DNA of 64,000 bases, taken from positions 9,613,548-9,677,547 of the forward strand of contig JAHRHZ010000085.1 of the NCBI GenBank assembly GCA_024137785.1, in the 5' to 3' direction. Positions within the stretch are counted from its first letter, which is position 1, and each line of letters begins with the position of its first letter. Under the pieces are notes generated by a model that saw only the letters and a program-made list of their open reading frames with translations, ran no database searches and was not told where the DNA came from. Positions 1 to 64,000 of the stretch are shown here, one piece after another. Source of the stretch: Ginglymostoma cirratum. Taxonomy: Eukaryota. A program made the translations under genes and the position numbers.

Positions 1-378
1 ACCTGTCCGTAGCCCCGGGCATTTCAAACTGTTGAAGATGCTTTAATGTTTCTTCTTTGCTATCTAGCACAATCTGGTCACATTCATTGATAGACTGCGA
101 AACTCAGTCAGAACCTATATTACTGAGAGAAGTTTATTCTCCCAGACAGTGTGAGCTGGTGGAATTCTTAGTTACACAAGGCGGTTGCATGTTTTCATGA
201 GGAGGCTAGATATAGTTCTTGGGGATAAAGAGATCAAAGGATGTGGAAAGAAAGCAGGAACAGGGTACTGAATTGGATGATTAGCCGTGACCAGTTTTAA
301 TCGTTGGAGCAGGTTTGAGCGGCCAAATGGCCTACTCGTCCTCCTATCAGGACTAGTCTGGATTTCCGAAACGCAAAA

Positions 379-500
379 GAAGGGTTTAGGCCCGAAACGT
401 CAAGTTTTCCTGTTCCTATGATGCTGCTTGACCTGCTGTGTTCATCCAGCCCCATGCTTGTTATCTCGGATTCTCCAGCATCTGCAGTACCTTTTATCTC
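379..500 (+). mobile_element. Truncated Penelope terminal repeat
   Basis: Matches 37346-37432 and 61297-61418; absent from the paralogous site near 51555. Confidence 0.75.
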
Positions 501-1244
501 TAAATACCTTGACTATGATTTTCCTAAAGAATAGGGAATATTGATGAGGACAATACCGATGTTGTGATACATGTGGGCATTTTAATAGAGTCTCACGAGG
601 GAGAGCGGACCGCAATCCCAATGCGTGTAGAATCAAATGGAAATTGCTGTACTTGTAGCAATGATAGAAATCAAAGAAAAGCGCGAGCAGACAATACCAA
701 ATAAAATGGAGAGTTTTACATTGAGTTCTAGAGTTGAGGGACCAAGGATATTTGTGCACGGATTGGTGAAGATGACAGTGTAAATAGCGCAAATGACGAA
801 TAATTGTTCCTCAGTCTTTGGCGTTATAAATATGTTCATACTGTACAAGACAAGGAAATTCTGGTGCAGATTCTCCAAACACAGCTCGGACGTAACTGCT
901 GTGTTGTAGTAACTTTCTGGGCTTGGGACATCAGGAACGGTTTGAATGAATTTCAAAAAAGAGCTGAAGCAATTTGTTAGAATGATACAAAGCATTCAAT
1001 TTCACAATATTTCATAGGACGATTGTAATTCAATGGATCATTTTGCATTCAATGGATCATTTTACAAATGCTTTCATTGTCATTAAAAAATGATGGGAGC
1101 CCACATTTCCAACTAACATCTAAAAAAGGGCAATCCCCTAAGAAAAACAACAAGTAGTTTTTGATTTTATGTTGATTGAAGCATAAATGTTGGCAAGAGC
1201 GCTAAATATTCGACTGCGCATCTTTGTAATAGAAACACCATGGA

Positions 1245-1562
1245 TTGTTTAACATCCAGGTTCCAAGTTCGATTCCAGCTTTGGGTCTCTCTGTGCGGAC
1301 TATGCACATTCTTCCCGTCTGTACGTGGGTTTCCTTTCGGTGTTCCGATTTCCTTCCATCGTCCAAAGATATGCAGGTTAGGTGGATTGGTTGTGATAAG
1401 TTGGCCATAGTGTTAAGGGATATGCAGGCTAGGTGGGTTAGCCAGGGTTTATGCGGGCTTACAGGGATATGGTAGGGGGTAGGACTGAGTGGGATGCTCT
1501 TCAGAGGGTTGGTGTGGTCTTGCTTGGCTGAATGGCCTGTTTCCACACTGTAGGGATTCTAT
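1245..1562 (+). mobile_element. SINE (tRNA/CORE-like head with CR1-like tail, shark HE1-type); related copies at 12790-13120 and 52260-52500
   Basis: B-box-like GTTCGATTCC, shared body GATATGCAGGTTAGGTGGATTGG, tail GAATGGCCTGTTTCCACACTGTAGGGATTCTAT. Confidence 0.7.
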
Positions 1563-2326
1563 AATCTTTGATCCACTGCAGCATGCAGAATAGCTACCAT
1601 TTAACGTCACATAAGAATGCCAGCGCCTCTGCCATTGCAGTGCGTCCCATTACTGTCTGTGTTGGTTTTTGCCTTCTTTTCCTGGAATGTAACTTGCGCC
1701 CAGAAAATTCTAGCACAGGGAGGAAATTCCAACTCGCTGAGAGATGGCTGACGCAAAACCTGTGTGATTCCATGAATGGGGGACGAAGTTCAATGGAGAA
1801 ACTCGGGCTATTTCCATTTAAGAAGAGAAAGTTGAGAGGAGATTTGATGCGCTTGTTCATATTATGAGTGTTCTGAAAATCAGTAATGACCTACTGATCC
1901 CATTAGCGCAAGTTCCAACAACCAGAGCCTCCGATTATGGTAAAAGTCAAAACAAATGCCACGTGCCCAAAAATACGGTTAATATCTGAATGCATTGAGT
2001 AGGAGAGGAATGGAAACAGATCTACTCATGTTTAGAAACAGTATGGACATCAGCAGTGTCAGTTAACTCTGCAATTGAAGATCAAATGTCTTTTCCGAAT
2101 GTTCGCTTCCCGTGATATACGTGATTTCAGAAATGAAATAAACATAGAAGCTGCAAAGTAACATTGAACATATGAGGGTCCATGACCAACCGCACTCACA
2201 GAATGTTAAACGTCATCGGGACGCATCTCGTAGAACACAATTCGGAAACGAATGCTTAGCAGTTACCAACTCGGAGTAACAGTACAGAGTCGTCAGTTGA
2301 ATCCCTTGCTCAAGATTTCAGCCAGA

Positions 2327-2369
2327 ATGAATTTTCGCTGTCTGATTCTACTTGAAGTTATTCTTACAG
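2327..2369 (+). CDS. A1 exon 1, signal peptide MNFRCLILLEVILT
   Basis: ATG at 2327, hydrophobic core, phase-1 donor CAG|GTACTT; conserved at 53259-53313. Confidence 0.8.
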
Positions 2370-5300
2370 GTACTTGCTTACTTAATTGACAGAACTGCTT
2401 TAGTTAATAAAAAGCTTCCGAAGCCATTCGTCATTCATTTAAAGAATCTTATTTCCTCTATCTGGTGAATTATTTAACTCTTCTATCTGTATGCTGTATA
2501 TGACAGTTACCTGTGCTGTACTACGTTTCTAATAGCTGCAGACTGCTCTTGGATCAGTGTTACTCAAACGCCTAAAGAAGTAACTGTGAACAGACGGACG
2601 GACATTACTTTCCACTGCAAATTCACCATCTCTCCGCACAGTTCAAAGCCAGAAGTAATTTGGTGGAAACAGATTGGAAATGAACGTTTTCAGACGAGTG
2701 GAAGAAAACGATTTGGCTTTGGAAATGAAACGTCAGCTTTCTGTAACATTCTTAGCGTTACTGTGCAGGATTCTGGAGTTTATTACTGTGCAGTGATTTA
2801 TCAAGGAATAGGTCAAATAAATGGAACCGGATCCCATTTATTTGTACACGGTAAGTGAGAGAGTGACAATGTCGGAAATATTTCGAAGTAACAAGATATT
2901 TTGGATTGCTTATTTCAACACCTTTGGCAGTATTATCATTGTCATTGGTCATTTGCGCGGCAGCCCACATTTAATATTTCTGTTCTCTTGGAAGAACTGC
3001 ATTTGGACAATGAATATCACAGGCAGAAAACTGCAACATTTATAAATATTAGCCATTTATAATTCCAAAGACAACGTATACACGAATTGTGTATTTCCGA
3101 TACATCGAATTTCGAATGCACACACCCGACGAAAAAGCTCTATGTCAACGCTGTTCCACCACGATTCTTCGTTCGTGGTGTGTTCTTGTTGTCTCGACAA
3201 CTCCCATTTACTAGTTCTGAGGCTCAAGAGTCCAGAAATTAACTCTCACACAATTTTCGCGTCATGGTTTGAAAATCAGTGTGAAATCATTTCCTGATGA
3301 ACGGGATTAATGCAAAAGTAGATACATTTTGAAGCATTCCACGCAGTAGAATCACGTACCTTCAATAAACACGTAAACCAATACTGAGAATCTGTAGCTC
3401 CCAAGGCTAAACTGATTTCATATATTTCTTCATTGGCAATGCTTTCATTTTGAAATTTGGCTAATGCTGTGATCTTCATTTGCAGAACAATCAGCAGCTT
3501 TCAGCGTCATTACACACTTCAGCTTAAAAACACAAGGACTTACGAACATTATTTTCTTTGTCCTTTCCTCTGCCCTGGCTCAATTTAATTAATTCATTCA
3601 ATTACGCGAGCCAAGCATTGCTGAGCATTTTGTTGCTTTCTTCTGCTGTGGAAAATCAAATATTGGATTTAATAGTTCAAGTAAAGGTGAATAAATGCCA
3701 CAGGCATGAAAGCTATTTATTTCATTAGCTGGAAGCTTGTACAAAAATTAAACATACAAGATGCTGCGCGTTTGAATGCTGCGATTATGATAAAGCAGAA
3801 CAACTGAAAATCGTACGAATATTTAACATTTTCAGGTTTTGTCCAATAACTTGGCTTTGTTCATTCTCTTCATGCAGTTGCCCCAGTCCCATTGAAAATT
3901 ACGTCCAAGTTCGACGAAGAAAATTCACTTGTATCTTTGACCCTTCTCTGTGAAACGTCTCCATTTTATCCGGAAGATTTCACCCTCGGCTGGTATAAAA
4001 ATGGCACCGAAATCACAGTCGGAATAAATACTAGTAATGTGCAGAACAGTAACGGGCTGTATGAAGTGACCAGTTCTTTGTCTGAGTCTCAACCTCCCTC
4101 ATACAATACCTGGTATACCTGTTCGGTATCCCACGTCTCCCTCAAGAATCCTGCTGTCATCGTCCACACTATTTCCACATTTGCTCGAGTCCAAAAAGGT
4201 GAGTTAGCTATTGTTAAGCAAGTAACGAAATGTATCGTACAATGTGTGCATATCATGGAGCTAATCCGATGGACTTTTGTGGGAAATGTCTCATTTTAAT
4301 GCATTGTATCAAGTCGTCATTTGTGTTGCAAAAGCAGCTAAACCTAATTGGCATTCGATTTCCTTTATTTATGAAAAGGTAATCATATTCAGAACTGAGC
4401 TGCTCAAACCATTTCTTTCTTTCCGTCATTTTGCGCCGTTCACCTTCTTTGCTTCAGTGTCAAAAAAAATGTTCCATCTGTTTCAACTGCCAGGGGCAAC
4501 AGTGTTTTAGGTTTCATTCTGCCGCTTACCACCGCGTTCCCCGGTTGTTGTATCCAGCGCTGATTTTTAAGACTTTACCCTTTGCGAAGTGTAACCTCTC
4601 ACCCATACACAGCACGTTCAATGAGGATCGCGCTCACACATATCGCAAAGTTTGTGCGATGACTTTACTTGTCCTTGGTGTGGCAGATTTAATGCATTAA
4701 TAGTGTTCTCACTTTGTCAGGGCAGAAAACAACAATTTATTACAACTAATCCGTAGATGTCCTTTGTTATGCAATGAATATCATTAAAACAGTTCATTTA
4801 TTTGCAAAGGGTTCATAACCGATTGCCCCAAACCAGAATTCGATGCGGCCAGCAGAGAAAACGTTTGTGAAATTATGCCTGTAATTTCAGGAAAACATAT
4901 TTTAACATGTAAGAAAAGTCAAGAAGAACAGTATTTTGGTCCATCGGGAATCGATCAGTCTTGTATTCCTACCTCTCCAAAACAGTCCTTTATGATCACG
5001 AGCAGACAATCCATTCCGATGGTTTATTCTGAACTTGCCGTCTGTTCGGAAAAATAAGTCACTTCGACATTCAACTGATGTAGCATTTGGCTCTTCAGCG
5101 TTTTCATTGCCCTTCAGTAGTGTAGAACATATGAAAACATCATCATACTTTATGCAGTAAACTACAGCTAGACTTATTCTTATCCAACTGTTTACCAGCA
5201 AATCATGTCCTCTTAATTCTGCAGGCAATACCAACAATTCACTCGCTTTCTGGGCTCCCATTTGTGCGGTGGTTGGATTCGCATTTCTGGTACTAATGGC

Positions 5301-6857
5301 CGTAATTGCAATGCGACGTGGATTTCAGTCTAACAAAAGTAAGATATACTGTATACTCTTGATTTTCGGTCTAGCTGCACTCTGGGGACAGCAAGCGAGA
5401 AAAAGAGTGATTAGCATGTTCGGGAGAAAGTGAAACGATTTAAAGTCGAAAACGCAAGTGATTAATTTTTCAGTGTGCGCAGATTGTTCCAAACCCATTT
5501 TATAAAGCAAAAATGCTCACAGTTTTGTGATCAGAATTTTAATATTTCTCAGGGGCGTTAGTTAGCAACAGAAAGTTTCACGTTTCAATGCAACTAATGA
5601 CATGTACCATGACAAACATGAAGTTGGTAATTTGATTCTTCTGGTGAGCACTGATTGTTCCTTGAAGAACGGGGGGATGAAAAACAGATGTTGACCATGC
5701 GATACTCTTGATGTTTCTATTAGAAAGTAATCACCATTGTTATGCATCAACTGCATATTCTCAGCGCTTTTCTATCGTTTTGACTGAAAAACTTAAAGCT
5801 TCATTTTTCGTATCGAAACTGGGTTAAAATAATTCCACCACTCAATGTAATTATATTCCATTGGTATGTAGATAAAGAAGGATGCACAAGGCAACCGGAT
5901 CGTCGAGACAAGGTGGTAAGTGCACGTCTCCATCACGATAGGGGTTTGCAGTGTCCGGGGCGATGACAATGAAGGAAGAAATATGCTAATCACGTTAGAA
6001 CATTTTAAGTTTATTTATTGAAGGGCGTGCTCACCCAAGGAGATTTGAAATGCAGTTGCTGCTATGTTGCTATTGATAAAGTATGTTAACGGGATTTTTA
6101 AAAACTTGGTTATATCTAAGAGAATGTTTCTAGTTAATAACACTTTAGAAATGCAGTCAATCTTTAGCTTTGGAAATAAATTTACCGTCCAATGCTTTTT
6201 GACATTGAAACAGATGTTGAAGAATGAATGTGAAAAAGCTTAGCTTGTTAATTTGACTAGTTGTGCATTAACATTTGAATTCACGCGAACATACCTGAAA
6301 AATGGATTTGCAAGTGATCTCGGGCTTAAGTCACATTTGTTCACAGCTTGGTGAACGAATTGTTGAAGACAAGAAATAGCGACTAAATGAAATATTTTGC
6401 TTCTGATCCTCGCAGAAAGCCGCGGCTCAGGGTGTGCATTACGATGCGGTAGAATTCAGCAGAGACAAGAAAGCTCCAAGACGTACATTTGAAGTGGAGA
6501 CATGCATGTACGCTGAGGTAGGGCTGAGAAACAGGAGAAGAACTTAGAATTTCATGATGAAATCGCGATTCAGGCTGCCAATGAGATAATTTGTCTCTGT
6601 TGATATTGACGATCTGAAATATTGAAAGTTGTTTGCGTGCCGTTCTGGTGACCACCTTGCAGAAATCTGGGAAAAAGAGACATTTAAATTTTTTCAAAAT
6701 GCTGCCTTTACAGGTCCGTCAAGATGCTGTCGCTAATGAGGTGCCCTACTGTGCGGTAACGTTGACTAGTTCAAAGAAACCGGAGAAGTACCACAGACCC
6801 AAAGAAGGCACAGAGTATGCTAAGCTGCAGACTGGAAGACGAGAAGAAGTAAGATAA
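2327..6857 (+). CDS. Gene A1: intact 7-exon IgSF receptor, leader-V(J)-C1-TM-ITIM/ITSM tail (SIRP-like / NKp30-like V), 360 aa. Exons 2327-2369, 2536-2850, 3878-4198, 5225-5338, 5872-5915, 6416-6517, 6714-6857
   Basis: All six introns are GT..AG with compatible phases (1,1,1,1,0,0). Exons sum to 1083 nt with no internal stop. Each exon has a homologous exon in the paralog at 53-58 kb. Confidence 0.88.
2536..2850 (+). CDS. A1 exon 2, V-set Ig domain with germline-joined J-like G strand
   Basis: VTQTP..ITFHC..VIWWKQ..DSGVYYCAV..GIGQINGTGSHLFVH; acceptor TAG at 2533-2535 (in-frame alternative CAG 6 nt downstream), donor G|GTAAGT at 2851. Confidence 0.95.
3878..4198 (+). CDS. A1 exon 3, C1-set Ig domain
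   Basis: LTLLCETSPFYPEDFTLGWYKNG..GLYEVTSSL..YTCSVSHVSL contains the C1 signatures FYP and YxCxVxH; CAG acceptor, G|GTGAGT donor. Confidence 0.95.
5225..5338 (+). CDS. A1 exon 4, transmembrane segment (uncharged, one Cys)
   Basis: GNTNNSLAFWAPICAVVGFAFLVLMAVIAM followed by RR stop-transfer; CAG acceptor, A|GTAAGA donor; phase 1-1. Confidence 0.88.
5872..5915 (+). CDS. A1 exon 5, short cytoplasmic exon NKEGCTRQPDRRDKV
   Basis: TAG acceptor, GTAAGT donor, 44 nt; same length and splice sites at 57209-57252. Confidence 0.78.
6416..6517 (+). CDS. A1 exon 6, cytoplasmic, ITIM VHYDAV and CMYAE(V)
   Basis: CAG acceptor, GAG|GTAGGG donor, 34 open codons KAAAQGVHYDAVEFSRDKKAPRRTFEVETCMYAE. Confidence 0.82.
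6714..6857 (+). CDS. A1 exon 7, cytoplasmic, ITIM VPYCAV and ITSM-like TEYAKL, stop TAA
   Basis: TTTACAG acceptor; matches the C-terminal part of ORF 6633..6857. Confidence 0.85.
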   Translation, partial: VRQDAVANEVPYCAVTLTSSKKPEKYHRPKEGTEYAKLQTGRREEVR

Positions 6858-9129
6858 GATATCTATGGACAAGAAGAAATCGCAAGCCTTAACAGTTCAG
6901 AGAGAGAAGATATTTCTAGGACCAGTACTGATTGCATTCTTTTGCGTTTTGAACTTCGGGCCTGCTCAATCTCACTTCTCCGTGAGCATGAATCACAGTG
7001 ATATATCGGATAGCCGTAGTTAGTACCAACCACTCTAATACCCGGTTAATTTTATTTCGTTGTTTTCAAGAGCCCCAGCGAACTGCATTGAAAGTCATGT
7101 GCAAAGTTACTTTGCGCGCAGGGAGTGCTGCCTATCAAAGGTGCTCACTTGCTCTCTTCTCATGCATTGAGTTCCCGGCCTCTTACATCGTCTCAGAATC
7201 CGCGCCTGGCCCTGCTGTTAGCGCAGTCTCAAAGCCATGCAGCTTTTTCTTGCAGGTGAACAATCCTTAATCAATAGGACATTGAACCTGATGTATGCAA
7301 TGTGCTACATAACCCTAACCCTACAATCTGTGCCAGCAGTTTATATGCCAAAGACACATGTGTAGCCAGCAGGCAGCCGTATCTCAAAGGGAACAGTCCA
7401 TTGTGGCATCAGGCACTCGGGATTTCTTGCAACAGCCTCCAATATCATTCTAAGGGATAAGGAAAGGTCAGGTGCCTGATCAAGTTGGTCTTGATCAGAG
7501 TCCGCAGTCCAAGGATTAGGACATTGTCATTCCTGCAGCTTCATAGAGGTTAGTCCGTGGGTGAGAGCAAACGTAGCCAGTAGATTCATAGACATGAGTC
7601 AAGGATCTGGGCTCAGCTTGTCCAGGGCTGTCCAGTTAGGTCTGTCCACGGAAACTAGACGAAAAAGGGAATGACAAATAAAAATGTCTAGGAGGGTTAG
7701 AAAGAAATGGGGAGCAGGCAGGAAAGTGGATTTGAGGTCGAAATGAAATCAATCATGTTTGCATTAAGTAGTGGAGCAAATCCAGGGACTGAATGGGTCA
7801 ATCCTGCCCATGGCTCTTATTTTCTTTTGTTCTTAGGAGTGTCAGTCCCTTTAGTCAAAAGGCAGTGGATGCAGAGTGTTAAAAATATTTTAAGGCAGAA
7901 ATAGATAGGTTGTTGATGAAGAAGGGGATGATAAGTTATCGAGGATATGCAGGGATGTAGAATCGAGGCTAAAATTTGATCAGTCCCAATCTCATTCAAT
8001 GGCAGATCATATTTGAAGGGTCGAATAGTCAACTTTGGTTTCTATATTCGCATGGTCCCAACATAGAAGGGTTGGTGTCACTTGAAGGACACTCGGTAAT
8101 TTCATCGTGCAGTTTGGATAATACTGGCTAAATGGGGATTAGGAGCAATGACAATTGTGAAGGCGGTGCCGTTTTTTAATGACCACAGCATGTAAACGAC
8201 AACTAGGAATGGAATGAGGGAGGAGGATGATTCATCCGTAGTGACGATCGCCTTGACATGAAAGAGGGGAATTGCAAGACTATATAGTCACCTCATATTC
8301 CAAGGGGCCGGAGATGTTGGAGGTGAGTGGGGCTGGAAGTGTGAGTGGACATGTAGACAGGTTAGGTGGGGACCTCTGGAGATTTAAAGCCTCTGGTGGT
8401 TCGGCAGAAGGGCGATCAGTAAAGGAATACGGATGTTCTGGAGTTCCCACATATTGAGGTTGCGGGAAGTCACTGGACAAAGATCGATCACAGTTTCCTT
8501 CGATGTTGCTGGCATTCTGAAGCGTGTAATGTGAAGCACAATGGTGAAGAACACACAGCGTGAGCATTTCTACCTGTCAGGCAGGGGTCTGCATGAATCT
8601 GCTAGTATGAGAAATCACATCACACAAATGCCCATGAACGGTACAGAACTCAGACCTGCACGCTCCCTGATTCCTGGCAATGATAAAACATTAACCCCAA
8701 GTGTGGTGTATACCTCACAGATATGGATAAGTTCATTCACACCAGCACCTTTGCACTGAGAGTCAAAAGAAATGTTTCAAGATGTTTCACCATAAAGGAC
8801 AGTGCCAGCATAACCCATTGCTCAAAATCCCCTCATAGGTTTTTATCTCCTTGTCCCCATCACTATATGTCAGCGTTTTCTCTGGTTTCATAAGAGTGAA
8901 TCTGCTGAGCCGTGGAAACTGTTGGCATTGGACGTTTTGCAGGGAAGCCTCAAGATTTGCATCTGTCCTGAATACTGTTTTGATTGTATTGGATAGCTCA
9001 ACAAGAAGGCAATGAACACCAAAGTGGAAATTTTGTGCTTAATATTTGATTACTTAGCATGAATCCCAGTTTTCTATGGAACATGAACAGAGTTATTCGA
9101 TTTATCAATGCTATGTCTCTGCTTTTCTT

Positions 9130-9706
9130 ACTGGTTATAGTCCAACAAGTTTGTTTGAAAATTCAAGTTTTCTGAGCTCAGCTCCTTCCTCAGGCGTAGT
9201 ATTAGAGAGAGAGAGTGCATAAGACGCAGGTTTTATCAGCAGAAAGGTAACAATGATAAAACTGGTTGCCTTTTGTTGAATCTTTCATCAGTTAGGAACT
9301 AAACTACTGATTAAAATGCAAAATCCAGATTCTTTCAAGTCATTGTCCCGAGATAATTACAGATTTTATCAATATGTACAAGAGGTGAAATCTCAGGTCA
9401 GATGATACATTTTAGCTGTGAGGTCTTGCTTAGAATCTGTCTATGTTTTAAACTGGGGTCAGTTTTTTTAATCAAAACAGAATATGTCTGCAATTACATT
9501 ATCTTGTTGGATGAAGTCATTCATGTGTGTCTGTGTCTGTGTATGTGTGATTGAGAGATTGTGAGTGTGAGGGAGTGTATGTGTGTGAGAGTGTGTGAGT
9601 GCATGTGTGAGAGTGTGTGAGAGCGTGTGTGAGAGAGATTGCATGCGTGTGACATACACAAACACATACTCGTGGGTACACTTTCTTTCTCGATTTCCGT
9701 CTCTCA

Positions 9707-9755
<49 letters not shown>

Positions 9756-10235
9756 AGTCACGGACAGACACTCACATACACACAGATGAATTATTTCATC
9801 TAAGGTGGTTCTCTAGTTGCAGATACATTCTGTTTTGCTCAAAAAATAAAACCTGACCCCAGTTTAAAACATAAACAGATTCTAAGCAAGACATCACACC
9901 TAAAATGTATTGTCTGACCTGAGATGTCACCTCTTGTATACATTAATGAAACCTTTAATTATCTCGGGACAAAGACTTGAAGGAATCTGGTGTTTGCATT
10001 TTAATAAACAGTCTCTTTCCCTACTGATAAAAGATACAACAAAAGGCGCCAGTTTTAGGGTTGTTACCTTTCTGCTTATAACTTTTGTTTCTAATACCCT
10101 CTCTCTCACACTACACCTAATGAAGAAGCTGATCTATGAAAGCTTGGATTTTCAGATGAACCTGTTTGACTATAACCTGGTGTCGTGTGATTTTTGATCT
10201 TGTCCACCCCAGTCCAACACCAGCATCTCCACATC
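9130..10235. repeat. Fold-back structure: ~400-bp imperfect inverted repeats around (GT)n/(CA)n microsatellites
   Basis: 9135-9470 is the reverse complement of ~9850-10180; (CA)n at 9708-9750; degenerate CTGANGA..GAAA motifs near both outer ends. Confidence 0.75.
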
Positions 10236-11479
10236 ATCTTCTCATATTGCGATTCGACAACTTCAACTTAAGTAACGCAATTGCTTGTCTGTATTGGTTG
10301 GAAAACCTTTCAATGAATATGAAGCATACCATTTCTTGTAATAAAGTGATGTGTTGTAACAATTTCATCATGACATTGTGTCGTAAAGGGGTTTGGCCTG
10401 AATAAAGAACTGGTTGGCAGATGAGAAACCTCGAGTCACAATAAATGCGTCATTTTGCAAGTGTCTCTCAGTGACTAGTGTGGTAGTATAGAGAAGGAGC
10501 CTGAACCCTTCACAATGTATATTAATGTATGTTAAAGTATGCATAAACGATCAAAACGCAATATCTCCATGTTTGCAGACAACCACAAATCTTGGAGTGA
10601 GGGTGAGTTGCGAGAAGCTTGCATAAATGCTTCAGCTTGATTTAAGTGTGAGGCATTTTGATAGCAAAACCGAGAAGTCAGATTATTATTTTAATAAAGA
10701 TAGATTTGAGAGCGGGGTTGGGAGGTGGGCTGGGGTGTGAAACGAGATCTAGATAATTTTGTAAACCAGTCGCTGAAAGTGAGCGTGGTGAAGAAGCACT
10801 GAGTATGTTGACCTTCAAAGTAAGAGAATTTGAATAAAAGAGCAGAGATGCCTTACTGCAAGTGTACACGGCGATGGGTCAGACCAAACCAGGAGTATTC
10901 TGTGCAGTTTTGGTCTCTGTTTCTGAGAAAGGATGATGTGGTAATGGATGGACTGCAACAAAGCCTTTCCAGGCTAATCCCTGGCAAAACTGATATATAT
11001 ATATATATAGATAGACTGAATCAATAAGGACTATATTCACTGCAATTTAGAGGAATGGGGGGTGGGAGGTGGTGTGAGGTGGTTTATAGGGATCCATAAA
11101 ATTCGAACAGAACTAGAAAGGGTTAGTGCAGACAGGATGAAGAGCCATGGTGTGGTTGAATAACTTGGATGGCCAAATAGAATTAGCTGAATATGAGTTG
11201 ATAGCCATTACATGGACGTGCTTGCAGGGTGACCAAGATTGGCAACTCTATATTCAAAGGTATTGAGTGTTCTAGAAGAATAGGCAAAACAGAAAACAGA
11301 TGAAGTAGTTTTGTTCATAAAGACAAGTGTCAGTGTGGTAATGACTGGTGATATAGATTAAATACTCCCAGTTCTGGATTCAGTTTGATTTGAAATAAGA
11401 AATAAGTCATGGCTGGGAGTTGACAATATGCCACCAATTTGCCTCACTCTTGGACATTTTGATCTGATTTTACAGCAGA

Positions 11480-12440
11480 CTGGATTCAGTGAAGTACAAG
11501 CAAGCAGCTACTTCGCTTGGAAAGTCCGCTTAGAGCCTTGGATAGTGATGTGGGAGTAAGTAAACGGGCAGGTGTTATACCTTCTACAATTGTACGGGAA
11601 AGTACTGTAGTGTGTGGGGCAGCATTTGGTGTGGAGGAGGAGCAGGCCAAGAATGGGAAATATCTACGCAGAAGGCTGACAAGAGGGGAGACGGGAATAT
11701 GGTCCTGGTGGCGGGATCCTGCTGAAAGTGGTAGCATTGGTGGCTTGCAATCCTTTGGATTTGGATGCCAGTGCTCACAGTGTGGTCTCCTCTAACTGGG
11801 GAGATTATACGCAGACTGGGGGACTACTTTGAAGAACACCTATGTTCTGTCCGCAAACTTGATCCCAAGGTTCCTGTTGCCCGCCATGTCAGTACACTTC
11901 TGTGTTCTTTGGTCAACATCTTTGAATCGGCCTCGCTGCAGTACTACAGTGAAAGTAAGCACAAGATTGAAGAATAGCATTTCCCTTTCTGTTTGGGAAG
12001 CCTGCAGCCTTCAGAACTTAGTATCAAGTTCAACAATTTAAGGTCCTGAGTAGCTTCTCCCATGTCCTTATCCCAAATTGCACGCAAGAGGCCTTGTATT
12101 CACATCTGCTGCTCCCATAACCAACTCGTTGCCGGCCAGTCACGGTTCAATTGAACAGCTATTGATTGTCCCAGGCTTACTTTTATCCATGCCTTTGTCT
12201 GTCCAATTGCTGTAGTCTCTCTGTCTGTGCTCCATCTCCACCTATTGTTTAATCCTGTCCTCTTGCCCACCCCATCTTCAACATGTATGTCAATCTTTTC
12301 CTAGCTACAATCAGCTCTGAAGAATGGTTACTGCACCTGAAACATTAACTCAGCTTACTCAATAGATGCTGCCAGAGATGCTGATATTTTGCCAGGAATT
12401 TCTATGTCTTTTTCTGATTTCCAGCATCCGCAGTTCTTTA
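11480..12440. mobile_element. Old Penelope-like endonuclease/3' fragments in inverted arrangement
   Basis: GE..RRLGDYFEEHLCSVR..PVARH at 11765-11977 resembles the GIY-YIG region of the 34-37 kb element; family tail at ~12315-12440. Confidence 0.65.
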
Positions 12441-12789
12441 GTATTGTGGGGAAGTATGACTTTCTAACCTTGCTCCTAACTGATCAAAATCTTTCAGAAA
12501 AAAAGTCTTCCTTGTCCTAACAATGACACTGATTCCAACGTGGATGTGAGCAATTGGATCCCTCCCTTCCTTCTCCGAATTCTAATCTCATCTGGCGAAG
12601 TATTGGCAACACAGCTTTCAGGACTCTTGCACTTGATACAATGCACAGTATCTATTCCCCTAATTATATTGCTCACTACAAGTACTACATTCTTCTTTTT
12701 GTCGCTCACTTGAATGTCTCCCTATACCAAATTGCTGTGGTCAGTCACTTATCCTCTCACAATTCAAAGTCACAAGTTGCAACATCATC

Positions 12790-13120
12790 TAAAAGTGGCG
12801 CAATGGTTAGCACTGTTGCCTCACAGCACCACAGACCCGAGCTTGATTCCACTTTCGGGTGACTGTCTATGTGGAGGTTGCAAATTCTCCCAGTGTCTGC
12901 ATCAGCTTTCAATGGGTGCTCTGGATTTCTCCAACAGTCCAAAGATGTGCAAGTTAGGTGAATCGGCCATGCAAAATTGCCTATAGTGTTCAGGGATGTT
13001 TGGGTGGGGGCCTTAACCATGGGAAATGCATGTTTAAAATGATGGGATATGAGTCTGGGTGGGTTACTCTTCAGAGGGTCGGTGTGGACTTGTTGGGCTG
13101 AATCACCTGTTTCCACCTGA
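12790..13120 (+). mobile_element. SINE, same family as 1245-1562
   Basis: A-box-like GTGGCGCAATGG, same body and tail. Confidence 0.7.
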
Positions 13121-13371
13121 TTCTGTGTAATCTATGAAAGAGAAGCTGGTTTTCTTTTTTAATAAAATAGCTTAGTGCAGTGAACTGCTTCTGGTCTGCT
13201 GGTTTCTCTTTTGGTCTGAATAGTTTCTTTGTGCCTTACGTACAGTCCCAGTTGGTGTGCTAACTGACTATCAATCGCCTTGTGATTGGCAGGCAGGGGT
13301 CATTGGATGGTCTCCAGTGCACAAACCAATCAGATTTACTTGTAAACAACACCTTGGCTCCAGTTCCCCTA

Positions 13372-16300
13372 TGTTATAAAGTGAAGGTTGACGTCCTCCG
13401 AAAACCCAAAAGAGAAGCACCTCTGTTAAAATCTGGTGTAACCTGCCTTTCAACAACTTCTAGTGTCTAAGTAAAATTAATCCCTGATACTCACTTTACA
13501 ATCAACAAGTAACAATTTATTTATCTAACGTTAACATTGAACTAATTAACCACATTATTAGCAAACCAAATAAACCCCTTCTAACAACTAACTATTCCTG
13601 AATAAAACAAAATTCTACTAGTATGCTGCTCCAGGAAGTACAAGGCCTAGTTAAAAAAAAGCATAGAATTTAGTCTGTTGAAATTACAGCCAGATTACAC
13701 ATCTTCTGGAATCTTTTGTGCCTTCGCCATTGATTCTTCTGTCAGGAATCTTAACTAGTAGTGTGTAGGTAGATTAGTTCTTTAGACGGTACTTTCTCTA
13801 AGATGTAGAGAAGAGTGTGAGAGTTAGCAATTCTCCCTTTTGAGCTGAGTTGTTAACTCTGGCAGATGCCTGTTTGTTCTCCTGTCTTTGTCCAACTGCG
13901 CTCTTCCTTTATATCATCTACCAGTTTTCTTACACTAGGATCAGTCCTATGTTGTCAAAACTATCAGCTTTAAATTTAATTGGTTTTAGGATCTAAGTGC
14001 CTGGTTCAAATTGATTGGCTAAATTCAGAACTTGCTGTCCTGGTATAAGCAGTTGCCGGGCCTGCTAATTACATGGCCATTTGATACAAATGTTTCAGTT
14101 TGGTTGCTCTTTCCACAAGTATTCTATTGAACTTCGCAACACCTCCCCCTTAATAAAAAAAAGAAAAGATGACTTCATCTTTTTTTAAAAACCTTAACCC
14201 CACCATTTTGTTAACCTAGAGTTAAATTTTTTATACAAATTCAACACATATACAACATTGAAAACTACCATTTCTTTCTGTATAACATTTTACTTTTTAA
14301 AACCCACAGTAAAGCATCTGTGATAATATTTTCACAATCTGTGACATGTTCTTTTATTGAACAAACCCATCAACAGTGCCACTATGCAACCAAAGTTTGG
14401 AACAAACATCCTGTAGAATCTGCTCAACCACAAAAATCATAGCACTTGCTTCTTCGATGGTGGTATTGGAAATTCCTCAATGGCCTTTGTCTTCATATTC
14501 CTTGGTGTCATCCGAAGTTGTGTCCTAAGAATGTCACTTCCACCTTCACAATGTTGTTTTGCCAAGATTATGACCAACTTTGCCTTCAGTCGTGTCTCAA
14601 AGAGCTCTGCCAAATTCTCCATGTGATCTTTCCACGAATGACTACAGGCCACTAAGTCATGCATGTAAAGAGCACAATTAATCAATCCTGCTACAACTCT
14701 GTTCCAAGTCTTTGAAAAGTGGCTGGTACGTTTTTGGCTCCAAAAGGCATTACTTTAAATTGATATAGCCCATTTGTGTTTACAAAATCAGAAGCTTCTT
14801 TTGCTCACTCCAACCAATGTACTTGCCAGTGACTGCAAAGTAAGTCCAACTTTGTGATGTAACTGGATTGTCCTACATTTTCCTCACAGTCCTCCATCCT
14901 TGGAATTGGATGTGAGTCAGACTTGGGCACAGTATTGACCTTCCAATAATCAGTGCAGAATTGTTGAGTCCCATCAGGCTTGGGAACCAAGATGTTTGGC
15001 GAGCTCCACTCGCTTTTACTTGCCTGTATGTTATCTTCTTGGGGCATCACTTCTACTTCTTTCTGACCCTGCTCTGGTTTGAGAGGATTAAGACTGTAGG
15101 GGTGAGATAGCAAGAACTGCAGATGCTGGAGTCAGAGATAGCAAAGTGCAGAGCTGAAGGAACAAAGCAGGCCAGGGAGCATCAGACAAACAGGAAAGTG
15201 GGAGTTTTGGGTCAGGACTCTTCTTCAGAAAGAAAGACTACAGGTGTGTTATTTTATTGGAACAGCAGTCCCTGATTCAGACTCAAATACTGTGGCATTA
15301 GTCTCCTAAATCTATTTCCGCATTAGACTTCAAAGCACTGCAACAAGACTTTCAATTTAGCTCTCTGTTTCTGGGACAGATAGGTCACTACCCTATCCCA
15401 TTCCTTAAGGACTTCCTCAGTATTCAATAATTTTTGAGGCACCTCAAAATCCACATAATCTGGATTTGACTCCTCTCTCTGTGTGGCAGTAACTAACACC
15501 CATTTCTCTGGTTCCCCTTCCCACTCATAGTAAGGTTGCAGCATGTTCACATGGCATACCCAATAATTTTTTTCCTATCTGGCATCTTTACCAGATAATT
15601 TGCCTGGTGTAACTTCTTCCCAATCTGATAGGGATGACTAAACTTGGCTTTAAGGGGATTTTATACCATTGGTAACAGCACTGATACTTTACCCATGGAC
15701 AAATGTATGCATTTTAGATTTCTTACCTGCTTCTTGCTTCATCTTGCGCTGTACCACTTTCAAATGTTGTTTAGCTAATTCACCTACGCTGTTCAATTTT
15801 TCTCTCACCTCAGATTCATAATCCAACTGTGACATCTCTGACCTTGGACCTATCAACATTTCCTTAATTAATATTAAAGGCCCTTTTATTTCGTGTCCAA
15901 ATATCAATTCAAATAAAGTAAACTGAGTTGATTCATTTGGAGCATCGCTAATAGCAAATAATATAAATGGGATACCTTTGTCCAAATCATTTGGCTAATC
16001 CTTGTAATAAGCCCTCACCATTGTGTTTAGGGTCTGATGCCACTTTCCCAATGCTGTCTGGAATTCAGTATGGTACACACTTGGTTTAAAATGTTGGATG
16101 CCCAAGATCTCTACGACACCCTTATATAATTTGGCAGTAAAATTGAACTCTTGGTCTGACTGAATCTCCCTGGGTAGGAAACAACGGGTAGGGAAAGCAA
16201 TCAACTCCTCCACGACCTTGTTTGCCTCGAAATTGCGTAATGGAATTGCATCTGGAAATCTGAAAGAAACATCCATTGTGTTTAGGAAATACTGGCTCCC

Positions 16301-18915
16301 ACTTTTGATTTTAGGCAGGGAACCTACACAATCGAATATAACGCACATAAACATTATTCAACTGTGAGAATTGACATCGAAGGCGCTAGTTTTATTACTG
16401 TCTCTGGCTTTCCTGCCATTTTACATTTATTGCAGTAATGACAAAATTCAACCACTTCTTTATGTAATCCAGGCCAATAGAAATGCTTCTGTGTATTAAC
16501 CAGAGTCTTCCTCACTCCTAGATGACCTCCAACAGGTAATTTTTGTGCTACCCACAATACTTACCGTTTGTATTCCAGCGTCAAAACAATCGGGTGAACA
16601 TCTGCCCATTTATTGTCGTGCTAACCTATCAAGTTCTCCATTTCCACTTTAATATTTTGTCCTTACGTTAATAGTGTTCTGGGATACATTCTGATTCCTT
16701 TTCCGAGTAGGCTTCATGGTATAAATCCTTTATCGTCCAATCCTTCTGTTGTAATTCCATTAGTCTTTCAGAATTAAACACTTCTTTCTGATCCTCCACT
16801 TGCTTAGTTTTTCTTTTACCATCTCATCAAACAGAGAGTCAACTAAGTAGCCCTGAAGACCTTTATCTTTCTCCATTGCTTTCCCTTCTTGTTTTAAATT
16901 ATAGAAGTGGGATCTTGTCAACACAGACTGGAAAATTTCCAGTGCGTTTTCTTTTAACTGCTTAGTTCCCTGGTTTTCTTTCTGTTTCTCCACTACAACG
17001 GGCATCACTCTCTAATGTGATCCAGCTATATCGGTTCAAACAACAAACTGTATTCATGGAATAGCCAATTTTTCTATCATTTCCACTATCATTTCCCCAG
17101 TCATGATTGGACTTTCTAGCCTTATAATAAACAGGGAAAATCTCAGGTGATATTTCAGAAGGAGTGGAACAATTTTTGTCTCTTGCTATTAGTGATTGAC
17201 TGGGTATCTCTCAATATCGTAATTTTTTTTACCTACTCATTCTGTTCTAACTGAGTAAACCATACCCACATATGTGAAGTCTTTGAAAAGATCAAGAGCA
17301 GTCCTACTATCCAGCCTGTGACTAGGCTGTGCACTCTCCTGGACCTTCTCAACTTTTCTTGGGATTTCTTTCACTACATCACAGAATCCCACTAGTTCAG
17401 CCTATTTTACTGTATTGTTTTTCCCAACGCCTTTGTTAACCAACCAGCATTGTGACTTCGTGTGTCCCACTTTATTGCAGTGAAAACATCTGAGGTCTTT
17501 CACCTCATTTCCACCTTCTTGGTTTCTTTTTACACATGTGGTAAAGTGTTCCCAGCATGATCCAATGTTGTCTTTCATTGAAGGATCTCCGTTCTTCCCA
17601 ATTCTTATCTCTAATGTAATGACATAGCTATCAGAAGCTAGATTTCAATTTATGCACTAATGCTTATTCATCCACCATCTCTGCAGCTCTTCTGGTTGCT
17701 AAAGTTGTTGTTCCACAACATGAGGTCTTATTACATCTGAAATCGAGTTTTTAAACTTCTCCAGCAGAAGAATCCTTTAAGAGCCTTGTACGTCTTTTCT
17801 ATCTTTAATGCTCTCATCCATCTGTGGATGTTGTTCTGTTTAATTCTTTCAAACTCAATATAAGTCTGACTTCGTTCCTTTCTTATATTTCTGAATCATT
17901 GTATATATGCTTTGGTACCAATTCATAGGCAGTCAAACAGCCTTTTTGCCTTCATCATATTCTCCTGACACCTCCTCTCGCAGTGCTGCAAACACCTCAC
18001 TATACCTACCTACCGACTTGGTCTGAATTAACATTACCAACATAGTCCCTGGCCAGTTCATCTGTTTACCGTATTTCTCAATGGCAATCAAAAAGTCTTC
18101 TATATTTTTCATTGAGTTTTGGTAATACTTTGATACATTTGTATAGATTCCTACCAGGCCTTTGGCTACGATGGCTTTGCTCATCATCACTATCAACCTC
18201 ACTAAGCCTACATTCTGCCTTCATCTCCATCCTTTTGAATTGATTTTCCTGTCTAATTCTCAACTTTTGAAGTTCAAATTTTCTTGATTTTTCTGTTTCT
18301 TCTCTACCCTTTTCTTTTTGTTCTGCCACAGCGATTCTTTCATTTCCTTTTTCGTCATGAAGCTGCTTCATCTTTTCCTACTCAAACTTTTTTCCCTTTC
18401 TTTCTCTTCTAACCCCAGTTGCCTAATTTGCAAGGTTTTTTCTAACTCCACTGCACTTGATTGTATTTTTGATATAACTAAGTGTTTGGCTATCCATGTT
18501 ACAATTTCATCTTTCTTCTTATGCCTAGATGAACCCAATTCTAACAGGTCTGCTAATTGCTAAAGTATCCCCTTCTTCTGTCTTTCTAAACTTTCCAACC
18601 GCCCTCCCCTTTTATACCCTCGATGACCTATCAGTTTCTTACTTTAGGGTTGGATCTATGTTGTCAAACCATCAGATTTAAGTTTAATTGTTTTTTGGAA
18701 ACTAGGAGCTTGGTTCAAATTGATTGTTTAAATTTGAAATTTTTGTGCTTGTAAATCTGCTGCTTGGCATGCCATCTGTACGGCCAGTTATTGCAAAAGT
18801 TTCCAGTCAGGTTCTCTCTGTGTATTTTCAAACTCTCAAGCTCACAGACCTCCTTTTTAAAACTCTAAGCATAGGAAAAGCACATCATCTTTTAAAGGGA
18901 ACACTCAAATTCTAA
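13372..18915 (-). mobile_element. Decayed Ty3/Gypsy LTR retrotransposon with integrase upstream of RT (Gmr1-like)
   Basis: gag with CCHC knuckle CFHCNKVGHTKSQC (~17446-17492); integrase GGHLGVRKT..FYWPGL..C..C, DCVG, EIQSDQ (15689-16557); RT WSSP..VPKPDG..DYWKVN..LDL (14437-15113). 3' LTR 13372-14141 has TGTT..AACA ends and a polypurine tract at 14142-14150; 5' LTR remnant at ~18600-18915. Confidence 0.88.
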
Positions 18916-20444
18916 CTTCCTGCCTCTCAATCCACAAGTTACTTCACCCAACTGCACAACAGTCTGCACACTGCTGGAACACACAGCATGGTTCACCAAA
19001 GGTTTCAAATTCCTTATTTGCTAGAGATGTGGCAATCTTCGTAAATCCTTGGCTTTCATAACCATTCTTTTTCATTAAAAAAAACACTGAAGTAAAAGAC
19101 ACTGTTTTTAATTCGTACCTAAATCAAAACGGGCCACAGCTGTTCAAGAGACAGCGCTCCAATATCTTTTAACGGGCAACTAGGGTTGGGCAATGAATGC
19201 TGGTCCGATCAGTGATGTTCACATCCCTTGAGTGAAGGATAGTTTTAAATATTCTATCTATCTTAATGACTTGCAGGAAGGAGCATGGTGTAATGGACAC
19301 AAAAATAGATGGCAGGGCATGTTGCAATAGGGCATAAGGAATCTTAAACCAGATCTAGGTTGACTGAATGCGTGAGCACGTATCTGGCCAATTGAATTTT
19401 AATTTAGGAAATTGTGAGGCCAATTTTTTTTGGGAGGCATCAAAGGGCAGTCATTCATTCAAATGAGGATATATTCAAAAAATACAACACCTTGAGATCT
19501 GGCGGTTCTTATGCATGAATCATAAGCGCAAACATGTAAGGTTAGTATGCAATGGTTCTGAGTAATATTAGTCTTTATTGTGAAAGTGGTGGAGTTCAAA
19601 CATGGTAAAGTCTTGTTATAAATGTAGAGGATGCTGGTGAGGCACATCTGAAGTATTGTTCTCTATTTTGGTCCCAATATTTAAGAAAAGATGGATTGGC
19701 ATTGGAGACAGTTTAAAAGAGATTGACAAGACTGATTATTGGGAGCAAAAACATTGACATATCAATAACGGTTAAACAAGATCATGCTTTACTCATTGGT
19801 TTCACAAGACGAGGGATAATCTTATCAAAATCTGATGAGGCTTGAAGGGTAAATGTTGAGACTTTTTTTTCCAGAGGATCTTAAAAGAGGAGATGTAGCT
19901 ACTGAAGAAGGGGCCACTAATTTAAACTGGAATGCAGAGGTGTCTCTTCTTCCAGGAGCCAAAGAATGCCTGGGATTCTGTATCACAGAGAGTTGTGAAG
20001 GCTTGAAATCTGAAATTATTTTGAACTAATGCAGATGAATTATTAAAGCATTATTGAAGACAATGAAGAGCTGGCATTAAAAACGTATTGAGTACAGGGG
20101 AAGATCAGACATGATATAATTGAATTGTGGTGAAGGCTTGAGGGAAGGATAACATACTCCTGGTAATTTTTCTTAAGTTTCAAGTTTTCGTTGGCATAGA
20201 TCTTCAGGTGTGCGTTCAAATCACCATGACACAGTGAACACAGAAGACAAACATTTGCAAAACAGTCTATATACTGTGGAAATTAATATGCATGATTGTT
20301 TCACACCCAAAAAAATCATGCATTAGATTAAATGTTAGAGAAAAAATGGGAACAATATTGGATACTGGAGTGAATGCTGATACGAATGTCAAAGTTATTT
20401 AAAGCAAATCGAAAAAGAAGGATCACAGAAGATTCTAGACTCAC

Positions 20445-20499
20445 CTGTTTGCACTGTCCCAAGAAAGTTACTCATTACTCGAGTTAAAACTAAACAAAT
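20445..20499 (-). pseudogene. Leader-like exon remnant (I)CLVLTRVMSNFLGTVQT
   Basis: 55 nt, phase-1 strong donor CAG|GTGAGT, ATT where an ATG is expected; homologous to ~50015-50065. Confidence 0.35.
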
Positions 20500-23369
20500 T
20501 TTCTGAAGTATATTGCGTGCTCCAGATACAAACTATTCTATATTTTCAGACATTATTACACACATTTGAAGCAGGTGAGACATGAAGATGGGCAGGGTCG
20601 ATACTACTGCATCACAAGGCCCTTACATGATTTAGCTAATACTTTAAATAAGTGAATCGCCAAAAGGATAATCACAATTTATTTGGCGCACCGTTATTTA
20701 CCACTTCACAAAAGGAAGTTCTCTCAACTTACAATGTGCGGCAGCATCATGTTCTTCCCTTTCAGTACCACCTTGCTTTTGTTACTCAATTCCAACTTTG
20801 TTTTTTTCTGCTCAGAATCCATCATCTCTCAATAAAACTCAAATAGTGCTCCATCAAAGTCACAGGTTCCAGTGAGCAGATCTATGACAGTGGCTGCTAT
20901 TCTTTTTTTGCCTTTTTCTCAAGGTCTCTGTAGCCCCGGCATTTCAATCTAGCAAACATGCTCCAAAGCTTCTCCTCTGTTATCCTTTATCATCTAGTTA
21001 CATTCATCTGTCAGACCTTGAACGGAATGCATTGAGAAACAACATTTCTGAGAAAAGTTTCTTCATCCAGAGATTGCGACCCTGTGGAATTGTCTGTCAA
21101 AGAAATAAGTTGAATGTTTTACCCGTTCTGCGTGCTTGGTGAAGATGCCAGGGTCGGTACAGCGATTGATTTCCGTCACTCCATGGCGTTATAAGTATGA
21201 TCATATTGTGCAAAGGCCAGGAAATTTTGGTGCAGATTTACGAAACGCTGCACAGACTTAACTCAGACTTCACTGAGTATTGAGCACATGTTTGGCTCGG
21301 CAAATCAGGAACAGTTTGAACGCACTTTGAAATAGAATTGAAACAAGTTGTAAGAATGATAGAAAAGTGTTTTGTAGGACGGTTGTTACTATAAAATCGT
21401 GTCACGCAGTGGATTATCTTACAAGTGCATTCATTGTTGTGCGAGAAACGCGGCAACCAACATGCCCTGCTATTAGCTAAAAGTAGCATTCTATTAAACA
21501 AAAAAAGTGTTTTTACTTTGATTGACAGATAAATATTGCCAATAACGCCAATAATTCCACTGCTGTTCTTGGATGTAGCTCCAAGGAAGTTTAGTAGAGC
21601 AACTCTGGCTACTTCCATTTAAATGAGAAAGTTAAAAGGAGATTGGATCCACCTGTTCAAGCCATGAGAGTTCTGAAGGAAGTGGATAATCATCATGGTC
21701 CGCTGATCACATGAATAGTAGTCCCCAGAACTGGAGCCTCTGAATATGTCAAAAGAAACAAAGGTCACATGACCAACAATTGCGGTGAACATATGGATGT
21801 TCAACACTGTACCGTGTTGTTGAAAGGCAACAAGAAAGCTGAAATGCCAAATATTAATATTGGAAGGCGAAGTGACTTCTTTAGCAGCAGATGTCACATT
21901 CTGAATTAATCTGTCGAATGGATTGTCGGTTCATGGACCGAAAATAAATGTTTTTGAAAGGTAGACAGAGCAATTCCCCACGGAAAAAAAAAGTTTTTCT
22001 TGACTTTTCTTACACATTAGCATACACTTTCTTAAAATTAGAGACATGATTTCACACGCACTTTCTCTGCTCATCGCTTCAAGTTACGAACTGAGGCAAT
22101 TCGTTGTGTACCCAATGCAATTAAATGAGTTGTGTATATCACATTTATTGTATAACGAAGGCCATCTGTGAGCAAGGTATCGTAAATTATTAACTTGTGC
22201 CGTGACAGTCTATTAACAAAGTAAGCAATTTGTTAATGAATTAAATCTGACGCAACAGGGGCAAGTCAGATCATCACAAAAACTTTATGATACGTGTGAA
22301 CGTGATCCCAACTGAACGTGCCGTGGGAAGAGAGAGATAACACCTGACACGGGATAAAGCTTAGAATTCTGCCCTCGACGCAACCACCGGGAAATGTCGT
22401 GGTTGAAGACTGAGCGGTACCAAACAAAGCAAGGCAGATCCTGGCAATAGTACAGGGAAAGTAGGCACTAGCAAGGAATTAAACATTTTTAACACAGCAG
22501 CAAAAACAGTGAATAAAAAAAGGATGACGGAAAGAAAGAAATTGATACAACAGCTCACTTCTGGACACAATAACTTACCACTACTAAAGGAACTTGAATG
22601 CCAATAAGGTTTAGCCTCCATTGCAACACAAATATCAATTAAATATAATGCATTAAAATGTGATATTTCACTCGAAGTTACCGCAGCTTAGCGCACACTG
22701 CACGACGTATCCGTTACGTACTAAACAGTAGTTAACTCGTCTTTCTGGACTCCACAAAATGTGGGAATAGTGCAGGGGACGACAGCGGAAGTACCTGAGG
22801 GAGACGTGAGATACAGAACAGATCCACCTGGTAATGCTTGAGGGAGGTTGAGATTCAACAAAGAGCTGGAAGCTTCATTTAGCCCTGTACTGTTCTGCAC
22901 TTTACTAGTATTTATTTCGACTGTTGTTTCGGCGAGAGTGAAATTCTCCAGATAAAATGGAGCCGGTTCACACAGTAAGTTCAAAAATGCAGGTGAATTT
23001 TCTTCGTGTAACTTGGACGTGATTTTCAGTTGGACAGCGGCAGGTGCACGAAGAGAATGAACAAAGCCAAGCTATCGGATATAATTGGAAAACGTTATAT
23101 TTGAGTACGATGTTCAGTCGCTCCACTTGATCATAATCGTAACATTCGGGGGGACAGCTTCTGGTCTGATATAATGTATAAGGTGCTGATTGTTGACTAA
23201 ATAAAGGTGGCTGTATCAGTTAAATTTCAAAACCAATGAATTGCTAATGAGGAAATAGATTAATCAGTTGAACATCGGGAGCTATAGATTATCTGTATTC
23301 TTTAATATACTTATTGGACATCAACGATTCTACAGCGTGGTATAAATCAAACTGCATTTTTTGGTTGGG

Positions 23370-24031
23370 GATAAAAGGTACTGCAGATGCTGGAGAATCC
23401 GAGATAACAAGCATGGGGCTGGATGAACACAGCAGGTCAAGCAGCATCATAGGAGCAGGAAAACTTGACGTTTCGGGCCTAAACCCTTCATCAGAACCCT
23501 TTCTGATGAAGGGTTTAGGCCCGAAACGTCAANNNNNNNNNNNNNNNNNNNNNNNNNNNNNNNNNNNNNNNNNNNNNNNNNNNNNNNNNNNNNNNNNNNN
23601 NNNNNNNNNNNNNNNNNNNNNNNNNNNNNNNNNNNNNNNNNNNNNNNNNNNNNNNNNNNNNNNNNNNNNNNNNNNNNNNNNNNNNNNNNNNNNNNNNNNN
23701 NNNNNNNNNNNNNNNNNNNNNNNNNNNNNNNNNNNNNNNNNNNNNNNNNNNNNNNNNNNNNNNNNNNNNNNNNNNNNNNNNNNNNNNNNNNNNNNNNNNN
23801 NNNNNNNNNNNNNNNNNNNNNNNNNNNNNNNNNNNNNNNNNNNNNNNNNNNNNNNNNNNNNNNNNNNNNNNNNNNNNNNNNNNNNNNNNNNNNNNNNNNN
23901 NNNNNNNNNNNNNNNNNNNNNNNNNNNNNNNNCCCTTTCTGATGAAGGGTTTAGGCCCGAAACGTCAAGTTTTCCTGCTCCTATGACGCTGCTTGACCTG
24001 CTGTGTTCATCCAGCCCCATGCTTGTTATCT
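23370..24031. mobile_element. Inverted pair/array of Penelope terminal repeats with hammerhead motifs (23467-23494 -, 23503-23530 +, 23939-23966 +), flanking an N gap
   Basis: Same ~130-nt repeat as 37340-37432, in both orientations. Confidence 0.8.
23533..23932. other. Assembly gap (400 N)
   Basis: Run of n. Confidence 1.
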
Positions 24032-24581
24032 TGCATTTTTTGGTTGTTTCGCTTTCATTGCGTTCACCAGGAACTATTTTCACTTTGCTTTTCAAACCGT
24101 GACGCGAAGATTGCGTAAAAATTAGTTTTTGTAATCATCAAATTCTGAAAGAATAATTGGGGGTACTTAGGACATCAATAACACATTAAAGAGTAAGAAT
24201 TGTCGTACAATAGCAATGACATAAACGGTTTCTTGTGGGGTATGTGCATTGGAAATTCGGTAAATCGGAAATACACACCTCGAGTATGAGGTGTCCTAGG
24301 AATTCTGGTGTAAATGGCTAACTTTTATAAATGTACCTTTTTTTTAACCATCTGTGATATTCATCGTCCAACTGCAATTCTTTCAAGAGAATAGAAATAT
24401 CCAGTGTATGATACTGCACATATGGTCATTAGTTATGATTATACTGCCAAACCTAATGAAATAGCGATCAGAAAATATCTTGTTATTTCGAGATATTTCA
24501 ATGTCACGCTCTCACCTACCGTGCACAAATAAATAGGATCTGGTTCCCTTTATTTGACCTATTCCTTGACAAATCATTGCA

Positions 24582-27500
24582 ATGGAAATTGGAAGTAAAT
24601 TTGATTACATTTTCCAATTCCAGATGATAGAGCAAACAGCATTGATGATTCAGTTCATATACTGGAGAAAGAGATGTGAGAGAAGCAGAGGAGATATCAA
24701 AAACTGCAGATGGTGGAGTCAGAGTCAATACAGTGTGGAGGTGGAGGAGCACTGCAGTTCAGGCAGCATCAGAGGAGCATGAGAGTTGACATTTTGGGTC
24801 GCGACCGTTCATCAGGACTGGAGCAAGGCATGTTCTGCATATAGCAAAAGGATAGGCATTACTGAGACCTATGCAGGTACCAATAACCACACCTTTGATA
24901 CGGAGAAGTGAGATAAGTTAAAGGAAAATTTGTTCAAAGTGAGAATAACCTCAGCCAGGTGAAGGAAGTAGGTGTCAGAAGGTAATTGTTCATACCTTTT
25001 TTGAAGGAAAAAGCAAAGTGCCTTTCAATAATCATGATGGAGGAGGTGTACTTATAAAGGAATTGCAATTCTTCTAACCTTGTCTCATTTACATAATGTT
25101 CCCTGTTCAGCATAAGTAAAAGGTCACATATGCAATTGCACAGTGCAACTAAACAGTGTCTGTGTGAAATCACATGTACAATAATGCCGGCAGACATACT
25201 GTTAGAACCCTCACTGAATTTTCATCATCATTAGTTTTGCCCTTTTGTCGATTTTGCTTTACATCTGTGAACTGGGAAATGTAAGCTGAAAATAACTTTT
25301 GGACTGTGGATAGCAGCTAATTTTGTAAGGAAAACAGATCAAACAAGCTATTGTTTCTTCACGATGCCAGGCTTGAAAGTTAATTGCAGGTTAGTCCTTG
25401 ATCAGTTTTGCAGATGCGTCAACATCGGGGTAGAACATTACGCTTGAAGAGATCTCAGAAGTTGGCTTTTAACTCAATCACTACTTGGCGATTGGTTTCG
25501 ACGAGTCTGGAAGAAAAAAATCACATGTTCAAGCAGATGGTAGATATTGAATTGAATCTGGGGCCTCATTGTATAGCCTGTCAGCCAGCCAAGATCAGAG
25601 ATTGAATTGTGCTTTGTACTTTTGACCTTTTTTTTGTGAAAAGGAATCTGGCCACTGATGCTACAGCATGAAGATTTAAAAAGTCGTCATTTACCTCCCA
25701 TGAGAGTTGGTGAACGCTCAGAGGATAGAAAACTAAATTGAAATTATGGGACAAAAATAGAAATTACTGGAAAAGCTGAGCAAGTCTGGCAGCATCTGTG
25801 GAGAGAAATCAGAGTTAACGTTTCGGGTTGGGTGATCCTTCCTCAGAACTCAAGTTTGAAGTATTACTGCCTTTATCTAAGTTAACTGAAAAGCTGACCC
25901 TGACTGGCATATTCAGAAAATCAACCAAGAAAATGGCACCCATGCTTCTGGAGCAAAGCATCATTGAAACCATTGAAGTAACCTGGCTAGTTTTGCTTTT
26001 TGACTTTATTTGAGCCTTAGCTCTGCTTGTTTGTGTGTATGTCCTTTGTGTAAATGATGCTGAAACAAAGATTTTTGGGTTTATAGCAGAAACAAATTGG
26101 ATTACTTTGTTGTTTAATTTTACTCACCGAAAGTTATTATGTTGTTAATAAACTGCAAAGTCTTTTGTTGAACTTGCAAGCTGGTGTCTAAATTGTTTAT
26201 TCAAAAAGGTGGAATTGGTTATTCACAAAGAATGGCTTGGACTACAATAATTTATGTGCTGTATTTTCACAGTTTACAATTCAGATATACATTAAAGTTA
26301 GCCACTTTAATAACTGACGACTCTTTAGCTTCATGGGTTATTTTGACAACATAAGATTTAACCTTCCAAATTAAAAAAAGGCAGCAAATTAAATGCACAC
26401 ACTTTATAGCGAATTTGGGCCATGCAAACTCAGTAAGTTGACCAAACCGTCTTAAGAACAGATTTCTATTTCTTACAAGTAGAATACGTGGTCAGCTGTG
26501 GCTTAGTGGTAGCACACCTGCCTCTCCGTTATGAAGTTCTTGATTTTGTGACTCACTCTAGGCAATTGGGCACACACAGCTGACCTTTCAGAGCTGTGGA
26601 AAGAAAGCAGTATCTGATGACCGAACTATGTTTTTGTACTGCCTTATATGTTATGAAGCCTCCCAAGACATTTCAGATGATCAATATAAAATAAAATATT
26701 GCATCGAACAAATGGGGTGTATTGGGATACATTACCAAACACTTAGTGAAATAGATGCCCTTTATTACACACTTATGGATGAAAGCAAATTAAGGACAGA
26801 GAGATGTAGGGACGGATTTCGTAGCTTGGATGCTGAGACAATTTATGGATGGCTATCAGCGGGGGAGCAATTATAGAGATGAGGAGATGAAAGTACATGG
26901 GAGTGTTTAACAAGAATAGCAATCCTAAAATCAATACTCCGTTTGAATGGGAGCCAATGTATTTTGGCTAGCAGCATACTTCTTCTCCTTGTTAAAACAC
27001 TAACAGCAAAGGATTGGCTGATCTGTTAACAAGGTCAAATACGCAAGTTCAGCGAGGTCCGCATTGGAATAATTAAGTCTAGAGGAATTAATCATAGATA
27101 GTGGTTCAACAGTAGAAGAATGTTGACACGGGAGAAGATATTAAGTATGATGGAGGTCAAAGTCAGTGGACTAGTTGTCACATGAATATGAGCTTGGGTG
27201 CACCTCAGAGAATCAAATGCAATGAGAGAAACTGGAAAAATTATGACTATAAAAATTTTTTTTATGGCAGCATTCGAAAAACTGCGATTAAGTTGCCTCT
27301 GAGCTCTGACTATTATTTATCCTCCAGACGTTATTGTTAATTACATGTTCATTAATTGAGTGCTACATATACTCTGAAAGTCATGAATGAGGCAGCATAA
27401 TCAGTCACATGAAGGTGTGCAGCAGAAACTTTCAAACCAAAGTAGATGTTGTCATTCAGTGAAGAATAGCTGAGACGGAATGATCTCATTGTTGTTTACA

Positions 27501-29652
27501 ACAAATTGTTATGATGAAATTGTTGCAACAGGTCACTATGTTGCAAGAGACTGGATGTTTCAAATATCAGCAGTTGGTTTCAAGCTTTTTTAGGACATGC
27601 AAATGCTTTACCGAGGTTGAAGCTCTTTCATCATTAACATTATAAGCAGGATATGACATTAAAAATGAATAACACCTGTGTTGACATTTCAATGAAATGT
27701 GGCCTTTAGATGTGTGATTGAAGTGTCATGCAGGAGTCTTCTGATTTACACGGTAGTTGCCGTGCTATAGAGCTTCTTATGGCACAGTATTACAATCAAA
27801 ACAGTATTTAAAGCAGACACATAAATTCTCTCGGGATAATTTGACCCAAATCATCATGGTCAATTAGATCCATTGCCAAGCAATTTCTCTTTACCAAGCT
27901 ACGTTACCAGAAACATCTGATATCCTGCAGAAGGGACAGAAGGACAAAAAAATACGAGAGAAAATGAAAAAGTTGTAGATTGAGCAAAGTGCTCTGCTGA
28001 CACCATTGTTTCTCATGGTGAAATATTATAATACTTTCCCTTGCCTCTGAATGCAAAGGTATTGGCATGAATAAGCTGGTCATCGATATCCAGGGCAGTG
28101 AAGTAACTGCACACATTTTGTCAATGCATTAACATTGTCTAGGACTAGGGAGTCTGCAGGTCACCGTCCTATAATGTTCATAGGTCTGCATGCAATATGG
28201 CTTCTCATTAAAAGGGCTCAAATTGGTGGGTCCTACAGAACCTTCTCTCACAGATCAGTAAACGTACCCACCTCCTCCAGATGTGTTTGTTGCCATTGCG
28301 CTTCACATTGCACACATTGGAATTCCAACAGGATGGAAGGTGTCCATGACCAACCTGGACCAATGGCTTCCAGATTCCATCTGGATGTTTGTGAGCTTCT
28401 GGAACATCTGGATTCTCTTCCTGATCGCCCATGTCGTGAACCCCATAGGCTTTACACCTCCACAGGAAACAAACGAACCCATCTTCATGACCATGCACTT
28501 TTTTTTGCCTACTTTCTGTCCCTTGTCTATGGCATGCTCATAGCCAGGCCCCTCACTCTCCACCTCTCTCCTCTACACGCCAGTATGATCCTGACTGAGG
28601 GAACTAAACCCTCCTCCCATATCACTGCTTTTCCAGCTGTCCTTTGCCCTATCCCGTGGACTAAACGCTGTGGAACCACTGGACTGTCTATGACCCAGTC
28701 CCTGCATTGCAGACCCTGACCAACACCACGCTAACCAAACACCTGACCTTTCCTGGATGCTTGAAATCGAAGGGTGCCCTTCTTTAGCTACTCTGGGCTG
28801 CTGTGATTGGTAGGTACTTCCATGGACTATGCGGAGGACTCCTCCCTTAAAACTTTGAGACATGTCTGCCTGCTGGCTGCACATGATGTGTGTGATGGTC
28901 AAGAAACTGCTGGCCCATCCTGCAGGTGTGAGATTGATGTACCACATTGCACGTTTCAGGTTTTATGCCACATTGACCACGAACTGTTCACCTGTAGTGT
29001 TAGCTGCATGGTTCTGAGAGTACAGTAAAAGGCAAGGCATAACATGCATGCAGTCAGCTTGCAGGCAGGGTCTGATTGAAAGCACGTGATGAGAGCATTC
29101 AAGCAGACCTGAGAGGCAGCCTCTCTCTTCACGGAAGGTGTGTTTCTAGCAGACTTTCAATACAAATCGCTGGAGTTCTTAAAACCAACTAAATAAAGAT
29201 TAATAGAATATTAGAATGATAGGTACTAGTTAGCTATTTAATATGCTACTCTAAAGCGTTATTTGCGGAGAGCTGAGATTGTACAGGCTTGGTGTTCAAC
29301 TTGCAAAAAAGTACGATCACTACGCGTACGAGAAATATCTTCTGCATTGACATTTTTATGGCTTGTTATTTCTTGCTTGTGCGTAGATATTTTCCGTTAC
29401 TTCCTTTTGTTTTCCGATCTGCAGCTCAAGTATATTCTGTGCCTCCGTCACAGAAACAGTCAACGCTGGCATAGTATGAATCATCTTGTTACTGATTGCA
29501 ATTTGTAGGACCTGTAAAGAAAGTATTTGAAATATTGTCATTTGGTCTTTATCTAAACTTTCTACAAAGTGGTCAGGACACGAAAATAAAGTTTAAGATA
29601 TCATATGGCTAATGTCCAAAGAAGCAAATGCCCTCACTGGCCTACAGAATCT
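24582..29652 (-). repeat. Inverted segmental duplicate of ~57890-63003 (downstream flank of an A4-type gene)
   Basis: Collinear reverse-complement matches throughout, e.g. 24582-24670 with 62913-63003, 25170-25220 with 62450-62505, 27290-27330 with 60170-60205. Confidence 0.85.
29356..29511 (-). pseudogene. Gene fragment A3: orphan terminal cytoplasmic exon
   Basis: TTTACAG acceptor, VLQIAISNKM..ELQIGKQKEVTENIYAQARNNKP*; homologous to 58043-58200 and 6714-6890; upstream exons are absent beyond ~29650. Confidence 0.75.
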
Positions 29653-31109
29653 GGTGCTCTGAACTGAATTCCTCCTTCAAAATTTCGTTGTCGTTTCAGA
29701 TTTCCACCACTGGAGTTCTTTGTTTTATTGTAGTATGTAAAGTGTTTCAAAATGTTTATAAACATTCATAATCCCTCTACAGTCTAGTTATTCTGGTGAA
29801 ATTTCAATTAGGATTGACTGTTTTCCCTGTATGATCATTGGTTGCTTTGCCTTTCTTCTGCACTGTCCCTAACGCACTAAGTTAAAGACAGCAGGATCAT
29901 CAAGACCTCCTCTACATATTCTGAATTTGTCTTTATTTAAAAAATATGCTTTGTTTTACCTTTAATCCACCAGACATTGGATAGTTCTGCAGCAACCCCG
30001 TTCAGTCTGGGGCGAGGAGATAACTCATCCCAAAGGGTCTGGGAATGTTTGTCCGAGCTGGTACACTTATATCTTAACTATGGGTGGTAAAACATCTGTC
30101 TAGTGGCTTAGATGGCTGGTCCCTCAGCTGCCACAGAGACGCTGCTCACAGTGTCAATTATTGTTGCAAATCTCAACATACTCTGCACGTCTCAGCTACA
30201 AAGTGAACGATAATTTATTAAACTCTATTTACTTCAACAGATATCCCAGCAACTTAACTAATTTCTCGTGCATTTCTGTAACATTACTCAATGGAACACA
30301 ATAAAATATGTTGCCTTGTTTACCCTTTCTGCTCAGTGCTTTAGTCTACCGTAAACCAGCCACGTAGGTTGCATATCACAGAAGAGACGGTGATTGTGTG
30401 ACTCAGACGAGCCTTGGTGTCATATGCTTATCATCACTTTGCAGTCATTAACTCAAGCTTCTGATTCAATCTCAAGGCGACAGCGGTAATTAGAAATCTG
30501 ATAATATGTGGTGCAATGTTAATGTTCCTACTTCTGGGCAGGGAATGCGGGCGGGTGCATGTTACACGTGCTCTAGAAGTGAACATTTTGATTGAAACAA
30601 GAAAAATAACAGAAAATTGTCCCTAGTCAGTAGAGCATGATACTGGGGTGGTAGTGTGGTGGTAATGTCACTAAAGTAGCAGTGTTGAGGCTCGGATGAC
30701 TTGGTTCACATCCCACGAGAGCTGTTGGTGGAATGTTCAAAAGTAAAAGGGACTTCTGTGGTTCTCTGGGTTGAAGTCCTCCCTGCTGGAGAGATGTGTC
30801 GTAGCATTTCTAACAAATGGAAGGGAAAATATTTATGGCTCCGCCCAGGAGCTGATTGTAACGGACAACTTAATAACAGTATATTCTGAGAGACCCATTT
30901 CTCCAGGGAAGCGAATCTTTGAAATGTAAGAACATCTACTGAAGCCGACGAGCGAGGTCCAGGCAACAATGAAGCGGAAACTTCGCGTCCAACAGTTGGC
31001 CAGGCACCTGGAGACAGAATTAAATGGAGAATTGAGTAAGACGAGACGCAGGCAATTTGGGACTGAGTTCTTTGATTGTATGTTCGCACATTGATTAGAA
31101 TTGTTTCCA

Positions 31110-33454
31110 ATGTGGTTCAACTGCTCATTGCTGTTTTCTTATTGGTCGATTGTTGCCTGCACTGCAGGTGAGGAACTATGGAAGTTGGTGTGGTGATCAC
31201 AGCTACTTAGGTTCAGATTGTACTCCTGAGGTGCGAACCTACAGTCTAGCTGTGGCCACCTCCAATTCAGGAAATATTCAGGACCATCCAGTTGGGGCAG
31301 AATGTAACTGTGCCTAATTTTATGGTGGCACTGGACGCAAAATGTAGTCTGGGGCTAAAGGAGGAAAACTGAAGAGTTTAATGCTTGACGTTTCATGGAT
31401 ACGTGGTATTTCATGCTTTACTCAGTCTTGCTGGAGTCGCAAAACGATTTAAGGCTAATAATTTATTAGGACATGTGTCATTCACAAAGCTAGGGAGAGG
31501 AAAATGCTGATCCAACGACGGAATAGTTCTGATAATAACAGATACCATGTTAAGTGCAGTATCACATCATTAATCTCGGTCTTGAAACACAGCTGAACAA
31601 ATGAAGGAGATGGGAAGGAGATCTCGTCAGAAAAGGCAAAGGAACAGATATTTTGATGTGAAAAGGAAGAGAATGATGAAGAGAAGCAGAAGCCAAGTTT
31701 AGCTTACATTTCCCCCCACAAACTTATAAGGAACGGAAAGCCTTGATACAATGATGCAATTATGGGCCATTAAATGGTTTTACAATAAATGGCATGTATA
31801 TTCTAGAGATCCATCAAATTTTTGAGAAGTCCCTTTAAGCGTTCTGAGAGATTCTCCATTACATCCATTTTCTGTATTTGTTTCGCGACTGATTTGTATC
31901 CCCTTAGTTATCCCATAACAGCCAGTGACCCCACAATTTCCACTCTTTTTGCCTTGTTCACATTGCTTGCATCTCATATAGTTCTGCTTCCTTATCAATG
32001 TAACATAGACAGCCTTTTCAGTGCCTCGTTGTTAACAATTTTAAATACCTTAAACGCACGAAATATTTACCCTTTCGCCATGAGCAGGCAGCACTCGGCT
32101 CATGCGAAGCGTCTCAATTTCTAAATGTGCTTTTTGGACCCTAATCGGCCACAATCCATTTCTCATCAGCTCCTTAGTCCGTAAATGCCAGGATAAGCTT
32201 TTTGGAATGCCTTTTCACCTCTCAAACTCTCTCTTTTAGCTTCTTCAATCTACCTTCAAAATTCCCATTCGATTCTATATTGACCTGGTTCTTAGTTCAG
32301 TTATCCACCTGACTTCAGTTGCACGTATAGGTTTCCTACTTCATCTTATTTTATTGCTTGGTCTGGCTGTTGAACGAAAAGTGTGAGCCAAGGATGAACA
32401 GCAACATCTTATTGTCTCGCGTTCTGAACTTCTCTGCATTGTTTGACATGGTCAACCAAACGGTTATTCGTCAAAGCTTCTGTGTTGCTCCCCAAACTGG
32501 CTGCGCTGATTTAACGTATCAGGAATCTAAACCGAACTCGTAAGTGTTGAGAAATTTGACATTTGAAATGTCATATATTTCTCTTTATGTTGACAACACG
32601 TGTCGTTCAACGGTGGAGGCAATGCAAAGATTAGATTCTTAGGCCTATGAAATGAAGCCTATTTGCAGAAACCCCAATTACAGGAAAACAAAGGTCACAG
32701 CCTCAGAAGTGATGGAAATCTAACCGGAAGTTATCCTTCAACTTTACAGTCTCGCAGTTAATGTTGACCGGTATCAATTAAATTCATTGTTCAGAACGAA
32801 AAGCGAGTATGGTTTTCCGAGGTAATAGGAACTGCAGATGCTGGAGAATCTGACATAACAAGGTGTAGAGCTGGATGAACACAGCAGGCCAAACAGCGTC
32901 AGAGGAGCAGGAAGGCTGACGTTTCGGGCCTAGACCCTTCTTCAGAAATTTTCCGATGGGTTTTCCGATGCTTGATTCTCAGGGATATTATTTAAACAGT
33001 AACTACCTCTTTGATCATCACCAGGGCTATCTCAACTAATTGTACATTTATTTAACTATATATAATGTCACAATGTAACATCGTTTCCCCCTCTTCGATT
33101 TGCATGTTACTTCCAGTACAATTAAGTTCTCTATGACCCTGTTTTCTGGCAGCCGAAGAGCACGTTTATTTTTCAGAGTTGCTCAAAAGCCTCAAGAAGC
33201 TTTTGTGTCATGAAAGAAGAATATCTCTTTGATCTGCTTCTTTTCTGCATCTGGGGTGAATTCCTCGATAAAAGTGCATTGGTGGAAACAGGTGAGAATT
33301 AATTCCTACTCCCTTGCACGGATAGCAGAAAGCAATTTGATGTCAGCCATAACGGGAGCACTTTCCTGTGCTTGGTGCAGGTGAATGTTAAAAACTGTGA
33401 CTTCACTACTGCACGGTATTCTGACAAGGATCGGATCACACTGACGTGCATATG
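31110..33454 (+). pseudogene. Divergent family member: leader exon 31110-31167 (MWFNCSLLFSYWSIVACTA) and decayed V exon ~33153-33454
   Basis: Phase-1 donor CAG|GTGAGG. V remnant reads VAQKPQEAFVS*KKNISLICFFSASGVNSSIKVHWWKQ..SRKQF..HYCTVF with stops and frameshifts; not in the ORF track. Confidence 0.7.
32822..32948 (-). mobile_element. Penelope-terminus-like short repeat with hammerhead motif (32918-32945)
   Basis: Reverse complement reads CTGAAGAAGGGTCTAGGCCCGAAACGTC followed by the family tail. Confidence 0.7.
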
Positions 33455-35777
33455 CTAAGTAAAAAAACACCTGAAAGTGGAACAGTTAAAAATATCAAAC
33501 TTGTAGCAATTGAGACGCTTGGCACGAGACGAGAGCTGCCCTGCTCATGGCTAAGTTGTAAATATTTCGTGCGTTTAAGGTATCTGTTGTTTTGTTGTTT
33601 AAGGTGTTGCGTTGTTTTGTCATTCGAATGCTGGAGAATCTCAGCAGATCTGGTCGCATGTAGTGATAGAAATAGGGTTAATGGAGCACTGACGAAAAGT
33701 CATACCGGACTCAAACGGTTGATTCTATTTCTTTCCGCAGATGCCGCCAGTATTATTGAGTCCCTCCTGCGTTATCTGTGTTTATTTCAGATTTCCAGCA
33801 CTCACAGTACTTTGTTTTTCTTTTGTGATTGTTATGATGCACCTTTTCAGTTAGTTTAAGCATGATTACCAGCACATTTTCGGATGAATTATACTCTCAT
33901 CTTGCTTGGTGTAACCGCAGACAACCTCGCCACGCTCAGAGTATTACAAAACAAGTGAATTTTAATCAGATTGATCAGAACTCCAAACATAATGTACTTA
34001 TTTTGTACATTATGTGTTATGCGCCAGAGTGAGGAAGTTCTGCAGAAATTACAAATATGTAGCCCCTGACTGAAAGTCAGATATAATAACAGGCCTCTCC
34101 CAGCACATAGACAGGTTTTAGTCCATTGTTATGCTGGATGTAACCCCATCACTATCATAATATAAAACAAAGAACTGTGAATGCTGGAACATGAAGCAAA
34201 AACAGGCATTACTGTAGAAACTCAACAGGTCCGGCAGTATCGGTGTAGACAAAACCGAATTAATGTTTCGAGTCTCGTGATACTTGTGCCGAATTGATAG
34301 TAGCCAGGAAAATGCAATTGTCGCCGCCGCTGCTGAAACCACCGCCTCCATCACCGAAACCAACACCGTCATCGCGGTTGCCGCCGCCGACGCCGCTCCG
34401 CCCACCGCCCACCGCCTACGTCGCTCCGCCCACCGCCGAAGCCGACACAACACCCACCGCTGACGTAACTCCGCACACAGCCGACGCCGCCAACGCTCCG
34501 CCCACAACCTCCACAGCCAGCAGCTCCAGAGGAGACAGCAACACTGAGCCCTGCCGGGACTTCACCAACCCCCCAGACCTCCACCTCACTGAGGACGAAC
34601 GGTCAGTCCTCAGTAAAGGGCTCACCTTTGTCCCCCTCCACACACATATCAACGAATACCGCTCACGCTTGGATATTGAGCAGTTTTTCCGCCGCCTCCG
34701 CCTCCACGCTTACTTCTCTAACCGCGAATCTAACCCTCCCTCTACTGACCCCTTCTCCCGCCTCCAACACAAGCCCTCCTCCTGGACACCACCCCAAGGC
34801 CTCCTACCCTCCCTCGACCTCTTCATTTCCAACTGCCGTCGAGACATCAATCGCCTTAACCCCTCTACCCCTCTCACCAACTTCAACCTCTCCCCTGCAG
34901 AACGTGCAGCCCTCCGCTCCCTCCGCTCCAATCCCAACCTCACCACAAAACCCGCGGACAAGGGAGGCGCAGTCATAGTATGGCGTACTGACCTCTACAT
35001 TGCTGAGGCCAGGCGCCAACTCTCTGACATCTCCTCCGACCGCCCCCTGGATCATGACCCCACCCCCGAGCACCAAACCATCATCCACAACCTCATCACC
35101 TCAGGTGACCTCCCACCCACCGCCTCCAACCTCATCGTTCCCCAACCCCGCACCGCCCGCTTCTATCTCCTCCCCAAAATCCACAAACCTGAATGCCCTG
35201 GTCGACCCATTGTCTCCGCCTGCTCCTGCCCCACCGAACTCATCTCCACCTACCTAGACTCCATTTTCACCCCCTTGGTCCAGGAACTCCCTACCTACGT
35301 CCGTGACACCACCCACACCCTCTACCTCCTCCAGAAATTCCAATTCCCAGGTCCCCAACACCTCATTTTTACAATGGACGTCCAGTCCCTATATACCTGT
35401 ATTCCCCATGCTGATGGCCTAAAGGCCCTCCGCTTCTTCCTGTCCCGCAGAACGGACCAATCCCCCTCCACCGACACCCTCATCCGCCTAGCCGAACTCG
35501 TCCTCACCCTCAACAACTTTTCTTTCAATTCCTCCCACTTCCTACAAACAAAGGGTGTGGCCATGGGTACCCGCATGGGTCCAAGCTATGCCTGCCTCTT
35601 TGTAGGTTATGTGGAACAATCCCTCTTCCGTACCTACACTGGCCCTAAACCCCACCTCTTCCTCCGTTACATTGATGACTGCATCGGCGCCGCCTCGTGC
35701 TCCCACGAGGAGCTCGAACAGTTCATCCAATTCACCAACACCTTCCACCCCAACCTGAAGTTCACCTGGACCATCTC

Positions 35778-35877
35778 NNNNNNNNNNNNNNNNNNNNNNN
35801 NNNNNNNNNNNNNNNNNNNNNNNNNNNNNNNNNNNNNNNNNNNNNNNNNNNNNNNNNNNNNNNNNNNNNNNNNNNNN
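35778..35877. other. Assembly gap (100 N) with ~200 nt duplicated on either side
   Basis: 35575-35777 is repeated at 35878-36080 with a few substitutions. Confidence 0.95.
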
Positions 35878-37340
35878 ATGGGCCCAAGCTATGCCTGCCT
35901 CTTTGTAGGTTATGTGGAACAATCCCTCTTCCGCACCTACACTGGCCCTAAACCCCACCTCTTCCTCCGTTACATTGATGACTGCATCGGCACCGCCTCG
36001 TGCTCCCACAAGGAGCTCGAACAGTTCATTCAATTCACCAACACTTTCCACCCCAACTTGAAGTTCACCTGGACCATCTCCAACACTTCTCTCTCCTTCC
36101 TGGACCTCTCTGTCTCCATCTCGGGCAACCACCTAGAGACAGATGTCCATTTCAAGCCCACTGACTCCCACAGCTACCTGGAATACACCTCCTCCCACCC
36201 ACCCTCCTGCAAAAATGCCATCCCCTATTCCCAATTCCTTCGCCTCCGCCGCATCTGCTCCCAGGATGAGACATTCCAATCCCGCACATCTCAAATGTCC
36301 TCATTCTTCAAGGACCGCAACTTAACCCCCACAGTGGTTGAGAACGCCCTCGACCGTGTGTCCCGCATTTCCCGGAACACATCCCTCATGCCCCGTCCCC
36401 GCAACAATAACCAAAAAAGAATCCCCCTCGTCCTCACATACCACCCCACCAACCTACGGATCCAACGCATCATCCTCCGACACTTCCGCCATCTGCAGTC
36501 AGACCCCACCACCAAAGACATCTTTCCCTCCCCACCCTTATCTGCCTTCCGGAGGGACCACTCCCTCCTCGACTCCCTTGTCCGCTCCACACTCCCCTCC
36601 AGCCCCACCACACCCGGCACTTGTCCTTGTAACCGCAGGAAGTGCTACACCTGCCCCCACACCTCCTCCCTCACCCCAATCCCAGGCCCCAAGAAGACTT
36701 TCCACATCAGGCAGAGGTTCACCTGCACATCTGCCAATGTGGTATACTGCATCCGCTGTACCCGTTGTGGCCTCCTCCACATCGGGGAAACCAAGCGGAG
36801 GCTTGGGGATCGCTTTGCAGAACACCTGCGCTCAGTTCGCAACAAACAACTGCACCTCCCAGTCGCGAACCATTTCAACTCCCCCTCCCATTCCTCAGAT
36901 GACATGTCCATCCTTGGCCTCCTACAATGCCACAGTGATGCCACCTGAAGGCTGCAGGAACAGCAAATCATATTCAACCTGGGAACCCTGCAGCCCAATG
37001 GCATCAATGTGGATTTCACAAGCTTCAAAATCTCCCCTCCCCCAACCGCATCCCAAAACCAGCCCAGCTCATCTCCACCTCCCTAACCTGTTTTTCCTCT
37101 CACCCCAAGCCACACCCCCATCTCCTATCTACTAACATCATCCCGCCCCCTTGACCTGTCCATCCTCCCTGGACTGACCTATCTCCTCCCTACCCCCCTA
37201 CCTACACTCACCTTTACTGGCTCCATCCCCGCCTCTTCGACTTGTCTGCCTCCTCTCCACCTATCCTCTCCTCTATCCATCCTCTATCCGCCTCCCCCCT
37301 CTCCCTATTTATTTCAGAACCCTCTTCCCCTCCCCCATTT

Positions 37341-37368
37341 CTGATGAAGGGTTTAGGCCCGAAACGTC
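37341..37368 (+). ncRNA. Minimal type I hammerhead ribozyme motif in the Penelope terminal repeat
   Basis: CTGATGA-A-GGG-TTTAGG-CCC-GAAAC-GTC: conserved core boxes, 3-bp stem II, GUC cleavage triplet. Confidence 0.7.
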
Positions 37369-37759
37369 AAGTTTTCCTGCTCCTATGATGCTGCTTGACC
37401 TGCTGTGTTCATCCAGCCCCATGCTTGTTATCAAGGATAAACCCTACTGTGAAATTAGCCCTCAAGTATTACTCCGGGGAAGACCAACTGCCGAACAAAC
37501 CCTCGCTAGGGGTTGGGTGAAGGGAATAAAGGAACTGTGTAGACTGGCCAGCTGTGTATTCCTAGGTAATCCGTTTCGATGTCAGTGCGGTACTGAATTC
37601 ACACAGCGTGACTCGTGTGGTTTCTTTTAACTGTTTACAAGTTGTAGTTCGGAATATTTTGATATTTGGATATTTTTGATATTTGGTATTTTTTGGTACT
37701 TTTGAGAATACAAGAGTGAATTGTTTAAGGTAAAGTGTCCTGTGTACCTTCAAAAATTC

Positions 37760-38265
37760 ATTCCACTGAGGTTAATTCTTGTCTCAGGCAGAAACAGGCA
37801 ACAAACCTGATTCAACGATATTGGCCAGGGAACACAATTGTGTGTTGAAGTGGCAGGCAACAGGAAGCTCCGGATTATTTTTGGCGACTGACGTAGGTGT
37901 TCTGCAAAGCGGTCCCCAAGTCTGTGCTTCGTCACTCCCATGTAGATTATGAGCACCAGCATCCATTTCCAAATGAATGCAAGCAGCCATTTCCGCCACC
38001 TCCAGCAAGATGAAACGACCAAACCTCCCTTGTCAGACTTCCACTTGGATAGCTCCCTGCAGGAAATTTTGATCCACTCTTCCTCCACTCCAAATGACAC
38101 CGTACACCCAAAGACGCCTTCCCATGGAATCACGGAAAGAGTAACATATGCCTGTTTGCTTCCCCACTCCTCGCTACCCAAGAGCCACGGCGCAACTTCC
38201 AAGTCAAGCAATGATTTTCCTGCACTTTACTCAATCTAGTCTATTGTACTCGCTGCTCGCCATGT
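37760..38265. mobile_element. Old Penelope-like fragments, inverted pair
   Basis: YMGVTKHRLGDRFAEHLR on the minus strand; HFRHLQQDETTK on the plus strand. Confidence 0.65.
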
Positions 38266-41200
38266 CCAATAGTGAGACAAATCATTGCATATCGACAACA
38301 CCCATCCATGATTTTTTTTTTTGCCATGCTATTTCTTATTTCCACTTCGTCTGAATTCACTTCAGGATGTATTTCATCCATATCACCAGTAACTACCACA
38401 TTGAGATGTAATACATCCACATCACCAGTCACTACTACACTGATATTTGTCTTTATTATCAAACTTCATTAACCACAGCTCTTTTTCCTTTGTTGCCTAC
38501 TCTTCTGAAACGCTGAACACCTTTGAATATGGAGTTATCAAATTCGGTCGCTCTGCAAGCACGTTCCTGTAATGGTTATCATCTAGTATTCATTTATTTC
38601 TATTTATACTGCCGACTCGTCAATCTTGTTAGCTTTACGTTAGTCTGCCTGACTCTCACATATAAGCTATGGTAAAGTGATCTCTAGTAGTAAATCAGCC
38701 ACTCACGTGAATATAAATTACACTGTGGCTTGAAGTTGTTGGTCTACTATCTCCTTTCATTCTCTTAAACTTTAGTCAGAAGTGTTGACTTTTTAGTTAT
38801 ACTTTATCATTAATTTATTTGACTTATTCTTTCTTCCTTCTTTCTTGAATTTAGGTGCAAACTTTCTTTTTCAAAGATTCTTCTTTACTGGAGTTGTGAA
38901 GTTGCAGTTAGATCATAATATTTCTTAAATTGTCCCAATTGGCCAGGTTACAGCATTCATCTTTACCTGCTGCACATGCTTTACACGTGTTTTTTTTTTG
39001 GAGCTGCATCACGTCCAACCTCACATAGTCAATTCTGCTGGTTTATTTTGGTATTTTGAAGGCATATTGGTAGGGTGATAATACCATGTCGGATATCATG
39101 CAAAGGTCGCTAGATGAAGATCTCTGACACTCCCAAACTTTTCTTTAGATTTCGATTCTTTTGCCGACATCTTCAGGAACTAAATGATATGCGCCGGAAT
39201 GCTCTTTTTCATGACATTATAATTCAAAGAAACGTCCTCTGGTAAAGCAAAATTTCAAATGTTCTACTTGTGCCTGAGCAAAGCAGTTTGAATGTCCAGT
39301 TCACCTGCTGTCACTTCATTTCTGTCGCTAACCTCTCAAATCACATGTTAATACCTCCATATTCGGTTCCTCCTATTCCACAAGTAGATGCTATGGAAAC
39401 GTAAATATTTCCTCCCTTGATTCCATGACCACGATTACGCCATTTCCAGAAAATCGAGTATTTTTTATTGCATCAGTCTATATCGGTATTTGCTATCGCT
39501 CTTATGAAATAATCATTATCTGTCTTTTCTTCATGTTCAAAGTTTTCATGTTCCAGTTCCCTTTTCATCCCCCAGTTCCCTTTCCATCTCCTTTTCTATT
39601 TCCAGTCTTTTCTTCTCACATTCTATCACGAGCTATGTGAACATAAAACACAGGAGAAGAATTAAGCCATTCGGCCCATTGAGTTTGGCCTGACAGTCAA
39701 ATAGATCATGTTTGATCTAATAATCCTTAACTTCACTTTCCTGCCTTTTTCCTAATATGCGTCCTAATATACACTTACCGATTTAAATACCTGCCTAGTT
39801 AGCCTTGAAGCGGCCTGAGTAATTGTCTGGTATAGAATTCCAAAGTTTCATTGCCGACCAGTGGAAGAAATTCATCCTAATCTCTTTAAATGAACATTCC
39901 CTGACTTTGAGATTACGCCACTGGCGCTATACTCTCCTACTATGTGAAACAGCATCTTCACATGAACCCTGTACAGTTCCCGAAGAATCCGTTGTTTTCA
40001 TAAGGTGGCTTCTCATTCTTTTAACTTCTAATGACTACAGACCCAAATTACTCAATTTTTCCTCATAGTCCCTCCAAGCCTGGGATAAACTGGGAGACCG
40101 TTCTCTGGACTGCATCAATTCCATAAATCTGCCCCTAGATCCAGAAAACAAAACTGTTCACGACAGTGTAAGAATCCTGAATCCAAGTTTGAATAGGGCT
40201 ATATTCCGACGTCATTTCTCTTGAAAAGAAATCATAACAGCTGTATTCTTCTACTTTCTTTCTTAGAAATTCAGCAATTAATTAAATATAACCTTTGTAT
40301 TTAAGTTTCTAATTGCTAACATGTCCTTTCAGATTGATTCGTACAAATTAGTAGACATGAGCTCAAGGAAGTCAATCTTGGATCCTGAGTGCATATACTT
40401 GTCTTTATCTCTTTAACAAAGAGGTAATTAACATTTCACACTAACCTCTTATCTTAGTAAACAGCCATAAATTGATAATTACAAAATAAAATGAAGTTGA
40501 TGGCTCTTGGTTAAGTGACAACTTAAAGAATCAGCAAAGAGATAGTGGGAGGTGACAACTGCAAGTGTCTGTCATCCTTAAGTGCCAATTAGAAAGTGAT
40601 TATCCATCCATAGAGACAAGATACATGGAAGGTAGAAGCAGCAGTAGGCCATTTGACCCCTTGAGCCTGCATCACCATTCAATTTGATCATGGCTGATCA
40701 TCGAGCTCAATCCTTTGTCCTGCCCTCCCCTTCATCCCTTGATTCCTTCAGCCACAGGAGCTATGCCTATCTTCTTCTTGAAAATACATAATGTTTTGGC
40801 CTCAACCATTTCCTGTGATGGTGAATTCCATAGGCTCACCACTCTTTGGATGAAGAAATTTATCTTCGTCTCAGTTACTTCTGCTTTTCTCATTGTTGTA
40901 CTTTCTCATCTCTTTAACCAATCCATAAGTCTTGCTGCACCTAGGCCAATCAGGATGTATGAACGGAATTGACTATGCTGTGGGTTGTTGATTGTTGCTT
41001 GGAAACACTTAATAAACTAAAACTTTTGAATTCAAGGCCAAGCATGAGATTATATTGCTTCCAGGCAGACACGCAATGTCCTTTGGGCTTTGGAGAGAGA
41101 CTGAGGAACAAAGTATCAAACTGTGCCATAAGCAGAACCGGATATCAAGAGACCAATTGTATTGGTAAAGTCACTGTCCTGCTTTAATTGGTAGTATTTA

Positions 41201-41299
41201 TAAGCTAAGCAAAGTTACCTGTTTTACTGCTTGCATATTAGTTAAGGTCTCAAATTAGCAAACTGATGTTTGAATTTGAGTGTGAGACCCCTGATACGT

Positions 41300-42340
41300 G
41301 CAATATACATGCCAGTGTAGAATCAGGCTAACATGCACACACAAGTTATCCCATGACTGGAAACAAAATCAGTACCAGGTGCATTCACCCACAGGATATC
41401 TCAATCAGAGTAATGGTTTAGTCCCCACATGGAGTGCAATACTGAATTTTCATTGCATAAGTACACCTGCTGCTGGGCTTGAGGGCATTTGCTAATGTCA
41501 ACCCCCCGCGAAATATTGTCCTTCTGATGAACTGCGTGTTGCTGGGCATACTTCATGGTGGCCCGGAGAGAACTATTTCATATGCCCATGTTGTACAGCC
41601 TCACACCCGTGATAGATATCTTGGAGGTTATGTTGTTCTCAGAGGAGGATTGATAATAGTATTTGCTCCCCAACAAGTGGTTGTCATGCCATACAGTGTA
41701 CAACAAATCTTGTAGATTCAGGGGAATATTCTTAGGTGATGGCATGCTCATTCATTTGGATAACAGTTCGGGTGTGGCCCAAGAGGGGACGAACCCATTC
41801 CACACGGCCAACAGTTGCACCTGCAGGTCAATGTATAAAATGGTTGTCATGAGCAAGAAAAGGGTTCCCGCCTTGTCAGTATATGTCTTGTTATTAACAA
41901 AATCAATCAGAACATTAAAGGCAGTTTCAGTTGAATTGTTTAAAGTGAGGGTTTTAGTCTGATTTCAGATCCTTCTTCCCCTAACCTAGTGACTATTTCT
42001 TGGAAATCTAAGTTATCTTTTAACATCCCTTCAACTTCTCTTCCAACACTCTCAGTTATTTTTGTAATAGGGAATGACCTATGGCATTAACAGCAGAGGT
42101 CCCCGCCACTATTCCTAGTCCTATCTCCTGCCAGAACCCTCATTCTTGCCTGAGGGCACTCTGCTTTATAACCATCTTAATAAGGGGTGTGCCTTCAAGG
42201 GAAGATTTAATCATTTGCCAAGATAAGGTTTGACCTGATACTTCTGTATAGTTGGGTGGTAGCTCCAGATTAAATCTAATTAGTAAGTGGGTCGTGATCA
42301 GTGAAGAATTAAGGTTAACATATTCGTCGATATCCATAAG
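41300..42340 (-). mobile_element. Decayed env/fusion-glycoprotein-like coding remnant of an LTR element or endogenous retrovirus
   Basis: LRQE*|GFWQEIGLGIVAGTSAVNAI (cleavage site plus fusion-peptide-like segment), heptad-like LQK*LRVLEEKLKG, LLAVWNGFVPSWATPELL, GVDISKC..VYLCNEN; many NxS/T sites. Confidence 0.5.
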
Positions 42341-45300
42341 GATTACACCATTAGCACTGACAGGGATAATGCGACCTTCACATGTGCACTCCTTCCCCCT
42401 TCAGAGAACAGCTGAGACTGTTTGAGTAGTTCTTTAATAATGTCAGAACCCAGAAAAAGGAAAAATTAACATTTTATGATGACACGTGGATAGATGTGAT
42501 CTCCGTGGCTGTGTAGCATTAGCAAAAAATAAGCTGGCATTTACTTTTAGGGGATTGCAGCAAAATGTCACAGAACTCAAAACACTGACCTGGGAAAATC
42601 GCTCACCAAGAAAACAACTAACAGGAAATACTGATTTGTAGCAGGTAGCATGGATTCTGTGTTGACTGAATTTCGACCTGTACCCAACTGATCTAACACT
42701 GTAGCATTACAAAATTGCAATTAGGGAATTGTATTGGCTAAATATAAATTATAACAGTAGACTTTGTGAGTGGTTCTCTCCATAAAACAGTTAAAACAAA
42801 TTTAACCAAATGCTTGAATGCTTCTTTTTATACTGTAAGTAGCACTCTGTGCAATGATATCACAGCATTGTGCTGTATTTTAGGCGAATGGTATCGCATG
42901 GGTAGTCACAAGTCTGAGTTGATATAATAGATAAAAGAAAGCAACGTTTCTTGCGGGAAAGTGGTAGTTTACTATGGCACCTGCTCCAGTAGGTGTGTAA
43001 TATCATTTCTGAACAGGTTGATTAGAAAATATAGACACCAAAAGAATGATGTTTGTATCTAAACCTTTGATCCTGATAAGTCTTGTTTCTACGTAGACCA
43101 TGATTGTTGCTCTACTTTGCGTTTTATCTGCAGGTGGGCATTTTCTGAAATTCTTTCTTGGTTTTCGTGCAACCTCCTTTTCTCTGTGCATATCATTACG
43201 TCAAAGGATATTACTCATTCAGTCTGCAATTCCAATGCTTGGCAGTATCAAAAATTTATCATTTTAGGCAGCGTTTCAATCAGTTACCAAAAGGAATACA
43301 AAAGGTAGATCTTCTAAACAGTGTCAAAGTCCACAAAAACACATTTCCTTCATTGTTGCATGAATTTTAATCATACATTGGTGATCTCAGATGGTAAGGC
43401 CTACCTTAGAGCATTTATATTCTTCCCCTTCATATTTCTGTCTTGATGATTTCTTGTCTCTGTTCAAATCCAATACAGTACATCACACGACTTCAGTTAT
43501 TCTCCCTGCATGTGTCAGAATACAAATATTTGGTTAGGCAGCTGTTGGTTTTCAGAAAATGCGTTGTAGTAAGCAACAGTTGACCAGAGTTCAAGATCAG
43601 GTGAACAAATTATAATCCATATATACTCATTGGAATATTGTGATATCTGCAGCTATTATATAATTTTGACAATGTTCACTCCATAGTGCGGAGTTACTGA
43701 CATAATCAGCAAACTTGTGACATTATGAATGTTCCTTTTACTTACTCAAATCTGAAGCAGTTGTGTGTCTACAATTAGTTATCACCTAGGCAACTTTTTA
43801 AGGAACCTGATCATTTTCCATTTATGATTAAAACATTTGGACCATCAGTAATCAGGTGCATTTGTCACGATGGTTTGAAAGAGTCAACAACAGCCGACCA
43901 ATACTTAGAGAATAGACTTGAACTGCTCTGGAATGATTATATTGTACTATTTGAATTAAAACAAAATTCTTTGCTATTTCAACATCTACCTAAAGTAATG
44001 AATAAACATACCAGCTCATCTTTATATTTTGGTCCATTTCTACATTCCTCTTTGTCTAAAACAAATAAAATGTAATAATATTTGAAACATTTACTTAATT
44101 CCCATTTTTATGTTTGCAAAGGCACATCAAACATAAAAACAATGCGAAAAAAATGGTTTACAAGTTTCGTTTCCATTAAGGTATTTGAACTGCCGCACCT
44201 TATAGCAACTAACTGTCCTGAAGAAGGGCTTCGATCTAAAACGTTGACTTTGCTACTCCTTGGATGCTGTCTGACCTGCTGTGTTTTTCCAGCCTCACAC
44301 CAACTGACAGAAGTTATGTTTTCTTTGCATTTAGTCCTGCCATATCAGATAATATTTTTGGAGACGAAGGGGAACAGTCTAATACTTTATCTCCTAAACT
44401 TCTTGCGTTCTTATCCTACCTGATCTTTATATGACACAAGAGGAAGATTTGCCTTGTTCTCTCTTACTTGTTCTGTGAAATGGCTTTGCACTCAGCAAAC
44501 ATAGCGAAGTAAATGGTTTGAACTGGACTGGAAAACTGATCCCCTGAAGACAATTCTACCATTCAATACAAAACCTGTCTGATTTTCCACGGCAGCTGCA
44601 TATTCTTCTATGCAGTATATGTTCCTTAATTCCTGAGAGACCAAAATCTGTCTATATTGGCATTCAATATACATTAGAAGAGAAAGAACAGAACTGGATG
44701 GGGCAAACAATTTCAAAGATTCTCAAACAAATTAAGATTCTCCTTAACTTAGTGGTAGATGATCGATTGAGACTCTGCTTATCCTGAGACACTGCTTTTC
44801 TATTCTAAGTTCACTCGACAACCAAAAACAATCTCACAGCGTGTACTCCTTCGTGCCCAGTCAACTTATGACCAATTTATCAAAGACAAATAGAAATAAA
44901 AAATAAATGTTGAATTTTCTTGCAAAATCTTCAACAGCAGAATGAATAAACTCTCAACTAATACGTAAAAAGCTGGGAATGTGGAACTTCTACAGAAAAT
45001 CAGTCATGTTTGTATTATAAAGTGGATCAAGTTGACATGTTGTATTGTTTCCTGCTGATCATGGTTCTAACAGATTATGTCCATCAAAGACTCGCCCTGA
45101 CTCACTTCATGATTGAACCACAACAGAATAAGTTAGTAAGTGATTGTTCACAAGTGAGCTTTTCATTTAACATCTTTCAAAAGGCATATCTATATCACAC
45201 AAGCAATTACGAAGATCACTGTGACTTTTTTTAACATTCTGTAATCGTACCGACTTTATAAACTGCATTTCAGAATAATCGAAATTCGCTGAGAACAGAT

Positions 45301-45526
45301 AATACTAATATCAATGTCAAGTTTCAATCGAGCTCTCCTTGCCCGTCTAGTTAAGAAGCTATCAGTAACACTGAGGTTTGCATTTAGATGGTGAGCGTAC
45401 AGTAGATCTTACCATTGTTATTCTTCAGTTGGTACCACATTCGAGCAACGATCATCTGCGCCAGGAACATCCTTTCAGCAACCATACATCCAATATCTCC
45501 AAAGTGAAATGGTATTTCGACACTAG

Positions 45527-45650
45527 CTACAGGGTTGGAAGAATGAATACATTATGGCAAGTGCCGGCTAAGAAGGCCGCAACACTGATTAGCAAAGCTG
45601 ACGCTGTCAATATCTGTTCAAATTGCAATAAGACCACACAGAAAATTGAC
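45527..45650 (-). pseudogene. Probable TM/terminal exon of gene B
   Basis: Acceptor CCTTTCATAG 1.2 kb downstream of the C1 remnant; GQFSVWSYCNLNR, then a one-base frameshift, ILTASALLISVAAFLAGTCHNVFILPTL*. Confidence 0.45.
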
Positions 45651-45989
45651 CTATGAAAGGGGACAGCTGGTTCAGCAAACTCGTAAAATTCGTCTAGACG
45701 ATTGATTGTAACAGGGACACAATCTACATAATCAGATGGCTTAATCCATTCCTTCAAGTTTTAAAAATAAATGTGTTAACGTAATTTTCCGATAAATCAC
45801 GGGTATTATTTTCTGAAGCATCACTTCACTGATTGCGTGTTGTTCGAATCTGAGATCGGAATCTACATTGGGAGATGTTCGCATGCAAGCATCGTGATAG
45901 CAACTCTTTACACCAACCCCGGTGTAAAGATAGCAGACAATAAGAACAACAGCAAAAGAGAAAAGTATGAGTGATAAGCACGCGCGGGG

Positions 45990-46625
45990 ATACGTTTAGG
46001 TAGAGTATAAGGTGTTTGGCGAGATGGCTTCATTGCTCAAACGTTTGAGTATAGGAGTTGGCAGGTCATGTTAAGTTTGGACAGAACGTTAGTGAGGCGT
46101 CTGCTGGAGTACTGTGTCCAGTTCCTACTAGAGGACGGATATTATCAAGCTCGAGAGGGTGCAGAAAAGCCTTGTCAGAATGTTGCCTAGATTAGAAGGT
46201 TTTAGTTACGGGAAGACGCTGGATAGGCCAGGACGTTTTGCATTGGAACGTACGAGATTGAAGGGTTACCTAATAGAGGTTTGTAAAATCATGAGGTACA
46301 TAGATAAGGTAAATAGTAGATGTCCTTTCGCATGATGAGGGAGTTCAAATTTAGGTGGCAGATTTTTAAGTTAAGGGGAGAAAGAATTATGAAGAAAACA
46401 AGGGGAAACTTTTTACAGCGAGAGTGGTTGGTGTGTGAAATGAACTTCCAGAGGATGTGTTGGATGGAGGTACAGTTATAACGTTTAAAAGACATTTGGA
46501 TAAGTTCATGAACAAGTAACGTTAGGACGGATATGGGCCAAGTGCAGGCATATGGGACAACTTTAGTTTGGGATAACGGTTAGCATGGACTGGCTGGAAC
46601 AAAAGGCCTTTTTATATGGCTCTTT
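45990..46625 (+). mobile_element. CR1-like LINE 3' fragment (others at ~10400-11150, 19260-20170, 39650-40140, 40620-40870, 56370-56820)
   Basis: Decayed LVRxxLEYCVQFW / LERVQ / LRGDLIEV-type coding remnants typical of the CR1 ORF2 C-terminus. Confidence 0.65.
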
Positions 46626-46859
46626 GACTCTTACAGCTTTTGACCTGGTGTATAAAGGGAAGAATGCTTGCGGGAAATGACTAATAGTTGATGATTTAAA
46701 GTATTGACAAGAAATTTGGTTCAATTTAAATGCTTGCCTTCATGTTCCAGGAAGGATATCAGTGAACAATCATCCTGAATATTAATAGCCGTAACGTTTA
46801 GGCTGTACGTATATATGAATTAAACTAGGGCTGGCTGTTCTTTTTGAACTGTTAGCTTC

Positions 46860-47165
46860 CTGCCTCAGGGACCATATGTGTGACAGCAGCTGACGTCTTC
46901 AGTGAGGTATAAGAAACAACAGGTATATGTGGTGTTACTTCGGACAGGCTGCATCTCAAACATCATGCTTGAAACTTCATACAGCTCATCGTGGTTCTTC
47001 ACTTGAGTTGAATGTATTGCTGTTGTGTTTTCAATGCCATTTTTATACCAAGTGAGGGTGAGTTCCTACGAATAAAGTGAAGCTAGTTCACACGCGAGAA
47101 TTATAGACGCAGATGGATTCCTTTCGAATGGTCTCGAGACAATCCTCAGGAAGCTTAGGTCGTCG
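46860..47165 (-). pseudogene. Divergent C1 pseudo-exon (gene B)
   Basis: SIILACELASLYS*ELTLTWYKNGIENTTAIHSTQVKNHDELYEVSS..NTTYTC; in-frame TAG at 47066-47068 and a later frameshift. Confidence 0.85.
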
Positions 47166-47360
47166 CTTTGTAGAATACAAGCAAAAAGTCATTACTTGAT
47201 TTTGCTGAGAGAAATTAAATGTAAGCTGTCTTTACGTTCGGTACTTTTACGATAAGAACGCCATTTGAAGGGGGGGGCTTCTGTCATTTTAATGTTTCTC
47301 ACATCATCTGCACCTACGAATTGAATGTAAACGGCAGAATGCGTTCACCTTCATGACAGA

Positions 47361-49728
47361 GATAACAAGCATGGGGCTGGATCAAGCAGCATCATAGGAG
47401 CAGGAAAACTTGACGTTTCGGGCCTAAACCATTCATCAGAAATGGGGGAGGGGAAGAGGGTTCGGAAATAAATAGGGAGAGAGGGGGAGGCGGATAGAGG
47501 ATGGATAGAGGAGAGGATAGGTGGAGAGGAGGCAGACAAGTCGAAGAGGCGGGGATGGAGCCAGTAGAGGTGAGTGTAGGTAGGGGGGTAGGGAGGAGAT
47601 AGGTCAGTCCAGGGAGGATGGACAGGTCAAGGGGGTGGGATGATGTTAGTAGATAGGAGATGGGGGTGTGGCTTGGGGTGAGAGGAAAAACAGATTAGGG
47701 AGGTGGAGATGAGCTGGGCTGGTTTTGGGATGCGGTTGGGGGAGGGGAGATTTTGAAGCTTGTGAAATCCACATTGATGCCATTGGGCTGCAGGGTTCCC
47801 AGGTTGAATATGATTTGCTGTTCCTGCAGCCTTCAGGTGGCATCACGGTGGCATTGCAGGAGGCCAAGGATGGACATGTCATCTGAGGAATGGGAGGGGG
47901 AGTTGAAATGGTTCGCGACTGGGAGGTGCAGTTGTTTGTTGCGAACTGAGCGCAGGTGTTCTGCAAAGCGGTCCCCAAGCCTCCGCTTGGTTTCCCCGAT
48001 GTAGAGGAGGCCACAACGGGTACAGCGGATGCAGTATACCACATTGGCAGATGTGCAGGTGAACCTCTGCCTGATGTGGAAAGTCTTCTTGGGGCCTGGG
48101 ATTGGGGTGAGGGAGGAGGTGTGGGGGCAGGTGTAGCACTTCCTGCGGTTACAAGGAAAAGTGCCGGGTGTGGTGGGGCTGGAGGGGAGTGTGGAGCGGA
48201 CAAGAAAATCACGGAGGGAGTGGTCCCTCCGGAAGGCAGATAAGGGTGGGGAGGGAAAAATGTCTTTGGTGGTGGGGTCTGATTGCAGATGGCGGAAGTG
48301 TCGGAGGATGATGCATTGGATCCGTAGGTTGGTGGGGTTGTATGTGAGGACGAGGGGGATTTTTTTTGGTTATTGTTGCGGGGACAGGGCATGAGGGATG
48401 TGCTCCGGGAAATGCGGGAGACACGGTTGAGGGCGTTCTCGACCACTGTGGGCGGGAAGATGCGGTCCTTGAAGAATGAGGACATTTGAGATGTGTGGGA
48501 TTGGAATGTCTCATCCTGGGAGCAGATGCGGCAGAGGCGAAGGAATTGGGAATAGGGGATGGCATTTTTGCAGGAGGGTGGGTGGGAGGAGATGTATTCC
48601 AGGTCGCTGTGGGAGTCAGTGGGCTTGAAATGGACATCTGTCTCTAGGTGGTTACCCGAGATGGAGACAGAGAGGTCCAGGAAGGAGAGAGAAGTGTTGG
48701 AGATGGTCCAGGTGAACTTCAAGTTGGGGTGGAAAGTGTTGGTGAATTGGATGAACTGTTCAAGCTCCTCGTGGGAGCACAAGGCGGCACCAATGCAGTC
48801 ATCAATGTAACGGAGGAAGAGTTGGGGTTTCGGGCCAGTGTAGGTACGGAAGAGGGATTGTTCCACATAACCTACAAAGAGGCAGGCATAGCTTGGGCCC
48901 ATGCGGGTACCCATGGCCACCCCCTTTGTCTGTAGGAAGTGGGAGGAATTGAAAGAAAAGTTGTTGAGGGTGAGGACGAGTTCGGCTAGGCGGATGAGCG
49001 TGTCGTGGAGGGGGCTTGGCCCGTTCTGCGGGACAGGAAGAAGCGGAGGGCCTTTAGGCCATCAGTATGGGGAATACAGGTATATAGGGACTGGACGTCC
49101 ATAGTAAAAATGAGGTGTTGGGGACCTGGGAATTGGAAGTTCTGGAGGAGGTGGAGGGCGTGGGTGGTGTCACGGACTTAGGTAGGGAGTTCCTGGACCA
49201 AGGGGGTGAAAATGGAGTCTAGGTAGTTGGAGATGAGTTCGGTGCGGCAGGAGCAGGCGGAGACAATGGGTCGACCAGGGCATTCTGGTTTGTGGATTTT
49301 GGGGAGGAGATAGAAGCGGGCGGTGCGGGGTTGGGGAATGATGAGGTTGGAGGCGGTGGGTGGGAGGTCACCTGAGGTGATGAGGTTGTGGATGGTTTGG
49401 GAGATGATGGTTTGGTGCTCGGGGGTGGGGTCATGATCCAGGGGGCGGTAGGAGGAGGTGTCAGAGAGTTGGCGCCTGGCCTCAGCAATGTAGTGGTCAG
49501 TGCGCCATACTACGACTGCGCCTCCCTTGTCCGCGGGTTTTATGGTGAGGTTGGGATTGGAGCGGAGGGAGTGGAGGGCTGCACGTTCTGCGGGGGAGAG
49601 GTTGGAGTGTTTGAGAGGGGTAGAGAGGTTGAGGCGATTGATGTCTCGACGGCAGTTGGAGATGAAGAGGTCGAGGGAGGGTAGGAGGCCTTGGGGTGGT
49701 GTCCAGGAGGAGGGCTTGTGTTGGAGCT
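47361..49728 (-). mobile_element. Second, 5'-truncated and frameshifted copy of the same Penelope-like family
   Basis: Near-identical reverse complement of ~34760-37432; ORFs 47646..48920 and 47833..48042. Confidence 0.93.
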
Positions 49729-49729
49729 T

Positions 49730-50065
49730 CGTACAACCAGAGACATGACTTCATGTTGCTGAGTGCTGATCCTCCATTCAGGTACCAGTACTCCTCTCCT
49801 TATCCTTAATTAGTCTGGGTAGCAGCCATTATGTACGTGGCTGTCATTAGTTCACTCGTTCGACTTGAGCAACTCACAGGTTCTGCATTCAAACTTGAAC
49901 CGTTTCCAGCCCTTGCCAACAGAGAGAACGCTGGTATGAGTGTTCTGATTTATTTAAAGGTTAGGAAAATGAAAACGCAAGATTGCAGCACTTGGCAAGG
50001 AATTCTAAATCTGCCTGCATGCACAGTGCCAGGAAAGTTCCTCAATATTTGAGTTAAAAATCTTT
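49730..50065 (-). pseudogene. Possible leader (50015-50065) and very decayed V remnant (~49730-49944) of gene B, cut by a Penelope insertion
   Basis: The leader-like segment is homologous to 20445-20499. Downstream fragments LSVGKG..KFECRT resemble V strands A'-B, but the match is weak. Confidence 0.3.
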
Positions 50066-50927
50066 CTGATTAGGATATTGTGCGCTCCAGACAGTTTCTA
50101 TTCAATATTTTCAGACACGTTACCACACACATGTATGTGTGGTAGCTGTGCTTCCTGGCTCAGAGTTAGGGACAGTACTACTGCACTACTAGACCCATAC
50201 ATCATGTCCTCCATTACATCAATTCAAATTGGTTTCAATTTCCTTCACAGGTTCGTAATATAGATAATATTTCAAATAATTCAACCTCCAAAATGACAAC
50301 CTACCGTATTTGGAAGTAATGCTCATCACTGCCTCTCAAAAGGAAAACGTGTAGTTGATTGTGTGCTCAGCTTGCAACATGCTGGCGCATCTTGTTCTTC
50401 AATTTCACAATTACCTCGTCAGATATGTTGCACGTCTCCATCCGGCTTCCTTCGTACTGCTCTGTTTTCATCGTCTCTCATAAAACTCAAAATGACGTCA
50501 GTCAGAGGCACACGTTCTAGTGCGCACGTCTATGACAGTGGCAGTTAATATATCGCCCCTTTCTCAACCTGTAGCCCCGGGCATTTCAAGCTATCAAAGG
50601 TGTTTCAAAGCTTCTTCTGTGTTATCTAGCACAATCTGGTTACATTCATTGTCAGGCTGCGAAGCGCGGTCAGAACCTCCATTTCAGAGAGAAGTTTATT
50701 CTCCCAGAGAGTGTGAACCTGCGGAATTCTTAGTCGTAGAAGGCAGTTGAATGTTTTCATGAAGAGGTTAAATATAGTTCTTAGAGATAAAGAATTAGAA
50801 GGATGTGGGAAGAAAGCAAGAATAAGGTACAAAGCTGGATGATTAGCCAGAACCATTCTGAACGTTAGAGCAGGTTTGAGTGGCCAAATAGTCTACTCCT
50901 GCCACTATCTGGACCAGTCTGAGTTTC

Positions 50928-51550
50928 TGTTCTGGATCACAGCGTGCATCCAAGCGGTTCTTTTCAGACTCGGGTAAAATAACCAAGAGAAGGCTCAACA
51001 ACAGCAACTTGCTTAAATATGAATGTTTATTTAGTAATAATAGATTATAATGGCAATAGTAAATGATTATAGTGGTAATGATAAATGGAAAGAAAAAAAA
51101 AGGAAAAACAAAAAACAAGTCTCACGCCTTTCTAATAAAAGTAACAAGTCTCATGCTCGGCCTATCAGGGACCCCTCAATTGATGGCTGGTCTGGAAGCT
51201 TGTGTTCGTCCCTGGCACTATTCACGATTCCGAGCCGAAGCGAAGTGCAGCAGCAGCAGCAGCAGTAGCTCGGAACGAAACTCTCTCTCTCATACAATAT
51301 CACAAACAATCGGTGCTGATAACAAAAGATACAATAGACGAAACTGCTGGGTCTTATAGAAAAAAGTAAGTTTTTGGGTGTGTTGTCTGCAGCACGTACG
51401 GGAATGTTCACATGAATCATCCAAGGTCATACGGCTTGTTAATTGTTATTCTAAATTGCCTAGCCTACTTTCCTATCCTGTACAATATATTTTCTCATGC
51501 AGCTGTCGAACATCATCATTAACTTTCAGACCTTCGGCCTATCATATTCA
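50928..51550. mobile_element. Probable solo LTR (623 bp) containing a short (CAG)n run
   Basis: TG..CA ends, flanks GTTTC/ATTTC (5-bp duplication with one mismatch); absent from the paralogous site at ~361-366. Confidence 0.6.
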
Positions 51551-53479
51551 ATTTCCGAAAGGCAAATTATGATTTGCCTAAAGAATGGACAATCCTGATG
51601 AGGACCATACCGGTGTTGTGATACATGTGGACTTGCAAAACAATTTAATCGAGACTGACGAGGAAGGGCAGATAGCAATCCTACTGCGTGTAGAATCAAA
51701 TCAAAATTGCTGTACATGTAGCAATGATATAAATCAGAGAAAAGTGCGAGCAGACAACATCAAATTAAAGGAACAGTTTTACATTGAGTTCTCGAGTGGA
51801 GGGACCGGAGGTATTTGTGCACGGATTGGTGAAGGTGACAGTGTAGGTAGAGCAAATGATGAATAATTGTTCCTTAGTCCTTGGCCTTTATAAGTATAGT
51901 CATATTGCACAAAGGCAAGGGAATTCTGGTGCAGATTCACCAAACACGGCTGTATCGCGTACCTTTCTGGCCTTTGCACGTCAGGAACGGTTTGAATGCA
52001 TTTCAAAATAGAGCTGAAACAATATGTAAGAATGATACGAAGCATTCAATTTTATACATTTTGGAGGAAGATTGTAATTCCGACATCATGTTGCATTCAA
52101 AAGATAAATTTATAAGTGCGTTCATTGTCATTAAAAAAGTGGCAACCAACATACCTTACTAACATTTGCAAAGGGAAATCCGCCAAAAAAACAGGTAATC
52201 TGCGATTGTGTTGATTGAAGCATAAATATTGGCAAGAACGCCACCAGATTGGATATTTAATATCCAGATTCCAACTTCAATTCCAGCCTTGGGTGATAGT
52301 GTAGAGTTTGCACCTTCTCCCCGTGTCTGCGGGTGCTCCGATTTCTTCCCATCGTATAAGACGTGCATGCTAAGTGGATTGGCAATGCTAAATTGCCCAT
52401 AGTGTCCAAGGTTGTGCAGGCGAGGTGGGTTAGCCAGGGGATATGCAGAGGGTCGGTGAGACTTGGTGGGCCGAATGACCTGTTTCCACGCTTTAGGGAT
52501 TTTGTGATCCATGATCCATTCCAGCATGCAGAATGGCTTCCGTTTAATGTCACATTGGAAAGCCAGCACCTCTGCCACTGCAGTGCATCACATTACTGTC
52601 TGTCTTGGTTTGTGCTTTCATTCCTAGAATATTACTTGCACCTAGAAAATTCCAGCGCAGGAAGGAAATTCCAACTCGTGGAGAGATGGCTGACAAAAAA
52701 AACCAGCGTGTTTCCATGAATGCAGGAGGAAGTTTAGTGGAGAAACTCAGGCTATTTCCATTTAAGAAGAAGTTGAGATGAGATTTGATGCGCCTGTTCA
52801 TATCATGAGAGTCCTGAAGAAAATCAATAATGATCTATTGATCCCATTGGCGCAAGTTCCAACAACCCGAACCTCCGATTATGGTAAAAGTCAAAACAAA
52901 TGACAAGTGCCCAAAAATACGATTAAGATCTGAATTCACTGAGTAGGAGAGGAATGGAAACAGATCTACTCGTGTTTAGAATCAGTATGGACATTAGCAA
53001 TGTTAGTTAACTCTGCATTTGAAAATCAAATGCCTTTGCCGAATGTTCGCTTCCCGTGATACATGAGATTTCAGGAATGAAATAAACATAGAAACTGCAA
53101 AGTATCGTTGAACATATGAGGCTCCAATGACCAAATGTTCTCACAGAATGTTAAACGTCATCGGGATGTATCTCGTAGAACACAATTAGGAAACGAATCT
53201 TAGCAGTTACCAACTCGGAGTAACAGTACAGAGTCGTCAGTTGAATCCATTGCTCAGGATGTCAGCGAGGATCAATTTTCGCTGTCTGATTCTACTTGAA
53301 GTTATTCTTACAGGTACTTGCTTATTTAATTGACAGAACTGTTTTAGTTAATGAAAAGCTTCCGAAGCCATTCGTCATTCATTTAAAGAATCTTATTTCC
53401 TCTATCTGGTGAATTATTTAACTCTTCTATCTGTATGCTGTATATGACAGTTACCTGCGCTGTACTACGTTTCTAATAG

Positions 53480-53794
53480 CTGCAGACTGCACTTCGTTCA
53501 GTGTTACTCAAACGCCTAAAGAAGTAACTGTGAACAGACGGACGGACATTACTTTCTACTGCAAATTCACCATCTCTCCGCACAGTTCAAAGCCAGAAGT
53601 AATTTGGTGGAAGCAGATTGGAAATGAACATTTTCAGACGAGTGTAAGAAAACGATTTGGTTTTGGAAATGAAACGTCAGCTTTCTGTAACATTCTGAGC
53701 GTTACTGTGCAGGATTCTGGAGTTTATTACTGTGCAGTGATTTATCAAGGAATAGGTCAAATAAATGGAACCGGATCCCATTTATTTGCGCGCG
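53480..53794 (+). CDS. A4 V(J) exon, open reading frame
   Basis: ORF 53530..53802; 12 nt differences out of 315 from the A1 V exon; intact splice sites. Confidence 0.9.
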
Positions 53795-54825
53795 GTAAGT
53801 GAGAGTGTGATAATGCCGGAAATATTTCGAAATAACAAGACATTTTCCGATCGCTCATTTCAACAACATTGACGGTATTATCGTGGTTACTGGTCATTTG
53901 TGCAGTAGCCTACACAAGATATTTTTGCCCTCTGGAATGGTTGGCAATTAGATAATGAATATCACAGGGAGAAAACTGCAACATTTATAAATATTAGCCG
54001 TTTAGACTATAATTCCAAACACAACGTGTACACGAGGTGTATATTTCCGGTGGGTCGAATTTCCAATGCATATACCCGACGATAACCCGCTAATGTCAAT
54101 GCTTTTCCACTATGATTCTTAGTCTGCGTTGTATTCTTGTTGTCTTGACTACCCTCAATTGCTGTTTCTGGGGTTTGAGCGTCCAGAATTATATCTCACA
54201 TAATTGTTTCGTCATGGTTTGAAAAATCAGTGTGGAATTACTTCCTGATGAGCAGGATCAATCCAAATGAATTTCAATTTTGAAGCATAGCATGGATTAG
54301 AACCAGGGACCTCCAATAGATGTTTAAAACAAGACAAAGAATCTGTAGCTCTTGAAGTTCAATTTATTTAATACATTTCTTCATTAGTAATGCTTTGGTT
54401 TTGAAACTTGGCGAATGCAATGATCTTCATTTGAACAACAATCAGCAGCTTTATCGTCATTATACACTTGAGCTTAAAACACAAGAGCCGACAAAAATTA
54501 TTTCCTTTGTCCTTTCCCCTGCCATGGCTCAATTTAATTAATTCATTCAAATATACGAGCCACACATTGTTAAGCATTTCGTTGCTTTCTTCTGCTGTGG
54601 AAAATTAAGTATTGGACTTGATACTTCAAACAAAGGTGAAAAAATGCCACAGGTAGGAAAGTTTTATCTTCATTGCCTGGAAGCTTGTACGTAAAATTAG
54701 AAAGACAAGAAGCTGCGGTTTTGAATGCTGCAATATAACAAAGCAGAACGGCTGAAAATCATACTCAAATTTAATATTTTCCGATTTTGTCCAATAATTT
54801 GGCTTTGTTCATTCTCTTCATGCAG

Positions 54826-55145
54826 TTGCCCCACTTCCACTGAAAACTACGTCCAAGTTAGACGAAGAAAATTCACTTGCATCTTTGACCTTTCTGTGTG
54901 AAACATCTGCATTTTATCCGGAGGATTTCACCCTCGCCTGGTATAAAAACGGCGCCGAATCTACAGTCGGAATAAATACTAGTAAGGTGCAGAACAGTAA
55001 GGGACTGTATGAAGTAACCAGTCCTTGTTTGAGTCTCAACCTCCCTCAGACAATGCCAGATATACCTGTTCGGTATCTCACGTCTCTCTCAAGACTCCTG
55101 CTGTCGTCGTCCATAATATTTCCACATTTGCTGGAGTCCAAAAAG
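54826..55145 (+). pseudogene. A4 C1 exon, frameshifted
   Basis: LTFLCETSAFYPEDFTLAWYKNG..GLYEVTS, then out of frame; the second Cys (YTCSVSH) is in another frame; donor gcgagt. Confidence 0.85.
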
Positions 55146-56143
55146 GCGAGTTCGTCACTCTTCAGTATCATGTGCGCATATCATGGAGTTAGTCCGCGGT
55201 ATTTTCGTGCGAAATGCCATAATTTAATGCATTATATTAAGTTGTCATTTGTGTTGCAAAAGCAGCAAAACCTTATTGACAATCGAATATGAAATAGCAA
55301 TTTTGTTCAGAATTGAGCTTTCTGTCCGTTTCTTTCTTCCTATCATTTTGACTTTGTTCACTGTCTTTACTTCCGTGTACACAAAATGTTTCATCCCCGA
55401 CAAGTGTCTATTTTCCCTGTACTGTTGTCAGGAGCAACATTGTTTTGTTTGGTTTCAGCCTGCCTTTTACCACCGCATTCCCCGTTGGTTGTGTCCAGGT
55501 CGGATTTCTAAGACATCCCTTGTCAAATGTAATCTCTCACCCGTCCACGGCACGTTTAGTTGGGATTGAGTTCACATATTTCACAAAGTGTATGTGATAG
55601 CCTGACTTGCCGATGCCGCGTTAGATTTAATGAATTAGCAATTTGCTCACTTTGTCAATCGTTTGTCACAACACAAACAACAATTTATTACACCTAACCA
55701 GTAGATGCCATTTATAATACAATGACTATCATAAATACAGTTCGTTTATCTGCAAGGGGTTCGTGACCAATTGCCCCCATCCAGAATTTGATGTGGCCAG
55801 CAGAGAAAATGTGAAATCATCCCTGTAGATTCAAGGAAACACTGTTAATAAGTAAGAAAGTCCCAAGGAGAATCGACTCATCTTGTATTCCTACCTTTCT
55901 AAAAGTCCTTTGAGATCCACGAACTGAAAATCCATCCCAAAGTTTGATTTAGAACTTTCTATCTGTTGGAAAAGGAAGACTGTTCGATATACAACTGAAA
56001 TAGGCTGTGGCACTTCAACTTTTTCATTGCTCTTCAATCAAGCGGTGCAGCCGAAAACATCATCGTATTTTAAGCAAGAAACTACAGTGACCCTAATTTT
56101 TATTTAACGATCACGCGCAAGTAATATCCTCTTAATCCTGCAG

Positions 56144-56257
56144 AGAGTATCAACAATTCACTCGTCGTCTGGTCTTCAGTTCGTGAAGTGGTTGTTTCGG
56201 CGTTTCTTGTAATACTGGCCATAATTGGAACGCGTAACGCGCTTGAGCGTATCAAAA
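56144..56257 (+). CDS. A4 TM exon with Arg-Glu near the N-terminal edge of the membrane segment
   Basis: Same 114-nt length and splice sites as the A1 TM exon; open frame ESINNSLVVWSSVREVVVSAFLVILAIIGTRNALERIK. Confidence 0.8.
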
Positions 56258-58042
56258 GTAAGCTCTACTCTCAACTCCTGATTTTCTCACAAGGTCAACG
56301 TCGTTTGCCGTTTCTGGAAAACAAGCGGGATGCTGAGAAGGTGGCCTATTGGGGAGAAAGGTTCGTGGGAACTTGAGTGGGCCATTCAGGCCCTTCGAGC
56401 CTGTTCTGCAATTTAAAGAGATGATGGCTGATCCATGGCTTAACTCTATATTCATATTCCTAAATACCTTTGCTTAACAAAAATAAAGCGATCCCAGATA
56501 TAAAATTAAAATTAACATTTATTTGTTGAAAAATCTTCCAAACTTGTGTGTAGATGTGGTTCCTTACAACTTTCCTGAACGGTCTTCGAAAATTTTTAGA
56601 GTATACCCACCAGTTCTAGAATCTCCAGCCAGTGCAAATAGTGCATCTTATCCACACCGTCTTTTCCTATTAGCGTCTTGAAGACTTCAATCAGATCATC
56701 CCTTAGCCTTCTAAATTCGAGAGAAAACAGGCCTAACTTGTCGAATCTCTCCTTTGAATTAAATTCCTAGTGTCCAGTTATCATTCTTGTAATTGTACAA
56801 CGTACTCCCTCCAAGGCAAATGAATATTTCCTGCGGTATGTTGGTCAGATCTGTTCACAGTTGACGTAAATGTTATCAAACATAAGTATTGCTCACGTGT
56901 TCGTTTCGAAAAGCAAATTTCATTTTTCAACATGAGAAATGAAATGCACCCTGACAAACATGAAATAGGTAATTCGATCCTTCTGCCAAGTAATCGTTGC
57001 TCGTTGACAAGCTGGAGGATCAAAATCAGATATCGATCTTACAACCCTTTACCTCTGCTAGCAAAGTAATCAAAGTTGTTCTGCCTCAAAAGAACACTCT
57101 TACCCTTTTTCTATCACTTTGATTTAGAAAAGTGCAGGCTCATTTTCCGCATGGAAACCTAGTCAATATTTCCATCTCTCAATGCAATTATATTTCATTG
57201 GTTTGTAGATAAAGAAGAACACATAAGGCAATCAGAGTGCCACGACAATGTGGTAAGTTCAAACCTTCATCACACTAGGAATTTGAAATGTATGGGCCAA
57301 TTGCAATAATCGAAGAAATATATGCTAATATCGCCAGAACATTCTATGTCTTTTTATTGAAAAAAACTATTCATCCGGTATGTGTATGCGTCAAAACCAG
57401 GTTTGAAGTATAGTTTGTACAATTGTGTTACTGACAAAAGGCGGTGAATGGATCTTCCTGAAAAGAAGACTATTCATATCTTTGAGACTGTTTCTAGGTT
57501 GAGCCATTTTTTTTAGTTTTGAGAACAAATTTACTGTCTAACTTCACTGCCTTTTAACATTAACATGGTGTTCCAGCATGAATATGAGGAAGTTTGAATT
57601 GCTGAATTGAACACCGCGATTAATATTTGTTTTCATGCAAGTATATCTGTAATGTGGATTCTGTAAGGGATGTCGGGCCTTGGTTAAATTTGCTCACTGC
57701 TTTGATGAACAAACTGTTCAAGACAATGAAATGAACGCTTATTGAAGTGTTATAGTTCTTGTCCTCGCAGGAAGCCGCGGCTGACGTCTCAGCAAAGACA
57801 GGAGAACTCCAAGATGTACATTTGAAATAGTTAAAAGCATGTATGCTGAGGTAGGTAGGGGTAAGGGAACACAAAATCAGAATGAAATCGTGATTCTGGT
57901 TGTCAACAATGGCATTTGCTTCTATGGATATCAGCCAAATGATACTTTGAAGTTTTTTTTTCACGTCCTTCTGTTGATTACTTGGCAGAAAGTGTAGAAA
58001 AAGAGACCAGTTGTACAACATTTCCAAGTAGTGTCTTTACAG

Positions 58043-58200
58043 ATCTCACAAGTCGCAATCGGAAATAAGATGACCGTAAGCTACTTTAACGTTCACTGTT
58101 TCTGTGAAGGAGGCACAGATAATGCTTGAGCTGCAGACTGGAAAACAAAGCGAAGTAACAGAAGACATTTATCCACAAGAAAACAATAACAAGCCATTAA
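58043..58200 (+). pseudogene. A4 decayed terminal (ITIM/ITSM) exon, probably now 3' UTR
   Basis: TTTACAG acceptor; homology to 6714-6890 (ELQTGKQSEVTEDIYPQ) with indels disrupting the two upstream Tyr motifs. Confidence 0.7.
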
Positions 58201-61200
58201 AAATCGATGCAGGAGATTATTCTCAGACGTGGGCTGATCATGTTATTTTGCGTTTAGAACTTCAGGCCTGCACAATCTCAACTATGTGCGAATAAAGCAT
58301 TATAGCAATATATCAGATAACCGTTGTGAGTTCCTATCATTTTGATGCTCAGTTAATCCTTATTTAGTTGTTTTTAAGAACTCCAGCAACCTGTATTAAA
58401 AGTCTGTTGGAAGGATACGTTCTTGAAGAAACAGGCTGTCTTTCAGGGCCCCTCGCTTGCTCTCATTGCACGTTTTTAGTCATAGCCACCTGCATGCTGA
58501 CTGCATCCATGTCTTGCCTTGTTTTTTTTCTGCATTATCAGAGCCACACAGTGTTTCTTGCAGGTGAACAGTTCATAGTCAATGAGGTATACAACCTGCT
58601 ATACCAAAGCGATACATGATTTTCGCACCCGCACCATGTGCTAGCAGTTTATGTGCCAAACACACGTCATGCACCACCAACAGGCAGCCATGTCTCAAAG
58701 TCATAGAGGAGGAGACCTATATGACCCCCATGGCGGTACCTAACAATCAAAGTAGCCTGGGACAGCAAAGAACAGCAGTCTCCTATTCTAGTCCAAGCAT
58801 CTGGGAAAGGTCATGTGTTTGGTCAGCGTGGGGTTGGTCAGGAATTTCAGTCCAGGGACTGGATCATGGTCAGTCCAGCGCATTTAGTCCAGGACTAACC
58901 GCAAAGGACAGGTGAGAAAGTAATGACATTGGAGTAGTCCCCAGTCGGTATCATACTACCGTTTAGGTGTGAGAGGTGTGGAGTGAGAGATTTCTATATG
59001 GCCATGTCTGGTATGGTCATCGCTTATGGAAAGGACTAGGGTAGTGAGGTTAGAAATTGGACACATGCAAATTCATGAAGACGGGGTTGCCTGGGGACCT
59101 GTGGAGGTCTAAAGACTATGGAGTCACAAGACAGGCGGTCAGGAAGAGAATGCAGTTGTTCAGAGGTTCACAAACATCCAAATGGAATCTACAAGCTATT
59201 GGCTCAGATCGGCCGTTGACACTCATCACCTGGTGGAATACTAATGTGTACACAGTGAAATAAAATGGCAACAGACAAACCTGAAGGAAATTGGTGTGTT
59301 TATTGGTCAGTGCGGGAAGGGAGAGCAGATCCCACCCATTTGAGACCTTTCAGTTGGAAAACATATTGCATGCAGACTCATGATCTGCAAACCCCCTGAT
59401 TCCAGGCGATAATGATTTGACTATATGTGTATCGATGACTTTGTGCCAACACCTTTGCACTCAGAGGCAAGGGCAAGTATAGTAATGTTTCACCAAGGGA
59501 GATGATGGTGTCAGCAAAACCCTTTAGTAAATCTACAAACTTTTCATTTTCTCTCAATAGTTATTTTTTGTCTTTCTGTCCCTTCCACAACTTATCCGCG
59601 CTGTCCCTTGTAACATAACTGGATGGAGCATGCCTGTTCGGAAATGGATCACAGTGATGATGAAAATTTGGCTTGGGCAATCCTGAAAAAATTTATATCT
59701 GATATCAATGCCGTTTTCACTGTAGTTTTTGTATTTTGATTAGTTTAATAGCACTGTAACAGTCATTGTACAAATCATTTTACATTTTACATTGTAAAAA
59801 TCATTTCATTGAAATGCCAACACAGATGTTACTCATTTTTGAATACCACATCCCTGCTCATAATGCTAACGAAGAAAGAACTTAAACCCAAGTGAGGCAT
59901 TTGCATGTCCCAAAAGTTTTGAAACCATCTGATGATATTTGACACATCCACTCTCTTGTCACATCGTGATGTGTTGCAACAATTTCATCACAACATTTGT
60001 TATAAACAACACGAGGTCATTCTGTCTCAGCTATTCTTCACTGAATTACATTGCCTACTTAAATTTTTAAGTTTCTGCTGCAGGTGTTGATGTGACTATG
60101 CTGCCTCCTTCATGACTGGCAGAGTCTGTGTGAGCATTCAAATAATGATCATATAATTAGCAATACCGTTTGGAGGATAAATAATGGTCAGAGCTCAGAG
60201 GCAATTAAACTGCAATTAGATGCTTCCATGATGGATTTTTAAAAATATTCGTAACATTTTCTAATTTCTCTAATTGCATTTGATTCTCTGAGATCCATCC
60301 AAACTCACATCTATATAAATAACAGCACTTAATTTGGCCTTCACCATGCCGAATATTTTCTCTAGTGTCAACATTCCTCTCGTGTTGAACCATTTTCTAT
60401 GATTTAATTCTTCTGGAATCAATTGTTCCAATACACACCTAGCCGGACTTCCATATTCTTTCTTCTGTAAATTACAGATCAGACAAACATTTACTGTTAG
60501 TCGTTTAGCAAGTATGCTGCCAGCTAAGATACTTTGGCTCCCAATCAAAGGGAGTATAACTTTTACAATTCCCATCCTTGTTAAACAATCCCATGCAATT
60601 GTCTCTCCTCATCTCTCTGATTGTTCTAATACTGGTAACATCCAAAGATAGTGACAGGATCCACGTTACGAACTACATTCCTACATGTCTCTATACTTAA
60701 AGTTGCTTTCATCCTTTAAAGCATGTTTTATAAAGTATCTATTTTACCAAGTGTTTGGCAATGTATCCTTATACACAGTGATTCGTTCATTGCAATGCTT
60801 TATTTTATATTGTTCGCCTGAAGTGTCTTGGGAGGCTTAAACATAGGCTTGTCTTCAGATACTGCTTTCCCTCCACAGCTCTGAAAGCTCAGTTTGGTGT
60901 AATCAATTGCCTAGAGTTGGTCACGAAATAAAGAGCCTCTTCAAAGGGAAACAGATGTGCTACCACTAAGCCACAGTTGAGCACTTATCCTCCTTGTCGG
61001 ATAAAGGAATCGGTTCTTAAGGCGCTTTGGTCAATTCATTGAAATTGCAACAACACAAGTTCGCTCTAAAGTGCATACGTTTAATTTGTTGCCTTTCTTT
61101 TTTACCATTATGAAGGTGTACTCTTATCTTGTCAAAATAACCCATTGAGATAAAGAATCATCTATTATTAAAGCGATGAACTGTAGTGTATATTTGCAGC

Positions 61201-61237
61201 GTAAACTGTGAAAATAGAATGGAAAAAAAAAATCACT

Positions 61238-61430
61238 TGTGCTCCTAAATAACAAGCGTGGGGCTGGATGAACACAGCAGGTCAAATCCTTCTGATGAAG
61301 GGTCTAGGCCCGAAACGTCAAGTTTTCCTGCTCCTATAATGCTGCTTGACCTGCTGTGTTCATCCAGCCCCACGCTTGTTATCTCGGATTCTCCAGCATC
61401 TGCAGTACCTTTTATCTCTGTGCTCCTAAA
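61238..61430 (+). mobile_element. Short Penelope-terminus insertion with hammerhead motif (61292-61319), 37-nt inverted repeat and 12-nt target duplication
   Basis: TGTGCTCCTAAA at 61238-61249 and 61419-61430; IR 61249-61285 / 61346-61382; empty site in the paralogous sequence at ~26230-26250. Confidence 0.8.
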
Positions 61431-64000
61431 CTTCCTTTCTGAATAACCAATCTCACTTTTTTGAATAATCAGTTTAGACACCAGTTTGATGCTGCAAAAA
61501 AGACTATGCAATTTAATAACAACATAACAACTTACATTGAGCGAAATTTAGCAACAAAGTAATCCAATTTGTCGATGCTATAAGCTCCAAAACCTTTGTT
61601 TTCAGCCCTATTCCACACAAAGGGCAAACAGACAAAGAAGCACACCTAAGGAGCAAATACAACCTAGAAGCAAAAGTAGTCAGATTGCTTCGGTGGTTTC
61701 CGTGATGTGTTGTTCTAGGAGCGTAGGTGATGTTTTCTTGCTTGATTTTCTGTAGATGCCGATCAGGGTCAGCTTTTCGTTTCACTCAGTAAAAGGCAGC
61801 AATACTTTAAACTTAAGTTTTGAGCAAGGCTCACTCGACCCGAAATGTTGAGTCTGATTTCTCTCGACAGATGCTGCCATACCTGCGGAACTTTTCGAGC
61901 AATTTCTATTTTGGTCTCATAATTTAAACTTAATTTTCTATTCCCCTAGTGTGCACAATCTGCTCATAAAAGGCAAGGCAGCGAATTAAAAAAAGAACTT
62001 CATGCTGTAGCACCAACAGCTAGATTCCTTTTCATAGAAAAAAGAAACAAAAATCCAGACCCAATTCAAACTCTTGAGTATTCGTTGACTGGCTGACTGA
62101 CTCCTCCATGAGGTTCCCGACTACATTTAATATCTACCATGTATTTGAAATAAGGTCTTTACTTAACTTGTTGGAACCAATCGTCAATTAGTGATCGAGT
62201 TAATAGCCACCTTCTGCTGTCTCTTTAAGCAGAATGTCCTTTTGCAGTGATGTCGCATCTACAAGACTGATCAGGAACCAAAATGCAATCAATGTCTGAC
62301 TTCATGAATGAAGAAAAGCTTGCTTGTTCTGTTTGACCTCCAACGTTAGCTGCAATCCACAGTCCAAAAATTAATATTTAGCTTACATTTCCCAGACTGC
62401 AAACCCAATCCAAAAGCGATCAACAAATAAAGCTAATGATAATGAAAAATCAGTGAAGATTCTAACAGTATATATGCCGGCATTATTGTGCATGTGATTT
62501 CACACAGGACTTATTTTGTTGCACAACTGTGCAGTTGTGAATGTGGCATTTCACTTGTAATGAACAGGGACCATTATATAAATCATAAAAGGTTGGAAAC
62601 AAATACAATATCTCTCCACGTCCACCCGCCTATCAAGATTATTAGAAAGCTCTTTGCTTTTTCCTGAAAAGGAAGCTTGAAAGGAAGCTCTTTGCTTTTT
62701 CCTGAAAAGGAAGCTTGAACAATCCGCATCCAATGCAAACTTCCTTACCTGGCTGACATTCTCACATTGAACAATTCTCCTTTAACTCGTCTCATTTCTC
62801 CAAGTCAAAGGTGCTGTAGTTGGTACCTGCGTAGGTCCAAGTTGTACCTATTCCTTTTCCATATGAAGAACATTCCTTGCTCCAGTCCTACCCAGGGCCT
62901 CTTCTGACAACTCTTTCTCCTGTACATCAATTGCATCATCAGCACTGCTTCATCTGTCAGCTAGAATTGGAAAATTTAATCAAATTTGCTTCCAATTTCC
63001 ATCATTTTCTGACGTTCACTTTGTCCATCTGTGATTCTTTCTTTCACATTTTTGAGCTCTATATTTCCAATTCTTGGAATAGGATAGCCGCCATTGTTCA
63101 GTATGAACCTATTGGTTTCCAGAGTTTGCGTGACTACACTCCTTCGTACACTAGTTTCTCTAAGAATGACATTCCATTCTCTCAGTTTATCCGTCTCCTG
63201 TGCTTTTGGTTCATTGGTTTGGTTTGGTATTGTTTTGTATTTGCATTCTGTCAAATTCCTGTGTAGTGCATTTTAACCCGTGTTTCCTGTGTTAATGCCA
63301 CAATCAACAGGGATTCATCTGACATGTCCTCTGTTTTCGTCAACTCAGGATTTCCTGCCGCCCTGGTTGTTGAGCCTCTCAGCTATGCCTGGTTGGAGAT
63401 ACGTTCTTCCGGATGTAACTAGATTAATACTGCAGCACCAAGATACCTATTCAGCCCAGAGTGTATGTACCAGCTGAATAAACTGGCCAACCATTTTTTA
63501 ATCCCACTTTCCAAAGCCTTGCAGACTTGCAGGTTACAGTGCTTCATGTGCAGAATCAAATTGCTTTTAAATGAACTGAGGTTTTCCACCACTGGAACTG
63601 AGCAGGAAATTCCAGACACATAGCATTAAATTATTTTTCATAATATGCGCTGTCATCCTTCTAACAACCCCTTTAGATCTGTACTGTCTGGTAATTTACC
63701 TCCCTGTTCGGGGAAACAGGTCATTCTTGACCATGTTATTAATACCCCCCATTATTTTGTACATCTTATTTAAATCTGTCCTCAGCTTCCTCTGCTCTAC
63801 TGGAAATAGAGCTAGTCAGTCCAAACTTTTCTCATGAATGCAAACCTTCACATCATTTTAATAAACTTCTCCTATGCTCTCTTCAGAGCAATTATGTTCT
63901 TCCTATCAGAACTGTACACACACCTCCAGCTAAGATAACAAGGCGTAGAGCTGGATGAACACAGCAGGCCATGCAGCATCAGAGGAGCAGGAAGGCTGAA

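Follow-up and report, generated by a model that had tools for sequence, protein, structure and literature searches.

A1, A4 and further family fragments

The window, a stretch of 64,000 nucleotides from the nurse shark Ginglymostoma cirratum (contig JAHRHZ010000085.1), contains two genes of one receptor family, A1 and A4, with four fragments of further members lying between them (Table 1). The joined model of A1 is in frame and has canonical splice sites throughout. Its leader resembles that of Chiloscyllium P0003, and a J-like motif (YYC...NGTGSHLFV) lies inside the V exon itself. Membership among the rearranging Ig and TCR genes was rejected, since a single exon, closed by a splice donor, holds V and the J-like motif without a break. 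RSS heptamers (CACAGTG or CACTGTG) were absent within 2300–3100 and 53240–54050. The V(J)-C1 scaffold proposed in the first-pass annotation, followed by a TM, is real.

A1 shared 63.5% identity with the zebra shark protein XP_059507523 (P0152) over residues 1–355, and the tail motifs correspond; the P0152 equivalents of the last-exon motifs are VTYTTL, EVYHIP, and TEYAAL. The TM exon of A1 matched Heptranchias P0163 (3e-10) and P0152 (5e-09). Of the five Tyr in the A1 tail, four have a Yxx[VL] context, namely those of VHYDAV, CMYAEV, VPYCAV, and TEYAKL. VHYDAV and VPYCAV fit [ILVS]xYxx[ILV], and TEYAKL is ITSM-like. The first-pass description of A1 as having an uncharged TM and four Tyr motifs agrees with these observations. 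Reading function from the motifs, we infer that A1 is an intact inhibitory member, in which ligand binding by the V domain would lead to phosphorylation of the ITIM/ITSM-like Tyr and recruitment of SHP-type phosphatases.

A4 carries the damage listed in Table 1. Its leader uses an upstream ATG; the ancestral leader form, M-x-A-R-M, is present in P0003 and P0152. Apart from the 1-nt deletion, the deduced C1 is conserved and agrees with P0152 at 80 of 105 residues. Normal splicing leads to out-of-frame termination in the TM exon. As assembled, A4 cannot make a V-C1-TM(Arg) protein because of the C1 frameshift and the GC donor. Each of the seven splice sites located 3′ of C1 has the canonical form. 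Three features of the A4 back end that had been noted earlier were found again: an Arg codon in the TM at the place of the A1 Cys, the loss of the first ITIM (the VHYDAV codons) through the 22-nt deletion, and a tail that lacks Tyr when the frame of the TM exon is continued. A search for sequencing runs that contain the locus turned up low-share DNA runs only (share at most 0.16) and none of RNA. Contigs from four DNA runs (four samples, at least 98% identity) covered only 53000–53033, 58355–58400, and a few short repeats; none fell inside A4, which is not evidence for or against the 1-nt deletion.

At least four more broken members had been proposed between the two genes. Four pieces are indeed present, but they are fragments and not four genes. 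These dead family fragments share the locus with retroelements. The assembly gaps affect neither A1 nor A4; the sequence is not continuous across the gap at 35778–35877 because a direct duplicate flanks it.

Table 1. Coordinates of genes, exons, fragments, and gaps in the window
Feature	Position	Strand	Details
A1 gene	2327–6857	+	7 exons, 358 aa, intact; 1,077 coding nt without indel
A1 leader exon	2327–2369	+	split leader, phase 1; ATG at 2327, GT donor
A1 fused V(J) exon	2542–2850	+	Pfam V-set 5.6e-11; AG/GT borders
A1 C1-set exon	3878–4198	+	Pfam C1-set 1.1e-11; LLCETSPFYPEDF...YTCSVSH; AG/GT borders
A1 connecting peptide and TM exon	5225–5338	+	uncharged TM SLAFWAPICAVVGFAFLVLMAVIAM; conserved PICAV Cys
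A1 cytoplasmic exon 1	5872–5915	+	NKEGCTRQPDRRDKV; in-frame model; 12/14 residues identical to zebra shark P0152
A1 cytoplasmic exon 2	6416–6517	+	VHYDAV ITIM; CMYAE|V
A1 last coding exon	6714–6857	+	VPYCAV, EKYHRP, TEYAKL; stop
Gene-conversion tract	2255–2861	+	partner 53199–53805; end of 5′ flank, leader, intron 1, V
Broken family copy	21821–24581	-	V 3′ end 24521–24580; intron with N gap; degenerate C1 22709–23065
Gap	23533–23932		V-C1 intron of broken minus-strand copy; ~100-nt inverted repeats on flanks
Isolated 3′-flank fragment	28643–29444	-	homologous to A1 6806–7571
V-exon relic	33106–33441	+	in-frame stop
Gap	35778–35877		inside retroelement; flanking 203-nt direct duplicate (96.6%)
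C1-exon relic	46826–47260	-	in-frame stop
A4	53259–58163	+	direct duplicate of A1, ~50 kb away
A4 leader exon	53259–53313	+	upstream ATG used; A1 ATG position is ATC in A4
A4 V(J) exon	53486–53794	+	intact; Pfam V-set 4.2e-09
A4 C1 exon	54826–55145	+	1-nt deletion near 55021/55023; GC donor (GT>GC) at 55146–55147
A4 TM exon	56144–56257	+	...VWSSVREVVVSAF... / …VWSSVREVVVSAFLVILAIIG…; CGT (Arg) vs. TGT (Cys) in A1; Glu at next position
A4 cytoplasmic exon 1 homologue	57209–57252	+	AG/GT borders kept
A4 cytoplasmic exon 2 homologue	57771–57850	+	22-nt deletion; SMYAEV remnant out of frame
A4 last-exon relic	58043–58163	+	+1, -25, +1 indels; TEY to TDN

A family traced to chondrichthyans and its likeness to known receptors

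Single exons or database proteins were used as queries in the database searches; joined models of A1 and A4 served for local computation only. Full-length matches of the V domain were chondrichthyan in every case in which the source was looked up. The family is multigene and is found in sharks, rays, and chimaeras, and most relatives likewise have a single C1. It holds ITIM-tailed members as well as members whose TM contains an Arg and whose short tails lack Tyr, the latter in at least eight species. The Arg-TM forms lie dispersed over the ectodomain tree, which requires at least five changes of tail type. The ectodomains of P0084 from thorny skate (Amblyraja, ITIM) and P0079 from little skate (Leucoraja, Arg) are 95% identical and have opposite back ends. 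A tail-only search with residues 256–368 of Callorhinchus P0023 matched only P0023 itself.

The idea of a paired-receptor system, put forward in the first-pass annotation, is supported for the family, in which both forms and the skate pair occur, but only partly for A1 and A4. The two V exons are 96.1% identical in nucleotides, and A1 has an intact reading frame with putative ITIMs; A4 is frameshifted in this assembly, and its Arg stands beside a Glu. Lack of Arg conservation in other copies or species had been named among the signs of decay. Arg-TM forms recur in other species. The A4 Arg is displaced by one position toward the C-terminus from the column that the Arg occupies in the family, and a search for an A4-like TM in other proteins found none (best match E 0.009, with gaps).

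Among non-rearranging proteins, the closest similarity was to SIRP. The nearest protein-language-model clusters of P0152 were SIRP-alpha (0.97 and 0.96), and the family profile gave one continuous alignment to the V plus C1 of SIRP-alpha (2wng, 2.6e-32), although multi-domain antibodies inflate the PDB ranks. In both groups, the V domain has a J-like G strand and precedes a C1-set domain, and both have inhibitory members with several tail Tyr beside short-tailed members with a basic TM residue. SIRP-alpha is inhibitory, and SIRP-beta has a charged TM and uses DAP12. The spacing of the A1 motifs VPYCAV...KKP...TEYAKLQT may also resemble that in human SIRP-alpha, ITYADL...KKP...TEYASIQT. The two differ in that SIRP has a V-C1-C1 ectodomain, whereas A1 has one C1 exon between V and TM, and in that the TM residue is Lys in SIRP and Arg in the non-inhibitory forms of this family. 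A 2026 survey placed the origin of the SIRP family at Tetrapoda (PMC13262535). The AlphaFold model of P0152 shows a TM helix and two confident Ig domains; Ig light chains and V-C proteins were the PDB entries that matched it best. Structure searches returned generic two-Ig-domain matches (Fab light chains, and B7-H6, PD-L2, and Rst at tied Z of 15–17), which did not discriminate between families.

Other known systems share parts of this layout. NKp30/NCR3 has a non-rearranging V with a J-like motif as its only ectodomain, without a C domain, and its activating form uses a TM Arg. Membership was rejected because A1, like most of the family in having a C1 and an ITIM tail, does not fit it, and A4 would fit only if its C1 exon were skipped, which would give the same V-TM(Arg) layout. 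The best sequence matches that the V exon gave in the PDB did not include NKp30. UrIg and UrIg2 are likewise elasmobranch genes with a germline-joined VJ exon, a split leader, and C1-type domains, and UrIg2 (9dmx) was the top PDB sequence match of the A1 C1 exon (2.6e-17 summed over three domains). UrIg2 has 9–11 C domains and forms disulfide-linked dimers; UrIg and UrIg2 are expressed mainly in liver, UrIg2 also in gill, and UrIg protein occurs in extracellular matrix (PMC12227049). The same paper describes no ITIM or charged-TM pairs (PMC12227049). Membership in this group was also rejected, as A1 has VJ followed by one C1 only; the A1 family further differs in its predicted signaling tail and in being a large multigene family. 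Paired inhibitory and activating logic is shared with teleost NITRs, KIR, LILR/PIR, CD300, Siglec-5/14, and Siglec-11/16, which have V plus I/C2 or C2 only, without C1, and are not homologous as far as tested. PRARP genes of chicken and other non-mammals (Fu et al. 2019, cited in PMC10751288) reportedly combine a non-rearranging VJ, C1, TM, and an ITIM tail, a layout that would be like that of the A1 family.

Outside Ig, TCR, and MHC, C1-set domains are largely limited to a few related molecules, among them SIRP, tapasin, and B7-H6. Non-rearranging VJ(-C) genes described from sharks are NKp30, UrIg, and UrIg2 (PMC10751288, PMC12227049). The locus belongs to a large family of germline-joined VJ-C1 receptors with ITIM and Arg-TM forms, chondrichthyan in all members that were traced, and a literature search for a published description of it found none. 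Public names of its members are inconsistent: SIRP-alpha-like and SIRP-beta-like (SIRP-beta-1-like), which NCBI assigns automatically to many of them, and also NCR3LG1-like, TAPBPR-like, IgL-like, and MHC class II beta-like. Should the family prove to be a true relative of SIRP, the SIRP lineage and its paired logic would be pushed back to the base of jawed vertebrates, and the debate on antigen-receptor precursors would gain added material.

Mosaic identity of A1 and A4 and selection on A4

The unit duplicated between A1 and A4 spans at least 7.5 kb. The two genes share 87% amino acid identity over V plus C1 and are sister rows on the family tree. Their nucleotide identity is mosaic, at 90.6% in the flank, 97.7% in leader and intron 1, 96.1% in V, 81% in intron 2, 89% in C1, 76% in intron 3, and 65–79% from the TM onward. 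The conversion tract contains 22 mismatches in ~600 nt, compared to 15–25% divergence directly 3′ of the V donor, where its edge is sharp. The likeness of the V exons is a product of gene conversion, because intron 1 is as similar as V. V identity was consequently rejected as evidence of selection on the ligand-binding face, since the tract covers intron 1 too. The V exons had been described as differing at 12 of 315 nt and at 8 aa; both differences were confirmed, but the exon length is 309 nt. Gene conversion is also known from Siglec pairs, where it maintains the partner's similarity to the inhibitory gene at the ligand-binding end.

Downstream of the tract, the exons of A4 have evolved under different regimes. 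Between A1 and A4, Ks and Ka were 0.206 and 0.091 in C1 and 0.448 and 0.376 in TM, with omega values of 0.84 for TM and 0.86 for cytoplasmic exon 1 (cy1). Amino acid changes specific to the A1 and A4 lineages numbered 3 and 3 in V, 8 and 7 in C1, and 5 and 19 in TM plus cy1. Simulated under neutrality, the A4 C1 is expected to gain ~22 amino acid changes, with a stop at 71% probability, whereas 7–11 changes and no stop were observed (P ≤ 0.004). In the TM plus cy1 of A4, 19–25 changes were observed vs. 19.4 expected under neutrality. The C1 of A4 evolved under purifying selection on its own lineage, and its TM and tail changed at the neutral rate; the Arg may therefore be drift.

These neutral values, along with a TM exon (68% identical) no better conserved than its flanking introns (66–76%), are what would be expected if A4 were a decaying duplicate of an inhibitory gene that at no time served as an activating or decoy partner. 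Neutral damage would then account for the Arg and the Glu as well as for the 22-nt deletion and the remaining indels, and the V likeness would be a by-product of local conversion, which also happens to pseudogenes. We consider this history unlikely. The C1 frameshift and the altered donor agree with it, as do an intron 1 conserved as much as V, an Arg that is followed by Glu, lies off the family column, and lacks an A4-like counterpart elsewhere, and the four other dead fragments and retroelements at the same locus. The constraint on C1 argues against it. A4 has also retained its start codon, its TM and cy1 exons are without indel or stop (not significant on the A4 lineage alone; ~1.5 events expected, P ~0.2 by our own calculation), and the seven downstream splice sites are intact (P ~0.05 under a neutral divergence of 0.22 per site, our own estimate).

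Constraint on C1 combined with a fast-diverging TM and tail suggests that, until recently, A4 most likely functioned as a non-inhibitory partner, either activating or a decoy, and is not an old wreck. Non-rearranging, SIRP-like V(J)-C1 membrane receptors would form a tandem cluster here, part of which lies in the window. The 5′ end of A4 (proximal flank, leader, intron 1, and V) was overwritten recently by gene conversion with A1, so that the binding domains of both genes stay similar. The TM and tail of A4 diverged on its own lineage; the 22-nt deletion and further indels led to ITIM loss, and a Cys-to-Arg change arose in the TM. C1 stayed under purifying selection, and in the assembly its 1-nt deletion disables the gene. 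For the account as a whole, with A1 intact and inhibitory and A4 an old, V-converted duplicate only recently lost as a non-inhibitory partner, we see about an even chance.

A lesion as recent as the C1 constraint implies could also mean that A4 is alive today, which we regard as doubtful. The 1-nt deletion might be an assembly or allelic artefact in a gene for V-C1-TM(Arg) with a short tail; the assembly has gaps and an unresolved overlap, but the intact 1,077 coding nt of A1 indicate that assembly indel errors are rare here. Alternatively, C1 might be skipped to give a 195-aa, NKp30-shaped V-TM(Arg) protein that would pair with an ITAM adaptor. Both C1 borders are phase 1, such that skipping keeps an open frame of V, TM, and a tail of 43 aa without Tyr; skipping could be favored by the weakened GC donor, and C1-less V-TM members exist in the family (e.g., P0037 and P0057). 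An Arg-Glu pair in the TM is generally atypical of adaptor-pairing receptors, however, and a search with Chiloscyllium P0003 for proteins of 89–283 aa returned only P0003 and P0162 and none from the nurse shark genome. The specific case of A4 as a living 195-aa receptor, made by C1 skipping and ligand-matched to A1 via gene conversion, is very improbable in our estimate; it would amount to an NKp30-shaped activating receptor of a cartilaginous fish, caught while arising from an inhibitory V-C1 gene that is SIRP-like.

Returning to A4 as a recently disabled partner, which may once have signaled, the surprise is moderate: paired receptor families are common in vertebrates, and the 'activating' gene is not intact here. 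A1 and A4 would nevertheless provide a compact natural example of the making and loss of a pair, through conversion, tail decay, a charged TM, and a single frameshift.

A1 and the chondrichthyan VJ-C1 receptor family

Two homologous genes, A1 and A4, lie about 50 kb apart on the plus strand, and we predict with high confidence that A1 is an intact gene for an inhibitory SIRP-like VJ-C1 receptor. Joining its seven exons gives an uninterrupted reading frame of 358 codons. The predicted protein starts with a split leader, followed by a V-set domain (Pfam 5.6e-11) with a J-like strand (YYCAVIYQGIGQINGTGSHLFV) within the same exon, a C1-set domain (Pfam 1.1e-11) carrying LLCETSPFYPEDF...YTCSVSH, a transmembrane (TM) segment with a conserved Cys in PICAV, and a tail containing VHYDAV, CMYAEV, VPYCAV, EKYHRP, and TEYAKL. 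The TM is uncharged and the tail bears Tyr motifs, in agreement with the first-pass annotation. No RSS heptamer was found near the V exon of A1 or A4, which indicates that A1 is germline-joined. The exon model is supported by a zebra shark family member (P0152, XP_059507523; 63.5% identity across residues 1-355), since its parts follow the same order and its tail motifs correspond. An AlphaFold model of P0152, with an alignment of 28 family members as input, placed two Ig domains with confidence (block-mean pLDDT mostly 90-97) as well as a TM helix, and left the tail disordered; its Foldseek neighbours were Ig light chains. The leader of relatives has two in-frame Met codons (M-x-A-R-M). Of these, the downstream Met alone survives in A1 (2327-2329; upstream codon ATT) and the upstream one alone in A4 (53259-53273; downstream codon ATC), so a start codon is still present in both.

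When 1.84 billion representatives were scanned in full by HMMER, the A1 V exon retrieved 225 proteins at E ≤ 0.001. Queries in all external searches were individual exons or database proteins, and the joined gene models served for local analysis. Every full-length single-domain match whose source was looked up was chondrichthyan (Chiloscyllium, Stegostoma, Mustelus, Heterodontus, Scyliorhinus, Carcharodon, Heptranchias, Hypanus, Hemitrygon, Mobula, Leucoraja, Amblyraja, Narcine, Pristis, and Callorhinchus). Automatic NCBI/UniProt names were inconsistent: SIRP-alpha-like, SIRP-beta-1-like, NCR3 ligand 1-like, tapasin-related-like, Ig lambda-like, and MHC class II beta-like. Most members have a V-C1-TM layout, and in many the tail is long and repeats the motifs [VL]TYAxL and TEYAx[IL]. 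A distinct subset combines an Arg embedded in the TM, within its outer third, with a short tail that lacks an ITIM (for example, P0026, P0029, P0051, P0085, P0088, P0097, P0102, and P0079); one such member has a single juxtamembrane Tyr. These Arg forms are scattered on the ectodomain tree, where well-supported branches force at least five tail-type changes, and ITIM and Arg types have therefore interconverted repeatedly. Over 213 ectodomain residues, the ITIM-bearing P0084 of Amblyraja shares 95% identity with the Arg-bearing P0079 of Leucoraja. Because both forms occur, the Arg forms are scattered on the tree, and the two types can be this similar, a reading of the family as putative paired receptors is well supported. 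A literature search found no paper describing the chondrichthyan VJ-C1 family.

By protein-language-model features, the nearest named relatives of P0152 were SIRP-alpha clusters (0.97, 0.96), and the family profile matched the V and C1 of SIRP-alpha in one stretch (2wng, 2.6e-32). However, SIRP has two C1 domains whereas the chondrichthyan family has one, and the SIRP architecture is thus lacking. A 2026 survey dated the SIRP family to Tetrapoda (PMC13262535). The best PDB sequence match of the A1 C1 exon was UrIg2, but only as the sum of three modest domain matches, and UrIg2, with its many domains and its expression in liver and gill, is unlike the A1 family (PMC12227049). Membership in Ig/TCR was rejected, given the fused VJ and absent RSS, as was membership in NKp30, given the C1. 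C1 gain and loss are natural in the family, since the C1 of P0084 is duplicated (V-C1-C1, the domain number of SIRP) and P0037 and P0057 have none (V-TM-ITIM).

Lesions, selection, and gene conversion in A4

The Arg in the A4 TM, the 22-nt deletion, and the tail without Tyr were all recovered as first described. As assembled, the A4 C1 exon is one base shorter than that of A1 (CCAG-TC for CCAGTTC) and has a GC donor in place of GT, and ordinary splicing would yield an out-of-frame product with a stop within the TM exon. Three more frame-breaking indels follow the 22-nt deletion in the tail exons. The splice sites 3' of C1 are canonical (7/7) and a start codon is retained, both of which count against an old wreck. 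That A4 is functional to this day is improbable in our estimation. The paired inhibitory/activating reading is supported for the family, with its ITIM and Arg-TM forms, but only partly for A1 and A4, given the C1 frameshift and Arg-Glu pair of A4 as assembled. Three observations count towards A4 having no true activating role: Glu directly follows the Arg (GCG>GAA relative to A1), the Arg sits one column C-terminal of the usual family position, and no relative with an A4-like TM was found, whereas the A1 TM matches Heptranchias at 3e-10.

Between A1 and A4, the C1 exon has a Ks of 0.206, on a par with the introns on either side (0.215-0.286), and a Ka of only 0.091. When differences were polarised with five outgroup proteins, lineage-specific changes in A1 and A4 numbered eight and seven in C1, three and three in V, and five and 19 in the TM and first cytoplasmic exon (cy1), respectively. 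The A4 TM and cy1 are consistent with neutrality (19.4 changes expected), as a plain decaying duplicate would have it, an account that we regard as possible though doubtful. For the A4 C1, ~22 amino-acid changes were expected from neutral simulation, with a stop codon arising at a probability of 71%; 7-11 changes and zero stops were observed (P ≤ 0.004). The evidence thus speaks against A4 being an old wreck. An ectodomain under constraint, an anchor that changes fast, and loss of the ITIM tail would be expected of a non-inhibitory partner. It follows from this pattern that the frameshift in C1 arose recently, is allelic, or is an error, and we give about even chances to A4 being a recently disabled non-inhibitory partner.

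The V exons are near-identical, as had been noted, with 12 differences (4 synonymous and 8 non-synonymous; omega 0.55, from numbers too small for interpretation). Right at the V donor, the density of mismatches rises from ~3% to 15-25%. Because intron 1 is equally similar, we attribute the V similarity to recent gene conversion (~600 nt) and not to selection on the binding face. The duplicated unit spans at least 7.5 kb.

Features of the window, with A1 vs A4 identities from a global alignment of both units
Feature	Positions	Strand	A1 vs A4 identity	Remark
A1 exons 1-7	2327-2369, 2542-2850, 3878-4198, 5225-5338, 5872-5915, 6416-6517, 6714-6857	+		canonical AG/GT borders
A4 C1 exon	54826-55145	+		
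Duplicated unit	9-7570 vs 50571-58900			
Proximal flank	1860-2326		90.6%	
Leader			97.7%	
Intron 1			97.7%	
V exon			96.1%	
Intron 2			81%	
C1 exon			89%	
Intron 3			76%	
TM exon onward			65-79%	
Reverse-transcriptase element, copy 1	34294-37432	+		Pfam RVT_1
Reverse-transcriptase element, copy 2	47361-49726	-		Pfam RVT_1
~120-nt repeat copies	379-498, 23370-23489, 23944-24037, 32811-32942, 37346-37438, 47359-47434, 61297-61419			
N gap	23533-23932			
203-nt direct duplicates	35575-35777 vs 35878-36080			96.6% identical
Broken run of ORFs	14805-18371	-		
Inverted-repeat structure	9133-10177			~1 kb

Repeats and gaps around the genes

Broken family members had been reported between A1 and A4, and four dead family fragments were found there, interspersed with a reverse-transcriptase element that occurs in two inverted copies (95-96% identical). 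The copies bracket a V relic (33.1 kb) and a C1 relic (47 kb). The long ORF of this element, which looks Penelope-like, has a GIY-YIG-like C-terminal stretch (…LLHIGETKRRLGDRFAEHLRSV…). Neither of the two assembly gaps touches A1 or A4. One is flanked by two inverted copies of a ~120-nt repeat, present in at least seven copies (83-99% identical), others of which sit at the retroelement termini; it probably represents either a MITE/SINE-like element or a terminal repeat. The second gap (100 N) lies between the 203-nt direct duplicates. The scaffold join there is an unresolved overlap, and the 884-aa ORF across it is therefore not real as written. The broken run of ORFs has retrotransposon-like translations (integrase/RT-like), and Pfam gave no convincing match for the two that were tested. 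The large inverted-repeat or palindromic structure aligns to its own reverse complement at 75% and adjoins a microsatellite, (TG)n, at ~9.7 kb.

What the first reader, a model, noticed from the sequence alone, without database searches (positions are those of the whole stretch)
2327..6857. A1 combines an NKp30-like germline VJ domain, one C1 domain and a SIRPa-like four-tyrosine tail
Seen: the single V exon ends YYCAVIYQGIGQINGTGSHLFVH, so the J-like GxG strand is encoded in the V exon without rearrangement. It is followed by one C1 exon, and the tail order is VHYDAV, CMYAEV (split across an exon junction), VPYCAV, TEYAKL. Established: NKp30 has a germline VJ domain ending in a similar ..GLGVGTGNGTRLVV; SIRPa is V-C1-C1 with alternating ITIM/ITSM-like motifs; TCR and IgL chains are VJ-C1. 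Inference: A1 resembles the hypothesised pre-RAG VJ-C1 receptor, wired as an inhibitory receptor.
Basis: partly seen in the sequence, partly recalled or inferred. Interest (0 to 1): 0.8.

Follow-up and report, generated by a model that had tools for sequence, protein, structure and literature searches.

The report
Shark SIRP-like V-C1 inhibitory receptor gene
This is a real, intact and transcribed shark gene for a small cell-surface receptor with one variable-type and one constant-type antibody domain and an inhibitory tail. It is one more member of a large family of sharks, rays and chimaeras that databases already label "SIRP-alpha-like", so it is sound but not unprecedented.

Summary
At 2327-6857 (+) seven GT..AG-bounded exons read in one frame, giving 360 codons. 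The exons are a leader, one V exon that carries its own J-like strand (...YYC...NGTGSHLFVH), one C1-set exon, an uncharged TM, and three tail exons. The tail exons carry VHYDAV, CMYAE|V, VPYCAV and TEYAKL. RNA contigs and polyA reads show four of the six splices. One of these is C1 spliced directly to TM, so there is no second C1. They also move the exon-5 donor to 5916. Leader>V and V>C1 were not seen in RNA.

- A1 is not a one-off hybrid. It belongs to a multigene family found across Chondrichthyes, and RefSeq already models it under inconsistent automatic names, mostly "SIRP-alpha-like".
- A zebra-shark model (XP_059507523.1) has the same layout.
- The V domain is not specifically NKp30-like. 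Its best structural matches are VNAR, CD79b and TCR V; NKp30 ranks 50th.
- The tail matches SIRP-alpha unit for unit, and a family profile aligns collinearly with SIRP-alpha.
- In a V tree the family stands apart from SIRP d1, so it is SIRP-like but not a plain SIRP orthologue.
- Nothing shows it is an antigen-receptor ancestor.

This scan had already found the same family several times 6.7-7.5 Mb upstream on the same piece. Synteny could not be tested.

The parts
2327..2369 (+). Exon 1: start codon and most of the signal peptide (phase 1 at its end)
   Evidence: Translation. The same leader, and the ILT|AAD junction, are present in bamboo-shark P0002 and zebra-shark P0152. The splice to exon 2 was not seen in RNA.
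2536..2850 (+). Exon 2: V-set domain with a germline J-like G strand (NGTGSHLFV), and no RSS or separate J
   Evidence: Pfam V-set E 6.4e-11. The AF2 model has pLDDT 88.6. Foldseek top matches are VNAR, CD79b and TCR V. An alternative in-frame acceptor lies at 2542.
3878..4198 (+). Exon 3: the single C1-set domain (FYP...WYKNG...YTCSVSH)
   Evidence: Pfam C1-set E 1.1e-11. PDB sequence matches are to UrIg2, Ig constant domains and MHC II beta2. RNA joint 4198>5225.
5225..5338 (+). Exon 4: stalk, uncharged transmembrane helix and RR stop-transfer
   Evidence: Translation. RNA joints are seen on both sides.
5872..5915 (+). Exon 5: a 44-nt cytoplasmic exon (NKEGCTRQPDRRDKV). It is skipped in one RNA contig, which shifts the frame and removes all the tyrosine motifs.
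   Evidence: Joints 5338>5872 and 5915>6416 in X2 and X6; joint 5338>6416 in X1. The frame after skipping can be read (frame 0 of exon 6).
6416..6517 (+). Exon 6: first tail unit, with VHYDAV (ITIM) and CMYAE
   Evidence: Translation. RNA joint 6517>6714. It aligns to the SIRP-alpha tail unit at 2.1 bits, against a shuffle maximum of 0.1.
6714..6857 (+). Exon 7: a Val that completes CMYAEV, then the second tail unit with VPYCAV (ITIM) and TEYAKL, then the stop codon
   Evidence: Translation. The SIRP-alpha profile scores it 10.6 bits against a shuffle maximum of 1.6, covering a whole ITIM-spacer-EYAxxQ unit with one gap.

Best explanation
A1 is a functional gene of a multigene family found across Chondrichthyes. 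Its members are type I membrane receptors built as signal peptide, germline VJ-type V domain, one C1-set domain, uncharged TM and a cytoplasmic tail of repeated ITIM-spacer-(T/S)xYAxxQ units.

Shown here: the exons, their frame, four of the six splices, transcription, family membership, and the likeness of the tail to SIRP-alpha.

Inferred:
- The V domain binds an unknown ligand.
- Src-family kinases phosphorylate the tail tyrosines.
- The paired phosphotyrosines, 23 residues apart in each unit, recruit tandem-SH2 phosphatases (SHP-1/SHP-2) and dampen activation, as in SIRP-alpha.
- Skipping of the 44-nt exon 5 gives a frame-shifted form without ITIMs, which may act as a non-signalling variant.

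The family is SIRP-like in design. Whether it is the cartilaginous-fish counterpart of SIRP or a separate old V-C1 lineage is not settled.
For: - Exon model and frame.
- Domains.
- Spliced RNA in three runs, one of them polyA RNA.
- The big protein search with the V exon gave 222 hits. The single-domain, full-length ones are V-C1-TM-ITIM proteins. All that were looked up come from sharks, batoids and Callorhinchus.
- Zebra-shark XP_059507523.1 (P0152) is collinear exon for exon: 61% identity in V, 74% in C1, 53-58% in TM and tail.
- The family HMM finds only A1 intact in the window.
- The family HMM scores tetrapod SIRP-alpha at 113-165 bits in two collinear pieces, V+C1 and C1+TM+tail.
- The SIRP-alpha HMM scores the A1 exons at V 20.4, C1 35.2 and exon 7 10.6 bits.
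- In the V tree A1 groups with A4, then with the bamboo-shark and zebra-shark proteins, inside one family group (90/92).
Against: - Leader>V and V>C1 junctions were not seen in RNA.
- One X1 contig has 27 foreign nt before the C1 exon. This may be a paralogue's intron or another upstream exon.
- Expression is low: 15 reads in about 1.9 billion letters of X6.
- Only VHYDAV and VPYCAV fit the strict ITIM consensus.
- CMYAEV has Cys at -2, and the tyrosine is missing at that position in the zebra-shark protein.
- No ligand, phosphorylation or phosphatase binding has been tested.
Confidence: 0.8

Rival explanations
1. A1 and its family are simply the cartilaginous-fish (co-)orthologues of SIRP-alpha, and most copies have lost one C1 domain.
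For: - RefSeq names most members PTPNS1/SIRP-alpha-like.
- The family HMM aligns collinearly with SIRP-alpha from d1 to the C-terminus at 113-165 bits, above every PDB chain (maximum 119).
- The tail units correspond.
- A skate model (P0083, Amblyraja) has V-C1-C1.
- In the big search, the nearest bony-vertebrate V domains that were looked up and carry a family name are SIRP-beta-like proteins of sturgeon and lungfish.
Against: - In the V tree the family (90/92) lies apart from the SIRP d1 clade (95/91*). That clade groups instead with other shark multi-V proteins (95/84*).
- Two word searches with family queries found no bony-vertebrate member.
- SIRP-alpha is not among the top Foldseek or VIA matches.
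- ITIM plus TxYxx tails also occur in unrelated Ig receptors, so tail likeness can be convergent.
- Synteny was not tested.
Confidence: 0.3
2. The family is a relic of the non-rearranging VJ-C1 antigen-receptor precursor, nearer to UrIg/UrIg2, TCR and IgL than to SIRP.
For: - It has VJ-in-one-exon plus C1 architecture.
- The C1 exon's top PDB sequence hit is UrIg2.
- The V model's best matches are VNAR and TCR V.
- The ectodomain model of the orthologue matches Ig light chains and TCR chains.
Against: - The UrIg2 score is a sum over three domains (24, 12 and 26 bits). Single MHC II beta2 domains score 43-44 bits.
- Structural scores are tied across many V-C proteins, with Z 14-17.
- The tail and the collinear profile point to SIRP.
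- No linkage to the MHC or to the antigen-receptor complex is shown.
- The published candidates UrIg and UrIg2 have three or more C domains (PMC12227049).
Confidence: 0.1
3. A1 is an NKp30 (NCR3) relative that has gained a C1 exon and an inhibitory tail.
For: - It has a J-like strand with an NGT sequon.
- NKp30 (3noi_B) appears among the Foldseek matches at E 5e-8, TM 0.74.
Against: - NKp30 ranks 50th, behind VNAR, CD79b and TCR V.
- NKp30 is absent from the top 60 PDB sequence hits for both the V exon and the V profile.
- The TM has no charged residue.
Confidence: 0.03
4. A1 is an expressed pseudogene or a decaying copy, like its neighbours in the window.
For: - The other four family pieces in the window are broken.
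- Read depth is low, and an exon-skipped frame-shifted transcript exists.
Against: - All seven exons are open, in phase and flanked by canonical splice sites.
- The canonical Cys, Trp, YxC and YxCxVxH residues are kept.
- Correctly spliced transcripts are found in two or three independent runs.
Confidence: 0.05

Closest known systems
Chondrichthyan RefSeq models named 'tyrosine-protein phosphatase non-receptor type substrate 1-like' and similar. The closest is Stegostoma tigrinum XP_059507523.1, named 'HLA class II DRB1 beta chain-like'.
   Same: - The exon-by-exon layout and domain order are the same.
- Both have the NGTGS..L.V J-like motif and the C1 motifs.
- Both have an uncharged TM, the 15-residue exon-5 peptide and the tail units.
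   Different: - Identity is 61% in V and 74% in C1.
- The zebra-shark protein lacks the second tyrosine (it has NMNNE where A1 has CMYAE).
- No paper that I could search describes this family, and its database names contradict one another.
SIRP-alpha (SHPS-1/PTPNS1) of tetrapods
   Same: - It has a VJ-type V domain in one exon, C1-set domains and an uncharged TM.
- Its tail has two units of ITIM, a spacer of about 23-24 residues, then xEYAxxQ.
- The profile alignment is collinear.
   Different: - SIRP-alpha has two C1 domains and A1 has one (RNA joint).
- A1's V lies outside the SIRP d1 clade.
- A1 lacks the YYCVKF hallmark seen in the SIRP sequences fetched.
- CD47 binding is untested.
UrIg and UrIg2 (non-rearranging shark VJ-C genes; PMC12227049, PMC10751288)
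   Same: - The V and its J-like strand are in one exon, followed by a C1-set domain.
- The leader is split.
- They occur in cartilaginous fish.
   Different: - Nurse-shark UrIg2 has nine C domains. The paper describes UrIg as having several C domains too.
- The recombinant proteins form disulfide-linked homodimers.
- The paper text searched does not mention an ITIM.
- A1 has one C1 and an ITIM tail.
- The C1 similarity is no better than to other C1-set domains.
NKp30 (NCR3)
   Same: It has a germline VJ-type V domain with a GxGT..V strand.
   Different: - NKp30 has no C domain. From general knowledge, it signals through a charged TM residue.
- A1 has a C1 domain, an uncharged TM and ITIMs.
- The structural match is weaker than to VNAR, CD79b and TCR V.

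Membership tests
Chondrichthyan V-C1-TM-ITIM family (the RefSeq 'SIRP-alpha-like' models) | V domain with a germline J-like motif NGTGSxLxV in the same exon | tested here: met
   A1 has NGTGSHLFV at the end of the V exon. The motif is the family consensus.
Chondrichthyan V-C1-TM-ITIM family (the RefSeq 'SIRP-alpha-like' models) | Single C1-set domain with the motifs PxPL...C(E/K)T..FYP...L.WYKNG...GLYE.SS...YTC.VSH | tested here: met
   Alignment. Pfam C1-set E 1.1e-11. The family HMM scores the C1 exon at 160 bits.
Chondrichthyan V-C1-TM-ITIM family (the RefSeq 'SIRP-alpha-like' models) | Uncharged TM followed by a tail of ITIM-type units | tested here: met
   Translations. The tail exons hit the family HMM at 18-26 bits.
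Chondrichthyan V-C1-TM-ITIM family (the RefSeq 'SIRP-alpha-like' models) | V domain groups with the family in a tree | tested here: met
   The family forms one group at 90/92. A1 sits with A4, and its nearest other rows are P0002 and P0152. The tree lacks NKp30, UrIg and true Ig V domains.
SIRP (SIRP-alpha/beta/gamma) | Ectodomain of V-C1-C1 | tested here: not met
   The family HMM finds only one C1 exon in the gene, and RNA joins it directly to the TM exon.
SIRP (SIRP-alpha/beta/gamma) | N-terminal V belongs to the SIRP d1 clade | tested here: not met
   The SIRP d1 clade (95/91*) excludes the family. The SIRP-alpha HMM gives the V exon only a generic 20.4 bits.
SIRP (SIRP-alpha/beta/gamma) | Tail of two ITIM-spacer-xEYAxxQ units (SIRP-alpha) | tested here: met
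   Exon 7 scores 10.6 bits over a whole unit with one gap. Exon 6 scores 2.1 bits. Both exceed all 200 shuffles. Only two of the four motifs fit the strict ITIM consensus.
SIRP (SIRP-alpha/beta/gamma) | Conserved synteny with the SIRP locus, and CD47 binding | not testable with these tools
The window holds only family copies and repeats.
NKp30 (NCR3) | Single V domain without a C domain, and a charged TM residue for ITAM adaptors (definition from general knowledge) | tested here: not met
   A C1 exon is present and spliced to TM. The TM stretch LAFWAPICAVVGFAFLVLMAVIAM has no charged residue.
NKp30 (NCR3) | V domain closest to NCR3 V | tested here: inconclusive
   3noi_B ranks 50th by Foldseek (E 5e-8, against 1e-9 for VNAR). 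No NCR3 sequence was available for a tree.
UrIg / UrIg2 | VJ exon followed by three or more C1-type domains | tested here: not met
   A1 has one C1 only. The definition is taken from PMC12227049.
Rearranging antigen receptors (TCR, IgL) | V gene segment ending in an RSS, with separate J segments | tested here: not met
   The V exon reads straight through YYC...GTGSHLFVH to a GT donor.

The most novel reading that the evidence does not exclude
The chondrichthyan V-C1-ITIM family, A1 included, may not be SIRP at all. It could be an independent, very old non-rearranging VJ-C1 lineage. On that reading its V domain is nearer to antigen-receptor V domains (VNAR/TCR-like by structure) than to SIRP d1. 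It would then be a third relic of the pre-RAG receptor pool beside UrIg and UrIg2, one wired as an inhibitory receptor.
Probability: 0.12. Interest if true: 0.7.

Novelty: new member of a known kind. Interest (0 to 1): 0.35.

Why it matters
The gene adds a checked, RNA-supported exon model to a receptor family that is widespread in sharks, rays and chimaeras. That family is inconsistently named by annotation pipelines and is apparently undescribed in the searchable literature.

The family bears on two questions:
- How old the SIRP-type inhibitory design is.
- Which non-rearranging V-C1 genes existed beside the ancestors of antibodies and T-cell receptors.

This single copy does not change the picture. 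Its value is as a well-defined representative for cloning, ligand search and phylogeny.

Tried and rejected
- **NKp30 affinity.** Tested by sequence and by fold. It is not the closest match.
- **UrIg2 affinity of the C1 exon.** The top PDB rank is an artefact of summing three domains.
- **Fold searches with the orthologue's ectodomain.** Foldseek and VIA-wide. Scores were saturated by Ig light chains or tied among B7, nectin and butyrophilin V-C proteins, so they cannot decide the family.
- **Word searches with a family member and with the family alignment**. Only chondrichthyan proteins came back.
- **Literature searches** for SIRP or VJ-C1 in cartilaginous fish. They found UrIg/UrIg2 and MHC papers, but none on this family. 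The UrIg 2023 paper is not held, and the PRARP 2019 paper did not come up in the search, so neither could be read.
- **The 27-nt loose end of an X1 contig.** It was searched for in the window and not found.
- **Pfam on the large repeat ORFs.** Nothing found.
- **Joined model.** Exons were searched one by one, and the full-length structure was predicted for the stored zebra-shark protein P0152 instead.
Full report
**What is in the sequence**

The window looks like cartilaginous-fish DNA: about 40% GC, SINE-like repeats, and closest proteins from carpet sharks. Region 2327-6857 on the + strand holds seven open, phase-compatible exons flanked by GT..AG.

| Exon | Coordinates | Content |
|---|---|---|
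| 1 | 2327-2369 | Leader |
| 2 | 2536-2850 | V domain |
| 3 | 3878-4198 | C1 domain |
| 4 | 5225-5338 | Stalk and TM |
| 5 | 5872-5915 | Short cytoplasmic exon |
| 6 | 6416-6517 | First tail unit |
| 7 | 6714-6857 | Second tail unit and stop |

- The lengths sum to 1083 nt, that is 360 codons plus the stop.
- The V exon ends ...DSGVYYCAVIYQGIGQINGTGSHLFVH directly before a donor. The J-like G strand is therefore germline-encoded, and there is no RSS.
- Pfam calls the V exon V-set (E 6.4e-11) and the next exon C1-set (E 1.1e-11).
- The C1 exon has the YxCxVxH signature (YTCSVSH).
- The TM stretch has no charged residue and is followed by RR.
A fifth tyrosine (EKYHRP) lies outside any motif.

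**RNA evidence**

Contigs of two runs that are probably RNA (X1, X2) and raw reads of a polyA RNA run (X6) of the same species show these GT..AG joints:
- 4198>5225 (X1, X2, and two X6 reads)
- 5338>5872 and 5915>6416 (X2, and one X6 read each)
- 6517>6714 (X1, X2)

Three things follow.
- There is no second C1 exon between C1 and TM.
- The donor of exon 5 is at 5916. The exon is therefore 44 nt and ends ...DKV, as in the zebra-shark protein.
- CMYAEV is truly assembled across the exon 6/7 junction.

In X1 a contig joins 5338 directly to 6416, skipping exon 5. This shifts the frame (frame 0 of exon 6) to a stop after 25 codons, which gives a tail without any of the motifs.

The leader>V and V>C1 junctions were not seen. 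The X1 contig that covers C1 carries 27 nt upstream of 3875 that occur nowhere in the window, even with three mismatches. Since those 27 nt run straight into a CAG, they may be the intron end of a paralogue that was assembled onto shared C1 sequence. That is unproven.

**Family**

One exhaustive search with the V exon against 1.84 billion representatives gave 222 hits.
- The hits that match the whole V domain once are proteins of about 250-400 residues built V-C1-TM-tail, with the same J-like motif and C1 motifs.
- Look-ups show they come from:
  - sharks: Stegostoma, Chiloscyllium, Scyliorhinus, Mustelus, Heterodontus, Heptranchias; and, from the word search, Rhincodon, Hemiscyllium and Cetorhinus
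  - batoids: Amblyraja, Leucoraja, Narcine, Mobula, Hemitrygon, Hypanus
  - the chimaera Callorhinchus
- Their RefSeq names disagree. Most are PTPNS1/SIRP-alpha-like. Others are SIRP-beta-like or SIRP-gamma-like, tapasin-related-like, MHC class II beta-like, TCR beta-like, Ig lambda-like or NCR3LG1-like.
- The closest full-length protein, zebra-shark XP_059507523.1 (P0152, 363 aa), is collinear with A1 exon for exon, including the 15-residue exon-5 peptide.
- Some RefSeq isoforms lack C1, and one skate model has two C1 copies.
- No paper that I could search describes this family.
- Earlier notes of this scan report the same family several times 6.7-7.5 Mb upstream on the same piece. I treated them as leads, and my own searches agree with them.

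**Relation to SIRP**

After fetching real SIRP sequences, I ran profile comparisons in both directions.
- A family HMM scored tetrapod SIRP-alpha at 113-165 bits in two collinear pieces. One is V+C1 on d1-d2; the other is C1+TM+tail on d3 through the C-terminus. That is more than any PDB chain scored (maximum 119; SIRP-alpha ectodomain 102).
- A SIRP-alpha HMM scored the A1 exons at V 20.4, C1 35.2 (on d3), exon 7 10.6 and exon 6 2.1 bits. The best of 200 shuffles for each were 2.0, 3.5, 1.6 and 0.1.
- Exon 7 aligns over a complete ITIM-spacer-EYAxxQ unit with a single gap.
- In a maximum-likelihood tree of V domains (58 rows, 108 columns) the family is one group (90/92).
- That group is separate from the bony-vertebrate SIRP d1 clade (95/91*). 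The SIRP d1 clade instead joins other shark multi-V proteins (95/84*).
- That tree has no NKp30, UrIg or bona fide Ig V domains, and its deep branches are weak.

So the family is SIRP-like in architecture and tail, but A1 is not a plain SIRP orthologue by its V domain.

**Relation to NKp30, UrIg and the antigen receptors**
- The AF2 model of the V exon (pLDDT 88.6) matches shark VNAR, CD79b and TCR V best (E about 1e-9, TM 0.8). NKp30 (3noi_B) is rank 50.
- Neither the V exon nor a V profile puts NKp30 or SIRP in the top 60 PDB sequence hits.
- The C1 exon's top PDB hit is UrIg2, but only by adding three domains (24, 12 and 26 bits). Single MHC II beta2 domains reach 43-44 bits.
- The model of the orthologue's ectodomain matches Ig light chains and TCR chains by Foldseek. 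By VIA it ties with many V-C proteins at Z 14-17.

These tests do not single out any antigen-receptor relative. The J-like strand is a general VJ feature; the SIRP d1 sequences fetched here have it too.

**Surroundings**

A1 is the only intact family gene in the window.
- A4 (about 53464-57850, +) is a roughly 80%-identical tandem duplicate. Its V is 94% identical, its C1 is frame-shifted near 55022, and its TM and tail have diverged.
- Fragments lie at 22785-23035 (-), 33217-33395 (+), 46874-47149 (-) and perhaps 43405-43479 (-).
- The rest is repeats and retroelement-like ORFs.

**Verdict**

The gene is real, intact and transcribed. It most likely encodes an inhibitory receptor that works like SIRP-alpha through ITIM-recruited phosphatases. 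That mechanism is inferred from the motifs, their spacing and the uncharged TM.

It is a new member of a kind already present in databases, not a unique NKp30/SIRP hybrid. Its claim to represent the pre-RAG receptor rests on architecture alone.

The spliced A1 model was never joined for any search or fold.

Noticed in passing
window 5338>6416 (skips exon 5, 5872-5915): An RNA contig of run X1 skips the 44-nt exon 5. This shifts the frame and ends the protein 25 codons later, without any ITIM. Runs X2 and X6 include the exon. It may be a regulated signalling versus non-signalling switch, or it may be splicing noise.
   Followed up: partly
window 3875, upstream loose end of the X1 contig: The X1 contig that covers C1-TM-exon 6-exon 7 carries 27 nt (TAGTCTTATCTTGGTACGTGATGTTCC) before the C1 exon. 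These are absent from the window. They may be a paralogue's intron end joined in assembly, or an unknown upstream exon.
   Followed up: partly
window 53464-57850 (+): Paralogue A4 is about 80% identical to A1 in DNA over the 9 kb compared. Its V exon is 94% identical in protein, its C1 exon is frame-shifted near 55022, and its TM and tail have diverged. Its exon 6 keeps a canonical SMYAEV.
   Followed up: partly
window 22785-23035 (-), 33217-33395 (+), 46874-47149 (-), 43405-43479 (-): Broken C1, V and tail-like fragments of the same family are scattered on both strands. One lies next to the N gap at 23533-23932. They are remains of further copies.
   Followed up: partly
window 4199-4296 (read-through of the C1 donor): Reading through the C1 donor gives GELAIVKQVTKCIVQ... 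and then a stop. Zebra-shark RefSeq isoforms of 247 aa end in the homologous read-through (GELVAVSFVTKCIVE), which suggests a possible soluble form. No RNA depth was seen over this stretch in A1.
   Followed up: no
window 34000-38000 and 46000-50000: Two GC-rich blocks (GC about 0.52) have opposite GC skew (-0.4 and +0.4) and long ORFs. One has a YIDD reverse-transcriptase-like motif at 47649-49061 (-). They look like two copies of one retroelement in opposite orientation. Pfam found nothing.
   Followed up: partly
window 14440-18560 (-): A run of ORFs resembles retrotransposon gag/pol pieces. Pfam gave no significant family for the two ORFs tested.
   Followed up: partly
proteins P0036, P0058, P0099 (against P0109): Family members in RefSeq include V-TM-tail forms without the C1 domain. 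In Heterodontus, P0099 and P0109 look like isoforms of one gene, with and without C1. C1 skipping therefore seems to be a recurrent annotated variant.
   Followed up: no

Follow-up and report, generated by a model that had tools for sequence, protein, structure and literature searches.

How two neighbouring receptor genes come to be nearly identical over their putative ligand-binding exon and the short intron before it, and strongly diverged over the exons for membrane and tail, is the question raised by this locus. The window, by which we mean the whole 64,000-nucleotide stretch analysed (G000:C85:9613548-9677547, part of a 4.36-Gb genome), contains two paralogues of the immunoglobulin family in direct orientation and 51 kb apart, A1 (1-7500) and A4 (50560-58900). 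An earlier note on this DNA had proposed that recent conversion or unequal crossover homogenised their leader, intron 1 and V exon. We propose that A1 and A4 form an inhibitory/activating pair in which repeated conversion rewrites the leader-intron 1-V segment, an explanation to which, taken as a whole, we give a probability of roughly 0.7. That gene conversion has taken place between the two genes we regard as close to certain, and that it serves paired signalling as probable.

Predicted signalling types of A1 and A4

Both genes have the exon order leader, V-set, C1-set, transmembrane (TM) and tail, all on the + strand. In A1, the leader coding exon (2327-2369), which uses the second of two ancestral ATGs, is followed by a V-set exon (2536-2850; PF07686, E 6e-11), a C1-set exon (3878-4198; PF07654, E 1e-11), a TM exon (5225-5338) whose hydrophobic stretch lacks a charged residue, and tail exons at 5872-5915, 6416-6517 and 6714-6857. 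The RNA-like run X14 matches A1 with zero mismatches over a 904-base contig that contains the leader-V, V-C1, C1-TM, TM-tail 1 and tail 1-tail 2 joints, and a loose end matches the last exon at 6714; V, C1 and TM are joined directly, leaving a single C1 domain. In translation the A1 tail carries four tyrosine motifs, two of them ITIM-consensus, one ITSM-like and a weaker one spanning a splice junction, by the consensus given in the accessible part of PMC5112662.

The A4 gene comprises a leader coding exon (53259-53313) that uses the first ancestral ATG, an open V-set exon (53480-53794) with 8 amino-acid differences from A1, a C1 exon (54826-55145), a TM exon (56144-56257) whose hydrophobic stretch contains an arginine close to its outer end, and tail exons at 57209-57252 and from 57771 to a stop at 57830, the splicing of leader and tail being modelled on A1. 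A 22-base deletion in tail exon 2 has removed the first tyrosine motif and ended the frame, so that the tail has about 44 residues and no tyrosine. On these features of the translated exons, A1 is a predicted inhibitory receptor and A4 a likely activating one. Run X14 was compared with A1 only, lacks A4 bases at the listed V sites and comes as contigs that drop variants, and so has no bearing on A4 expression; the run search for A4 listed no RNA runs.

The same two types recur among the paralogues found by searching 200 kb on each side of the window (positions here are window-relative). B1, about 190 kb downstream with its V at 194020, is of A1 type, with an uncharged TM and a tyrosine-motif tail, and loose ends of X14 match its TM and tail exon by eye. 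B2 (206516) and B0, whose sequence starts within C1 at 117771, directly behind a 10-N gap, are charged-TM paralogues, and a more distant intact-looking gene lies at 242538. The outer part of the TM holds an arginine in A4 and B0 and a lysine in B2; the A4 arginine precedes a glutamate, a feature in which B0 differs. Deletions of 22 (A4), 8 (B0) and 8 (B2) bases in tail exon 2 all remove the first motif and end the frame early. Among 30 homologues hand-picked from 162, eight combine an uncharged TM with at least two tyrosine motifs and six have an arginine in the apparent TM and a tail no longer than 41 residues, a count that leaves out five further homologues flagged as basic that have no credible TM. 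The genome also holds a zeta/FcR-gamma-family TM exon (PF11628) with the conserved aspartate (L047, G000:C32:158728-158814, - strand), a candidate for an FcR-gamma-like adaptor.

In this assembly a T run near 55024 lacks one base, which breaks the frame of the A4 C1 exon. A related species, organism A, carries the missing base in 4/4 runs, on a contig that is there partly merged with the A1 orthologue, and the break may stem from an error in the consensus, mark a null allele or have arisen recently. The leader, V, TM and tail frames of A4 are open. B2 has a stop in its TM exon, and with the A4 frameshift this marks the charged-TM lineage as prone to decay. A GC splice donor follows C1 in A4 (55146-55147), B0 and B1, where A1 has GT; two zebra shark gene models read through the GC donor and lose the TM.

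Several other repeats lie in the window. Inverted decayed fragments of the A1/A4 family occur at 21100-29632 (-), 33178-33366 (+) and 46919-47149 (-), and comprise one copy's V end and C1, an A4-type 3' flank, and broken V and C1 exons. The inverted copies at 34762-37432 (+) and 47361-49726 (-), 95-96% identical, belong to a reverse-transcriptase-bearing retroelement and were rejected as part of the tract; the element is also present in intron 3 of B0 and in the DNA upstream of A1 and of B1. A 203-base repeat (35575-35777 and 35878-36080, 96.6%) flanks a 100-N gap and is likely an unmerged contig overlap.

Identity profile and genealogy of A1 and A4

Differences counted by hand in the earlier note, 4/166 in intron 1, 12/315 in the V exon and 36/114 in the TM exon, were all reproduced exactly. 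The most similar tract takes in the leader end, intron 1, the V exon and the first 11 bases of intron 2 (2330-2861 in A1, 53274-53805 in A4) and has 16 differences in 532 aligned bases (97% identity); introns 2 and 3 differ at 191/1011 and 229/962 positions, and the difference rates of introns 1 and 2 are distinct at p=1.5e-9 (Fisher). The best low-divergence segment, 1797-2840, reaches a log-likelihood ratio of 67.5 against a permutation maximum of 9.3 (n=200). Segmentation of the pairwise alignment gives 81% (514-1796), 91% (1797-2330), 97.5% (2331-2840), 81% (2841-3840), 90% (3841-4196, the C1 exon) and 75.5% beyond, and a stiffer penalty reduces this to 81/94/80.

The tract had been described as sharp, with identity falling abruptly after the V donor site. 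This description holds for the 3' edge, where a change point at 2835-2845 (about 53789 in A4) leads through a short shoulder (2825-2899, 8 differences in 75 bases, about 89%) to 78%, but not for the 5' side, which is soft and stepped, from 97% to 91% within 2195-2419 and from 91% to 81% within 1702-1819. The intermediate step corresponds to an older conversion layer over the promoter and 5' block (1797-2329 in A1, 52741-53273 in A4; 48/529 differences), and the C1 exon forms a further raised block of older layer, absent from the earlier note (34/320 differences, 89%). Identity along the duplication is layered (81/91/97/81/89%) rather than uniform, and the raised blocks coincide with the exons V and C1 and with the promoter but spare the intervening intron 2. 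The region of raised identity is a stack of tracts of different ages and not the product of one event.

Two in-frame ATGs are present in B1, of which A1 retains just the second and A4 just the first; these sites (2315-2329, 53259-53273) lie at the 5' edge of the recent tract. A tract starting between the two ATGs could leave a copy without a start codon, which may help hold the edge near 2330.

The genealogy of the two genes changes along their length. For the quartet A1, A4, B1 and B2, informative sites favouring A1+A4, A1+B1 and A1+B2 number 7/0/0 in the leader, 11/0/0 in intron 1, 21/2/0 in V and 15/0/2 in C1, and, in the 3' half, 1/13/0 in TM, 9/46/3 in intron 4, 3/24/4 in intron 5 and 12/54/9 at the 3' end, with intron 3 mixed (11/14/5). 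From promoter to C1, A1 groups with A4; from TM to the 3' flank, A1 groups with B1 and A4 with B2, and bootstrap values for these groupings are 99-100. By AU tests, both alternatives to A1+A4 are rejected (p<0.01) for promoter, leader-intron 1-V, intron 2 and C1, and A1+A4 itself is rejected (p<0.001) in TM and in TM-to-3'; no topology is preferred in intron 3 (p 0.12-0.83), where the switch lies. Separate trees for V and for TM and tail, advised in the earlier note, are opposed for this quartet, as conversion expects.

A4 is 74% identical to B1 over the 3' half of intron 2 and 86% over C1, against 65% and 75% for B2, a member of its own TM lineage, and A4 has therefore received the older layers from the inhibitory lineage. 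The idea that A4 acts as a conversion donor thus fails for these layers, in which it is the recipient; for the recent tract the polarised sites are split, with 5 of the 16 differences derived in A1, 4 derived in A4 and 7 unpolarised. A genome-wide search scored 111 candidates, of which at least 52 match the V protein; these matches all lie in several clusters on contigs C84 and C85. The next-best matches after A1 and A4 are at 71-72% in protein and 76-77% in DNA, again as lower bounds, and these V searches found no third donor of the tract. The nearest named relatives of the V domain are in the carpet sharks Chiloscyllium punctatum (67%) and Stegostoma tigrinum (61%), which makes a carpet shark the likely source of the window.

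A related species and a second pair

Organism A is about 5% diverged from the window species (4.4-6.2% in flanking introns: 65/1056, 42/948 and 120/2402), and its short-read contigs (Logan), from 4 runs of 4 studies, were compared with A4. In 4/4 runs a single contig spans the tract at 53295-53804 (to 53779 in X8) and also matches A1 at 2351-2860, its 3' end at 53804 coinciding with the tract edge in the window. Separate contigs flank it, two upstream, with 27 and 14-15 differences from A4 and 21 and 29 from A1 (X1, X10), and distinct ones in intron 2. The depth of the tract contig is 1.78, 2.04, 1.85 and 2.36 times a single-copy baseline that was hand-picked from contig tables with repeat and C1 contigs left out; the ratio expected from the window's A1/A4 divergence is 1.41, or 1.56 if organism A's substitutions lay on one copy only. 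Near-identity of the copies in organism A is read from these depth ratios, since Logan contigs drop variants and may merge bubbles, and merging does occur, as shown by the C1 contig, which followed another path in X1 and X10.

The tract contig has 15-19 differences from A4 and 19 from A1. Eight listed sites set organism A apart from a base common to A1 and A4; six of them are derived in organism A, one in the window pair and one is unclear. Both organism A copies likely share new mutations, and exchange would therefore have followed the species split; homogenisation has likely recurred since then, as judged here and in zebra shark from contigs and gene models, not phased assemblies. Within the window species the recent tract is not very recent, its 16/532 differences nearly matching the distance between the two species in this stretch (17-19/510). 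Single-site hints of direction in organism A conflict, with an A1-derived base at 2551 and an A4-derived base at 2398 in X1 that is not found in X10. Organism A is also merged in part of the promoter (52782-52960; ratio 1.9-2.3 in three runs) and at C1 (54802-55049; ratio 1.2-1.6), with 1.01 predicted for each, and its tracts therefore differ from those of the window species.

B0 (117771-123200) and B1 (193100-198900; both window-relative on G000:C85) make up a second charged-TM/ITIM pair. One base differs between them over the last 155 bases of C1, and divergence begins 9 bases past the donor; the 5' half of B0 is lost in the 10-N gap, so that identity beside it could alone be an artefact, and B0 comparisons 5' of intron 3 are alignment noise. 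In zebra shark, the V domains of two RefSeq models of B0 type (P0005, P0152) are identical to that of a B1-type model (P0153) at 105/105 and 104/105 positions, the former two being assigned solely by a 15-residue intron read-through like that of B0 and the latter by its B1-type tail. Each of these V domains is 79-80% identical to that of B1 in the window species.

Explanations and known paired receptors

The inference of conversion is borne out by the opposite topologies of the 5' and 3' parts, by the lack of constraint on intron 1 in other paralogue pairs and by the short-read data of organism A. We propose that the TM and tail halves of A1 and A4 descend from two old lineages, and that their 5' halves have been made alike in layers. 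Misaligned direct-orientation copies 51 kb apart would swap tracts of a few hundred bases each, ending where identity drops. Old events would have replaced the whole 5' half of A4 with inhibitory-lineage sequence, later ones would have refreshed promoter and C1, and the latest the leader-intron 1-V segment. Selection would keep the binding domain and promoter of the activating copy matched to the inhibitory type, such that a ligand or microbe engaging A1 would set off signalling by A4 as well, by way of an FcR-gamma-like adaptor. A spliced-cDNA template was considered and rejected, as intron 1 and the promoter lie inside the tract.

Conversion could be real and A4 dead or null, its identity to A1 merely inviting more conversion and A4 serving at most as a reservoir of variants for A1. 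The A4 frameshift, the B2 stop and the several decayed paralogue fragments nearby fit such a course, SIGLEC16P, which converted SIGLEC11, is a precedent for a null reservoir in the available portion of PMC5701461, and self-reinforcement would also account for the similar edges in two species. We nonetheless consider this unlikely: the base present in all four runs of organism A makes the break recent, allelic or a T-run consensus error, the other A4 frames are open, and raised identity falls on exons and promoter and spares intron 2, with the same exon-edge pattern in B0/B1. One unequal crossover, a mechanism also named in the earlier note, that gave a chimeric A4 with the 5' half of an A1 duplicate and a charged-TM 3' half and no later exchange, would suit a single topology switch in intron 3 between genes in direct orientation. 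It is refuted as the sole cause because the 5' half is layered, as the disparity between introns 1 and 2 illustrates, and the tract has been renewed in organism A; we judge it very improbable, and it may explain the oldest layer only.

An assembly artefact, in which reads of A1 or of another allele were merged into A4, might be suspected from the N gaps in the region (2 in the window, 11 in 464 kb) and from same-species reads, among which A4's own V did not appear. However, the copies differ at 16 scattered sites and not at zero, and X14 matches A1 without a difference. In another species, independent contigs from short reads reproduce the shared tract, with the same 3' edge and separate flanks, and the tract is therefore not an assembly artefact, an explanation we find scarcely credible. 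Purifying selection on leader, intron 1 and V, for which one could cite the putative binding role of V and the shortness of intron 1, we regard as practically negligible. Constraint on intron 1 is excluded because the five other pairs among A1, A4, B1 and B2 are only 77-81% identical there (79-81% in V), which upholds the argument that protein selection does not explain the likeness of this intron; organism A, moreover, differs from A1 at 7 listed intron 1 sites, more than the 4 of A4. Repeated conversion within an inhibitory/activating pair thus remains our preferred explanation.

Our literature search, which covered the main texts of largely open-access papers, found no report of conversion in shark receptors of this kind. 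Conversion in inhibitory/activating pairs is known from primates and frogs; what is new is its occurrence in cartilaginous fish, in a merely auto-labelled family, with evidence from two species for the A1/A4 pair and from a second pair nearby. Converted V domains single out, among at least 52 V-like matches, members likely under ligand pressure, and in practical terms short-read assemblies collapse such tracts. A wider reading, which we offer tentatively and hold to be doubtful, would see in sharks an arms race as in mammals, with at least two on/off pairs (A1/A4, B1/B0) re-synchronised species by species at fixed exon edges under a pathogen or self ligand exploiting the inhibitory copy. On that view, pairing maintained by conversion would go back to ancestral jawed vertebrates, the family would be the counterpart of the SIRPs in sharks or their root, and the A4 frameshift would be a SIGLEC16P-like null allele.

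SIRPs resemble A1 and A4 in their V-set and C1-set ectodomain, ITIM-type tail and paired forms. Relatives in Mustelus, Scyliorhinus, Heterodontus, Heptranchias and Callorhinchus are auto-named SIRP-like (RefSeq 'tyrosine-protein phosphatase non-receptor type substrate 1-like'), others tapasin-related or MHC class II beta-like (word-index homologue search: one protein among 18 candidates). The V fold is a generic V-set whose structure matches V-NAR, TCR, Ig-beta, NCAM, NKp30 and PD-1 with tied scores, SIRP being absent among the structure matches listed, and the C1 search matches SIRP-gamma (E 4e-10) below immunoglobulins and MHC. NSFL1C is a neighbour gene of SIRP; SEP-domain genes lie on C87 and C52, not on C84 or C85. 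SIRPs are V-C1-C1 in the part of PMC12975943 at hand, whereas the A1/A4 family is V-C1 and does not show one V with two C1 domains; the origins of SIRPs remain unknown, according to the accessible text of a 2022 review (PMC9652883).

The predicted use of an adaptor by A4 follows the analogy of PIR-A, which has a TM arginine and a short tail and associates with FcR-gamma (PMC2192985, available in part), although PIR-A and PIR-B are of another domain type and family. In Xenopus ceacam pairs, as described in the available sections of PMC5112662, conversion concentrates, as in A1/A4, on the exon that binds the ligand and has an edge at a splice site, but it is confined to the N exon, between genes in opposite orientation and with an activating member that has its own ITAM-like tail; in A1/A4 it extends over intron 1, leader and promoter of two directly oriented genes, and the activating type combines a charged TM with a short tail. 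Also close to our case are primate SIGLEC11/16 and SIGLEC5/14, in which an inhibitory gene lies beside an activating one and the V-set exon and upstream region of the two have been homogenised per lineage; the tracts are fragmented and the activating copy has a null allele, by the portions of PMC5701461 and PMC4042635 available. The TM and tail anatomy of A1/A4 fits the likeness to Siglec-5/14 that the earlier note had drawn, and A1/A4 combine a near-identical membrane-distal domain, noncoding sites included, with a divergent TM and tail, as expected of paired receptors under concerted evolution. Siglecs differ in binding sialic acid, and Siglec-14 in using DAP12, whereas A1/A4 have a V and one C1 domain; A1 and A4 are also farther apart (51 kb, against about 9 kb for SIGLEC11/16) and have a lower background identity (about 80% against about 93%). 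As in SIGLEC14/5, the direct orientation of A1 and A4 predicts fusion/deletion alleles.
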